DNA of 63,463 nucleotides, filler included, from Craspedostauros australis (lineage: Eukaryota): the NCBI GenBank assembly GCA_030167865.1. It is 9 parts of 9 records of this genome, joined end to end, with 100 filler letters (N's around TTAATTAATTAA, not from the genome) between each part and the next. Parts side by side here need not be neighbours in the genome. Positions count along the whole stretch, not along the records: positions 1 to 26,986 come from JALAGF010004393.1; 8 more parts are not named here. One strand, 5' to 3'. Numbering within the stretch: position 1 is the first letter of the stretch; every line of letters begins with the position of its first letter. This document shows, piece after piece, positions 1 to 63,463 of the stretch. The position numbers and the translations under genes are program-made. The notes under the pieces were generated by a model. It was not told the origin of the DNA. It made no database searches and saw only the letters and a list, made by a program, of their open reading frames with translations.

Positions 1-3
1 ATC

Positions 4-2070
4 ATGAAGACATCCATCACCAACACTATATGCCTCGTCGCACTCTTGCTGGCGACGCTCACATGGCACAACGCAGATGCTCGCGTCTTCAGTGCGGAGC
101 ATCACAGCCGTGACTCCCGCCGACGCGGAGTCCGCGGACAGCAAGACATCATCCGAGGTTCGCGCCGCGCCCAAGAATCGAGCAGCGGCAAGGGCGACAG
201 TGGAAAGGGAGATGATGGAAAAGGAGACGAAGGCAAGGGAGGGAAGGGCTACGACTGCTCCGGCAAGGGTGGAAAGGGAGGAAAGGGAGGCAAAGGCGGA
301 AAGGGAGATGATGGAAAAGGAGAAGACGGGAAGGGCGATGAAGGCAAGGGTGGAAAGGGTGGAAAGGGAGATGAAGATGAAGACGAGGACGAGGACTTTG
401 AGTGCATCTGTGACGAAGGCAAGGGCGGCAAGGGCGGCAAAGGAGGAAAAGGCGACGACGGCAAAGGCGGTAAGGGAGATGACGGCAAGGGCGGTAAGGG
501 AGATGACGGAGATGACAGCATCGATGGTAAGGGCGGCAAAGGTGATGAGGGCAAGGGTGGCAAGGGTGATGAGGGCAAGGGTGGCAGATCGTGCTGTTGC
601 TCTGAGCAACCCAGCAGCAGCCCAAGCAGCCCTCCGAGTCTCCAACCCAGCGAAATGCCATCCGTCGACCCAAACCGAATCCAAAAAGATCAACCAATCA
701 GTTTTGACTCCGCATCCGCAGAACCAACGGGAAATCCGACAGTGATTCCGACATCTGTTCCAACCTCCGTTCCCACCTTCCAGCCAACTCTGAAGCCCAC
801 ATCTGGACCGACATCTGGACCCACATCTGGACCCACATCTGCACCCACATCTGGACCCACATCGCAACCGACATCTCAACCGACATCGACGCCAACAGCC
901 AGTCCAACTATTCGTGACAGCTTCGGACCAACGATGGAACCAACCACCGATCCAACCGCGCAACCAACTTCCCAACCAACTTCGGGACCAACTTCGCAGC
1001 CAACTTCGCAGCCAACCGAAAGACCGACATCACAACCGACGTCAAACCCAACCTCGCAGCCAACAGCCAGTCCAACTATCCGCGATAGCTTCGGTCCCAC
1101 CATGGAACCGACCTCTAATCCAACCACAAATCCGACATCGCAACCGACGTCAAACCCAACCTCCCAACCAACATCGGCGCCAACATCGGCGCCAACAGCT
1201 AGCCCGACCATCCGCGAGAGCGTCGGACCCACAATGGATCCAACCGCAAATCCAACCGCGAACCCGACCTCGCAACCGACATCGGCACCAACAGGTAGTC
1301 CGACCATCCGCGAGAGCGTCGGACCCACAATGGATCCAACCGCAAATCCAACCGCGAACCCGACCTCGCAACCGACATCGGCACCAACAGCTAGCCCGAC
1401 CATCCGCGAGAGCGTCAGACCGACGGCTGGGCCAACTGTTCAGCCAACCACTGCCCCAAGCTCCCAACCAACAACGGCACCGACAGCCAGCCCAACTGTC
1501 CGCGACAGTTTCGAGCCCACGATGGACCCGACTGCTCAACCAACCGCAAACCCAACCGCGCAGCCAACCGCGCAGCCAACCACGCGGCCCTCCGGTCGTC
1601 CGAGCCTTCGACCAAGCTCGAATCCAACCTCGAATCCAACTTTGCAGCCAACCACAAGCCCCTCGTCCAACCCAACTTCAGGCCCAACATCGGATCCATC
1701 CTCTCAACCATCATCGGAGCCGAGCGTTGATCCGGACAGGAACCAGCCGGGCGGGCCACCAATTACATTCGGATCGGGCGATCCACCGACGAGCGCTCCC
1801 ACCGAGACAGTCACGCGCGAAACTCTCGATCCGACGCAGCCACTCCCAACGCGCATGCCTCCTTTGGTAGGCCACGATGACAGCAGCCCATTGCAGTGCG
1901 CTGGGGGATCCGGATGGCAGGACCAGTTCCCGGAGTACAAGCCATGCTATCAGGCCGATGACTGCACTGGAACCGACGATCCATTCAGCGGCAAGGTCGC
2001 GTGCTGTCTGAAGTCCTTCTGCTACTGCGCAGACTTCACGGACGTCTCCGAGTGCGTTCCGTACCCATAA
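4..2070 (+). CDS. Secreted Gly/Lys-rich, Pro-Thr-Ser (mucin-like) cell-surface protein with C-terminal 8-Cys domain (family member 1)
   Basis: 688-aa ORF. Hydrophobic signal peptide (…LVALLLATLTWHNADA|RVFS), Arg-rich pro-region, (GKG[G/D])n/acidic block and a CCC motif. A long PTxxPT region includes ~96-nt near-perfect repeats (ASPTIRESVGPTMDPTANPTANPTSQPTSAPT, ~1200-1420). C-terminal domain: C..GS.WQ..C..C..CCLKSFCYC..ECVP. Confidence 0.9.
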   Translation: MKTSITNTICLVALLLATLTWHNADARVFSAEHHSRDSRRRGVRGQQDIIRGSRRAQESSSGKGDSGKGDDGKGDEGKGGKGYDCSGKGGKGGKGGKGGKGDDGKGEDGKGDEGKGGKGGKGDEDEDEDEDFECICDEGKGGKGGKGGKGDDGKGGKGDDGKGGKGDDGDDSIDGKGGKGDEGKGGKGDEGKGGRSCCCSEQPSSSPSSPPSLQPSEMPSVDPNRIQKDQPISFDSASAEPTGNPTVIPTSVPTSVPTFQPTLKPTSGPTSGPTSGPTSAPTSGPTSQPTSQPTSTPTASPTIRDSFGPTMEPTTDPTAQPTSQPTSGPTSQPTSQPTERPTSQPTSNPTSQPTASPTIRDSFGPTMEPTSNPTTNPTSQPTSNPTSQPTSAPTSAPTASPTIRESVGPTMDPTANPTANPTSQPTSAPTGSPTIRESVGPTMDPTANPTANPTSQPTSAPTASPTIRESVRPTAGPTVQPTTAPSSQPTTAPTASPTVRDSFEPTMDPTAQPTANPTAQPTAQPTTRPSGRPSLRPSSNPTSNPTLQPTTSPSSNPTSGPTSDPSSQPSSEPSVDPDRNQPGGPPITFGSGDPPTSAPTETVTRETLDPTQPLPTRMPPLVGHDDSSPLQCAGGSGWQDQFPEYKPCYQADDCTGTDDPFSGKVACCLKSFCYCADFTDVSECVPYP

Positions 2071-3985
2071 GCCGCAGGCAATGTCGGCGCACCGATGCCG
2101 CCGTCCACGAACTCACTATCATGCCCAATCACTCTGGCTGCCATGCGAAGGTCATCTGTGGCGCGATTATTCACGCAGCCTGGATACCATCCCATGCACA
2201 GTCATCAATCTCGCTGAATGTAAAGTGATTCTCATTTGTGAGCATCTAGCACGTCGATGGCGCGGACCAGCATACTTCTTCGCTCGACTCTGCCCTCCCA
2301 GGCTCGTTCTATCCGAAGGCAGGAATGCCAGAGTTCAAACTATTCTGCATGATCGTGGATAAGAACGATGGAGGAGCAGCGGGGGCGCGAAGGAACAACA
2401 ATTGAAGAAATGATTGAACACATGAACACCCACTCAATGGATCAATGAATCAATGGATCAATGAATCAATGGATCAACCTTCGTCTCATCCCATAGCAGA
2501 CATGCCGCCCTCTTCCGGTGCGCTCCATCCCGCAATCCGCCTTCCAATCTGTACCAGTACATGCGCTACGTGCACAGCCTGTGTAACATAAAATACCATT
2601 ACATATTATTATATAATACGTGACATCTACATGCTCCGCTCATCAGTTATCCTGGCTGGCAAAGCATGTTGCTGTTATTGTTCTCGTTGTTGCAGATGTA
2701 GTCGAAGTCGCCTGTACTCCTGCACTCGTTGGTATAGATAATAGTGTGTCCATTGTGGGAACAGTGTCAGACAACAAAACGGCATTCAGATTCACCATCA
2801 ACATTCTGTTTTGCATTTATTGATCTGTATATGTATTTTGACATGACTTCCAACAATGGCGGGAAGACTTCGTGTTTCTTGTCGTGCACACGTCCCGCTT
2901 CTCCTTGCTTTCAATGTGCTTAGCGTTTCAATTTCCGATTCCCGCGTTGCAACAGACAGCTTTGGAAGAGTGAAATGGACAGCAAGGATGTTTCGCGTTT
3001 GTTTTTTTTGGCTTCTCCGTCCGTTACAGCATCACTGAAGCAATCCCGAGTTGTGCAGCACGACCCACTACCGTTATGCCAACGGTGTCACAATTATCTG
3101 GTCCTATCACAAAATTGGTTGGAACGGATGAATGCGCACCTCCGTGACGAACAACATGCAAAAATGGGGAGGTGGACACTGGTTCGCGAGTTTTGTTTAT
3201 AGTCAACCGTGTCGCATGTGACATATTTGTGTATTTGAGTCGTCTGTAGGACACTAAATAAACAAACAACGACCATACTCACAAGTCTGTTCTTATCCCT
3301 TCGGCCGAAAATCGCAGGGCGATTTTTGAAATGTCGGCGACGGGAATGGACTGGATAGCCCTACTTCGTTCCGATTGGGCAGGAGGAGCACGAACCCCCC
3401 AACGCTGCGAGCGTTTTAGCTCACATGTTGGTGTTGTCGTTGTCGTTGTTTGATTGTTTGTCGGGGGGTTAGTTTTGTCTGTTGGCCGAGGTGATGCCGA
3501 TGGATGTGGAAGCTGTTCACCTGTTGTTTCTCGCTTTGGTCTTGTGAGCGCCCAGCTAAGTGATGGACTATGCTTTCCCACGTTGATGTTCTGTCCCCGC
3601 ATCGCATGTGTGGGACCAGAGACATTGCGCCGCGCGACGATCGTTCTTGCGCATGGCAAGAGAGAAACCGGAGAAGTATTCGTCGACCGTACCGAAATGG
3701 GAAGCGTGTGTATTCGCATGGGACGTGGCATGGTGCCTGTGTGTATTGGCGGCACGCGAGATCACGCAACAACGCAGCACCACTCGTATTCCCCTTCAAC
3801 TCTTTCGCTCGTTTCGCAATCATTTTCAGACACAATCCTCATAACTCGAGCATCATTGCAATCGCTGCACCACCGTGGTCATACGCACACTCCATCACTT
3901 CATCACTTCATCACTCCAAGTGTATCAGCACTCATACACTCACCAATACACTCATTCACCAATACACACAAGTATAGCAGCAAAG

Positions 3986-5041
3986 ATGAGAGTATCAACA
4001 AACAGCATGATCTGCCTGATGGCACTGGTGGCTGCCACTGTCTCTCTGCAATCCGTGGAAGCTCGCGTGTTCAGCTCTGATTACCATGACCGCCGTTCGC
4101 GCAGCCGCGGAGTTCGAGGACAGGACCAAGAGGAAGACACAACGACGCGCCGCCTGAAGTCCGACGATGAAGGCAAAGGCAAAGGAGGCAAGGGCTACGA
4201 CGGCAACTCCACCTACGACTGCGATGACTTCGGCTTCGGCAAGGGCTACGGCAAGGGCAAGGGCAAGGGCAAGGGAGGCAAAGGCAAGGGAGGAAAGGGC
4301 GACGACGAGTCCGGCAAAGGAAAGGGCAAGGGTAAAGGCGAAGGAAAAGGCTACAACAGCACCATGGACGACGAGATGGCCTGTCTGTGCGTCGGTGAAG
4401 GCTACGGCAAAGGAGGCAAGGGCGGCAAAGGCAAGGGCGGAAAGGGCAAGGGTGGCAAGGGCGACAACAGCACCTACGCTGGAAAGGGCCACTACGGCAA
4501 GGGCTACGGCAACGAGACCTACGACGGCACCGGCCACTACGGAAAGGGCTACGGCAAGGGCAAAGGCAAGGGCGGCAAGGGAGACGACGAGTACTACCAT
4601 CCATGCTGCTGCGTCTCCGAAATGCCGACCGTCGATCCAGACCGCGATGAAGACGGCGGTCCGATCGATCCAAACACCGACACCCAGACACCAACCACCA
4701 TGCCAACCTCCGAACCCACTTCCGCACCCACTTCCGAACCAACCTCCGAACCAACGGAAACAACGTCCCCACCATCGGAGGAGAACGTGGACACCCTCGA
4801 TCCAACTCTGCCTCTTCCGACGCTCATGCCGCCGCTCTACGGACACGACGACTCGAGTCCTCTGCAGTGCGCGGCAGGATCCATGTGGCAGGCGATATCT
4901 CCAGAGTACAAGCCGTGCTTCGAGGCAGGCGACTGCGCGGGAGTGGATGATCCGGACACAGGCGCGATCTCGTGCTGCCTCAAGTCCTTCTGCTTCTGCG
5001 GTGGCTACGACATCCTCACCGAGTGTGTCCCAGCGGCCTAA
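3986..5041 (+). CDS. Secreted Gly/Lys/Tyr-rich cell-surface protein with short PTS linker and C-terminal 8-Cys domain (family member 2; paralog of 4..2070)
   Basis: ATG at 3986 follows a CA-rich leader. Signal peptide ends …SVEA|RVFS, followed by an RRL site and GKG/GKGY/GHYGKGY repeats. Shares ARVFS..RGVRGQ, CCC..SEMP.VDP.R and TLDPT.PLPT.MPPL.GHDDSSPLQC…CCLKSFC.C…ECVP with gene 4..2070. Confidence 0.9.
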   Translation: MRVSTNSMICLMALVAATVSLQSVEARVFSSDYHDRRSRSRGVRGQDQEEDTTTRRLKSDDEGKGKGGKGYDGNSTYDCDDFGFGKGYGKGKGKGKGGKGKGGKGDDESGKGKGKGKGEGKGYNSTMDDEMACLCVGEGYGKGGKGGKGKGGKGKGGKGDNSTYAGKGHYGKGYGNETYDGTGHYGKGYGKGKGKGGKGDDEYYHPCCCVSEMPTVDPDRDEDGGPIDPNTDTQTPTTMPTSEPTSAPTSEPTSEPTETTSPPSEENVDTLDPTLPLPTLMPPLYGHDDSSPLQCAAGSMWQAISPEYKPCFEAGDCAGVDDPDTGAISCCLKSFCFCGGYDILTECVPAA

Positions 5042-5939
5042 CTTCGCACACCCCAAGTTCGCACGACCGGCGTTCACGTGGCGTCCTTCATCGCAGTCGC
5101 GACTCAGGGAGGCCCAAGCAGTCTCGCCCTCGCGCGCAACAACACAAACAAGCACACAAACAAACAAACACGTACTCTGCGCGGCTCATCATGACACAAT
5201 GGCTCCATTCCGGAGTCCGGCATTCGTCAGCGCAGAGACTATCCACAGCTAAGATGCGCTTCCCCTCTTCCTCTTTCTCGCCATTCTTACATCGTCATCG
5301 CTATTGTCGTCACCATCGTCATCGCTACAGGGGCATGCGCCAATGTCCCGCAGCCTAACCAACAACCACCTTCACGCCAATGACACCCACGTACTATTAC
5401 ATGCACTTTTGCTAATTTCTTCTTGCGGAACGCACGCGTCCGCTTTGGAGAGAGTGTTGCCATGGTGTCATGGTGTTGTCGAGTGAAATGGGGTGGTCAA
5501 ACGGCGACGCAGCAGCATTGCCACTGACACTGGCAACAACACATGAGGCGATGAATGAAGGCGACGAGAGAGGCAGAAAGGGAATGCACAAGACGGCAAA
5601 CCTGAATGTACCGCGTCAGTGCGGTTGTATGGGGGAACACAATAGACCATCGCACCCTCGCCCTATATCATGTACCATAAATCTAGTCCAATACATCATC
5701 TCCAATCACTCTGCCAATGTGTGGTGACTCCTTTGCGCTTATCACGTTAGCATCCTGCCGCCTATGAGCTGCCGTGCTGTACGAGTGCGTACGGTGCGAC
5801 GTTGTATGGGAATGGCAACAGCATCTCTTGTGGTGCATTGGACGAATGATGGGAACAAGGAGAAGAGGGGGAGAATTGGATGGCCATCAGCGTACAACAT
5901 GCTATTGGCGCGACAAAAAAGGGGACATGTTACATTGCA

Positions 5940-5943
<4 letters not shown>

Positions 5944-5971
<28 letters not shown>
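5944..5971. repeat. (CT)n microsatellite
   Basis: Perfect CT dinucleotide run. Similar CT/GA runs occur at about 14791, 17407, 17738 and 19996. Confidence 0.9.
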
Positions 5972-5974
<3 letters not shown>

Positions 5975-7706
5975 TTCACATCTATTTCCACTTGCACTTG
6001 TACTTTCATTTCCACTTCCATTCCCAATCTCCATCGCACGACCACCACATTCGCAACCTTCCGCAACACATGAATGCACTCCAAAGCAGAGCTCTCTCCA
6101 AGTATTCCATTGTTGGTTTCTGCTTGGGAACGGTCAATCATGCCAAATACGGAAAGCTCCCTCCAGGATTCAACGAACGCAAACAGAAAGACAGACGTAA
6201 CCTCGGAGACCCATCTGCCCAAGGGGGACAACAGGCACCTGCTTTCTGCTCATCCTCGTGTTGCGCCATGCTTGGTGGGAGAACTGTTCTATCAGCATGC
6301 CGAGCGAGGAGCTCGTTGGTATAGTATTGGTGTGCACATGCATGCTGTCGGCACTTCATTCACATCGTGCTCACTCTGATCGGAGAAGGAACTTCACCTC
6401 GCTTTTCCGACAGCCATCCGATCCAAGTCCGATTGTGATATTGCGTTGCATGTGGGTTCAAAAGAGACAATCGCGGGAAAATGTGTGTCACGAAATAGGA
6501 CATGTGTTCGGCCTGCGTAACACATGGAATTTCGATATATTTCGTTGCATGTGATGTTGTCACACGTAGCCAAAGCGCGAACGCGAAGCGAGGCGGGAAG
6601 ACGTTGAACGAATGCGAACGGAAACAGACTCATTCAAAACCACAATGCGTGTGTTGACCGTGAATCTTTCTCTTCTTTTTCCCATGTTGTTGTTGCCACT
6701 TCCTGCCTCTCGAAGACTGATGGCAGAGGGCAAAAGCAGCGGCACAGGAGAGGATGGGTCGGCTGCATGTTTTCGAAATCGAATGGGTGAAGGTAGATGG
6801 AACATCAACACAAAGAGGCAGCGAGAGATGGTGAAAGATTCTGGCGCGGAGTGGTGTCATGCACACGCGGACTTCGGCAGGAAGTATTCGTATTCAAACC
6901 AAGGGAAGGGGGGAGAGAGATGGGGGTGACTATGGACATCTGATGCTGCACATCGGACTCCACATAATCCACCAACAAATCACGAACCAGCAACTGATGA
7001 GGGGCGACCTTTTGAATGGCAACTAACAGTTGAATCTTGCTCCCACCATCCAAAACTGAAGACTCTTCTTTCGCTGCTTCCGGATGTGCAAAAGTGGTCC
7101 TCTGCTTGATGGCATTATACCATACCATATCAGTGCCATAGATCGTACATCACGATTGATCTGCATCGCTGTCGCCTCGCTCCTGTTGCTCTCACTATTG
7201 GTATTCACTTCAGAGATCCCGCCGATCTGGTCCACATTCATCACAAGTTCCGTCACGCTAATCCCGATCGACGCATTGGCTTCGACATCGTGCCGACCAC
7301 ACCACAACACAACACTCCACTCCACGGTCCAAGATATCCTCCACGGCGCTCTCCACGATACCAATACTCTATCTGCTTGAACATCACGTTGGGATCGTGA
7401 TCTCACTTTCGAAGCACCGTGGCGCGCCACAAACATTAGCACAGGACTCGCAAGGGATACTGGCGGAGATATTGGTGGAGATAGTCTTGGAGATACCAAT
7501 CCACAACAAACAACCCTACCATACTCGTACCACACCTACGAGCAAGCACTTTCGAAGCGCGCCAAGATCAGAGCAGTTGGAACTGGACAGAGCAGTCGTA
7601 CTGGCATTTGGTAGTATTATAGTACATACCGTACGCCACCGACGAGGAGAGAGTGCAGAGTCCTCTGCTCTGTGAGTATCATACTCGTACGCACACGCTG
7701 TGAATC

Positions 7707-10700
7707 ATGGACTTCCTCTTTGGCAGGACAGCATCGCCAGCCCCAGCATCCACAACGACTCCCACAACGACCTCAGCCTTGGGTTACGATCGGACCAGAA
7801 CCAGTTCCACTTCAGCCATAAACTCAGATGGCAAGACAACAGCAAGAGCATCAACTTCAGCAACAGCATCATCACATTCGCAATCGAGAATAACACCAAC
7901 AACAACAACAACAAGAGGAAGAGGAAGAGAAAGGGAGTGGCGAACGCCCTCACACAGTACAGGCGCCACCTACCAATCGAGGTTTGACAGGGGCGAATCA
8001 AGGGCAAGCACAAGCACAAGCACCGGGAACGGTACTACCACGGGCATCGGACAAAGCATCGCCACAGGCCTTGCTCGATTCCAACAAGCAACCAGGCCGC
8101 TTCATCACCAACAGCAGCAGCACCAGCAGAACGAGTACGACGCAACGTTGCCATCTGCATCTCAGCCCGCTCTCGCATCCATATCTTCTGCACGAGCTTC
8201 ATCTTTCTCATACAACCCATCCAACCCATCCAACCCATACTCAGCGAGGGCATATTCGCACACGCAGAGCGCAGAACGCAGCACCACCTTGAGACCCTGG
8301 TCATCATCTATGAGTACGCGCAAACCGTCCGCATCTGACACTTCGCATACAACCATGGTGTCTTCTCTACCCACGCCTGCAACTGCATCAGCATCTGCAT
8401 CTGCATCCACCCCGGCGGCTACGAGTACATCAGCAGCCATGGCCACGAGCACGACCGCAACCACGACCACGGCTGTCTCTGTGTCCCAGAAGGACGACCT
8501 ATGCAGATCCGACACCGCCAGCAACAGCACGAGCGCCTCCCGGGGCCACCAATCCTTGCGTCTGCCTGCGCAAGAAATCAAGCTGCTGCGCTCCATCCTC
8601 ATGGATGAAAGCTACCTTTCCACCACCATGGACGATGACACCGTCGCGAACGCTTCCCACATCAGCATGGACAGCCTCCTCCCATCCAACATCAAGCCAG
8701 CAAGGGCCGAGCGCAAGTACGAGTACTTCCAGGACCTCCACAGTGAAGAGAAGAAGGAGACGGACCTCCCCGTGCCATCCATTCACGCCGGCAACAACAC
8801 GTCCATTCTCGCCATCAAGACCGACACTCCAACTGAGGAGTCCGGACACACTGCGTCGCCCACTCAATCGGAGTCTTCCGACAGTACCAGTACGAATGGG
8901 AAGTCCCATCGGGGTGCTTTTCCTGACAGCGCCACCTGCTCCACGGAGCACTTGCCACCAAGCCCACCCGACGAGCGCGAAGCAACCGACGTCCCGCCGT
9001 CCACGGCGTCCCTACCAGCACTAGCATCAGCACCAGCATCAAGCTTAGCCGCTGTTCCGCCTAGAGCCACCGACGGCGATGCTGACGGCAACAAGCCTGG
9101 CGCGGAACCGCCCGCTCCCGTCTCGTCCATTGGCGCATCGGCGAGATCCAAAATGAGACAGCTCGAGCAGACCTTTCTCGCCTTGCAGACACATGGAGCA
9201 ACGCTCATCTCGGCACCCTCTGCCTCCACCACCACTGCGAAGGCTCCATCTGCCGCAACACTCGAGCGTGTTCAGAGCGACGCGAGCGACAAGGCAGATG
9301 GCTTGACATGGCGCTTGGATAGCACCAGCATCTTTCGTGGTCTCAAGTCTCCTCCTGCGGTGGGTTCAACGACGATGGAATCATCGCTCATGGCACAGAT
9401 GCAGCGCACATCCTCCTCGATGTCATCGTCGAGGATCTTCGAGGATTCCACCACGTCCACCGAAGTCGACGCGGTGTCCATCAACGGACACGACAACGCG
9501 CACGGTGACGGCGCAAGCGTCAATGCGGCAGATTCCTCGTCTCAATCCGCCCCATCGCTGCTGACGCCCGCTTCCGTCGACTCCGCAACCGCTGACCTTC
9601 GTCGCGTTGCCGCGCTGGAACTGCTGGCCAAGGAAACCAGCCGAGGTTGGAACATCAACGGCCAGATGGCGCAGGTCGCCGATCAGAGGGTCCTGTCGCT
9701 GGCGGACGACGAAAGTGAAGGCGACTTCGATTTGCTTCTTGATCTCAGCCCTGGAAAGCACACCAGCGGTTTCGAGCCTGGCGATGCGGGCAACTCAAAA
9801 AGTGGCGCAGGCGGGAAAGCCCACAGGGGAAAAAAGACGCACGCGGATTCTTCGATTGGCATCACGCGGCTGATGGGGGCATCAGGACAGAAACCTGGAA
9901 ACGGCTCACAAACCACAAGCGCCACGGGCCATCCGAAGCGCCAAGACGCCACCATGGCCAACCGAAAGGCCCACAACAGCAGCGACCCTGGGACGCAGCC
10001 AGCGAAGCGCACGAGCACATTCGGCGACAACAACAACAAGAGCAGCCATAGCAATAACGGCAACAGCAGCAGCAGCCCTGCGACCTCACCGAAGAACAAC
10101 CTTCTGGTCGCACCGCTCGCACCTGGTGAATCCAGCGGCGATGATGACAACCACAGCAACATGAATGGCAACAACATGGACACCAGCAATGCGATCAACA
10201 CTGACGATGACATCGAAGCCAACCGCAACGGCAGCAACAATGGCAACAACGGCAACAACAGTCGCAGAAAGAACGGCAGCAACAATGGCAACAACGGCCC
10301 GATGAAAAAGGCCTTCAACAAGGGCTCGACAAGCCATCACTTCGAGATCACGAGCGAATCCAGCAGCGACAACGCCTCCTCATTTGTCTACAGAACCCCG
10401 TCCAACGACATGGGCAGCCTGGACGATCGCAGCGGCAGCGGCTCCGCGCGAAGACAGACCCTGCTGCCACGTTCCCAACATCGATCCGATGCCCTGGCAC
10501 CGCTGACAGACGATCCGCTGATCCTCCGCATGCCAAACACCGCGTTTGGAATCAGCATGGGGTTGGCTGGCAACGCCCTCCTCTGGAAGACGGTCGTGCA
10601 GGCTGACTTCCTCGTGGGGGGTGAGAGCGACAACGGAGAGCTCGCCGTGTTCCGCAAGGACAACATCGAGTTGGCCAACACCATCATGTGGTTTGCTGCC

Positions 10701-12029
10701 TTTGTGTCGGGCGTCATGATCACTCTGGCCTATCTCTACAAGTGCCTCTTCCATCCCGACTTCTTCTGGCTGGAATGGCGATCGTCGACGCGCATCCACT
10801 TTTGCAACGGCCCCAACCTGGCCATGCTCATGCTCACGCTCTCCATCCCCGACGCCGTGCAATCCAGCAACCAAGCCTACGTCACCGTGTTCTCGATCGG
10901 CCTGGTGTACCAGGTGATCATGACCCAGGTCGTGTATTCCCAATGGATGTTTGGCGCGGATCGATCTGGCGATGCTTCTTCGAACATGATGGACGACAGC
11001 ATGGGGCACGACAATCGCACCGAACTGCCGCTCACATCTGCAGCTGGCGCCTCCAAGAGCCCAAGCGGTGGCGACGCAGAAGGATCGCAGCTGACTTGCG
11101 CGCAGCCTCAGTTCTTTCTCTCCATCGTGGGTTGGTTCCTTCTGTCCGTCTTGGCGGTGCAGGCGGACATTGAGGGACAGTGGGGCATACCGATGGCGAG
11201 CTTCTGTCTTGGGATTGGAACGATCTTTGCCCTCATGCTTCTCATCTCCGTCTTCCAGGGCCTCTACCAGCACGCGGGCCTTCGAGGTAGCCCAGCTCTG
11301 ACGCTCATGATTGCGATTCCAAGCCTTGCTGTCGTTGCGCTGCATGGCATCGAAAACGGCACGCTGAGCCTGGACGTGATCGACGCGCCCGAAACTTCGT
11401 CGTCGAATGGCGATGTGAACATGGCATCGACGAGCGCGTCGTTCGACTTTGGCGAAGACGACAATGAAGCCGCCAAACAAGGCGTCGTGAGGGGTGAGTT
11501 TCCGCTGGCGGGCGAGCTTCTCCTGGGCTGGTGCTGCTTCATGGTGCTGCTGCTGTTGAAGCTGGGGCCGAAGATTTGCCAAAACCCATCGACCTTTGGT
11601 GCGTACTGGGCGTACGTGTTCCCTCTGAGCTCGCTGGCTTCGGCGCTGACCCGTTACGCCGTCGTGATGGACACGAGAGCAACACACGTGATGGCTGGTG
11701 CTTCCATCGGCATCGCCACGATGGCAGTGATGATTGTGTTCTTGAGGATGTTCTGGCACCTGCTGTTGACTTCGTTCACAGAACGCTACACCTGGGCAGA
11801 TCCACTCTTGAATCTGCCTTCCGACCTTGCGACGAGCACAGGATCCGACTGGACGCTCGCGGAAGAGGAGGTGGCAGCGAGAACGGAACGAATGCACATG
11901 CAGAGTCGCTCGGCAGGACTTGACATCCACCCCACCTCGACAACCAGCGGGACCATGACGAGAGCATCACCATCGCCTTCGTCGGCAGCGTCGTCTCCCA
12001 ACCGAACGGCCTCTCGCACGGGTGCGTAA
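7707..12029 (+). CDS. SLAC1/TehA (TDT) family anion channel with a ~930-aa low-complexity N-terminal extension
   Basis: The C-terminal ~450 aa hold about 10 hydrophobic segments. LRMPNTAFGISMGLAGNALLWK resembles SLAC1 TM1 (RFPIGCFGICLGL), EW…RIHF…P resembles the conserved TM2-TM3 loop, and FGAYWAYVFPL resembles SLAC1 WWSYTFP with the gate Phe. The N-terminus is S/T/A/N-rich. Confidence 0.85.
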   Translation: MDFLFGRTASPAPASTTTPTTTSALGYDRTRTSSTSAINSDGKTTARASTSATASSHSQSRITPTTTTTRGRGREREWRTPSHSTGATYQSRFDRGESRASTSTSTGNGTTTGIGQSIATGLARFQQATRPLHHQQQQHQQNEYDATLPSASQPALASISSARASSFSYNPSNPSNPYSARAYSHTQSAERSTTLRPWSSSMSTRKPSASDTSHTTMVSSLPTPATASASASASTPAATSTSAAMATSTTATTTTAVSVSQKDDLCRSDTASNSTSASRGHQSLRLPAQEIKLLRSILMDESYLSTTMDDDTVANASHISMDSLLPSNIKPARAERKYEYFQDLHSEEKKETDLPVPSIHAGNNTSILAIKTDTPTEESGHTASPTQSESSDSTSTNGKSHRGAFPDSATCSTEHLPPSPPDEREATDVPPSTASLPALASAPASSLAAVPPRATDGDADGNKPGAEPPAPVSSIGASARSKMRQLEQTFLALQTHGATLISAPSASTTTAKAPSAATLERVQSDASDKADGLTWRLDSTSIFRGLKSPPAVGSTTMESSLMAQMQRTSSSMSSSRIFEDSTTSTEVDAVSINGHDNAHGDGASVNAADSSSQSAPSLLTPASVDSATADLRRVAALELLAKETSRGWNINGQMAQVADQRVLSLADDESEGDFDLLLDLSPGKHTSGFEPGDAGNSKSGAGGKAHRGKKTHADSSIGITRLMGASGQKPGNGSQTTSATGHPKRQDATMANRKAHNSSDPGTQPAKRTSTFGDNNNKSSHSNNGNSSSSPATSPKNNLLVAPLAPGESSGDDDNHSNMNGNNMDTSNAINTDDDIEANRNGSNNGNNGNNSRRKNGSNNGNNGPMKKAFNKGSTSHHFEITSESSSDNASSFVYRTPSNDMGSLDDRSGSGSARRQTLLPRSQHRSDALAPLTDDPLILRMPNTAFGISMGLAGNALLWKTVVQADFLVGGESDNGELAVFRKDNIELANTIMWFAAFVSGVMITLAYLYKCLFHPDFFWLEWRSSTRIHFCNGPNLAMLMLTLSIPDAVQSSNQAYVTVFSIGLVYQVIMTQVVYSQWMFGADRSGDASSNMMDDSMGHDNRTELPLTSAAGASKSPSGGDAEGSQLTCAQPQFFLSIVGWFLLSVLAVQADIEGQWGIPMASFCLGIGTIFALMLLISVFQGLYQHAGLRGSPALTLMIAIPSLAVVALHGIENGTLSLDVIDAPETSSSNGDVNMASTSASFDFGEDDNEAAKQGVVRGEFPLAGELLLGWCCFMVLLLLKLGPKICQNPSTFGAYWAYVFPLSSLASALTRYAVVMDTRATHVMAGASIGIATMAVMIVFLRMFWHLLLTSFTERYTWADPLLNLPSDLATSTGSDWTLAEEEVAARTERMHMQSRSAGLDIHPTSTTSGTMTRASPSPSSAASSPNRTASRTGA

Positions 12030-12473
12030 AATGCACGCAGCCATGCCGAATTTGCAAACCATAAGAAGACGGATACGGAGGCACTGAGCAGTAACCAGGG
12101 GAATGGTGATGCAACATGTCCATCTGTAGTAGAACGAGTGCATGGGGACGGTGGCAGATTCGGCGGCGACGTCGTCACGAGAAATACTGGATCATCGTCC
12201 AGAGGAGCACGGCAACAAGTACGGGTACGTTCGAGTATTGTAATAGTGGCCATGAACTAAACACAAAACAGCAAGCTATTATGCGTTTATAGTAGAATAT
12301 CACACTCGCGAATGTATTGGCAAGACGAGCGCGATGTTGCCGCTGCGCATGTGATTGTTGACGCGTCGCAAAGCTGTGTTCATGATGTCCTCATCCATGT
12401 CCCATTGAGGTGGTGGTGGCGTCACACGGAGTCGCGAATGTCACCTCCAACAGGAACCGGAGGTGGTGAAGAC

Positions 12474-12638
12474 TGTCAGTATCGTGAGGGTGATAGTGTG
12501 ATGCTATGATGTTATACTGTGTGTAGGATGAGGATCGGAGAGGATTATGAGGACAGGAGACGGATGGCTCTGTGTCTCCTCCTGTGTGAGGGCCTTGCGG
12601 ACCGTCTGTCCTTCGTCAGGCCCATGGGTATGCCAACA
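12474..12638 (-). mobile_element. Solo LTR (165 bp) of an LTR retrotransposon with 5-bp target-site duplication
   Basis: Begins TGTCAGTAT and ends ATGCCAACA (TG…CA, imperfect inverted termini). AAGAC flanks both sides (12469-12473 and 12639-12643). A diverged second copy lies at 51243-51412; strand is inferred from that copy. Confidence 0.85.
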
Positions 12639-14631
12639 AAGACAAGAAGAGGACGAAAGGGAGATGACATGCACGATGCGAACTCTTTTCTTGGAGACAC
12701 AGCATCCGTGACGGACAGGGCAGGATGCGTCCTGGTTTGGTCTTGCATCTGCTACTCCGTTGGGTGTAGGGGTAGAGAGAGAGGAAGGATGCGCGCACCA
12801 GTACCCGCGCTCGCGCCAGAGTCTGAGAATCGTGATGTGGGCGATCCCGTTTCGGATCTTGGGATCATGATATCACGAAGGACAAGCTGCGTTGATGTGT
12901 GTCTCGCCTCTTCTCATTGTCTTTCTCTTTGCCGAAGTGAGCCAATGTGAAGAACGATGATGTTGGTGTGTCACACATCCTGGCTCTGTGACATTGCTTT
13001 GCGAAGCGTTCACCTGAGACACTTTTCGAGTGTCCATGTTCAGGTGACGTCCAGGCCGCGTCATGGTTACTATGTGGTGGCTATGCTGTGGCTGTGTGGT
13101 GGCCACCAATACTATTACTATTCTCGGTATGCACTTGTGGCTCGTAGAGTACGTTGCTATCGTGCAACGGTGATCTCACCGCCGGCAAAGCCACGCATGG
13201 GAAGCAGAGAGCACGAGAGGCAGACGCTTTGAAGTACTACGACTATGCGATAGATAGTGCTCTGCGCCGCATACCATCCAACAGTAGCGGCAACACACTG
13301 CCACAAGGGTCTTCTCCGCTTCCAACCGCTCCAAGGCCACCCCGGTTCTGCGGAACAGAACGCATCAGTCAAGTGGAACACAAGCCATCCATCGATTCAC
13401 AGCGGCCAACAATCCTGTACCCGGGTCGTATCTGGTGGTGCCGTAGCATCTGTGGTCGTGACTTGCACGAGCCACCAATACACGAACCTGCGATGCGGCC
13501 TCTCGCCATACGCGTACAAGCATGGTACAGCGGATGGCTTCGTTTCGATGAGAGTGGCAAGACATCACGAACCCACCAGACAACACCATGGGCACCACAA
13601 GATTGCGCCGCAAGGGAAGAAGCCTGTGCACAGAGAAGAAGGAGGAGCAGAATGCACCATCGCTTGTGCTTGGCTGATGCCTGGCGCAACCAGAAGAGGG
13701 ACAGATTGAACACTTTTTGGCGTTCTCGGACACCGTTGAGCGTGTGGAAAAAATCATATTCAAGTCACGGATGCTCGAGAACAGAGTTTGAAAAATTAGA
13801 CGTCATTATTGGGGATCGCTTGACGTCATCTGTCATACGAAAAGGTGGAGTATGCTGTTGTGTGGCATGTCCCACAGCGAGACAGACTCATTTGTGACAC
13901 AGAAGCGACTTGATACTTACATACCGCAAGAGTCATTGACGCCGTTCAGTTTGGCGAAAAACCGATTCTCGCCAAAGTTGCGTGCGAACAGATGCCAAGT
14001 GGCGCTTCGAAGTGTTATTTGGACACGTTTCCCACGTCCCGATCCCCGCTGAAAACGAACAAATGGGCAGTCACGAGCGTGTGTGCTTGGATATTTAGCG
14101 GATTCGTGTGTGAGGCAGTTACGGAGTGGGGAGATGAAAATTCTTGTTTGTGTGTTTGGTTCTTGTGGGCATCGGCATGTGGGCGGAGGTGCCATTGGAA
14201 AATGACATGACACTTGGTCGTGGACGGAGTTGGCTGGTTATTGCAACGTGAGCGAGTCGGTTGAAGGGCAGGATGTCAGCAGAGGTGCAACTTGCGCGCT
14301 CAGTGCAGGTGGCGGCGACCAAGCAAGATGAGTCTGTGCTCAAGAGGGGATTCTGGCAGTCGTGTGGGGCGCAGCGCCTTGTTGCTGTGCAGCCATGTGG
14401 TTGTGTGGGTCGCTGTTTGGTGATGATGAATGTCTGCAGTTCACCACCCTTTTGCGTTCCCTCTCTGTTCTGTGGCGCTTGGTTTTCTCAACATCGTCGG
14501 CACTCACGCCACTCACACCGTCGTCATACATCGCGCACCATCCACATCGTTCACACAGATCAAAACACACAATAGAGCGCTTGGCATCAACCGAATTGTC
14601 CACACAAACCAGTCTGCCACCACCACTCCCT

Positions 14632-15584
14632 CCAGCATCTGCCACCGATCGCTCAAAGCACAACAGCTCGCATCACATCAAAGAACATCAAAGCACGCCA
14701 CAGCGAAGTGGAAATAGAACCAAGACACTTTCCAGTCCATCACTGCACAGAGCACTCACAAGTCGTACGAACACTTCTGCCATCGATAGCGAGAGAGAGA
14801 GAGAGAGTGTGTGTGTATCAGCATCATACGGTCTACTCGTGCCAAAGCATTATTCATCCCCAAACACAGTCCAAACACAACCCAACTCATTCCCAGTCTC
14901 CATTCTCATAAAAATAAAACCCAGCACAATCCAATCGAAGACATCAGCACATCAACAGCACAGGTGAGGACACAATGAACATGGTAAACCATGCAAGGAC
15001 ATGACTGTGCGCAAGGTCACCTGTTTGTTGCTTCCGACCTTTACGGCCTTGCCCGCTCTTCCGAGTCCGCCATGATGAGCTGCCACCACTATCGCCGCTA
15101 TCATCACTGCACCAATTGCCTGCTGCCACTATTGTCGCCACTATTGCCGCCACTTCGTTGTTGATGGTAAATGCGGGATTTGAACCTCTCCCTTGAACGG
15201 AGCGCGGTAAATCGGGTCTCTGTCTTTCACTTCCGTTTGCACACCAACTTGAAGGAACAGATCATGCAGGAATAGACGATGCAGGAACAACAACGACAAC
15301 AATCGTCCACTCATCACTTCTTCCGGAACGTCCCTCGTTTCTGCCGCTTCTGCTCTTTCCGCTTCTCCTTCATCTGTCCACTTCACTCCCATCGTCTGCG
15401 ATGCGCTGCCACGTGCACTTTCTTCAACTCTCTATTGGAACTCTTCACATTGGTGCCGCACCAATACCATGCGCAATTGTACACGCTGCTATTATTCCTA
15501 TGCTTCCATTTGCCGTGTCCAATTGCCACTTTACAATTGCCACATCTCATAATATCAGCTCTCACAATAAGCAAAGGCAACAAC

Positions 15585-15616
<32 letters not shown>

Positions 15617-17735
15617 CAACAACAGCCATGGCATTCACCATCAGCTCTTCGGCATTCAAGCTGGCTCTCATCGTCGCCACTCTGTCAGCCTCCGGATGGG
15701 CTCCATTCGCGCCACAGCGAGTACTGGCACAGCCCCAGATCCGCAAGCGCATCGGACGCTTCGGAGACTTGGAACCTGCCGCGAATTCCAAAGATGGATC
15801 TGCCAACAACGTTGACACAAACAACGAAGACAATGCTGCCGCTAATACTGCTGCTGATGATGAAGATCAAAATGATGACGAAGACGATGAAGACATGTTC
15901 GTGATGCCAAGGAGGCGCTACATCAAGGGCGACAAGGGCGGCTCCTCCAACATCAACCAACTGCTCCACGTGCCATGCGTGGACTTCGACCATCCAGAGG
16001 TGCAGGCTGCCAAGAACATGACCGCCACCGATGCTCTCTGCCTCACTAACTCCTGCGACGAAGGCTGCTGCCGTTACCACTCCTCCGGCCTCTACTGCGA
16101 CACCTCCTTCACGTTCCCTTACACGGCTTGCGTCTGCAACGCCAACACTGACCGTGAAGCCAACGTCACGGTCCCCATTGATATTGGGCCCATCGCTCCA
16201 ACTCCCGTCCCCTCCGCGATGCCAAGCGCAGCGCCCGTCACTCCGGCTCCCATCCTGGGCTCAAACACGCCCGACGCCGATGTCTGCCTTGAAGGATCCT
16301 TCTTCCAGGACGATACCACGCACAACTGCGATCAGGCATCGGCCTGCAACGGGGTCACCATTGGCGGCAAGGTCACTTGCTGCTTGAGGGTCTTCTGCTT
16401 CTGTGAGACCTTCGACGACTTCGACAACGAGTGCGTCCCATTCCCATAAGCGCCCGGATCAAAGCACCGGCCAGAGCTTTTGCCGTTAAAGTACAACCAG
16501 GTACATCCAAGTACATTCAAAAGCAAGCACACAAAGGGGAAGAGGGGTGGACCACCAGCGTTAACGCGATTTGTCATTCGCACACTGTACCAACATGCAT
16601 ATCCAAAGATCCAATGGAACCACCTTCAGGAGGCAGCGACAGCGTCAGCGCATGTATCGCAACCGGCGCTCACATGCTGTGCTCAACGGGCCGATCGAAC
16701 CATGTACCGTATTCTAATACATTGCAATACGTCGGAGCAATACGCTCTGCAGCACTAGAGAGAGAGAGAGTAACCGTACGTTGTACGCTATTAATACAAA
16801 CTACAATTACATCTACATTTGAACAGAGTAGACGAGAGCAAAGTAGAGCACAGCATGGCATAGCAGAGTATCAATTGAAGCCTCATCCGCGAAGCGATGC
16901 CCTCAGCATTCGCGACCTCTCTTTCGCAGCACATCCCAGAGCATGACCGAAGTATTTCGTATAATATAATATCATATCATATCATATCATATCATAGAAT
17001 GCTTTGGCTACACCTAACAGTACACGTCATACGATTCAATTGTTCGTCTTTGATAACAATGTCGAAAGGAAAGCATGCGAAAGGATCGTGCAAGATCCAG
17101 AGTGCAACAGCGCACGAACTGCATTCAAACCGACCACTATCAACCAAGAGTAGTTGGGCAGTGCAGCACACCCACGACACGAATGCAATCGTTTGTGCGT
17201 GACACACGAAGGTTGGATTCTTCGCCTTCGGCAGAATCTCGCACATGTTGTTGCGATCTCCGCTGTTCGCTGTTCCCACCGCTGATGTCACTGCTGATGC
17301 CATTGTCGCATTCTCATCCTTTCTTGCGTCTGCGAGGGCATTCCCACGACATTCTCCTTCATCGTATTGCTTGAAGTGGATGCTGATGCAGGTGTTTGCG
17401 GTGCCAGAGAGAGAGAGAGAGAAAGAGAGAGAGAGCGTGGCTGATTCGCATCCGATGCCGCCTCCCTCTCTGGTTTGGACACTTTGTTGTAAGACGGTTG
17501 CATTGCTCATGATTCAACACGCGCCGTAATTGGACACAGAAGACGCGCCAGAACACGCAACCACCCGAACTGTGCCTATCACACGAAACTGAACATTGGC
17601 ATGTCATGTCAAACATGCACAAGTAACCCCAGCTGCTTCCTTCATCCTCGTCCTCGTATTGGTAACTTGTGTTGACAATCGCACTACATTCTCCGTACTA
17701 TATCGAGCACAGCGCCACTATATTCCATTGTCACG

Positions 17736-17773
<38 letters not shown>

Positions 17774-17820
17774 GAGAGAATATTCAAAACTCCAATGAAC
17801 CAACCAAGGACAGCAGCACC
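14632..17820 (+). repeat. Tandem segmental duplication, unit 1 (~3.2 kb)
   Basis: Aligns by eye over its whole length with 17821-21147 (starts CCAGCATCTGCCACCGA…, ends …CCAATGAACCAACCAAGGACAGCA), including non-coding flanks, with scattered substitutions and indels. Confidence 0.9.
15628..16449 (+). CDS. Secreted two-Cys-domain protein with the shared C-terminal 8-Cys domain (family member 3)
   Basis: 273 aa: signal peptide, acidic pro-region, RRR site, KGDKGG. An 8-Cys module (C..CLTNSCDEGCCR..C..CVCNANT) is followed by a PTS linker and C..GSFFQ..C..C..CCLRVFCFC..ECVP. Confidence 0.88.
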   Translation: MAFTISSSAFKLALIVATLSASGWAPFAPQRVLAQPQIRKRIGRFGDLEPAANSKDGSANNVDTNNEDNAAANTAADDEDQNDDEDDEDMFVMPRRRYIKGDKGGSSNINQLLHVPCVDFDHPEVQAAKNMTATDALCLTNSCDEGCCRYHSSGLYCDTSFTFPYTACVCNANTDREANVTVPIDIGPIAPTPVPSAMPSAAPVTPAPILGSNTPDADVCLEGSFFQDDTTHNCDQASACNGVTIGGKVTCCLRVFCFCETFDDFDNECVPFP

Positions 17821-18820
17821 ACCAGCATCTGCCACCGACCGCACCAAAGCACAACACCTCACACCAAACAACATCAAAGCACGACACGGTGAAGTGGAGA
17901 TAAAGCTAAGACATTTTCCAGTCCATCACTGCACAGAATACTCGCAAGTCGTACGAACACTTGTGCCATCGATAGCGAGAGAGAGTGTGTGTGTATCAGC
18001 ATCATGCGATCGACTCGTGCCATAGCATCATACATCCCCAAACACAGCCCAACTCATTCCCACTCTCCATTCTCATAAAAATAAACCCAGCGCAATCCAA
18101 TCGAAGACAACACACAGCAGCACATCAACAGCACAGGTGAGGACACAATGAACATGGCAAACCATGCAAGGACATGACTGTGCGCAAGGCCACCTGTTTG
18201 TTGCTTCCGACCTTTACGGCCTTGCCCGTTCTTCCGAGTCCACCATGATGAGCTGCCACCACTATCGCCGCTATCATCACTGCACCAATTGCCTGCTGCC
18301 ACTTCATTGTTGATGGTAAATACGGGATTTGAACCTCTCCTTGAACGGAGCGCGGTAAATCGGGTCTCTGTCTTTCACTTCCGTTTCCACATCAACAACT
18401 TGAAGGAACAGATGATGATGCAGGAACAGATGATGGCAGGAATAACATCAGCAATCGTCCACTCGTCACTTCTTCCGGAACGTCCCTCGTTTCTACCGCT
18501 TCTGCTCTTTCCGCTTCTCCTTCTTCCGCTTCTCCTTCATCTGTCCACTTCATTCCCATCTCCCGGGATGCACTGCCAAGTGCACTTTCTTCAACTCTCT
18601 ATTGGAACTCTTCACATTGGTGCCATACCAATCCCATGCGCAATCGTAACCAATCGTGCACAATCGTACGCAATCGTACACGTTCTACTATTATACCTAA
18701 GCTTCCATTTGCCATGTCCAATTGCCACTTTCCAATTGCCACATCGCACCTCACACCTCGCACATCGCACATCTCATAATATCAGCTCTCGCAATAAGCA
18801 AAGGCAACAACAACACCACC

Positions 18821-18851
<31 letters not shown>

Positions 18852-21147
18852 GCCATGGCATTCACCATCAGGTCCTCGGCATTCAAGCTGGCTCTCATCG
18901 TCGCCACTTTGTCAGCCTCCGGATGGGCTCCATTCGCGCCACAGGGAGTACTGGCACAGCCCCAGATCCGCAAGCGCGTCGGACGCTTCGGAGACTTGGA
19001 ACATGCCACGAATTCCAAAGATGGATCTGCCAACAACGTTGACACAAACGACGAAGACGATGAAGACAATGCTGCCGCTGATGCTGCTGATCAAGCTAAC
19101 AATGATGACGAAGACGACGAGGAAATGTTCGTGATGCCAAGGAGGCGCTACGCCAAGAGCGGCAAGGGCGGCGACTCCAACATCAACAAACTGCTCCACT
19201 TTCCATGCGTGGACTTCGAACATCCAGAGGTGCAGGCTGCCAAGGACATGCCCGACACCGATGCTCTCTGCCTCACTAACTCCTGCGACGACGGCTGTTG
19301 CCGTTACCACTCCTCCGGCCTCTTCTGCGACACCTCCTTCCGGTTCCCTTACGCCGCCTGCGTCTGCAACGCCAACACTGACCGTGAAGCCAACATCACC
19401 ATCCCCATTGATTTTACCATCGATCCAACTCTCGCCCCCTCCACCGTACCGCCCACCACTCCAACTCCTATCGTCGGCTCAGACACGCCCGACACCGATA
19501 TCTGCCTTGAAGGATCCTTCTTCCAGGACGAGACCACGCACAACTGCGATCAGGCATCGGCCTGCCAGGGGGTCACCATCGGCGGCAGAGTCACTTGCTG
19601 CTTGAGGGTCTTCTGCTTCTGCGAGACCTTCGACGACTTCGACAACGAGTGCGTCCCATTCGCATAAGCGCCCAGGTCAAAGCACCAGCCAGCGCTTTTG
19701 CCGTTAAAGTACATCCAAGTACATCCAAATACAACCAGGTACATCCAAGTACATGCAAAAGCAGGCACACAAAAGGGGAAGAGGGGTGGACCGCCAGCGT
19801 TAACGCGATTTGTCATTCGCACACTGTACCAACATGCATATCCAAAGATCCAACGCAACCACCATCAGGAGGCAGCGACAGCGTCAGCGCATGTATCGCA
19901 GCCGGCGCTCGCATGCTGTGCTCAACGGGCCGGTCGAACCATGTACCGTATTCTAATACATTGCAATACGTCGGAGCAATACGCTCTGCAGCACTAGAGA
20001 GAGAGAGAGAGAGAGAGAGAGTAACCGTACGTTGTACGCTATAAATACAAACTACAATTACATCTACATTTGAACAGAGTTGACGAGGGCAAAGTGGAGC
20101 ATGACACAGCAGAGTATCTACTGAGCCCAGCACCATTCGCATCAATTTGGCAAGATTGCAAGACAAGATGCGATCGTGTATTGTGTTGTCGATGCGAACA
20201 TCCACAGCCAACACCACCAAGAGAAGCCTCATCTGCGAAGCGATGCCCTCAGCATTCGCGACCTCTCTCTCGCAGCACATACCAGAGCACGACCGAAGTA
20301 TTTCGTATAATAGAATATCATATCATAGAATAGAATGCTTTGGCTACACCTAACAGTACACGTCATACGATTCAATCGTTCGTCTTTGATAGCAATGTCG
20401 AAAGGGTAGCATGCGAAAGGATCGTGCAAGATTCAGAGTGCAACAGCGCACGAATTGCATCCAAACCGACGACTATCAACCAAGAGTAGTTGGGCAGTGC
20501 AGCACACCCACGACACGAATGCATTCGTTTATGCGTGACACAGGAAGGTTGGATTCTTCGCCTTCGGCAGAATCTCGCACATGTTGTTGCGATCGCTGCT
20601 GTTCGCTGTTCCCACCGCTGATGTCACTGCTGATGCCATTGTTGCATTCTCATCCTTTCTTGCATCTGCGAGGGCATTCCCACGACATTCTCCTTCACCG
20701 TATTGCTTGAAGTGGATGCTGATGCAGGTGTTTGCGATGCCAGAGAGTGGCCCAATGCCAGAACTATTCGCATCCGATGCCGCCTCCCACTCTGGTTTGT
20801 GCGCTTTGTCGTGAGACGGTTGCATTGCTCATGATTCAACACGCGCCGTAATTGGACACAGAAGACGCGCCAGAACACGCAACCACCCGAACTGTGCCCT
20901 ATCACACGAAAATGAGCATTGACATGTCGCAGATACAGACGAGCGCCTCGACTAATGCCGACCCTCGCCAGCTGCTTCCTTCATCATCCTCATCCTCGTA
21001 TTGGTAACTTGTGTTAACAATCGCGCTACATTCTCCGTACTATATCGAGCACAGCGCCACTATATAGTATTCCATTGTCACGCTCCTCTCTCTCTCTCTC
21101 TCTCTGTGTGTGGAGAGAATGTTCAAACCTCCAATGAACCAACCAAG
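17821..21147 (+). repeat. Tandem segmental duplication, unit 2 (~3.3 kb)
   Basis: Direct repeat of 14632-17820; contains ~100 extra bp at about 20120-20220 that unit 1 lacks. Confidence 0.9.
18855..19667 (+). CDS. Secreted two-Cys-domain protein (family member 4; tandem paralog of 15628..16449)
   Basis: 270 aa. All 16 Cys are conserved with 15628..16449; differences concentrate in the acidic pro-region and PTS linker. Confidence 0.88.
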   Translation: MAFTIRSSAFKLALIVATLSASGWAPFAPQGVLAQPQIRKRVGRFGDLEHATNSKDGSANNVDTNDEDDEDNAAADAADQANNDDEDDEEMFVMPRRRYAKSGKGGDSNINKLLHFPCVDFEHPEVQAAKDMPDTDALCLTNSCDDGCCRYHSSGLFCDTSFRFPYAACVCNANTDREANITIPIDFTIDPTLAPSTVPPTTPTPIVGSDTPDTDICLEGSFFQDETTHNCDQASACQGVTIGGRVTCCLRVFCFCETFDDFDNECVPFA

Positions 21148-22884
21148 GACAGCAACACGACCACAACAATGGCAACAACACGAATGAGACGAAATAAATG
21201 CAACGACTGAGAATGACCTGGCGCTATCGCCACCACAGACATGCCCAATCGACTATGGGGCCATGCTGCTTCGCCACTGAGGCTGTAGGTCGCACCTCCG
21301 GCAGTACGATACGCTCAAAGAGTACTGTACGACCGACAATGATGCAGAGACACGATGGGAGCCGTTTGGTTGGTGCCGATTGTCATTCTCCACAAGACAA
21401 ACCGCACGCGCACATCCAAGAACCGACCTTCCGAAAGCGCTCGTGATGTTTGCGGGACTTGGATGATCAACAAGACAGCACGCGTCCTGCTCGTCACCGT
21501 GGAGAACACTGCTGGAAGTGGAGATGGTGGATTGAAAGAACATCGATACGACTCTGCATAGTTCTCCATGATGTTGTGGAGAGGAACCGTTAGTTGTATG
21601 GTAGATTTACAGCCAGAGAAACGATTTGTTCACTCCGAGGTTTGGCGGGAAATGACCCAGGATGTCCGTGAGTCTTGGAACTCGAGAATGTGGTTTCCAT
21701 CAATGACAGCATCAAAGTCAAAACTCACGATTCCGTATTCCGAAGAAGTACCAATACAAAGATAGTATTGCACATGTGGTACCATTGAACAAGAGGACCA
21801 ACTGATGGGCATATAATACGTTTGTCCTGCCATCAGTCCGCATGCGTCACCAACACGCCACCAGCCTGCTTTTCTGTGTTCCTGCATCGCTTGGTTAAAG
21901 TGATCAATCGGGCCCTTCACGGCGCGGTTCCACTTCACGTTTGTTCCAGCGGGGAAAATTAATGTCCTTCGGCGCACAAGAATCGTCATCGAATGTCGCC
22001 TTTCGCAAAAATGGCGCGCTACCAACACAGACGTGGTCGATCCTTCGTCAGTGACGAGAAACGGGGAAACACCACAGACTACCTAAATCACCCAAAGAGA
22101 GAACGCGCGTTGCCTCGCTCTCGAAAGAGACGGAGAGAGCTCGTGCTTGAGCAACACACCCCTTGATGCTGTGTCGTGCAAGTAGAGAAGAGCGCTGTGG
22201 ACTCTTCATGACCAGAACGCTGCCTGTCGCGGTGAAGCCCATACTCGGTGTTTGTGGAGCATAAGTGAGCGCAAGTAGATTATTTATGCTGCAGAGATTA
22301 TCGGTATTACTCCTTGCGTCGCACACGCTTCCACAAAGTTCTCCGCAATGAGAGGCACCGCACAATGCTCACTCTGCTGCACGCATTGGTGTCGTGGCAT
22401 TGCTGTCGCATTCGCACGACCGCAAAAGGCCGTTCCGTGTTTGTGCTGCTGGGCGGAGAGAGTCCACAGGAATCTCTGTTTCGTGGTACCAACGCTTGAC
22501 AGGTTGTTGTGTGATCAGCCTTGGATGGTTGCGTGGCGCTCTCCGGAACAGAGAAGCGACGTTGGATAGTCATGCTGCAGGACACAGAGTTGGTGATGGA
22601 TGGCAAGGAGGCGCACAACCGAACCCTTTCCACAACCCAGAGCAGATACCGTACATTGGAGACAGGAGACAGGAGGCAGAGAGGTGGATGGACAGGGAGA
22701 CACAAATAATAGAAAGCGAGAAAGCGAGAAAGCGAGAAAGTGTGTTTGTTTGTGTGTGTGAGAGAGAGAAGGAACAGGACACCTCTTCAGAGCATCGATT
22801 GCGATCTATAGACGTACCTACGTGAACAATAACAGACGGCAACAGACGACAACAAACCGCAACAAACGACAACAAACGGCAACA

Positions 22885-25800
22885 ATGGCGACCAGGATGC
22901 TGAGATCCATCCACCAGCGGACGTCCAACATCGTGAACACGGTGGTGTACGCATCGCAGATCTTCTCGCTGCTGCAATCGCAGGAAGACGAGGAGACCTC
23001 CACCGACATCCTCTGCCGTCGCCTCTTCGAGAATGAGCAGACGTCCTTCCAGATCGGTTGGTTCGCTGCGGACTACTTCACCAAGGACGATCTGCAACGT
23101 CTCTCGTCCGCCATGAAGTGCAACACCTCGGTCAAGTTCGTCTCCGTCGGATGGTCGCTCAGGCCTCGCTCCCTGCTGGTTCTGCTCGAGGCACTGTCGC
23201 ACATGAAGCACGTGCAGGAGGTCTCTCTGGTGCTGCATGCGGACCTACCGGAGTGGATCCTCTGCGCCATCCACCAGCACTGCTCCTCCCTGCGTTCGCT
23301 CGATGTCAGGAATATCCACATCCGCAAGTGCACCACTTCGATGGAGTACTGCGGCACCCACGATCGCTCGCCTCTTTTGGGACAAGCACCATCCACCACG
23401 GCGTCTGCTTCTACTTCTGCGATGCCAAGCGCAACGCCTGCTCATGCCAACGCTGCGATGGAAACTGATCTGGACACAGCACTAGACATTGGGTTCAATC
23501 CCTACGATGATACCGACAGGTTCGATCATCACCTTCCCCATCAGCAACACCGACATCAACAGCACCAACAGCATCAACAGCACCAACAGCACAATCCATA
23601 TAGCAGCAGCAACGACACCAACGGCCAGTGTGTGAAGGGATGCAGCTTCTGGCTCTCCAAGTTCATCCCGTCGTGCTTCCTCTCCCCGCCACCATGTTTT
23701 GCATCCCGTCAGATCCTCGTCCAGGAGTATAACATCACGTGCGTGCTCCCGCATCTACTGCGTCCGCGTCCCTTCGATGATATACAGCACCACAATATGT
23801 TCGTCCCATCGACCTCCATCAACTACCATCACTACCATCCCACGGATCGTCTGCAGGTCCTCAAGCTCATGGACTGCGACCTGCAGATGGAGCAGATTGT
23901 CGAGATCAGCAACTTGCTATCGGTTCCCACTTCCCCCATCTCATACGCATCGCAGTCATCCCATCCATCCAACCGATCGACAACCGGAACAACCAGATCA
24001 ACAACCAGAACAACAACAGCAGCGACAACCAAGGCAACACAACGGCCACATCCGCATTCACATAATTCGCAGAATCCCGGCTTCTTTCTCAAGGAACTCT
24101 GCCTAGCGCACAACACCAACATGCCGGCCAAAGGACTGCAGCTGCTCCTAAAATCCAACATTCGGAAGCTTGACTTCACCGGTTGCGAGATTCCGCCGAC
24201 CAACGCCAGGGCCATGGCGGCCACCCTCGATCAAATACAAATTGCCAGAACCAACTGGTTGCATCGCCAAAGACGTCGTCAGTACAAGAAGCAACGCCAA
24301 CGATCGGTGCATTCACCATGCGAGTGTCACAAGCGCCATTCCTCCTCACGTACAAGTAGAGGCTGTCGCAGCGCAGACTTACACCAGCCCGATCCAGCCG
24401 TGCCGTCCATGCCATCCAACATAGCCACAGCAGCGATACAGACAGAAATAACAGCAAAAGCAACAGCAGAAGCAACCACAAACATGGGCGGCGTAGGCAA
24501 TGTCGATCAAACAGAGGACGCTACCATGTATCCCCTCCAAGAACTATGTTTGGCGCGCAACCAGTACCTCGGAACCGGAGTCATTCCGTTGATCCGCACA
24601 GCACGCCGCACACTGCGCACGCTCGATTTGTCCTATACAGGGTTGGACATTAAGTCCATCCTGCAGGCAATCACCGCGCCATCCACATTACCATTGCCAT
24701 CGTCGGCAGAACCGATGGATGACAGCAACAGCATTCGCAGCGGCGGGAACGCCACGAGACAGCCGCTCACCGACACCCGTACCAACGAAGGGCACGTATT
24801 GCAAGAGTTGGTGCTGCAAGGATACGACGAGTTTCCAGATTCCTGCCTGTACCACTTCTTGTGCCATCCGAGTAATCGCATCACTTCTTTGATACTCGAC
24901 AATCCCGAGGAGCGGACGGTCGTCTCGCCGAACACACTGTACCAATTGGTCGAGGGAATCGTCCACAACTACCACCTGCAAACCATCAAGCTCGAATGGG
25001 GCGATTCGTCCACGTATACTTCCTACCTGCCCCGCAACGCAACCCTTCCGAATGCCACTGGTAGCCACAGGTACATCCATCACAACGCTCTCCTCCAATC
25101 CAGATCCAGATCTGATGCCGGGGTGCCTGGCGTCGGTACCCCCGCTCTATCCACTTCGTCTGCTTCATCCTACGGCAACCTGGTATCACCGTCATCACCG
25201 CCATCACCACCATCGCTGTCGTTCGAAGCCTCGTGGTTGCAACGAACCATGGAGGATGACTACGCGAGCGCCATGCGTGACCTCAACGCAAATCCGGATC
25301 AGGACCCGGTCATGCTGCTGCCCTTTTCGTACGCCGTCTACCGCGAGCACGTCGATTTCTACTTGCTGCTCAACAAGGCAGGTCGCAAGATCCTGCTGTT
25401 GCAAGATGGAGGCATGCGCATGTGCGGGAGGGTAGATGCGGCTGTTTCCGGCGGCGCTGACAACAACTGCCCTGCTCCGTCTTGTCATCATCTCGCCGCG
25501 GCAAACGGCTCATCACGATGCCAAAGCGAAGATGCAGCACAAACAGGAGAATCAAGCGAGATGGAGCCCATCCCGGAGGACTTGCAGTGCAATCCCCATG
25601 ACGGAGACCACACCACGCCCTCATCGCAACAGCAACAGCAACATCATCAAACGCCCATGCCATGTCCCCATCCTTCCGACGATCCACACCGCAATGATGC
25701 ATCGCGAATACTCGCACATGCGCAGTGTCCAATCTGCCACCACGCAGAGGCCGCGTTGCGACCCAGGCGGATTCGCTCCAACGGAATACGCCATCGCGCA

Positions 25801-25941
25801 GTCATTTCGGGGGATGTCGCTGGCAACACTGCGACGAAGGACCTTGCGGATATCCTTGGCTCGGTCCGAGACGACATCAACGCCATGTTTTGGTTTGTCA
25901 CCAACGGGGCTCCGTTGCTATGCCGTGCCTCGAAGCAATAG
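22885..25941 (+). CDS. RNI-like leucine-rich-repeat protein (diatom-expanded type)
   Basis: Degenerate LRR strands (LRSLDV, LQVLKLMDCDL, LKELCLAHN, IRKLDFTGC, LQELCLARN, LRTLDLSYT, LQELVL, ITSLILDN) separated by low-complexity inserts. C-terminal FYLLLNKAGRKILL…DINAMFWFV motif is typical of diatom RNI-like proteins. First ATG at 22885. Confidence 0.75.
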   Translation: MATRMLRSIHQRTSNIVNTVVYASQIFSLLQSQEDEETSTDILCRRLFENEQTSFQIGWFAADYFTKDDLQRLSSAMKCNTSVKFVSVGWSLRPRSLLVLLEALSHMKHVQEVSLVLHADLPEWILCAIHQHCSSLRSLDVRNIHIRKCTTSMEYCGTHDRSPLLGQAPSTTASASTSAMPSATPAHANAAMETDLDTALDIGFNPYDDTDRFDHHLPHQQHRHQQHQQHQQHQQHNPYSSSNDTNGQCVKGCSFWLSKFIPSCFLSPPPCFASRQILVQEYNITCVLPHLLRPRPFDDIQHHNMFVPSTSINYHHYHPTDRLQVLKLMDCDLQMEQIVEISNLLSVPTSPISYASQSSHPSNRSTTGTTRSTTRTTTAATTKATQRPHPHSHNSQNPGFFLKELCLAHNTNMPAKGLQLLLKSNIRKLDFTGCEIPPTNARAMAATLDQIQIARTNWLHRQRRRQYKKQRQRSVHSPCECHKRHSSSRTSRGCRSADLHQPDPAVPSMPSNIATAAIQTEITAKATAEATTNMGGVGNVDQTEDATMYPLQELCLARNQYLGTGVIPLIRTARRTLRTLDLSYTGLDIKSILQAITAPSTLPLPSSAEPMDDSNSIRSGGNATRQPLTDTRTNEGHVLQELVLQGYDEFPDSCLYHFLCHPSNRITSLILDNPEERTVVSPNTLYQLVEGIVHNYHLQTIKLEWGDSSTYTSYLPRNATLPNATGSHRYIHHNALLQSRSRSDAGVPGVGTPALSTSSASSYGNLVSPSSPPSPPSLSFEASWLQRTMEDDYASAMRDLNANPDQDPVMLLPFSYAVYREHVDFYLLLNKAGRKILLLQDGGMRMCGRVDAAVSGGADNNCPAPSCHHLAAANGSSRCQSEDAAQTGESSEMEPIPEDLQCNPHDGDHTTPSSQQQQQHHQTPMPCPHPSDDPHRNDASRILAHAQCPICHHAEAALRPRRIRSNGIRHRAVISGDVAGNTATKDLADILGSVRDDINAMFWFVTNGAPLLCRASKQ

Positions 25942-26122
25942 AGGTTGTTTGGCCATGCTCTCGAGCTTCGGGGAAGAGGCAAGGTCTGCAACCTCCAAAC
26001 AACCGAGCACGTAAGCAGAGAAACACAGAGTAATAGAGCAGAGCAGGGTAGAGTGGGGTAGAACAGTGCAACAGCATACTATATATCTCATAAGTACAGG
26101 TATATGTAGGCAATATTTAGTG

Positions 26123-26986
26123 CTAGGTTTTTATGAGGTCGACTTGTATATCCACGTTATCAGTTTCGACGAACATGAAGTACTTCGCCCCTGCAAACAG
26201 ATGCACAGAACCGTTGTTAAAAACACCGGTAAGATGTGAGATACGGGACAGCGAAGCGTCGCATTTGATGGCAGCTGTGCCGGCCAAATAGAAGTGGACG
26301 CTCACGCGCGAAAAAGTGGTGACGGAAATCTCCAAATCGTATTCCCCAGAATCTTCCACATCCAACTCGAACCATGCCCCCAAGTGGTCTTTGTTGGTGA
26401 TAGCACCCCTGTAGTCAAAGCAGGTATCGATGGGCCCGGTGTTGCTGGAAGTCAGCGTGGCACTGAATTCACCACAGTAAACAAGGACTTCACGGCAGAA
26501 GCAGGTACCCTTGGTAGAAGGAAAATCGTCGCAACCGAGACCGAGATCATCGGTGGTGAAGCCAGCTGTCAAGAATAGCAGCTGCGCACTTGACAACTGA
26601 GTTGGATCGGACACCTGGAGGAGAAAGTCCCGTTTTGCTTCCCCGGGAACGTTGCCGAGCAAGATGATGGTCCGGGTACCAGTTGTGCAGGCGTCAATGA
26701 GATTGTTTGTTGAAGTGCAGAGGGAAGGATCGCAGTCTTCTGCATACGAAGCGGTGACCTCGGCATCGGTGATTGAGTTGGTGAATATCACAACGCTAAT
26801 GCCTTCCGTTGGAATGCGGTACCATGCACCCGACAGAGATGGTTGACCCGAGCAATCGGTAAAGACCACAGGCACCATATCAGTCTGAAGGACGTCAATC
26901 GCGGAGTCGGCCGACGGAAAGTCGGGGCATTGGCAGGACGCGTAGTTGTTGTCGTTCCCTGATGCACATGCATCTCTCATGGTCAA
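26123..26986 (-). CDS. Cys-containing extracellular repeat protein, 3' part (5' end cut by spacer)
   Basis: Frame is open from the spacer to the stop. Two similar modules (C.C…C…GAWY/GAWF…C…L.G) suggest a repeated beta-sandwich extracellular domain. A signal-like start (MRSIGLCLLSM…CDSCNC) at 27253-27087 across the spacer may be its N-terminus. Confidence 0.55.
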   Translation of the reverse strand: MTMRDACASGNDNNYASCQCPDFPSADSAIDVLQTDMVPVVFTDCSGQPSLSGAWYRIPTEGISVVIFTNSITDAEVTASYAEDCDPSLCTSTNNLIDACTTGTRTIILLGNVPGEAKRDFLLQVSDPTQLSSAQLLFLTAGFTTDDLGLGCDDFPSTKGTCFCREVLVYCGEFSATLTSSNTGPIDTCFDYRGAITNKDHLGAWFELDVEDSGEYDLEISVTTFSRVSVHFYLAGTAAIKCDASLSRISHLTGVFNNGSVHLFAGAKYFMFVETDNVDIQVDLIKT

Positions 26987-27086
26987 NNNNNNNNNNNNNN
27001 NNNNNNNNNNNNNNNNNNNNNNNNNNNNNNTTAATTAATTAANNNNNNNNNNNNNNNNNNNNNNNNNNNNNNNNNNNNNNNNNNNN
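26987..27086. other. Artificial contig spacer N44-TTAATTAATTAA-N44 (also at 35779-35878, 42453-42552, 47413-47512, 55209-55308, 57284-57383, 59460-59559, 61593-61692)
   Basis: Eight identical 100-bp blocks. The TTAATTAATTAA core places stops in all six frames, a standard contig-joining linker. Confidence 0.97.
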
Positions 27087-29540
27087 AACTTCGTGCTGCT
27101 GACGGCAGTGGATGGCAGCACATGGACGGCAGCACATGGACGACAGAGGTTCCTGCAGTTGCAACTATCGCATCCATCCGGCGCATAGCCGCACAGAGAC
27201 GCGGTCGGCAATATCTCCACCATGCTCAACAAGCAGAGACCGATCGACCGCATTGTGGAGCAGCCTTGGTCGTCCACTTTGGTATTCTTCATGCTCAGCC
27301 AATGGACTGGGTGTGAGCATGAGATTATTGGCCAGCAGGATTCCTCATCTTTGTGCGTAAGTGGGCAGAATACGCAATCACTACCACGACGCCAAGCATA
27401 TCCACCACAGCCATCATCAGCAGTATCACAGCCTGCGCCATCGCCGACGCGTACGCCATACAGCCGTTGAGGCAACCTCTGACATCGCGATGAGGAATCG
27501 TACTTGCGCATTCCAAGATGTGACACGGCCATGTACCGTTCATGGAATGTTGCAAAGGAAAGAGCAAGCATACCAGCATGCAGCAAGCGGCATCTGTTAC
27601 CGGAGAGCGAATGATTCGTGTGGGAGCAAGCTTTCAAGCGAATGAAACAACACACTCACTCTAGCACCTACCACATGGTCGCGCTGCGTAGCTCATAACA
27701 AGATGTCGCACGGCGCATCGAGCTGCATGGATGGACTCACAGTAGCGACGCTGCATTCGGATCAGGCGGCGATTGGATGGTATCGATGATGGTCACTGAT
27801 GCCACGATGTCTTCAACTCAGTTCTGAATGCCATACTTTGCAGATGGATGTGGAGTATCCAGCAAACGTGGATCGCGACACGCAACAGCTTTCAGATGCA
27901 TGGATGTGTCAACCCCGCAGGACCAAGAAGGGAGCGCAAGGCAGAAGTTTTGGAGATTGCGATGGCAGCCATGTTTCGTTGACTCGTGGCAAACGTCAAG
28001 GAGGTAGTTTGGGTGAAATCAAGAATACACATGATGATTGCATCGTCGACAGAGCGGCACGTTGCGACCCAATTGCTTTTCTTGGATAACTTCGGTGGCT
28101 CTGATATCTCTAAGACCTTTGGTCTCATGCGAAGACAGTCGTCTCTCCGACATTGCAAACCCTTGGAGTAGGCCCTCCGTCGTCAGTCGTCATGAAGTGT
28201 GTCAGGATCAATTCGTTGGATGGCATTGGATGCAGGCCACCGCTATGGCTTGCGCACTTTCAGAATGGGAACTCGATTGCTCGCCATGAGATGCACAATC
28301 CCAGCAACCGATGCAGTCTATCACAGAATGTTACATCCTGCATTGCGCTCATGCGGCGATGGCTCGCCTTTCGCAAGCGAATACCTGCGTTCACAACGAT
28401 GTACAGATTTGGGATTGTGCCCCCAGCAGGCGCTGCCTTGCTGACATGGCGTCCACGATGAGATGATGCGATCCGGAAGGCCGCATGTGGCAGCAAAATG
28501 GAGAAGCGAGGCCCAGCTATCTTGGGCAATGATGAAGTCGATTCGGCTGTACACACCAACCCACCAATCGCGACAAGAGATCGAAACGACGCAGCTCTGA
28601 CTCTCAGCCGACGACTTCAACCCCGTCGAGAGCAAGATCGATGGCCGAGTGCGCGAGTCTTCCTGCGGTACGCTGCAGTACCGTACACTGCAGACTCACA
28701 GTTGTTGGGAAAGCCGGGCACTGTTGTGAGAGCATGGTGCCAGGAGGTGCGCATCTCTCGTGAGGAGCATCATGGCAATACTTCTTCTCTCCGAGTAAGG
28801 TTGAAACCGAAAGAACTGCCTCGGACCAGCGAATTCACTCATGGGTGAAGTGGGTGGTGATGATTGGTTGATTGGAAGCTGCTCTACGTACGTACGACGA
28901 AAAGCAGCGGTGGCTATTCACGTACAATCCTGCATTGAGACAGTGTGACCTGCGAAACAAACAAGAGGCTTCGATGCGAACAGTGACATAGATCGTACCG
29001 TGCCATACGCACGAGTGTCTGTCGCAATTGTGATTGCAAAATGCCGTCTTTTTGGTTGGCAGACACTATCGGGGAAGGAAGTTGCTGACCACACTGCTCC
29101 ACGAGCCACATGCGCGAGTACCCTCGCACGAGTTACTTGTACAAGTACGATAAGAGCACGCACCTCGTATACGCAGTACTGTACTGCACCGTACCAGCCA
29201 CCGTACTTGACCAACACTGCCAACACAGATGCGTACCAGACGACCACGTGACAGCCAACCGAATTGGAGCAGTCAGGGAAAGGTCGCAAGGTCAGTTTAT
29301 CTGGACGATACAACACTTTGGATGCCCTTTTTGCAAGGGTTGGGGTGAAGATAGACACATACCATAGCGCCATCCATCGTGCCAGTACAACAAGAGCGAA
29401 CGAGAAGAGAGACTTCAAGCAAAAGGGAGGAAGGAGAGTCAACACTGCCATCACATTCATCACAACCATCACGACTGTCACAACCATCAACGCACATACT
29501 CGAGCACATTCAGACACACGACAAGCAGCCCATAACGAGT

Positions 29541-29936
29541 ATGTGCCAACCAACCTCTCGAGCTTCGATCCCCTGCGCCTTCATCTTGCGGGACACAGAT
29601 AGGTCCCCGCCACTGTCTCCACAGTTAGATGGCAGCGAACAAAGTGGGATTTCGCGACTGTCACACCCGCTGTTATTGCAACTGTCATCATCGTGGATGG
29701 AATCGCCGCCGCGGCGCAAGGCAATTGCACAAACTGGCTTTGACACGACGGAACTGATCGGATCTTCCACAGCAATATCTTCTGACAAGCTACAGCATGT
29801 ATCGGTGCAAAGTATCATCCAAGATGTTCTAGATATCATCGATGAAGACCTGGAAGCATCATGCATCTTCACGAACGACGACGCGCCAGCGAACAACAGC
29901 CGAGATGGAAGCGATAGATTCAGCTCTCGCATGTGA
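29541..29936 (+). CDS. Small disordered protein with acidic amphipathic motif (SIIQDVLDIIDEDL)
   Basis: ATG (MCQP…) follows a CA-rich leader; 131 aa, Ser/Pro-rich; motif resembles that in 34996..35589. Confidence 0.5.
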   Translation: MCQPTSRASIPCAFILRDTDRSPPLSPQLDGSEQSGISRLSHPLLLQLSSSWMESPPRRKAIAQTGFDTTELIGSSTAISSDKLQHVSVQSIIQDVLDIIDEDLEASCIFTNDDAPANNSRDGSDRFSSRM

Positions 29937-30828
29937 GGGTTGAGGTGCGCCCAATGCCTGGGTGGGACAAGATCAATCCATCACCGTCGCTGAATAGACA
30001 GCAATCCTGAAGTTTCGACAACGGCGACCAACGCAAGGCGCTGACTGCAATTCGGAGCAAGGGATGCACATCATGAGCATGGGCTTGAGTGCTGCAGATT
30101 CAAATGGTGAGCAAGGTCAATGAAGAGCCAGGTGCCTCACGATCGGAGATTATCCAACACGCATGGTGGAGCAGGATCGACCAAAACGGCTGTCTTGGTC
30201 TGTGCGGCACGAGGATACCAAATCGAAAGACAGGAACGCAAACTTCAAGGGAAGGGAAGGGAAGGGGGACAAGGCGAGCTTAACAATTATACCGAACAAA
30301 TAGCAAACTGTAGTGCACATGACAAATACGAGCTTGTAGCGTCGCACGGCTGAGGGTTTTCTGACTGGCAACAACCTCTCTAGAGAGAGTGCGAGTGTTT
30401 CTTGCTGCCGCTTTCCTGACTGTCGACATCGCATTCGCCACATACCACAGCCAATATCGCTATCATACATGATCAGCAGCTTGGTCCACCATACATCCTA
30501 TTATATTATGCCATAGAACGAGTAGCTACCACCTCTACTCGTAGCGTGCTCGTAGTTTGGCTTGCGCGTACGACTAATCGTGTGCCCGGGATGTCAGCTC
30601 ATGATCGTACCTGGGTTCGTGTCTTTCCGGGGAGGTACTTGATTAGGCTCAATTTGATGGGTGACGTCAGGTTGGCTCACTCTCCCACAACAGGAACGTC
30701 AAAGAACAGAACCAGCACAAAACCCATCACAACCTGTTGCCAATGTGCTGCGATGGTTGTTGTCGCCATCCAACCTCCACAATCGCAGACTCGGTGACAC
30801 GTCTCGCAGCGACCTGCAAAGTGCGGAG

Positions 30829-33498
30829 ATGAGACCGCAAGGAAGCCTGCTCGTCCCACGTACTCGCGCTGGAGCCGTCGCGTTGGTGGTGCTCTGCCTT
30901 CTCCTCATCCCCAGCCTTGTGAGCTGCTTTCTCCAGGCTGTTCCGAAGTCTAGCTTGGATTGCGCAGGGCAGCGCCATTCGAATCCATCCAGTATCATCG
31001 GAACATCAAGATCGCATCTCAGCGCAACCACTCGAAGCACGATCCCCGACCTCGTGAGCTATGCAGCGTATTGGGACCGGCTCTTATTGGAAGAGCACGA
31101 ACATCAGGCGAAGGAGCTGCGCGAACGGCAATCGAAATGGTCGAGATCCAGACTGGAGGAGCTTGGAATTGCCATCTTGGATGCATTTGCTGAGCCCGAT
31201 TCCGAGGTGCTGGGGGAGAAGATCGTCCGCATCATCAAGCCAAGAGACGCGTGGGTGAATTTGAAGGAAAAGTTCTCAAGGGGCGACATGCTCCTGCTGA
31301 CATGCTTGAGAACAGACCTGGACGTTTTACCGAAGGAGTGTCTGGTGATCGATGTTGGAAGGGGATGGCTGACAGTCAGCACAGGCCCCGCCTGGCCAAA
31401 AGGCCTCTGGGAGTCGCGAAAGTTACCGGAGTCTTATCCCGTGAGGATGGATCGGACTGCTCCCGAAGCATCGTTGATTGCCCAACGGTCCGCTTTGCAG
31501 CAAGTCCTGAAGGGGCATGGAGGCAAGGTCGTCAATCATCTGATACAGTCGATGGAGGCAGCAGGCCAATATACTCGCAGTGATGGTTGGAGCAAGATGC
31601 CCGGGAAAACGCAGAAGTCGCAGCGACATGCCTTACCTGACATCGAGAGGAGGGCCGGGAATCAGCACAGCAGCAGCGACGATGATGGCCACGACAGCGA
31701 CCCCATCGATGCTACTTCGAAGCAGCAGCAGCAGTGGAAGGATGCACTGGAGAAAGCCATTGAGCAAACGTCGTTCCGCCCGAACGAATCTCAAAAGCAG
31801 GCGATTGTTTGGTCGCTCCAGCGCAACCTCTCGTCGATCCGAGGTCCACCAGGAACAGGGAAGACCCGGGTGGCGGCCTTGATGATCTCAACGTACCTGA
31901 AATTCCACGAGATGCAGCACAGCAACGGCACAAGTAACAGCAGCAAAAGGGTTACATCGCGAGACGAGAAACAGGCAGATAGCGCCGATGGACGCAATGG
32001 AGGAGGCAACAATGAGAGGAATACCGGCAGTGGTGGCGACGGTGATGACGCGGATAGCATGCCGCGAGTTTTGGCCGTCACCCACAGCAATGGTGCGGCG
32101 GATGTTCTGTTGAGCGCGTTGCTCCAAATGGGAGTGCCTGCGGTGCGTGTCGGGCGGCCAGCATCGGTGCATCCGAGTGTGCAACATCGCACGATCGTGG
32201 CCTTGGCGGAGCGACATCCCGAGCTCAAGCGCATACGCAAGGATGCACGCGACATGGGCATTCCAGCCAATGTCCGTGCCACGGCAGAGCACGAAACCAA
32301 GCAGCGGCTCCAAGATATTCAGACTTCCATCCTGCAGATAGCCCCTGTGGTCGTGGCGAGTTGCATTGGTGCGCACCAGATCGTCGAGCAACGCTTGAGT
32401 GACCTTAGCTTCCCGCTGGTCGTCCTGGACGAAGCCGCGCAAACAACGGAGCCTGCATTGGTGTGTGCGCTGGCTGCCGCTAAGGCGGAGCAGATGGTGA
32501 TGGTCGGCGACACCCAGCAACTCCCTCCAACCATATCGGCGTCCCACCTCCGCAAGTCTCTCGGCGTCTCCCCGATGTCACGTTTGGAGAAGGCCGGTCT
32601 GGGACAGCGGACCCTCGCAATGCAATACCGCATGGCACCGGCGTTGCTGGAGCATCCGTCGAAGTATTTTTACAACGGCATTGTGAAATGCGCCCAGGAG
32701 ACGGTGGACGCAGCAATCAGACCACCCAAAGGATTCCCATGGCCAAAACGCGGCAGAGAGCACCTGGCATTCGTCCAGGTCGGACCGGACATGGAGATAA
32801 CGCATAGTTTCGGTGGCAAATCTAACACGGCAGAAGCAGTGTTGGTGACGAGGATCGTTCAAAATCTTGTGACAGCAAACGACGTCGAGGCAAAGCATAT
32901 CGCTGTCATCAGTCCGTACGCCAAGCAGGTCCAGAAAGTACGGTCGCAATTGGCTCTTCATCGGCTCAGCGATGTTCGTGTTGGCACTGTGGATTCCTTC
33001 CAGGGGCAAGAAACAGAGGTTGTGATCATCTCCGCAGTAAGATCGAACATGTTCGGCGAGCTCGGGTTCTTGCGAGATTCGAGACGGCTGTGCGTCGCCA
33101 TCACAAGAGCGAAGCGAGGGCTGATATTGGTGGGCGACGAGCCCGTGCTGCGAGGCAGCCACCATTGGGGCGCCTTGCTAGATGCTATCCGAGAACGGAA
33201 TTGCGTCATTGATGCGCGTGATCTGGACCCGTACGTCAGGAATGAAGGAGCGGGCAAAGAGGGTGCTATGATGACGGAGAAAGAAGAAGAATCGCACGAT
33301 GATGACGCATCGGCCGATGGATTGACTGGCGAGCAGAGAGAAGCTGCCAAGACGAACGAGGGCAACAATACTGCAGACTCCAAGGCAAACATGGAGGCTG
33401 CCGTAGCACAAGCGTTGGCCGAATTGCTGAACGACGATGCTGAGAACGAGGACAGCGAGAGCGAAGAAGAGCTGTTTGGTCTGTTCGAAAAGTTGTGA
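30829..33498 (+). CDS. UPF1/IGHMBP2-like superfamily 1 helicase (DNA2/NAM7 type), probably plastid-targeted
   Basis: Motifs GPPGTGKT, HSNGAAD, LDEAAQ, VGDTQQLPP, QYRM, TVDSFQGQE, VAITRAKRGL. N-terminus is a signal peptide (VALVVLCLLLIPSLVSC) with Phe at +1 and a Ser-rich transit-like segment. Confidence 0.9.
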   Translation: MRPQGSLLVPRTRAGAVALVVLCLLLIPSLVSCFLQAVPKSSLDCAGQRHSNPSSIIGTSRSHLSATTRSTIPDLVSYAAYWDRLLLEEHEHQAKELRERQSKWSRSRLEELGIAILDAFAEPDSEVLGEKIVRIIKPRDAWVNLKEKFSRGDMLLLTCLRTDLDVLPKECLVIDVGRGWLTVSTGPAWPKGLWESRKLPESYPVRMDRTAPEASLIAQRSALQQVLKGHGGKVVNHLIQSMEAAGQYTRSDGWSKMPGKTQKSQRHALPDIERRAGNQHSSSDDDGHDSDPIDATSKQQQQWKDALEKAIEQTSFRPNESQKQAIVWSLQRNLSSIRGPPGTGKTRVAALMISTYLKFHEMQHSNGTSNSSKRVTSRDEKQADSADGRNGGGNNERNTGSGGDGDDADSMPRVLAVTHSNGAADVLLSALLQMGVPAVRVGRPASVHPSVQHRTIVALAERHPELKRIRKDARDMGIPANVRATAEHETKQRLQDIQTSILQIAPVVVASCIGAHQIVEQRLSDLSFPLVVLDEAAQTTEPALVCALAAAKAEQMVMVGDTQQLPPTISASHLRKSLGVSPMSRLEKAGLGQRTLAMQYRMAPALLEHPSKYFYNGIVKCAQETVDAAIRPPKGFPWPKRGREHLAFVQVGPDMEITHSFGGKSNTAEAVLVTRIVQNLVTANDVEAKHIAVISPYAKQVQKVRSQLALHRLSDVRVGTVDSFQGQETEVVIISAVRSNMFGELGFLRDSRRLCVAITRAKRGLILVGDEPVLRGSHHWGALLDAIRERNCVIDARDLDPYVRNEGAGKEGAMMTEKEEESHDDDASADGLTGEQREAAKTNEGNNTADSKANMEAAVAQALAELLNDDAENEDSESEEELFGLFEKL

Positions 33499-34995
33499 AC
33501 TGCAAAGCCGGCGATATCAGAGAAAGAATCGGAGCGGTGCGTATGGCATGATATGTGGCGGTCAGTGCACGAGTACGCTCATGATATCGTACACTGCTAC
33601 GCGCATGATGCAATAGAAACAAGACAATAATATAATACATTCGTGTAGCGAATCATTCCAGCGATTGTACGTTGTGGCGCGAGCAGTGCGCAACCTCAGA
33701 AGACCGAGATTCCAAGGAGGGAACGACCGTTGAGGTTGTGTGGTTTGCCCTTGGTGTAGTCGCAGGATGATCTCTGAATAGCAGCGTCATGAGGTGCAGA
33801 CAAACGCAAAGCCCAACATAGGCGCATGCACCGCATCCGAGTAGATGCACTCGCTGGTGCGGCTGTCTCTCGTTGACCCAGCCTCTCACTTCATCCGGAG
33901 TCGGCACCAACGCAACGCAACAGGATTCATCGTATTGCAATGGTACGAGTATGTATTATACAAACGACTATACTATGAGAGGGTGCCGATCATGCTCTCT
34001 GCTCCCATTGTGCGGCTGCTCCGCGCTGAAAGTCCAGCACTGTGCGCCATGCACCAGACAGCAACGGCACAACATGACAATGCGACCTACTCTGCAGCAG
34101 AAGTTTCCAATTGTTTGTTGGTGACACCATCGCCATTCCTCAACAGTGATCCCTGTTCTCTCGCACTCTCCAAATCATGTGTCTTGATGTGGATGGAAGT
34201 GTCAAGATCCTTTGAATCTTGAACAGTTGCACCGTGTTGTTTCCCGATCTGTTTCGACCGCGACAGAGGTGCGACATGACAATGCATTCCGCGAAGCTCC
34301 AATGACGAAGCAAAGACATGGTGCACTGGACAGATGTTCGCAGCAGATTCCGCAATTGCCACCACGTCACCACCACAACATCTGCCAAGAATCACGCAAC
34401 CAGTGACACGTACGTTCTGTCATTTGCACAATTGGTGGTAACAGGCACGCGTGGAGCAGTACGCACTCAAGTACCGCACGTACAACATTACTATTGTTTC
34501 TACGTGAAGATAGACAAATGACGGTTCGCGTCGCGCTTCAATCCACCTTCTGTCACTCGACCGGACGCAATCGCGACGCCTATTAGTAGTAAGTGCTTCA
34601 CGAAACCGCAACAACCACAGAACAGGGAGAATGATAACAACAAAAAGGCTGACCACAATGCTTCACTTTGCTCGGTCAGACCAGTGCGTGACGAGACAAA
34701 ACACAAGAATTCGATTCCGCACAAAAAGAGACGAACCCAAGAAGAACTAAACGACACACAACCTGATCTCTTGACTCCGACCAACCACACCATCGCTGGA
34801 GATACTCACGCTCGCAACCATACCCATACTCGAACTCGCAGACAGAATCCTCCGAAGCAAGACACATCCACTACCACTCACTCGCTCACTCACTCATTCA
34901 CTCGCAGCAGCAGCAGCAGCAAAGGCAAACACAACAAGGACAAGCACAAGCTCGAACTTGGGCCCAAACTCGAGCGCAAGAACAGAATCTCGACA

Positions 34996-35589
34996 ATGAA
35001 TCCGGATCGATGCTACGCACCTCCACCGCCGTCCTGCGCAGCCATTCCAAGCAGCGGCAATCGCAATCGCGACACCATCGCCACTGGCGGCAGCAACATC
35101 GGCAGTGTCAGTGATTCGATGGATTCCGCTCTCACCGAGCACCCCAACTCTCTAAATCAGCTTCTCCAGCACGGACGGCAGCACCAGCATCAGCAATACC
35201 TGGACCAGCAAGGGTGGCTGCCCATGATGCTTCACGCATCGCCGCCAATGCCGCTTTCGGCGTCAACAGCATCCCAGATGGAGTGCAGCGACCTCGATAG
35301 CGGCATGGAAAGTGACAACGAACCCGCTCGCGCAGGATCGCACAGCCGCAGAATCGCTAGCGTCATTTCGGATGTGTTGGAGATGACGCGCATGGATGAT
35401 CTCGAGCAGATATTCATGCCANCCGAAGTCGCGAGAAGCAACAGCAGTTCCAGCAGNGTANTAGCCGCTCGCAGCGTTGGTTCCATCGCACTTCCATTCA
35501 CGCCCACGCGGCGGAGGCAGACACAGCGATGTTCCTCCCATAATGAGCATGACGACGTTACGAAGTCACCGTCCAATTCCAAGCAATGA
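34996..35589 (+). CDS. Small disordered protein with acidic amphipathic motif (SVISDVLEMTRMDDL)
   Basis: ATG follows a CA-rich leader; 197 aa, Ser/Pro/Gln-rich; AT-rich 3' flank; three ambiguous bases. Confidence 0.55.
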   Translation: MNPDRCYAPPPPSCAAIPSSGNRNRDTIATGGSNIGSVSDSMDSALTEHPNSLNQLLQHGRQHQHQQYLDQQGWLPMMLHASPPMPLSASTASQMECSDLDSGMESDNEPARAGSHSRRIASVISDVLEMTRMDDLEQIFMPXEVARSNSSSSXVXAARSVGSIALPFTPTRRRQTQRCSSHNEHDDVTKSPSNSKQ

Positions 35590-36472
35590 ATCTGGCTCAT
35601 CGGAGCAAAGTTACCAGAGTAGAAAAGAGGATAGCACTCTATTGTACAATACTATAATATAATACTATATTATATACTCCTCTCTACCCGTGAGACACAG
35701 CACTTCTGCAGCGCACCCAGTGATGTGGAAGCGTTCATCCCATGGTGGTCGCACCGATACAAGAGTGCATCAATTCCCNNNNNNNNNNNNNNNNNNNNNN
35801 NNNNNNNNNNNNNNNNNNNNNNTTAATTAATTAANNNNNNNNNNNNNNNNNNNNNNNNNNNNNNNNNNNNNNNNNNNNTTGATGGGTGTGTTTTCTGTTG
35901 TCAGTATTTCCCACCTGTTTGTGGATCTCTGTTGTTGCGAACATGAATGAGCACGGCGAACCCTGTGTTGTTCCTGTCCATAAATCTGACAAGTGCGCTA
36001 CTGAGCTGTACTGACCAATCACAAACCAGAAGAGAGGAAACGTCGACGCAAACTTCTCCAATCAAACTTCACACATTGCCAATGACCCACGTCATCGTCC
36101 CATCCACCCAATTCCTCTGCTGACTCCGTCGCACACATCATCTCACTTTCCCATGTCAGAAGATTCCAAACGAAACAAAACGGATGCGGAGTCGAAATGA
36201 ATGCGAAACGGAAATGGTTCACGTGATGATTCGCAGTCATTCGATGTCTCCATCTCTGATGTGTGGTGTTGTTGTACGTTGGTGCGTGTTGTTGATGGTG
36301 TGAACATGTACCAACTCCGTGCAACCCCACCACATCAAACAGGAAACACACGACAGCACCACACTCCAAACCAAACATCCACTTCTCACCTCCATCCTCT
36401 CATAAAATCAACAACTTGACCAACACTCGATCAATCCAACCCACAACACACAAACCACACCCAACAACAACC

Positions 36473-37102
36473 ATGAAGTTCACCGCCACCCTCATCGCTG
36501 CCCTCGCCGGTTCCGCCGCCGCCTTCGCCCCAATCCAGCAATCCACCTCCGGATCCGCCCTCAAGGCCACCGCCGAGCTCCCAGGCGCCATCGCCCCAGT
36601 CGGATTCTTCGATCCACTCGGATTCGCCGACAAGGCCGATGCCAACACCCTCAAGCGTTACCGCGAGGCCGAGCTCACCCACGGACGCGTCTCCATGCTC
36701 GCCGTCATTGGATTCCTCGTCGGAGAGAAGGTTGAGGGATCTTCCTTCCTCTTCGATTCCCAGATCAGTGGACCAGGCATCACCCACCTCTCCCAGGTNN
36801 NNNNNNNNNNNNNNNNNNNNNNNNNNNNNNNNNNNNNNNNNGCCGAGACCCGCCGTGCCGAGATGGGCTTCGTTGAGCCACAGGCCGTCCCAGTCGACCA
36901 GGCTGGACTCATGCGTGAGAACTACACCCCAGGCGACATCGGTTTCGATCCACTTGGCCTCAAGCCAGAGGACCCAGAGGAGCTCGCCATCATGCAGACC
37001 AAGGAGCTCCAGAATGGACGCCTTGCCATGCTCGCCGCCGCCGGTTTCATCGCCCAGGAGCTTGTCGATGGAAAGGGAATCATTGAGCACTTCACCGCCT
37101 AA
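36473..37102 (+). CDS. LHCX: Light-harvesting complex stress-related protein LHCX (LI818/LHCSR family), Lhcx1-like
   Basis: AAA|FAP presequence, then GFFDPLGF…KRYREAELTHGRVSMLA, VEGSSFLFD..ISGP.ITHL, PGDIGFDPLGLKP and QTKELQNGRLAMLAAAGF..QEL. Strongly biased codon use. An internal 43-N stretch hides helix 2 but keeps the frame. Confidence 0.96.
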   Translation: MKFTATLIAALAGSAAAFAPIQQSTSGSALKATAELPGAIAPVGFFDPLGFADKADANTLKRYREAELTHGRVSMLAVIGFLVGEKVEGSSFLFDSQISGPGITHLSQXXXXXXXXXXXXXXXAETRRAEMGFVEPQAVPVDQAGLMRENYTPGDIGFDPLGLKPEDPEELAIMQTKELQNGRLAMLAAAGFIAQELVDGKGIIEHFTA

Positions 37103-40045
37103 ATGGTTTGATCGTGCTCTGCTCTGGAGTATTCCACGACATTCCCTTTACCACCAAGTCAAGCCAAGCGGATTATGCATCGCTGCTTGATCATGAAGCA
37201 GTGATATTGATCCGATGAGAGATGCTTGCATTCCAATACACCCGCACCCACCAATACAGAGACTAAATTTAACCTTTTTTCTTTTTCAAACACAACACAC
37301 TCATCCAGTCCTTTTTCGTTCGCCGACAGTGTCTCTCTCTCTGGATATGGACGAACACTCACAATCGTTGCCACTGTGGTCCATCATTTGTTGGCATACC
37401 CGTAGTCCTTCCATGCATTCCATGCGACTGCTTACATTCGTGCCCCCAGCGACATAACGCAGATGTGAGTACCAAGGAACTTGCACGCCAAAACAGGCAA
37501 AGATCTGGCTGTGAGGAGGTAAACGAGGACACACTGATAGTGGATGAGGAAGCAAATACAATCAATGGTAATTGTTCTATTTATTGTATAATTTTCCACC
37601 CGTCAATGTAGTGTGATATCTCTGATATGGTATTCTTCTAGATACCAATACTCGTGTTCGCGGTTCGTCCAGGTGTCACGAACGCGAGCTAGATGCTTGT
37701 GTACAGGATTTCCCAGTGAGTCTATGAGGTGTGGTACAGGTGACCTGCATTCATGATACAGTAGAACAGAGCGCTTTACTGCAGAGTACTCTATTCCAGA
37801 GTTGATGGCTACCCCTCCACTCCACTGTTCGCCCTTCCGAAGCTCCCAGAGCCATGGGAGCGTGAGAGGATCGGGAAGACTCACATGCACAACAGGCCCA
37901 CACCATCAAAGTGCGGATGTCTGGGGCGTGTTCGAGCAGCAAGGAGATGGTACAAAATCACATGTGTGGACTGTTGACTCGTGACAACATCACAAAGTCT
38001 CCATCCTCCGCGCACAGGGACGGAGGATTCAAGCAGAGCGGCGTTCCAAGGCCACGAACAATGTGCCGAGCGGGCTCTGCCGGACTCCATGTATGGGGCC
38101 AGAGGTGGCAACATCTCACGCTGGGCTCTCGTTTTGGCCACCGGAGCGCATGCGATACTGCACCGTTCCTGCTTCATCGAAGCTCCGTGTTGTAGGTCGC
38201 GTGGTGTTTGGGGTGTGTCGCGACAGCTGTCCAATCATGTGACGCAACATGCTCTGCTTGAACGCTACACGCGCCGACATGCGATCGTACCAACACCATT
38301 TGAATGTACAAAGAAATGTAGATGAATGCACAGCAGAGTACTAGCTGCACCAAATGTAAAATGGGTCACGATAGTACTAGTTGTGGAGTTTTGTTGGTGA
38401 TGAGTCGTGGTAAAGTAGACTAAAATAGAGCACACCCAAAACCATCCAAATTACTGCTTATGATGTTATATCTTGACACCATATAGTTTAAAATTAAAAC
38501 TAGACAGTGCATTCGGACGCTTGGCTATCGCTTATTCTGAATATCGAAGTTAAAATTGTATGAACTTTATTTTTAATGTCGTTTTTGTTTGCTGTCAGGC
38601 AGGTGGTGGGTGGCAAAAAATTCGGGGTGCCACCATGCTGCCCTACCTTCAGCACCCATGATCATCATTATCATCCCTGACATTTTCACAATCTGCGCAT
38701 CACATTGGCTCCGCACACCCCCCATCTATCCACTCCATGAAGGACAGAAAAATCTGGGCGCATTGGATATCCCAAAGGCTCCCTGCACTGAAACGCAGAA
38801 TTTTCGAACACCCGATTCCAACACGGATGCCGTTCGTATTTGGATCCGTATCTCATCGATACGATTGTTGCAGCTCCTCCACATGCCCCTCATGCGTTCC
38901 CACATTCTCTGGCGACACACTGATGTGTTCAGAATGGGTGGGGCGTTCATACCTCCAAAGGTACATCTCCATGTGATGATGCCACCATGGAGTTTTTTCG
39001 ACACCCCAAAAAATCCCTTTTGTGTGCATCCCAGGCTGAAGCCTCTTCCAGACCTTTGTTTTTTCCGGCGCCTCATGAACCGATCCCTGAGTTAACTTTG
39101 AACACATCTTGAATGGGTGGCTTGGCGATCTGGGTGACTTGTCAATGGCACCCATCACCGGCGAAGTCACGTAATGTGTCCGCCGCCACCCACCAAAAAA
39201 CTCTTGCCCGCCACTCGTTTCTTGCGGAGGGCACCTTCCAGGCCACCCCCGACCCTCAAACTTCGTGTGCATCTTCATGGCATCCTCTTGGATGCATCTT
39301 GCCCATCCATGGTCGTTGGAATGGCCTGTGCATTCCAGGCAGAGACCATATCCAACGAGCAGATTTTCCTCCGAATTGTGTCGTTTGCGCGTGGGCCTGC
39401 GACGGCCCCAAATCAACCAAGATGGCATCCCCCTCTCACTCATCTACCAAACTTTACATGGCGGTTCCACCTATGCGCTCATATCTTGCACAGGACCGCT
39501 GGTTATCGCAGTGCCGTTGATGCCGTTCGACGGCGCTTGAGGAGTTTTGTTGTGTTTCTCCATTGTCGTGTTGTTGTGTTGTGTTTGGTGTTCTCAAACA
39601 GTTTTTGCTGTTGGGGGCCATGGAGATTAACCACAATTCTACCGAATATGCCCAACAATGGGAATACGTTGCGAGTCCCGTAGTGCGGATCCATTCCACA
39701 ACAACAAAAATCTCCTCACAAAGTCGACAGCAGAAACACTGCGCATCTGGGACGACCTGCTGTTGATTCTCTGCTGCTTGTAGCCATTGGTTGTACAACA
39801 ATGTACAATGACTATGACTATCCACATGAGAGAGAGTGGATGATACAATGCACCTTGTGACCATCCAATGTTGCCCATGTCTCCTGTGATGCGCTGCGCC
39901 GTGCTGTGCTGCGATGGCTGATGATGCGGTGCGCTGCGTTGCTGTCCTCGTGATTCTGGTGTGTGTTGCGACGCGCCTTTCAACTCAACTGCAGCCTCCA
40001 TCAACACAGTACACATCATCCTGCAATCACTGTGATATTGAGCTC

Positions 40046-41640
40046 GCAAGCATGATGCTCGCTGGTGACTGTGTGAAGGTGTCATCCCACACGGACGCAC
40101 GTGGCAGGGTTCACGACCTCGGTGTGTGCCATGTCCAGTCGCTGATGAAGCTGACTGTTGAGGGCGCTACCGTCAAATGTGATGGGCCTCTTGCACCAGG
40201 AGAGGTGGAGATGGTCATGGTGACCCCAGTGATGTCCAGAGGGCACATGTACATCATTCATGAGGATCTGTGCAAACCACACAGCCTCGCTACCTTCGCA
40301 CGGACTCCAAACGCTGGTGGCCTTGCTAAGCCTTCCCTCCTTTCTCCCCAGTATCACTCTGTCGCTGCCACGCGTGCCAACAACAAGGCTAAGCCCCCCA
40401 CACCATCCCCAACTACCACGGAATCGCAAGAAGCCAACATCGCGGCTTTTCTTGAGCTGGCACGAGAGCACAGGACAGCAGCCATCGCCCGTCTCACGAA
40501 GCAGATGGAGAAAAGCGCAACAACGAAAGGATGGATGCGAAAGGATGGAGGGCGTAGCAACACTAAGACCACCAATAGGAAGAAACAACTTGGCAGAGAT
40601 GAACAGCAAAACTACATCGTTCTCTACTTCAATTTGGGTGCGATCCCAGCCAACACGAAATTGATCGCCCACGCATGGGATGTTGACCGCACCACTGTTG
40701 CCCGGAATATCAAGAATTTCCAACAGAACAAACTGGGACGGAAGAAGCGCAGCGACGCGGGCAGCACCATCTTCACCTGCCCCAAGAAGCAACAGCAATA
40801 CTTCACGCCGCGTGCCATCTTCGCAAAGCAAATGCGGCTTAAACATCCAAGACAACGGTTGACGACTGATGAAATTTCTGATGCCTTTGACCATGCTTCT
40901 CCTGAGGAGCTGGCATCCGCAAAAGCCCTGTCTGATTCGTGGTTGGAGCGCGGTCCGTTCCTGCAATTTGAGCTCCAGGATGTGTTGGAATGATGCAATG
41001 GCGCAATCTCGTGGGACGATGTTGCACGTGAACTAGCAGGAAGGGGCAACGTCCAATGCGTCTGCAAAGACACCATCCGAACATACGTGATGGGATTGGA
41101 GGGCAGCGAATACCGTTCTACAACAATGCTCCCCAAGATCAAGGGCACCACGAAGGCAAAGCGCGAGATCTGGGCCAAGGACTTCTGCGTGTTCTGGGAA
41201 TCAGCGCAGCTGTTCCTGAATACGCAAGTTGTTGTTGTCCACATGGACGAGAAGTGGTTCTACTCCATTGTCACTCGCAAGCATTTCAAACATGTGCCCC
41301 AGATGGGAGTTAAGCCTGTTGACCATGCTGTGCACCACAAGTGCCACATTGAAAAGACCATGGCAATTGCATCAACAGCGTTCGCCCCAACAGATAACTG
41401 CTTTGCACAAGGAGGAAAGGCGTATCGGGTCAACTTCGAACGTGTTGGGCGTATGGCTCCAGCGCAAAAGACTACGTACAAGCGAACTTGGGTCTCGCCA
41501 ACCAAGTACAAGCACATTCATGATCCCAAGAAAATCTCTCAGGAGAAGGGTGAACTGTACTTTCAACCACTGGAGATCACAGGCAGCAAGGAAACAGATG
41601 GTCATGGTGATAAGCCCAAGCCGAAGTACAACCAGTTAGG
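40046..41640 (+). mobile_element. Tc1/mariner-superfamily transposase, inactivated (in-frame stop, 3' truncated)
   Basis: HTH-like IAHAWDVDRTTVARNI…GRKKRSDAG. TGA at 40991-40993 is followed by in-frame continuation (CNGAISWDDVARELAG…) to VVVHMDEKWFY, the first catalytic Asp motif of mariner-like elements. Similarity is lost near 41640, before the second catalytic Asp. Start uncertain. Confidence 0.8.
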
Positions 41641-42552
41641 ATTCGGGCGTAGACGGCGCGAATCGGTGGAGGATGCCTCTTGGATCTGCCGGCTTCGGGA
41701 TAGCCGTGTGATGCAGTTCAAGAGAGGTGTACTGATTGAAGAGTTGTTACTGTAACGATGAGTAGAAAAGTGCTTTGTAGCTAATCCTTGTCTGTTGATT
41801 ATGAGTTAGCTTGTAGCGTTAGTAGGATGAAGAAACGATGCCACACAGCTTGGTGAGACCCTGCACTGATGTACTTGGTTCAGTGCTTGAGGGAAGATGA
41901 TCATAACAGTGCCTTGCTCTCCACACATGTAGATACACTGCGGTGTAGGCCATGACGCATGTTGGCGACAGTCATGAAGCAGTGGCTGTGGCTGGAGCTG
42001 ACCCTCGGATTCCATTGCTCAAGTTGAAGCAAGTTGGATACACACATTAAGACTACAGCAGTGGTGCAGTTGTTGGCAAGTTCCGCTCACGGTAACCTAC
42101 GATCGTGGAAGATGGTGTTGGTTGATAGTCGTCTGTTTGCTATTTCATTAGTTGGCTACTCCAATCCTCTTGGTGTACGCCCGTTCTCTTGCCCGATGCT
42201 CTCGGTGCTTCAATCTGTTTCATAGATTCAGTCTCCGACTATGAGTCGGTACGCGAGATGCTCTCTCACTCCTCTTCTGTATTCTCTCTCTCTCAACATC
42301 GTGTGCTCGTCGCGCACGATACTTCGTGTTCGATACGTACTCCGTATTCGACACTCCGTTCATTCAGTACTGGCTCCTACTCCATGAGTACTCGCCATTT
42401 GAAGTTTACCTTCTGTATCCATGATGATGATGTCCTTCGGTCATCGGATCTTNNNNNNNNNNNNNNNNNNNNNNNNNNNNNNNNNNNNNNNNNNNNTTAA
42501 TTAATTAANNNNNNNNNNNNNNNNNNNNNNNNNNNNNNNNNNNNNNNNNNNN

Positions 42553-42921
42553 ATCGAGACCCGCCTGACGAACATGTCCATTCGTACAATGCGCTTGTTG
42601 AATGCAACTTGCGGCGAAATCATCGCAACAAGGTGACAGCAGTGCTGAGTTCCCTTCCGACATGGTCGCGGCCACTGGCCCTGTTTGGAGAGATGCTGAT
42701 GAGAACAAGCAAACGTCGTGGTCCAATGTTTGAAGAGGGTCTAATGGGTACAATGGATCCTACGAGCGAGACTTTCAACATTCTGCTGCAGGGCAGTGAG
42801 ACGTTGAAACAGGCGTGGGATGACAAGAGAGAGGATCGGCTCGTCCGAGTTGATGATGCTTCTGCTTGCGGTGTGGAAAAGAAAGGCACATCGATGATTG
42901 ATGCGATCCTGCATTGCCTTG
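42553..42921 (+). repeat. 369-bp direct repeat identical to 47044-47412 (terminal redundancy of contig 42553-47412)
   Basis: The contig start ATCGAGACCCGCC…GCATTGCCTTG matches the contig end; offset 4491 bp. Confidence 0.95.
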
Positions 42922-42947
42922 GAGTACTCTGGTCGTCGAGTAATTAG
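42553..42947 (+). CDS. 3' end of the RNI-like/LRR-type gene of 45981..47412 (partial copy carrying the stop codon)
   Basis: Same translation as the end of 45981..47412, continuing …LHCLGVLWSSSN-stop. Confidence 0.7.
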
Positions 42948-43242
42948 AACAGCGCATGAAGACAGTATTGATACTCTGGTGAATGTGAGTGTGTTGTTGT
43001 ACGAGTGAGATGGAAAAGGGAGATGTTTGGTTGATTGGAAGGTTGGTTGGTTGATGGATTGATTGATTGATTGGGAGGTGTTCACTTGTGATTATGATAA
43101 TGATTGTGATTGAGTGTTGTGGTTGGTGAGAAGTATGGAATGTCTGGATCGGACGAGTGTGGCTGGTCCGTCAACAACAAGCGAAAGCCGTCCACAGAAC
43201 CTATCTGCATCACACCGCGATTTCACACCGCTCCATACATCC

Positions 43243-45060
43243 TCATATCCTCGGAACAGCAGCATCCAGAAAGATCTTCTTTGCAACGCTCGTCTTGTCC
43301 ATGATGAAGAAGCACACATCCCGGAATTTGGCCAACGGTCCTCACAAGGCCTTCAGGTATCCCATCAGACCAGGGTTGGCCATGCTGGACGTGATGGTCC
43401 CGATGGTGGACCATCGCTTGTCCATGTATTCTATCTGCAGGATGTCTTTGAGGCTGTTGCCACCATTGGCTTGTCCATTGCACTGCATGGTGTACTGCTG
43501 AATGGCGTCGATCAGACAGTAGGTGTCTTGGATGGCTTGATTGGTGCCCTGTCCAAGGAACGGTGGCATGACGTGCGCCGCATCACCACAGACAGTCAGG
43601 ATGGCGGCCGTCTCCACATCTGCGTCTTTGCAAGCGTTTCCATTGCGGTTGCAGTCGCGATTGCGATTTCAGTAGGTGGCCACCATCGCCTTGGTCCATC
43701 ACGCAAAGGGATTGTGGAGGTAGATCCCCAACTCGAAGAAACGATCGGCATTGTCGATGAGTCGATCGATGATGGGCCTGATGGTGTGCGTGGGGATCTT
43801 GGCATCATCGATCTTCTGTCACATCTGCTGCTGGATGCGCTCGGCCTCGGATCATGCCTTCCAAGGGACGCTCTCGTCATCCTTGCTGGCAGTGGGCCTG
43901 GAGAAGGGGAAGGTGTTCCGGAAGATGATGAAGCAGCCTCTGGTGGTGTCGTGTTTGATACCGTTGCCATAGTTGCCAGTGAGGCAGTAGGCGCCGTTGC
44001 CAAAGTGTTGATGCAGGATGGAATCTTGTTCCATTGTGTTCATTCAGTCACCGCTACTCCTGCTGCTACTCCTGCTGTTATTCTCGCTGACCTCTGTGGC
44101 GACATCCTGGATGGCGTACCGGATGCGGATGCCAGAGTGCACAGTCGCCGAACCTGCGTTTGTTGCCTGCTGAAGACCGCACATTTCCATCACCACTGTC
44201 ATCGCCATTACCATTGCCACCACCAGCACCGTTGATGTACTGCTTGACGACGCTGTCGACACCATTCCAGCCCTCCACCATATCGCACCAATACGGCCCA
44301 TCCCTCGTTCCATCTTCAAACGCGAGATGGATGGAATCTCGCTCTTCCGTCTTTTGACATTCCACATCCACCACCTGCTTGTTGAGATGCACGGGCGTCA
44401 CCTCCAGCGCCTCCTGCAGCGCCTACTACAGCGCTCTCCGCATGATGGAGGAGGGTACGCCATGGCCTCGCCTTCCTCCTGGATCAGCGCTTTCGTCGTG
44501 GCGTCACTCCACATTCATGATCATCTGTCTGGATGAGATCCAGTTGGTGGTCTTGGAACTCACGGTCGTCGACGGCAGCGCGCCATCGGCCGCCGCACGC
44601 TACAGGGACGGAGAGATCTGCTTCAGCACTGACATGCCTCCATGCCGCCGTTGTCGGAATTTCTCGAAAGCCTGCACCAGGAGAGACCAGCGCTGCCACC
44701 GCCGATCACGGCAATCTTCCGTATTGGTTGGTGGTTCCCACTCCCATTGCTGCTGCTGCTGCTGCTGCTGCTGATTCGCTTCTGCGTTGGGGTGAGGATG
44801 ACGGGGACGACGGCGATGACCGTGAGTTCGTTGCCACCACCATGCAAGCGATGCAGATGGCACCAATCATCCTCTTTTGATGCATCGACGATGCCATTGG
44901 TTTCACTGTAGCCATTGGTGCCATTGCTGTGATTCTTCTGGTTGCGGCTGTCTCTGTGGTTGGGCAATCAATGAGTGAGGAACCAAGTCAACCAGCCGGC
45001 ATTGTTCGAAGTCTCTCTCAAGAAGCAGAGAGAAACGAGAGAGAGTATTGGTATACGTAC
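43243..45060 (-). pseudogene. FAD-dependent monooxygenase (group A, salicylate hydroxylase/zeaxanthin epoxidase-like) pseudogene
   Basis: Motifs occur in the right order but in different frames: KIAVIGGGSAGLS (~44720), a decayed DG motif DMVEGWNGVDSVVK (~44270), SGIRIRYA, and GDAAHVMPPFLGQGTNQAIQD (~43560). An in-frame TGA at 43342-43344 precedes …KFRDVCFF…KIFLDAAVPRI-stop. 5' boundary approximate. Confidence 0.8.
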
Positions 45061-45980
45061 TCTGTGGATAGATGCTTGGTGCCGACGGTGATCGTCGTTG
45101 AGCGCCGCGGTTGTGGTTGTGGTTGTGGTTGTGGCGATCTGCATCAGTATTCTCAGCGGCGATTTCTGTTGCGCCACCACCATCACTGTCGTCATCGTCA
45201 CCGCCACCGCCACACAACGAATGGCTTCCCGTGCTATTTGTCGTTCGCGACGATTGGATGAGGCGAGATGAGTCCTGGATACGTTTGTTGTCGATTGAAA
45301 CACGAGTGGTGTCATGCTCATCATCACCATCGTCATGTTCTTGACAAAACGCGAGAAAAGTCTCTGATGCCCAGCAAAGAAGCCATCGTGGTGGGTTCGT
45401 CGCATCGCGGATCTGCCCATTGGAGTCGTTCGATAACATGCAACTCCCGAAGAAGTGTATCGATCGGAGTGGTATCGTGGTTGACTCCCCCCAAGACCAT
45501 CACAGAGGGATGTACTATGGTATCACATGAAGAGGCACAACTGCACAGCGTGGCCAAGTTGGGCATCATCGAAGGTTGTATCGTGCGAGCGAGCGAGCAA
45601 GCCAGCTTCGGATCATGATGTGGCTGTGCACGGTCGTACCATGCCATACTATACCATACCGAACCACACCACACCATACACCGTGGTGGAACTGCGCAAG
45701 TCCGTGCAGGCACGTTGACTGACGACACGTTGCTTCGTGATCAATGCACAGGATCATGAAATGGAGGACATCAAGCTCGAGCAGATGAGCTCACAATCGC
45801 CATCCAAGCGCAACTGATTTGGGACCACACACTCTGCCTGCTCTATCAGCTCTACCTGCTCCACTCGCCAACAGGGACGACCACCAACAGAAACAATCAG
45901 CAGCAACAGCAACAATCATCATCAGTAACAATCAACAACAATCAACAACAATCGGAAACGACAGCGACAACAAGAAAAGG

Positions 45981-47412
45981 ATGAACCACAACATGGATAC
46001 TGTCGCCAACACCAATACCAACAGCGATCATGATCCAGACTTCAAGACTTTCTGGAAACAACTCCATCGAAAAGAGCTGTCACCGAAGACCGTGTTCAAT
46101 ATACAGAGTCATCCAAGACAGCAGATCGACTGCTACAGTGTCACACCCAAGCGGACGGAATACTGGGACATGGCCATCGAAGCAGGATTCACCTTTGCTG
46201 ACTTGGAATCGATGGAGCGGCGGCACAAACACGTTGCTTTATCACCTCGTGTTCTACTGAGCGGTGCGTGTTACAGAGGCTGCGGGTGGATACGTATTCG
46301 ATCCCTGAATCTGAACTTCGGCAGCAATGACCAATTCGGAGAAGAAGACAAGCAAGCCATTCGCTTCGTACTTCGATTGGCTGCCAAACACCCGCCCAAA
46401 TTTCCATTCGACGAAGGCATCTACTTGACTCGGGGCTTCGTGAAGATGAAGCAGCTCCATGATATCCCTCTTGTGACACATCGTGTGCGTTTGTATTCAT
46501 GTGATCTTGGTGATTGCGACAAGCTCATGTTCAACATCTCCCAAAACTCCAAATACGTTGAGTTTAATAATTGTAAGCTCGCCAATGGGGGCGCTGATTT
46601 GTGCAGATGGCTGTCTCCAAACAATTGTAGCGTCACCGAAGTATCCTTTTTCTACATCCGAGTCACTTGCGATAGCTTGGCAAAGCTATTTCAGTCAAAC
46701 AAGCGCATCAACAAGCTCTACATCGATTTCGGTCTGGTCTTCAGCGCCGGACGAATCTACTCACAACAAGAAATCGACCAGATCATCAAACTTCTTTCAG
46801 ATGCATCACACCTGAACAAGCTCAAGGTTTTCAATTTTTGGATTGGGCCATCACAACAACAGCAGGATACACGGTTCGACTCTTTCATCTCGCTCCTGGG
46901 AAACAAGGGCTTGTCATCTCTCAGATACAATCCCTTTGAGGATCCCAGCATGTTTGAGGTTGCGCCCGAGATCTTCTCGGCACAAATGGAAGCACTTCAG
47001 CAAGCCTTGGAGCAGACTACCCAACTCACCCATCTCCACATTTATCGAGACCCGCCTGACGAACATGTCCATTCGTACAATGCGCTTGTTGAATGCAACT
47101 TGCGGCGAAATCATCGCAACAAGGTGACAGCAGTGCTGAGTTCCCTTCCGACATGGTCGCGGCCACTGGCCCTGTTTGGAGAGATGCTGATGAGAACAAG
47201 CAAACGTCGTGGTCCAATGTTTGAAGAGGGTCTAATGGGTACAATGGATCCTACGAGCGAGACTTTCAACATTCTGCTGCAGGGCAGTGAGACGTTGAAA
47301 CAGGCGTGGGATGACAAGAGAGAGGATCGGCTCGTCCGAGTTGATGATGCTTCTGCTTGCGGTGTGGAAAAGAAAGGCACATCGATGATTGATGCGATCC
47401 TGCATTGCCTTG
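45981..47412 (+). CDS. Divergent RNI-like/LRR-type protein (3' end runs into spacer)
   Basis: Long open frame with degenerate LRR strands (IRSLNLNF, VTEVSF, INKLYI, LKVFNF, LSSLRY, LTHLHI) and a C-terminal NLRRN…LALFGEML…TFNILL segment like diatom RNI-like families. Confidence 0.65.
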
Positions 47413-48222
47413 NNNNNNNNNNNNNNNNNNNNNNNNNNNNNNNNNNNNNNNNNNNNTTAATTAATTAANNNNNNNNNNNNNNNNNNNNNNNNNNNNNNNN
47501 NNNNNNNNNNNNAGTGAATGGTAGTGAATGGTAGTGAATGGCAGCGGAGGGGCGAGCGACAAGGGACGCGCAGGCGCCACCCGTCCGCACCTGCCGAGGC
47601 GCCGATGGACCAAGGCCACAAACGAGAACGAAGCAGGAAAAGACATGATGAAAGTGAGGTCTTGGTCTTGGTCATGTGCGAGTCAAGTAGGAGTCAAATA
47701 CTCCACTCTACACTGTTGTATTAGTATGGTGTGGTATCATCTTGGACGGAGGGGATGTTCAGGTACTCCATCCATCGGTACTTCGACTACCTCTCCTGCA
47801 CTCTCTTGTGGCTCCACCGCTGCATGCTCACTTTGTGTTCTTGGTTGAGTGTCGCGGACAGCGTCCATCTTGGTTTGGATTCGGCCGGCGGTTGTATCGG
47901 AGTAAAGGAGGTAGGTGGATTCGCGTTGGTGCCATCTCATGTCGACTCACTGCAACTCACATACCAACCCACGTACCAACCCACGTACCAACCCATGCCG
48001 AGTCGTACTCGTACGAGCCATAGTACAGAATCACATCGGATAGTGTGTTGTTTAATGCGCAGCACCATCATCACATTCAACTCAGCGTTAGATCAGCATG
48101 TGTTGAATCGACTTCGATCACTTCCTTATTCTCATAATTCGCAAACGCCGAGCAACAACAAACCACAAGCACACAACAACAACAACTCACCACCCAAACA
48201 CAAACAAGCAAAGTAAGCAAAC

Positions 48223-48951
48223 ATGACTTTCCTCACCATGTCCCGATTCGCCCTCGCCGCTGCATTCATTCTCAACATGACAGCAACCACCACCATGGTG
48301 TCTGCCGCCAACGAACTCATCGTCACTTGCCCACCATCAAGCCTCCCCAACGAGAAGTGCACTGTGTACCGCATGGAAGCCATCCGCGGCCTCATCAAGT
48401 CGATGATCAAGACCTGCGCCGGCGAAGGTTCCGACCATCTCTTCGATGACACCATCCTCGCAGGTGGTCCACAATACATGGGAAGCAGCCATCCAGGAGA
48501 TCGCCGCAACCTCGACGAAGCAGCAGACCACGCCAGTGACGTCCGCGCCGCTGTGCACAATCATCACGCATCCAACCTGCGCGGTGGTGCCGCCATCGAT
48601 GAGGTTGCTCCACAGGAGCACAGAAACCGCCGCCGTCTGCAGATCTGCGAGCCATGGGTGCCGCAGATGTGCCACACCACCGACGCGGTCATGCAGTTCA
48701 CCTGCTGCGTCTATTACTCCGATTGCAACTATTGCGTCAACTACCCAGGAACCCGCCGCAGATTGCAGGACGAGGATGAAGATAAGGAGAACGACGAAAG
48801 CGCAGCCCCAGTGGCCCACATCGCCGACTACACCCAGAGGATGGCGGAGACCTGCACCAAGGCGTACAAGGAACTCGTGACCAGCTACCCGGACTGTCTG
48901 GGAGATGCCGAGGAGGCTGCCTGTCACGTGGTTGACTTCAAGATGGACTGA
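48223..48951 (+). CDS. Secreted precursor protein with RRRL-flanked 6-Cys peptide
   Basis: 242 aa: signal peptide, RRNL, NLRG, and two RRRLQ sites bracketing QICEPWVPQMCHTTDAVMQFTCCVYYSDCNYCVNYPGT. The N- and C-terminal flanks each carry three Cys. Confidence 0.8.
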   Translation: MTFLTMSRFALAAAFILNMTATTTMVSAANELIVTCPPSSLPNEKCTVYRMEAIRGLIKSMIKTCAGEGSDHLFDDTILAGGPQYMGSSHPGDRRNLDEAADHASDVRAAVHNHHASNLRGGAAIDEVAPQEHRNRRRLQICEPWVPQMCHTTDAVMQFTCCVYYSDCNYCVNYPGTRRRLQDEDEDKENDESAAPVAHIADYTQRMAETCTKAYKELVTSYPDCLGDAEEAACHVVDFKMD

Positions 48952-51242
48952 GCGCATTCCGGGTAGCATCGTCGGTCATCGGCATCCATGAAGGAAGCGT
49001 TTCTCGGTCTGTTTCCTCCACCTTCAACAATACACAATACAGCACCAGTACATAAAACGGAATAGATACATAAAAATCCAAACAAACGTACGCACATTCA
49101 CGCATACTTACACATGTGCAAGACCTGTGCCAATCATGCGCGTCCGCTATGATCGTGATCTTGTAAGACTGCTTGGTTGCGCTTGTGGTTGCGTTTGTGA
49201 CCGCAACCGTGGCTGTGACTGCGGCGGTGTGTGGTCGGCAAATCGCAAGCACAAGCGCAAGTTGCAGGCATAGATGCAAGCACAGGCACAGGTGTACGTG
49301 CAAGCGCAAGGAGCCTGATGGCGAAGACCCAATGCATGATCTCCCGCACAATCAAGACCAATACGGTTCTGCTGATGTGTACATTGTCGGAAAGGTTTGA
49401 GCTGTCTGAGTTGGTTGTTTGGTGATGGCTGTCGGATGCAAAGAAAATGTGGTCGCCAGGCACTCATCGCTTGTTGGGAGAGCGTGTGTCACTTGTGAAA
49501 GTCATGACATGTTGGCCATTCGTGATGATACTTCTATCACATCACTCCCAAGTCGTTTGCGGATGCCTGTGTGATCTTGGGGGGTTGGATGTTGATGATC
49601 CGCGGAGTGGCGATGGCTGCAGAGTGGAGCCGATGCGACGAGTGATGGCGGAGTTAGTTCCGGCGATGATGTCATTGATGATGTCATTGATGAGCGACAG
49701 CTGAGCCGGTATCACAGGAACACCGCAAAGATTGAGATCCGCACGGAACGGGAGAAGAAAGATGGGAGCACAGAAAGACAGAAACAAGGACACACAGACA
49801 CATGAACACAGAGACGCACAGAAGTCCAGGTCCCCCGTTTCTCTTTTCTCTTGTCTCTCACCTTTCTCCACTCTCGTATGTATGGCACAATCGCATCCAT
49901 CCATCCATCCATCTTTCCGTCGTACCAGCCGACCATCCAGTGAATGCAGCCTCTGCAATCTTGTATACGGGAATGGTCGCTACCCATGGACCATTGGAAG
50001 CTTGGTGGAAGAAGATGATGGAAGGATGATGGCAATGGATGACGATGGGTGACGAATGACGGTGAATGATGGTGAATGCCGATGAATGGCGTGATGCCAT
50101 CTCATCAACAAACGACCGGGACGTGAAGATCGTCAGAACTTGTGACGTCACCCTGTTGTGCCTGTTGGATCAGCGCAGACTCATTGAAGAGTGTCCTTGT
50201 GACTCACTGTCCATGGAGCTGGTCGGAAGTGTCGGCAGCCTTCACTCATGCCTTCGTTTCTGTCGTTGCGAGCTGCCTTGTAATGTGGTTGGTCGGACTT
50301 GTTGGAAGCTACACTTGAAGCGCCAAAGTAGATCGTCCAATTGAAGTCCAACCTATCGAATGCCTCCTGATCTGCCGTACCAACAGTGTCACTTCGAGCT
50401 ATCAGTGCCACTGCCACTGCCAACTCCAACAACATCAACTGACACAGTATCGCCCATGAATATCTTGTCTCCTCAACTCCATCTGCAACTGGGCTGGCGA
50501 CGACAACGACAACGCGCGCAGCCAAAAGAACGATTCCTTTCAACTACGCAAATGGCGCGGCCGCATCTGCAGTGGGGATGTCATCCCAACCAACGGTCTC
50601 TTCTCTCTCCCTTGTTACCGTTTGTGTGTTGCCCAAGATTCCTTTCGCCGTCGATGTTGGTGTTATTGTGGGTGCGTGTTTTCGTTCGTGTTCCAACTCG
50701 ATCTTTGGATCTTTTGACTTTCCCAAATTCAAATTTGTGGAGGGAATCTCGGATTCGCAGATTCGTGATTCTCACGGCACGAGGTCCTGACACTGACACC
50801 AAGAGGTCTGAATTGTTCCACGTAGAATTGATACTGCGGAGAGAAGTGCGTAAGAATATACTTAGTCCCTCGTAGATCCTGGTTGAGTCACATGAGACAT
50901 TTTGATGAGTTTGCAAATTTCCTTTAGAAATTCTGCTCATTTTTCTGTGTTCGATTTCGTGATGTGATTTTGACAAATCATATCTGACTATCGACACGAA
51001 TGTAGTTGTGCCGTCCGTGCATGAGTATGAGAGAATAACGGTGAACGATGCACATACACATATGCACATCCTGACAACCCTTCCTATTGGTAACTAGACT
51101 AGCCCTACCAGCCCTTCTGGCTCCACAGTAAGACCACTCACACTCTATGTTTATCCTCCCGCTGCAGGGAGACAGCATTTTCCTAGTCGCCAACATGGAA
51201 TGATGTTTTTTGAGGACTCGAACCCGCGATTTACCATTTTTC

Positions 51243-51412
51243 TGTCAGTATCTGTGTGTTATAGTAGATGCCATGATGGTATTATAGGATGAGGATCGGA
51301 GAGGTAAGAGATGAGAGTTTATAAGGACAGGAGACTGACCGCTCTGTGTCTCCGCCTGTATGAGGGCCTTGTGGACTGTCTGTCCATCGTCAGGTCCATG
51401 AACATGCCAACA
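51243..51412 (-). mobile_element. LTR (170 bp) related to 12474-12638; no target-site duplication
   Basis: Same TGTCAGTAT…ATGCCAACA termini and alignable core (GGATGAGGATCGGAGAGG…CTCTGTGTCTCC…GAGGGCCTTG…CGTCAGG). TTATAAA is present on the minus strand. Flanks TTTTC and GCTAC differ. Confidence 0.75.
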
Positions 51413-51527
51413 GCTACAACATTCTGGTCGTAAGGCGCAGCGGAATGGAACCACTCTGCCTGCCAGGCCACCTCGGTCGTAACTGCTACTATCTAGATAC
51501 AAATACCTGTTCTGACACATATGATGA

Positions 51528-54149
51528 TTAGAGTACTTCACAGGCAGATTGAAATGGCCCAGGGCAATCCGTGGCTGCGTCGTCGATTACGTACGTCTCG
51601 CTGGCTGATGCACACAAGACGAGTGCGAATGCGCAACGGGAACAAGTGGCGGTTACTGTGCAGACTCCGGTTCTGATGATGACGTCATTGGTTGCCGAAA
51701 AAGTGTCGGCAATGCCGCTGCATGTGCCAAAACCCGAGCAGGCACCAGCTTCGATGGTCATGCTTCCTGCAAATTTGATATCTTGAGCCCTCCCACGAGT
51801 ATGTGTCCTGGCGCAAGCGGAAGCCCCTTGACACGCATTCTTTCCGATGAAGACACTGGCCACAACTGGTGTCGTGGTTGTAGACCCTTGGTTGCTGCGC
51901 CGCGCAATGGCTTGACATCCATCGCTTGTATCGCATGCTCCTTCTTCTATTCGTATATCGCCAAAGGTATTAAGTCCAAGAATGGGGCAACTTGTTCTCT
52001 CTTGGCAAGCTCTTGGTCCGATCACCCTGAAACCGACTTCGGCACCAGCAGCTGGCTGATCTTCGAAGAAATTGCCCAACCGAAAGCAGGCACTGTTTCC
52101 CTTGCAACTGTCAAGTATGATTGAGTTGCGACGTGCATGGCGGCAGGCGCTCTCCCCATCGCATGACCCTGAGCTCACCGTGATGACACCCTCATTAGGA
52201 GGATCAGTAGTGCAAGCGAGACGACCACGGCAGCATGAGTCATTGCATGCCTTCGTCACCACAGACGCGCTCCCAGTGAAGAGCTTCGTGTTCTCCTTCG
52301 CGATCGCCAACAATGCGTTGGTCACACTTCCGTCATTCTTGATCTTATCAAAGCGCTTCTGCGCCACCTCCAACGTCACTGGCTGTGGAGGGTCTTCATC
52401 ATTGCATCCAAAGATGCTCTTGATCATTTTACTCTTCCCCTCATCAGTCAGAGAATTAACCATGGAGACGAAGCCCACGCATGTGCCTGTCGCACCATCG
52501 CACAACACGTCACCAGTGATGAGATTGAACGTTGATGTGTTGTTACCTGGTATTGAGAGACATCCAACAGTCAAGGATGCCGATGTGGGAGCTGATGTCG
52601 GAGCCGATGTGGGAACAGATGTGGGTTCAACCGACACGGTAGGAAATGGGGTGGGAAAGAACGTCGGACACTCCGTTGGCAATGTGTCCTTGCCAACGCA
52701 ATACTCATCCACCTTGTCACCTGTTGGAAGGAAGTTTGTGTCTCTGCCTCCCTTGGGACAGGCTTGTTCCGCATCACTGATGAGATATACCTCATCAAAG
52801 TTGCACTCTGTCTTCGTCATGCATGCCCAGCAGCTCTGAACACCGCCGCAACCACCAGGAGGGACAATGATATCTGTCCTCATCCTGTCATTCAAGCCAA
52901 GCTTCTCGCATGAGCCTTCATCATCACAGCCACCATCGCCAATGGTCAGGCTTCCTGCAATCTTGCCACCTGGAAAACGACTCACGGTGGAATGGGCATC
53001 CTTGCAGGCATTGATGCCAATGCACGCATTCGCCCCAATGTCGATATGGCTGCGGAAGCGAAATGATGGTGCCTTCTGCACAACTCGGCGTCCAGTGGAA
53101 TTGCATGCCTCTGACCCAATGCATGCACCGGTCTGGATGGTCACATCACCATGAGAACGGCGTCCCACTCCCTCACAAGATTGAGGGGTGGTGCATGGCA
53201 TCTCGCCAACGAAGGTGACTCCTGTGATGAAGGAATTGATCTCATTCTCATTCATCAACTCGCATGCACTCGTGCCAGTGCAGGAGGAATCGAGAATGAG
53301 AGGGTTCGGTCCCATGTCCTTGCAGGCACTGTCACCGGTGCATGCTGTGATGGCGATGGTCATGAATGGAGGAGAGTTGGAGGCAGAACCGGTGACTGAG
53401 GTGCATCCCGATGATCCTTGGCAGCATGGATTGGCGACGGATGGAGATTGGGCCATTCCGATGGTCATACATGCCTCCTTCATTGCATCAGGTCGTTCGG
53501 TGACGAGGATTGGGTTCGTGGCAGCAATGCGGGTGAGCTGCTCAGCAAGCATGTCATCCGATGCGTACATGTTGAAGAGCTTGCGAGCAGCTCCTTCTCC
53601 AAGGTTCCCTGCGCATCCGAAGAAGTTCTGAAGTTCCTTGGATTCCTTGACAGCAGCTACAGCCTCACGGCATGATGGCTTGGCAGAGTTGCAGATGATG
53701 GTCTTAGCGCTTGCCTCTTGTGGCGTGAGGATGGTGGCACCATCGGGCTTGCAGACAACGGAGATGGTGGAATCGAAGTCCATCGGAGGAGCTGATGGAG
53801 CTGGAGCTGGCGGCATGGTCGGCGATGAAGTCGGAGAGCGTGTGGGATCGATCGTTGGATGAGCGCTTGGAATCCATGTGGGCATGATGGTCGGACCTGC
53901 AGCGTCCTTGGAGGTTGAAGGCATTGAAGATGGCGGATTGGAGGGATCCAAGACGTCGTTTTTGTTTGTTTTGGCACCCTTGTTGTTGCCAACGCCGACA
54001 GCAGCCTTGATTGTTCGAGTGGCTTGCAATGTCAAGTGCATTTCATCCGCACCGCTCGTGGCCTCTTCTCCGTTTAGGCGCGCTTCAGCCACCACCATGA
54101 AGGCAACAAGGAGAGTGGTGACGATGATTGTCTTGGTGTGGATTATCAT
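51528..54149 (-). CDS. Large secreted protein with two PTS-linker + Cys-rich repeat modules (mucin-like architecture)
   Basis: ATG at 54149 (MIIHTKTIIVTTLLVAFMVVAEA|RL); 873 aa. Two homologous halves, each a PT/PS linker, then V.C…C…FGC…A.K.F…IA..N…AC…CC.G..CT, then repeated I/V-x3-[AS]C-x-G-x2-[AS]C units. Confidence 0.85.
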   Translation of the reverse strand: MIIHTKTIIVTTLLVAFMVVAEARLNGEEATSGADEMHLTLQATRTIKAAVGVGNNKGAKTNKNDVLDPSNPPSSMPSTSKDAAGPTIMPTWIPSAHPTIDPTRSPTSSPTMPPAPAPSAPPMDFDSTISVVCKPDGATILTPQEASAKTIICNSAKPSCREAVAAVKESKELQNFFGCAGNLGEGAARKLFNMYASDDMLAEQLTRIAATNPILVTERPDAMKEACMTIGMAQSPSVANPCCQGSSGCTSVTGSASNSPPFMTIAITACTGDSACKDMGPNPLILDSSCTGTSACELMNENEINSFITGVTFVGEMPCTTPQSCEGVGRRSHGDVTIQTGACIGSEACNSTGRRVVQKAPSFRFRSHIDIGANACIGINACKDAHSTVSRFPGGKIAGSLTIGDGGCDDEGSCEKLGLNDRMRTDIIVPPGGCGGVQSCWACMTKTECNFDEVYLISDAEQACPKGGRDTNFLPTGDKVDEYCVGKDTLPTECPTFFPTPFPTVSVEPTSVPTSAPTSAPTSASLTVGCLSIPGNNTSTFNLITGDVLCDGATGTCVGFVSMVNSLTDEGKSKMIKSIFGCNDEDPPQPVTLEVAQKRFDKIKNDGSVTNALLAIAKENTKLFTGSASVVTKACNDSCCRGRLACTTDPPNEGVITVSSGSCDGESACRHARRNSIILDSCKGNSACFRLGNFFEDQPAAGAEVGFRVIGPRACQERTSCPILGLNTFGDIRIEEGACDTSDGCQAIARRSNQGSTTTTPVVASVFIGKNACQGASACARTHTRGRAQDIKFAGSMTIEAGACSGFGTCSGIADTFSATNDVIIRTGVCTVTATCSRCAFALVLCASASETYVIDDAATDCPGPFQSACEVL

Positions 54150-55308
54150 AGTTATCGCGCTGTATGGTATGTTGTGGAGTGATGGAACGATGGGATTCGT
54201 TGCTGCTCCTATTGCTGTAACTTTCCGATTCGAATTGGAGATTGTCGTTTGTGTGAGAACAGAGGTGATGATGACGATGATGACGGTCTTTGTTGCTTCT
54301 GTTTCTCTTTCAGACAACACCAAGAGCAAGGGGCTTCAACTGTTGGAGCTGGAGAGCACATTGTTGATGTCGTGAGTATTGCTGTCCTGTTCATACCCTT
54401 CCGAAAAGTGGAGGTCCCCCTCCTTGCATCGCGTTGTTTCCAATTTCATCCTCCCTCAGAAACGACGTGTGAATGCGATCGCGAACTCGTCAGAGCACCA
54501 CGCAGAATGAAGCTCATGGCGCAAGAGGGAACATGCCTACCATACAGTAGAACATGGCAGTCCTATGCCCTTGAAATGGGTGCTGATGTCGACTGCGGTT
54601 GAAGATGAAGTCTCAGAAACCATGTACCGCCTCCATACTTGTGTGCAGGATGGATCTGTTCGCATCGTGTTGTGATGTGTGGAGCGTTGTCTCCATGGCG
54701 TTGCTGTTGCTTTGCCAGATCAAAATGACATTGGCTTACTTCAGCCTGTGCCTTTGTCTGTTCCTTCGCTCTTGTCTTTGCTCTCACTCACACGCTCGCT
54801 TTCGATCTTGGTATTGCTCTGTGAATACCGGAGTGTCATCAGAGAGAAACTTCACTTCACATTGCCTCGGAGCCTGGGCGCATGTTTCCGTCACTCAGAC
54901 TGTAATACCATGCACTCCAATCGTGCGGATATCAGCTGCAGGTTGTGGGAGGTTAGCGCGAAAGATCGATGGAGAGATGGAGCAACCTCTGCATGGAGCA
55001 CTCGTATGCAGGATTGATGCGTTCGCACGTTGCGTTGATTGTGCCTGGAATTGCCATTGCGTTCGTGTGGTTCCGCCGGCATACGAGCAGAATGACGGAT
55101 GCCAACCCTGGAGCGTATCCTGTTGTGTTTCTTCGCTCTTGATCTTGCTTTCGACCTTGATCGTGTTCTATGACAGCCTCGCATCATCAGGAGAGAGAGG
55201 CACTTCACNNNNNNNNNNNNNNNNNNNNNNNNNNNNNNNNNNNNNNNNNNNNTTAATTAATTAANNNNNNNNNNNNNNNNNNNNNNNNNNNNNNNNNNNN
55301 NNNNNNNN

Positions 55309-57283
55309 CGTCAAGCTCTTGGAGCTCAAGTTCGACGGTATGGAGGACACCATGACCCTCGAAGACATCCGCGAGGCTGTCAGCGCCACCTATGACGGCC
55401 GACACCTCAAGCTCGGCGGCAACAGGCGTGAGAGCAACAGTAACAGGGAAGAGACCGCATTCGCTGCAGTAGGAGGCTTCAAAGGTCACTGCCGCAACTG
55501 TGGCGCCTACGGCCACAAGAAGGCAGACTGTCGCTCCGCCCCCAAGAAAGGCAACGGCAAGAACAAGAAGAGTGGGCAAGGAGACAACAACAGTAAGCCC
55601 AAGTTCAATGGGGAGTGTAAGTACTGCGGTAAGAAGGGACACAAGATCCTACAGTGCTTTAAGCTAAAGGCAGCCATGAAGGAGGCAGACTCGGCCAATG
55701 TGGCGACTGATGGGATGGAGGGAAACAACGACGTGGCTCTTGTGACAACAGATGGGCTAATTTGTGTGCCCACCTCGGGAAACACGAACGAATTGGAAAA
55801 TGTGACCAACTTGTCTGTGAACACAGGCGAGGCGAAAACACGCGACAACGACAGCAANTACCAAGCTGACTCCAAGGTAATGGAGGACGTCGCCTTTGCA
55901 GCCATCGTCGAACAGACTGACACATCTCCCATTGTTTCCTTGAGACCACACAACGTCAACAACAAGATGAGCAACTCCAACCCAGGACAGGAAGCCTACT
56001 ACGACGCAAGCCTCACCAACGAAGGGGCCACCGACACCGAAGATGTCGACGATGACATGGGGGAAGCCAACCAAGGAAGACAGCCACCCCGCCCGGTGTA
56101 CAACTTCGCCCCTGAGCACACGCTTGTGGAGCGCATGATCGAGAACGCTGCACGGCTCACCACCAACACGGCCTGGTGCCCTTTGTGCCTCAAGAGAGGA
56201 CCACTCTACGCATGGTGCGTGGAATGCCCCCAAGTCCCATTCTTCATCCAGCTCCACAACGACCCACGCGGGGATGTGCCGAGCAATGATGCAGAACGCG
56301 CGGAGCGCCGCGCCCTGCTCGCAAGGACCGGTTCCCTTCGCTACGCCATTCGAGCGTCGTTGAGCAACGTGCTCCCAGCCAACGCGGTGCGAAACGAACT
56401 CGCCCTATTGTGCTACGACGCTGTGGATGCTCACACGGGGGACCATACTCCACAGATTGAACCACGCTCCGTATACTTCAAGCTGCATGACATCGGCATG
56501 ATCACTACGATGTCCGTTTGTCGCAACCCCTGCAACATCAACAACAGCTTGGAAGCTCACTATCGCCAACCCTTCCCTAGCAATCTGATCTCCTGCATGA
56601 CCCTCCATGCCTCGCACTCCATCCTCTGGATGCATCACAGCAGCAACAAAGGGGTTCGAGACTCGAACCCAGCGCTTTCAGTGTTACCACTCTACACGGA
56701 ACACGGTGATCACCACGAGGTAGCCCTGATGATCGGGAACGTGAACGACGTCGATGCAAAGAGATCCGCCATCGCACCAGACCACTACGAAAGCAACACC
56801 TGGCTGGGCGATTCAGGTGCATCGTGCCATCTCACCAACTGTGACAAAGGGATGACCAACGTCCAAGTCTCCGACCAATCGGTGAAGATCGGAAACGGAC
56901 GCTTCCTCAAAGCAACCAAGGTGGGGGACAAGCGCATGACCGTCATGCAGAAGAATGGAAGGACATCCATCGTCGTACTCAAGTCAGTGAAGTACGTGCC
57001 GAAGCTGTGGGTGAACCTGCTGAGCATCAATAAAGCTCTCGAAAATGGGTTCGACATTAGCAACCGCGGCATCGTGATCAGCTTGAAAAAGGGCAGCGTG
57101 CACATCAGCTTCGACCGCATCATGGCGACCCAGAGCGGCTTCGTTTGCGGAGTGAATATGGTGAGCAATGCCAAGACCGACGACCAAGCTCATATTGGCG
57201 TGTCAACCGACGCACCAGTCGACATCAACACAATTCATAAAATGTTAGGCCACGTTGACGCGTACACCATCTCTCGAACAGCA
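55309..57283 (+). mobile_element. Ty1/copia gag-pol fragment (two zinc knuckles, protease, pre-integrase)
   Basis: CRNCGAYGHKKADC and CKYCGKKGHKILQC knuckles, WLGDSGASCH aspartic protease, VKYVPKLWVNLLS, and IHKMLGH; open across the whole contig. Confidence 0.92.
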
Positions 57284-57383
57284 NNNNNNNNNNNNNNNNN
57301 NNNNNNNNNNNNNNNNNNNNNNNNNNNTTAATTAATTAANNNNNNNNNNNNNNNNNNNNNNNNNNNNNNNNNNNNNNNNNNNN

Positions 57384-59459
57384 GTATGTGACGGAGGCGC
57401 ACAATGCTGCGTTATCGGGAACAAGGACCGGGTCTGGAAGATTGACTACATCTACCCGCACCGGACGTACAACATCGTCGGTGCCGTGGCCAGCACGATG
57501 AGGAAGAACAACCTCGCGGTGGTAGACGCAAGCATCAAGGCCAGGACCAAAGAGGGCAACGAAGTGATCCTCCGGATCTACGAGGCCGCTCTGAACGTCG
57601 ACAGTCGGGTGACGCTGCTCTCCGACCACCAAATTCGCGCCAGTGGAGCCGTCCTCGATACGGTTTCGTCGGAACACCGGGCATCGTTTTCGACACCAGG
57701 CAAAGGCCGACAATGCCTAATGCCTAACGAAGACACGACGATCAACCTGGAGATGCGAGACGCGCTGATGACGTTCGACGTCTTCCCCATCATGGAGGAC
57801 GATGAGGATCTACCCACCTATGACATCACCCCAAAGCAAGGATGGAACCCTTCAGATCACCAAGGAGGACACGTATGCAACGTGCCCATGGGTTGCTACC
57901 TTACCAGGGACCCAATTGGAGGAGACAAGGTTGTCGACTGGGATGACCAACCTGATGCACCGCATGACGCTGGAGCAATGGATCCAAGCGCCCACAACGC
58001 ATCGAAGGATCCCACGGAACCCAGGACACGCCAGGCCATAGACGGTATCCCGNNNNATCCCATGGAAGGACGAGAACCCATGGACCCCAACGCCCATCAC
58101 CCAGATGAGCACGCCACAGGAGACCCCAACCGTGTACACGAGGAGTACCCCATGGTGGACGCATTCCTTGACACTCTAAGTCTCGAGGAACTCATCGGAA
58201 TGTCACATGCAATCGACACGGTAACATTCGCGAAATCGGCTACCGACACTGCCATTTCGATCCAAGGCACCCTTTTCGACATGGTGGACAACCTCTCCGC
58301 GGGAGACATTGACCACCTATACAGGGAGCTGGGCATCGATCGCGAGGCCAACGCAGTAGGAACGGACCAAATGGGATACACCGAGTCAACCAATGTTCTA
58401 TCGACAAAGGTATCAGATCCGGATGACGAGGCTGACAGCGTCATCTCATCCTTGCACTCGGTAGGATCCGAACCGGCGTTCCAGAGAAATCGGGAAACTT
58501 TTCGTATCCCCAACGAGATCGGCGTGACCAAGGCAACACGTGTCGACACCCTCCGGGGAGACCCGCGAAGCGCACCTGAATACCACGGACACGTCAAGGG
58601 CGAGAACCCCGCTGGGATTGACGACCCGGGAAAGGACAATCCCGTGGACACCATGGACCGACATCCTGCGGAAGCTATGACCGAGTACAGCCACCAAGGG
58701 TTCCCGTTCCGAGCTAAATGGAAGTCCATCGATCTTCACAAGATCCGACCGTACCTCGGATACCTGCCCACGCACGTGATCAAACAGACCCTTGCCAGAA
58801 CCACACAACTCATGCGGGCAGTGATCACCTACCCTATGCGAAGGCACAAGAAGTCCAGATTCGANTGGATGCGACGACAACGAATCCGGGAGATCGTGGC
58901 GACGGACACCATATTCTCCAACGTCAAGTCCTTTGGAGACGGATACTCCATGGCGCAAATCTTCTACGGGACGTCCTCCCACATGATCAACGCATATGGG
59001 CTGAAGAAGAAAGAAGGAGTTTTCGTCGCCTTCCAGGATTTCATCAGGACAGAGGGAGCACCATGGGCCTTCCACAGCGACAACGCGAAGGAACAGACCG
59101 GAGAGAAGGTCCTCAAGCTTCTTAGGGACCTCCACATCAAATCNNNNNNNNNNNNNNNNNNNNNNNNNNNNNNNNNNNNNNNNNNNNNNNNNNNNNNNNN
59201 NNNNNNNNNNNNNNNNNNNNNNNNNNNNNNNNNNNNNNNNNNNNNNNNNCCAAAAGCATGGTTCCACGCTTTCCGATACATGTGCTACGTGCACAACCAT
59301 ACATCAGACCCGTCCCTACGGTACGCAATCCCATACACCGTGCGACACGGAGAGACCGTCGACATCTCTGCGCTTTTGACTTTCCAATTCTACGAGAAGG
59401 TCTTGTACCATGACCCCAACGCTACCTTCCCGAATTCGAAGGAGAAGTCAGGATACTGG
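57384..59459 (+). mobile_element. Diatom copia-type (CoDi-like) pol fragment: protease followed by integrase
   Basis: Frame is open from 57384: CDGGAQCC protease-like motif, TLLS..QIR..G, VATDTIFS…AQIFYG…QDFIR.EGAP…SDNAKE integrase core, and GETVDISALL.F.FYE.V.Y. Protease-then-integrase order indicates copia. Confidence 0.88.
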
Positions 59460-59559
59460 NNNNNNNNNNNNNNNNNNNNNNNNNNNNNNNNNNNNNNNNN
59501 NNNTTAATTAATTAANNNNNNNNNNNNNNNNNNNNNNNNNNNNNNNNNNNNNNNNNNNN

Positions 59560-61592
59560 AAGGAAGCAGCTGCGGCTACTGTCCTATCAGGCGCATACGC
59601 AAGCGCAATCGACGAGACCAAAGAAGAACGGTCTGCAAGACTACACCGCGAGGAGGAGAGGATTCTCAAGGCGGCCAAGCAAGAGGAGACTGGTGTGACG
59701 GAGAGCATTCGCACAGCCAAACAGAGTGGGAAAAGTGAGATACCACCAGGAGGAGAATTTGTGAGCAAATCAATCCTCGCGAAACAACAAGCAAAAATCG
59801 AAGAATCGGCAACACAGAAACCGACGGAAATCAAGGGCGCGAGCGCACCAACGACGAAACAACGAATCAACATGGCGACATCAGCCAACGTGAACAAGCG
59901 ACGCATCAAGGCGCCGATGTTCAGCGGTGAACAGGAAGACTACAGCGCATGGGAGTCCCAAGCAAAGGCATACACTCGTGCACAGAAGACAAGAGACGTG
60001 ATGTTGGGCAAGACCAAGGTGCCAACAGTGAGCGAGATCGCGGCAGCCGCCGATGAAGACAAGGAAACGATGGAGGAGATCTACGAACTGGGATGCGACT
60101 GCTTCAGCGATCTGATCCTCATGATGGATGCAGAGAAAGGAAAAGGCAAGCAGGCCATCCAGTACATCAACCAATGCATCTCCGACGACTACCCCGAAGG
60201 AGATGCACACGCAGCGTGGAACGTTCTCGCGGAGAAGTTTCGACCATCCGACGCGGTGACGAAGATCAAACTCAAGCGCCAATTCAACAACGAAAAGATG
60301 AAGAGAGACACGGACCCCGACATCTACATCACGCNACTCGANNGTNTACGATCGCGTCTCCACGATGTCAANTANNNGATCNCGGACGAGGAAATGATCA
60401 TGCAGATTCTCAGCACGGTGAGCGTGGAATACAGAACCCACGTCGTGAACTTCCAACACCAACTCACGTTCAATCCGGAACTGGTCACCATCAACACGAT
60501 CAAAGGAGTACTCCGCACAGCATACGCCACTCATCAAGGAGGTAAGGCGTACATCGACGACTTCCAAGACATCAATACAAAGAGCAACGACACCGGCTTC
60601 ACAAGCACCGGTAACTTCAAGGGTACTTGTCACAACTGTGGCGTGTATGGCCATAGATCCGCCNNNNNNNNNNNNNNNNNNNNNNNNNNNNNNNNNNNNN
60701 NNNNNNNNNNNNNNNNNNNNNNNAACAAGATGAACGGAAAGCGCAACAAGGGAAGCGGCTTCAAGGGCAAGTGCAACTACTGCGGCATCTTCGGACACCG
60801 CGAGGCGGAGTGTCGAAAGAAGAAGTTCAACGAGAAGAAGAAGGCCGACGAGCAGGCCAACACAGCAATACAAGGACACAACAAGAGCGGACACGAGATG
60901 GTACTCTCTGCAAAGGACATGCCGCTCTGCATGTTGGTGTCCAACGACTACATCGAAGACTCCTTCTTCGATAACTTCGAGTACGTCAGGAGTGACGACG
61001 AAGTGCAGGATGATGAGATCATCCCGGAGTGGCTCAGCGAGGAGCCAATCATCCACGAGGTGGACCCAAGACGCGAAGTGAGCTACGAATGCTGCTTCAA
61101 CGCGCACGACCTGATCGGTCCATACGGCGACGAAGCTGAGATGAACAACGAGGCCAACGATAACGACATCGAAGAGGCCATGAGCAATGGCGACGACGAC
61201 GCCGACGAGGACGGCGTAGATGCAGACGGCGAAGCAAACCGCAGCACAGCGCCACCTCCTCCAGCAGCGGGGAACAACAGATCGGGCATCTTCGACGAAG
61301 ATGACAGCGACGAAACCGAAGATCATCCGGACGACAGCTTCAACCCAAACGAGCGTGTCGTCTACCCAGGGAACATCGACTTCCCACCTATTGAGGATCC
61401 CAACAGCGTCGATTACCTCCTCCGTCACAGCACCATCCCAAATGCAACAGCAACAGCATTGATAATCCAAAAGCAGCTCATCTTTGACGCTGTAATGGAA
61501 GCGGGAATGCGACTGTTCCCAGGAACCACACGAGGAGCACTCATGCCAATATGGGTGAACATGATGGGATCCATCCTATCCGAGCACTTCGA
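59560..61592 (+). mobile_element. Ty1/copia gag fragment (UBN2-like gag, two zinc knuckles, acidic extension); probable start 59872
   Basis: PMFSGEQEDYSAW, GDAHAAWNVLAEKF, DPDIYIT.L…IMQIL, CHNCGVYGH… and CNYCGIFGHREAEC. Confidence 0.9.
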
Positions 61593-61929
61593 NNNNNNNN
61601 NNNNNNNNNNNNNNNNNNNNNNNNNNNNNNNNNNNNTTAATTAATTAANNNNNNNNNNNNNNNNNNNNNNNNNNNNNNNNNNNNNNNNNNNNTTATGATT
61701 GAAATCCAACGTTTCCACCACCACCAACACTAGCCAACATCACCATCATCGACATGACCACCATCTACACTCAAGAACATCGCGAGTAATGGTCCCCTGT
61801 GTGAAGAGAGAGGAGAGCAAGCCGCTCTGGAGCATGATGCTCCTTGCCAATGGATGCCAGGATCGGCATGGTAACCCCCACACGAACAACGATATCAAGA
61901 CGATGATGATGATCGAATCGAGCACCACC

Positions 61930-63340
61930 GCGAGTCCACCAGCAGAGTGGAGACCGCAGCTGAGGCAAGTACAGACACTACACGTATTGCTGAAGCAAGG
62001 AGGCGCTCGGAACACGCGCATTGGAAGAACTGTCCATGGTCATGGGACCATGAAGTCGAGGAAGGCATGGAAGCCTTCACGGCTGTGTTGGAGTACGAGA
62101 GCAAGCTGTACGCAAGAAGAGATTCGGACGCAGCAAACCACGCTCTCGGATGCATCGGATTCAGCAGACTGCGCCATGAGGGCGAGATAGCTGACAGAGC
62201 TCAACAAGATGCAATTGAGGAAGCAATGAGAGCTTCCAACCTACCCTGCAAGAATGGAGCTGCCTCATCAGCACTCGGTCGATATGGAAGCCGAGATGGA
62301 CGAGGAGCTACACAGATCGCTGATGCTGAACGTCTGTGCGCATGGCACACGCGACGCAATCGAGCATACAGGCAGGGATGATAAGATGAAGAGCAATCAA
62401 GATCTACACAGGGATGGGCATGGCCCATGGTCGCAATCACATCAAGAGTGACGCGAGGAGCAGTCAACGGAAAGCATCGAGATGATCACGTGGCACCGAC
62501 TGCCATCGAGTGATACATGCTCGAGGGCTGGCTGCGATTCCTACTGTGAGATGATCGAGATGGTAAGGATGCAACCTACCAGGCCAAGAATTGGCAACAA
62601 CAACGAAAATAGCAACACAGGAAGTGTATGCTTCGACGAGAAGGGAAAGCGCTGGAACAAGCTGGACGGGAGGTCCTTCCGCGCTTCGATCCTAGGCTCA
62701 ATACGAAAGACGAGGAACAGGAGGTATCCTCGCCATCGGAGAAGACGATGATTTCAGACACCCGCAGAGCCATGAGCCTCATCTACGACCGCCACCGTAT
62801 CAAACACGGTTATAAGTGCGCACGAGGCAATGGCAGTAAGAGAGTGAGAGNNNNNNNNNNNNNACAACGGATCGGTCGGTTCAGGAGCAGATGTCCTAAC
62901 CGCGATGCCCACGATAGTGAGATGAAGGAAGCCGGGTCGGCCAAGGTCGCGATAGACGGGATGGACGGGATGGATGACATCGCTCTCATCACAACCGACG
63001 AGCCGATGTCCATGCCCATCAACGAAAATGTGGTCAGCATCAGAATTGTGACCAACACGAAATTCGTGGCCATCACCGAAATCGCGAACAACGACCAAAA
63101 TGTGACCATGTGAAACTACACGATGATGCGCGACGANAACGCGATCACGAACAACATGGCACTCGTAACAATCAACAATGATGGGGTTTCCGACTTCGAC
63201 AGCGGAACACCAGTCAACGACTATGAGTGGACCAGGGAGGAGATAGCTGAGTACACTCCAGGAGTGTATAGCTACTACGGGTCCACGAACGATCACGATG
63301 GAGTGGATCAACAGACAACCCTTTTCATCCGAGAATGAGG
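61930..63340 (+). pseudogene. Degenerate copia gag remnant related to the element at 55309-57283
   Basis: MKEAGSAKVAIDGMDGMDDIALITTD matches MKEADSANVATDGMEGNNDVALVTTD, and TMISDTRRAMSLIYDRH resembles TMTLEDIREAVSATYDGRH. Zinc knuckles are decayed and there are multiple stops and frameshifts. Boundaries approximate. Confidence 0.65.
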
Positions 63341-63463
63341 AGGAAGACGGCAACGCCAACTACAATAAAGGCAAAACAGGTGATGAGGAGCGCAGAGGAC
63401 TGCACATGAATGCAGGTCCGATCTGCCTCGTGGCTCGATACTCGTTGAGCAGCATGGCGTCTG

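Follow-up and report, generated by a model that had tools for sequence, protein, structure and literature searches.

Targeting of diatom proteins to biosilica has been linked to clustered lysines, and a published pentalysine pattern is found in 29% of silica-associated proteins versus 1.5% of the background. Silaffin targeting is described as requiring phosphoserines along with the lysines, and the published targeting data all come from a centric diatom. Some silica proteins carry no targeting signal and are proposed to ride on signal-bearing partners. In the raphid Amphora coffeaeformis, the KG-repeat protein AC3362 resides in the insoluble biosilica matrix and not in adhesive trails (PMC4220933). 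CaFAP1, the Trailins and Ca5609 of Craspedostauros australis are secreted, modular, PTS-rich proteins with undescribed Cys-rich units (10.1101/2023.03.06.531300).

The window analysed here is a 63,463-nucleotide stretch of C. australis DNA, taken as a whole. A single contig in it (G000:C4393) carries four genes on the + strand, as the sequence-only reading had claimed. Each is a single ORF with a hydrophobic leader at the N-terminus and an 8-Cys domain, termed B, at the C-terminus. The features of the locus are as follows.

4 to 2070, + strand: gene 1 (688 aa), with leader, RRAQ putative processing site, Gly/Lys/Asp tract, Pro/Thr/Ser stalk and domain B
181 to 600, + strand: Gly/Lys/Asp polyampholyte tract of gene 1 (aa 60-196; six Cys as C, CxC and CCC; net charge -8)
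265 to 303, + strand: pentalysine cluster of gene 1 (aa 88-100), fitting the published regular expression
601 to 1887, + strand: stalk of gene 1 (429 aa, 59% Pro/Thr/Ser; Pfam PT repeat, E 2e-50)
1897 to 2055, + strand: domain B of gene 1, first to eighth Cys
3986 to 5041, + strand: gene 2 (351 aa), with leader, RRL (RXL) site at aa 55, Gly/Lys/Tyr tract, short stalk and domain B
4157 to 4612, + strand: Gly/Lys/Tyr tract of gene 2 (six Cys as C, CxC and CCC; net charge +10; 13 Tyr)
4409 to 4444, + strand: pentalysine cluster of gene 2, inside the Gly/Lys/Tyr tract
4613 to 4858, + strand: stalk of gene 2 (82 aa, 51% Pro/Thr/Ser)
4868 to 5026, + strand: domain B of gene 2
7707 to 12029: SLAC1-family gene, within the cluster
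14629 to 21163, + strand: tandem duplication of a ~3.2 kb unit, with copies at 14629-17824 and 17819-21163 bearing genes 3 and 4
15628 to 16449, + strand: gene 3 (273 aa), with leader, acidic pro-region, one KxxK, domain A, linker and domain B
15976 to 16137, + strand: domain A of gene 3 (8 Cys; not related to B)
16285 to 16434, + strand: domain B of gene 3
18855 to 19667, + strand: gene 4 (270 aa), with the layout of gene 3
19206 to 19367, + strand: domain A of gene 4 (model pLDDT 87.5)
19503 to 19652, + strand: domain B of gene 4 (model pLDDT 81.9)

All four genes are present, but the idea of a four-gene cluster needs amending. Genes 3 and 4 stem from one tandem duplication and are thus not independent cases (DNA identity 85-89%, intergenic sequence included; 222/276 aligned protein residues identical), and the SLAC1-family gene lies among the four. 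B-bearing genes number six in the genome, the others being gene 0, whose N-terminus is identical to that of gene 1, and C1688/C885, which is present as two pieces. The difference between a long and a short stalk holds, as does the second 8-Cys domain of genes 3 and 4, which is domain A. A Gly/Lys polycation had been proposed for genes 1 and 2, which is right for gene 2; the gene 1 tract has 28 K and 1 R against 37 D/E and is therefore a polyampholyte. No RNA run was listed as a match, and the one matching sequencing run covers intergenic DNA and so says nothing on transcription.

The hydrophobic N-terminal stretches of genes 1-4 (KD 2.2-3.0 over 11 aa) suggest that their products are secreted. 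A hydropathy scan found no C-terminal transmembrane helix in the B proteins, the 19-residue maximum past the leader being 1.2 in genes 1-4 versus 3.1 in the membrane protein C1266. The leader of genes 3 and 4 includes a stretch resembling the diatom ASAFAP motif. Plastid targeting of these two proteins was considered and rejected, as a later site between A and Q, matching the Gln start of 7 of 21 homologs, together with 16 Cys and N-glycosylation sequons, favours secretion.

A search of all six frames of the window finds a B-type pattern four times, with no occurrence in 100 base-shuffled copies. The C-terminal motif proposed earlier stands in its eight invariant Cys and in the GS, Q, CCL, FCxC and ECVP elements, all of which align, but Q and the second Cys are separated by 6 or 8 residues rather than by 5 or 8. 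In the homolog alignment five aromatic columns are conserved in 22-25 of 25-26 rows. The tail after CxC spans 8-19 residues in most members, and B is net acidic in this genome (-5 to -7). Structure prediction gives a compact single domain, which together with the even, invariant set of Cys fits internal disulfides. B is probably a fold of ~50 residues with four internal disulfides and a knottin-like core.

The likeness of the B model to squash knottins is weak. B shares a C-x5-C-xn-CC-x4-C core with squash-type knottins and WAP domains, but has two more Cys, longer loops and no conserved inhibitory residue. Squash-type knottins account for 7 of 8 Foldseek rows, all non-significant (E at least 3). 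VIA aligned model residues 15-49 with EETI-II (Z 2.1, rmsd 2.0, 28 aligned) and, in a second, non-significant row, matched an Ascaris carboxypeptidase inhibitor (Z 2.0, rmsd 3.8, 40 aligned). The sequence P0003, with four tandem copies of B, gave a WAP (PF00095) score of 17.8 bits (E 0.0042), below the gathering score of 20.8, and no WAP match at E 0.1 was found by Pfam in the 27 other rows.

Domain A is distinct. An origin of A and B by internal duplication was rejected on the hhalign probabilities (0.4% and 0.3%). VIA returned no match for the fold of A at Z >= 2 among 48,161 chains, which is no proof of a new fold, and Foldseek gave four rows, all with E of at least 6.8. No Pfam family scored above cut-off for either domain, so the description of the shared domain as unassigned is upheld. 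No published description of A or B was found in the literature, with five family motifs searched as strings.

Among 21 homologs outside this genome, 15 have A+B, three have truncated A+B and three have other layouts; one comes from the diatom Stauroneis. Judging from these layouts, the leader-A-linker-B arrangement of genes 3 and 4 is the widespread form, with a flexible linker of 38-95 residues. A Gly/Lys tract and Pro/Thr stalk followed by B (hereafter GK-B) was seen only in this genome, in genes 0, 1, 2 and C1688/C885. The sequence-only reading was right that the modules differ, but overlooked that the A-B form is widespread and the Gly/Lys form local. The four GK-B B domains form one clade (support 97/98 and 94/88 in two trees); for a clade uniting the genome's six B domains, p-AU is 0.40. 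A also occurs without B, on C1266, and B without A, so the two are not obligate partners.

Word-based homolog searches returned gene 4 itself as the sole match, and the CxC-to-CCC tract of gene 2 matched only itself in the genome. One PDB sequence search gave a chance match at E 0.52 and the other none. Two ESM Atlas queries gave no usable match, which informs on neither novelty nor absence. B was found in none of 189 metagenome DNA candidates, and viral contigs gave 0 of 169. One of 83 metagenome candidates for A matched, but off-frame and across the end of an unrelated ORF that looks bacterial, and was rejected. Two of 91 candidates from prokaryote genomes were likewise discarded as short off-frame matches within other ORFs.

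Among the described systems near to the family are the silaffin-like/KXXK proteins and the Thalassiosira pseudonana cingulins (PMC5501833, PMC4557024, PMC9650480), with which the GK-B proteins share a leader, repeated K[SG][SG]K, a pentalysine cluster, PT repeats and, in gene 2 and C1688, an RXL site. The strict pentalysine pattern is present in genes 1 and 2, in each of the two C1688/C885 pieces and, through the N-terminus that it has in common with gene 1, in gene 0, so that all four GK-B members match; it is absent from genes 3 and 4, the A-B proteins as a whole and all 26 stored homolog records. Repeated K[SG][SG]K, spaced 1-6 residues apart as in a published screen (PMC5501833), follows the same division: it is found in genes 1, 2, C1688 and C885, and in neither genes 3 and 4 nor any of 21 homologs. 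Genes 3 and 4 thus differ from silaffin-like proteins in having no lysine clusters. The Thalassiosira proteins are Ser-rich random coils with one or no Cys, whereas GK-B proteins are Gly-rich and Ser-poor with a folded 8-Cys head. Ser makes up 6/137 and 5/149 residues in the Gly/Lys tracts of genes 1 and 2, and each protein has 15 Cys, which sets them apart from silaffins proper, with their Ser-rich lysine clusters and one or no Cys.

AC3362 resembles the gene family in its leader, acidic pro-region ending in RXL (RAL), KG repeats with Tyr and Pro/Thr stalk, and its small Cys domain opens C-x5-C-xn-CC, as does B (PMC4220933). That domain, however, is internal and has six Cys at other spacing, so the protein is an analogy rather than a homolog; its Lys/Tyr-rich stalk and terminal domain also differ. 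Frustulins share secretion, acidic Cys-rich domains of ~50 aa and Pro- or Gly-rich linkers with the B proteins, but have many ACR repeats in place of one or two unlike domains. The ACR hexapeptides CQGDCD and VPGCSG (PMC4712521), with an E variant taken from the sequence-only reading, occur in none of 28 sequences scanned, in agreement with that reading's exclusion of frustulins. Silicanin/SiMat7-like proteins also have a leader, RXL and eight conserved Cys, but silicanins sit in the membrane as type I proteins and have an NQ-rich domain of 341 aa and 18 Cys, and the N+Q content here is 2-10%. The repeats of CaTrailin3, CaTrailin4 and Ca5609 have six Cys against eight in B, a separation made by published description. 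CAA domains are absent from the B proteins, with CaFAP1 likewise compared by description only.

The reading we favour, at a probability of about 0.5, is that silaffin-like lysine tracts hold the GK-B proteins in the biosilica matrix, with B presented on the stalk as a binding head. There would then be two secreted subfamilies with a common domain B, A-B (genes 3 and 4) and GK-B, the latter having arisen once when B was placed behind a silaffin-like Gly/Lys tract and Pro/Thr stalk. GK-B proteins would enter the ER by their leader, and a pro-piece would be cut off at an RXL-type site. By comparison with other diatoms, the lysine clusters may then target and fix the protein in the organic matrix of the biosilica. 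A stalk of variable length, O-glycosylated to judge from its composition, would extend from there, and B, with its conserved aromatics and tandem repetition, may bind a glycan or protein partner. The A-B proteins would be an untethered, two-headed version. As a raphid precedent with KG repeats, AC3362 counts by analogy for a place in the wall. The earlier view of a modular secreted diatom family with a plausible cell-wall role is sustained. Gene 0 has a silicon transporter gene as its head-to-head neighbour, 1,290 bp away. This neighbour is weak evidence, since the genome has 92 transporter matches, and the ~1.5 kb flanks examined at the best 10 loci contain no pentalysine match.

Some observations weigh against a wall role: the tracts are Gly-rich and nearly Ser-free where silaffin targeting calls for phosphoserines, the targeting data stem from a centric diatom, gene 1 has RRAQ in place of RXL, and proteins rich in PTS and Cys repeats typify adhesive trails too. 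The aromatic residues of B may be structural, which would count against a binding head.

The same composition could serve a mucin-like raphe adhesive or mucilage, in which a glycosylated stalk is extensible, a zwitterionic Gly/Lys/Asp(/Tyr) tract coacervates or sticks and B is an interaction head. The stalks of genes 1 and 2 are 51-59% Pro/Thr/Ser, the Craspedostauros trail proteins have a comparable modular, PTS-rich build, and Stauroneis, the source of one homolog, is a raphid genus. We consider this rather unlikely, however, as the GDPH motif is found in 0 of 28 sequences, Pfam gives no CAA or vWA match, silica proteomes show an enrichment of pentalysine clusters and AC3362 was localised to the wall. 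The role assigned to B itself in the sequence-only reading, that of cross-linker or anchor, would have B-B or B-A pairing polymerise the family and GK-B tie A-B chains to silica. Mucin C-terminal cystine knots are a model for such polymerisation, B is C-terminal in nearly all members, A and B stay together in 15 of 21 homologs, and partner-riding is already proposed for some silica proteins. Yet the known wall-targeting signal, pentalysine, lies in the N-terminal tract and not in B, so B as anchor is not supported. The even Cys set of B leaves no spare thiol in a confident single-chain model, and the occurrence of each domain without the other shows that pairing is not obligate. Candidate cross-linking Cys (C, CxC, CCC) belong instead to the N-terminal tract in genes 0-2, and C1688 lacks them. 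On balance a cross-linking B seems quite improbable.

Protease inhibition or defence by B, perhaps also by A, is a very remote prospect. Wall-tethered copies would shield the frustule's organic coat against bacterial proteases; proteases are reported to hasten frustule dissolution, and the knottin, Ascaris inhibitor and WAP matches point the same way. All of these are non-significant, though, and no conserved Lys/Arg is found in the loop before the second Cys of B (alignment columns 15-19). Among small disulfide folds, the PDB contains chiefly inhibitors and toxins, so such matches are to be expected for B.

Returning to the wall-anchored binding head, a more tentative and fairly unlikely extension is that, in one lineage, a silaffin-like anchor acquired its knottin-like head from conserved, undescribed A-B proteins and became a natural form of surface display. 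A silica-cast lysine tract and a tunable stalk (about 80 to over 600 residues) would hold out a head that binds a ligand or blocks proteases. Through such a display, soluble A-B proteins could attach to the wall or to cells with A on the membrane protein C1266, and the array may share regulation with the silicon transporter gene. Should B turn out to be just another lineage-restricted Cys module fused to a mucin-like protein, the family would be an unremarkable entry in a long list. The family also offers two domains of ~50 residues that are tractable and lack a catalogue entry, and its stalks form a natural length series for display work. The known silica-targeting proteins are almost all from centric diatoms and disordered, and a lysine-cluster anchor joined to a folded, conserved head would show how the wall surface may be functionalised and how proteins of this sort originate by domain shuffling.

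The sequence-only reading placed four reading frames with a common C-terminal domain in one cluster. All four are present and uninterrupted on contig G000:C4393, which supplies window 1-26986, the remaining window being other sequence joined by N runs. The common domain, referred to here as domain B, is equally real; its eight invariant cysteines align across all four proteins, and its pattern occurs four times in the window vs none in 100 shuffles.

Window 4-2070, + strand: gene 1, Gly/Lys tract, Pro/Thr stalk and domain B (GK-B layout).
Window 3986-5041, + strand: gene 2, GK-B layout.
Window 7707-12029, + strand: SLAC1-family anion channel gene (E 7.7e-24), within the cluster between genes 2 and 3.
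Window 15628-16449, + strand: gene 3, leader, internal 8-Cys domain A, linker and domain B (A-B layout).
Window 18855-19667, + strand: gene 4, A-B layout.

The Gly/Lys polycation proposed for genes 1 and 2 holds for gene 2 (net +10, 13 tyrosines) but not for gene 1 (net -8). In both tracts (window 181-600 and 4157-4612) six cysteines recur in one order, C, CxC, CCC, with charged loops of ~50-70 residues between them; they are candidate cross-linking sites and do not figure in the sequence-only reading. Genes 3 and 4 are a tandem duplication of one 3.2 kb unit with 85-89% DNA identity. The SLAC1-family gene encodes about 940 low-complexity residues N-terminal to its channel domain.

Protein searches found six B domains in the genome, a lower bound to which a search with an outside homolog added no locus. 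Further members and neighbours lie on other contigs.

L024:1-525 (G000:C5173), - strand: 5' part of a silicon transporter, head to head with gene 0, 1,290 bp away.
C885, ending at 2679: sixth B gene, 5' end open.
L048:3381-5603 (G000:C1688:3381-end), + strand: candidate N-terminal half of the C885 gene.
L018:1726-3630 (G000:C1266), - strand: predicted type I membrane protein with domain A and no B.

Gene 0, a GK-B gene, lies immediately upstream of gene 1, and the N-terminal 821 bp on C5173 are identical to those of gene 1. C5173 ends in an 84 bp overlap with reversed C4392, which in turn shares 821 bp with the start of the window. The simplest order, which depends on overlaps inside a repeat, would run from the transporter on the opposite strand through genes 0 and 1 to gene 2. 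The C1688 piece shares the ADARV leader end, carries an RSL site and contains no cysteine, lacking the C, CxC, CCC series; a Gln/His-rich pro-region is followed by a tract of Gly, Lys, Asp and Ser (126 Lys in 741 aa) with seven strict pentalysine matches. C1688 and C885 are likely halves of one gene, as judged from a repeat unit common to both, with exact overlap absent. The C1266 protein consists of domain A, a PT stalk, an unassigned luminal domain, an RRL site, a transmembrane helix and a tail.

Among the proteins compared, domain B follows the consensus C-x(13-23)-C-x5-C-x(5-13)-CC-x4-C-x-C-x(mostly 9)-C (24 matches), and domain A follows C-x(18-20)-C-x(4-5)-C-x(2-5)-CC-x(8-10)-C-x10-C-x-C (15 matches). 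No relatedness between the two was detectable by hhalign (probability 0.4% and 0.3%). Pfam at E 0.1 returned no match in A or B across 27 aligned sequences, with a weak, sub-threshold WAP match in P0003, a metagenome homolog, and PDB sequence searches gave nothing or chance matches. The predicted models have pLDDT values of 81.9 (B) and 87.5 (A). Squash-type knottins account for seven of eight Foldseek rows with the B model (E 3-8), and the top VIA match is EETI-II (Z 2.1, rmsd 2.0, 28 residues); this predicted likeness is a lead and does not confer membership. The A model had no significant structural match in VIA or Foldseek. Domain B conserves aromatic residues in five columns together with GSxWQ, a set that would fit a surface for binding and a small core alike.

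When the four C-termini were compared by full HMMER with 1.84 billion representatives, 22 matches had E <= 0.001; one is gene 4 itself, and the others are 21 outside homologs. Leader-A-linker-B is the layout of 15, three have a truncated A with B, and one is a fragment. The remainder are P0003, in which Pro-rich linkers join four B domains in tandem and which looks secreted, and P0011, which has a different N-terminal part and a stalk. The lysine cluster occurs in 0 of 21. Source records for 20 of the 21 comprise one Stauroneis transcriptome protein and 19 environmental or assembly records; the only named homolog is from Stauroneis constricta. An unrooted tree built from 25 B domains over 60 columns (P0003 and the 43 aa fragment left out) groups the four GK-B sequences as a clade (97/98) separate from genes 3/4 and Stauroneis; this clade persists at 94/88 after removal of two long branches. 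Resolution is lacking for most other branches, and the topology test (p-AU 0.40) neither rejects nor supports monophyly of the genome's six copies. The A-B layout is read as older because of its prevalence; the unrooted tree is no proof of this order.

The pentalysine cluster is the known silica-targeting signal, found in 27 (29%) of 92 silica-associated proteins vs a 1.5% background (10.1101/2021.09.18.460806). Every GK-B sequence matches it and the A-B proteins do not. GK-B proteins also satisfy the repeated-KXXK screen of PMC5501833, which describes PT repeats in 14 such proteins. The nearest tested precedent is AC3362 of Amphora, whose KG repeats, Pro/Thr stalk and small cysteine domain resemble GK-B, and which PMC4220933 places in the insoluble biosilica matrix, not in trails. 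Because of these motif matches and this precedent, and with motifs, layout, conservation and clade as its observed part, the lysine tract is interpreted as an anchor and B as a displayed head. GK-B proteins would be secreted, processed and probably glycosylated, the anchor in the lysine tract would hold them in the wall, and B may bind a ligand. Against this, the lysine tracts are nearly serine-free, while phosphoserines are described as required beside lysines (PMC4557024); gene 1 is without a true RXL; and the stalk-plus-cysteine plan is common to adhesive-trail proteins (10.1101/2023.03.06.531300).

The transporter beside gene 0 counts as a weak, post-hoc hint, the genome having 92 six-frame matches to PF03842, the silicon transporter family. 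These matches, together with the Stauroneis homolog, identify the organism as a diatom. About ten are near full length, many are contig-end fragments and several have internal stops; the count represents either an unusually large expansion (on transporter expansion, see PMC9054022) or in part assembly redundancy. No comparable neighbour was found in the short flanks of the 10 best transporter loci.

The window holds other features.

Window 36473-37102, + strand: light-harvesting-type protein as judged by eye, with a plastid leader; an N run breaks the frame.
Window 48223-48951, + strand: 242 aa, hydrophobic leader, small Cys-rich peptide between two RRLQ sites.
Window 51528-54149, - strand: 873 aa, hydrophobic leader, PT stretches.
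Window 55340-61644, + strand: frames with zinc-knuckle, protease-like and integrase-like stretches on separate joined contigs.

Short Cys/Gly repeats of GxxAC type form two blocks in the 873 aa frame, and GxxAC-like motifs are reported for silica-associated proteins (10.1101/2021.09.18.460806). The frames at 55340-61644, read by eye, appear to be retrotransposon pieces.

As the sequence-only reading held, the family is not frustulin, the ACR motifs (PMC4712521) being missing in 28/28 sequences. Silicanin identity (PMC5525289) is ruled out by the lack of a transmembrane helix, and GDPH or CAA types by motif and Pfam checks. GK-B is not a silaffin proper, but passes the motif tests of silaffin-like proteins (definitions also in PMC9650480). 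Literature searches yielded no description of A or B, although the CaFAP1 and two adhesive-proteome papers or preprint supplements might contain one. A and B are real small cysteine domains of diatoms, a pair that has gone undescribed, and in this lineage one of them appears from sequence to have been grafted onto an anchor of silaffin-like type. Proteins of this kind are familiar; the head and its graft appear new.
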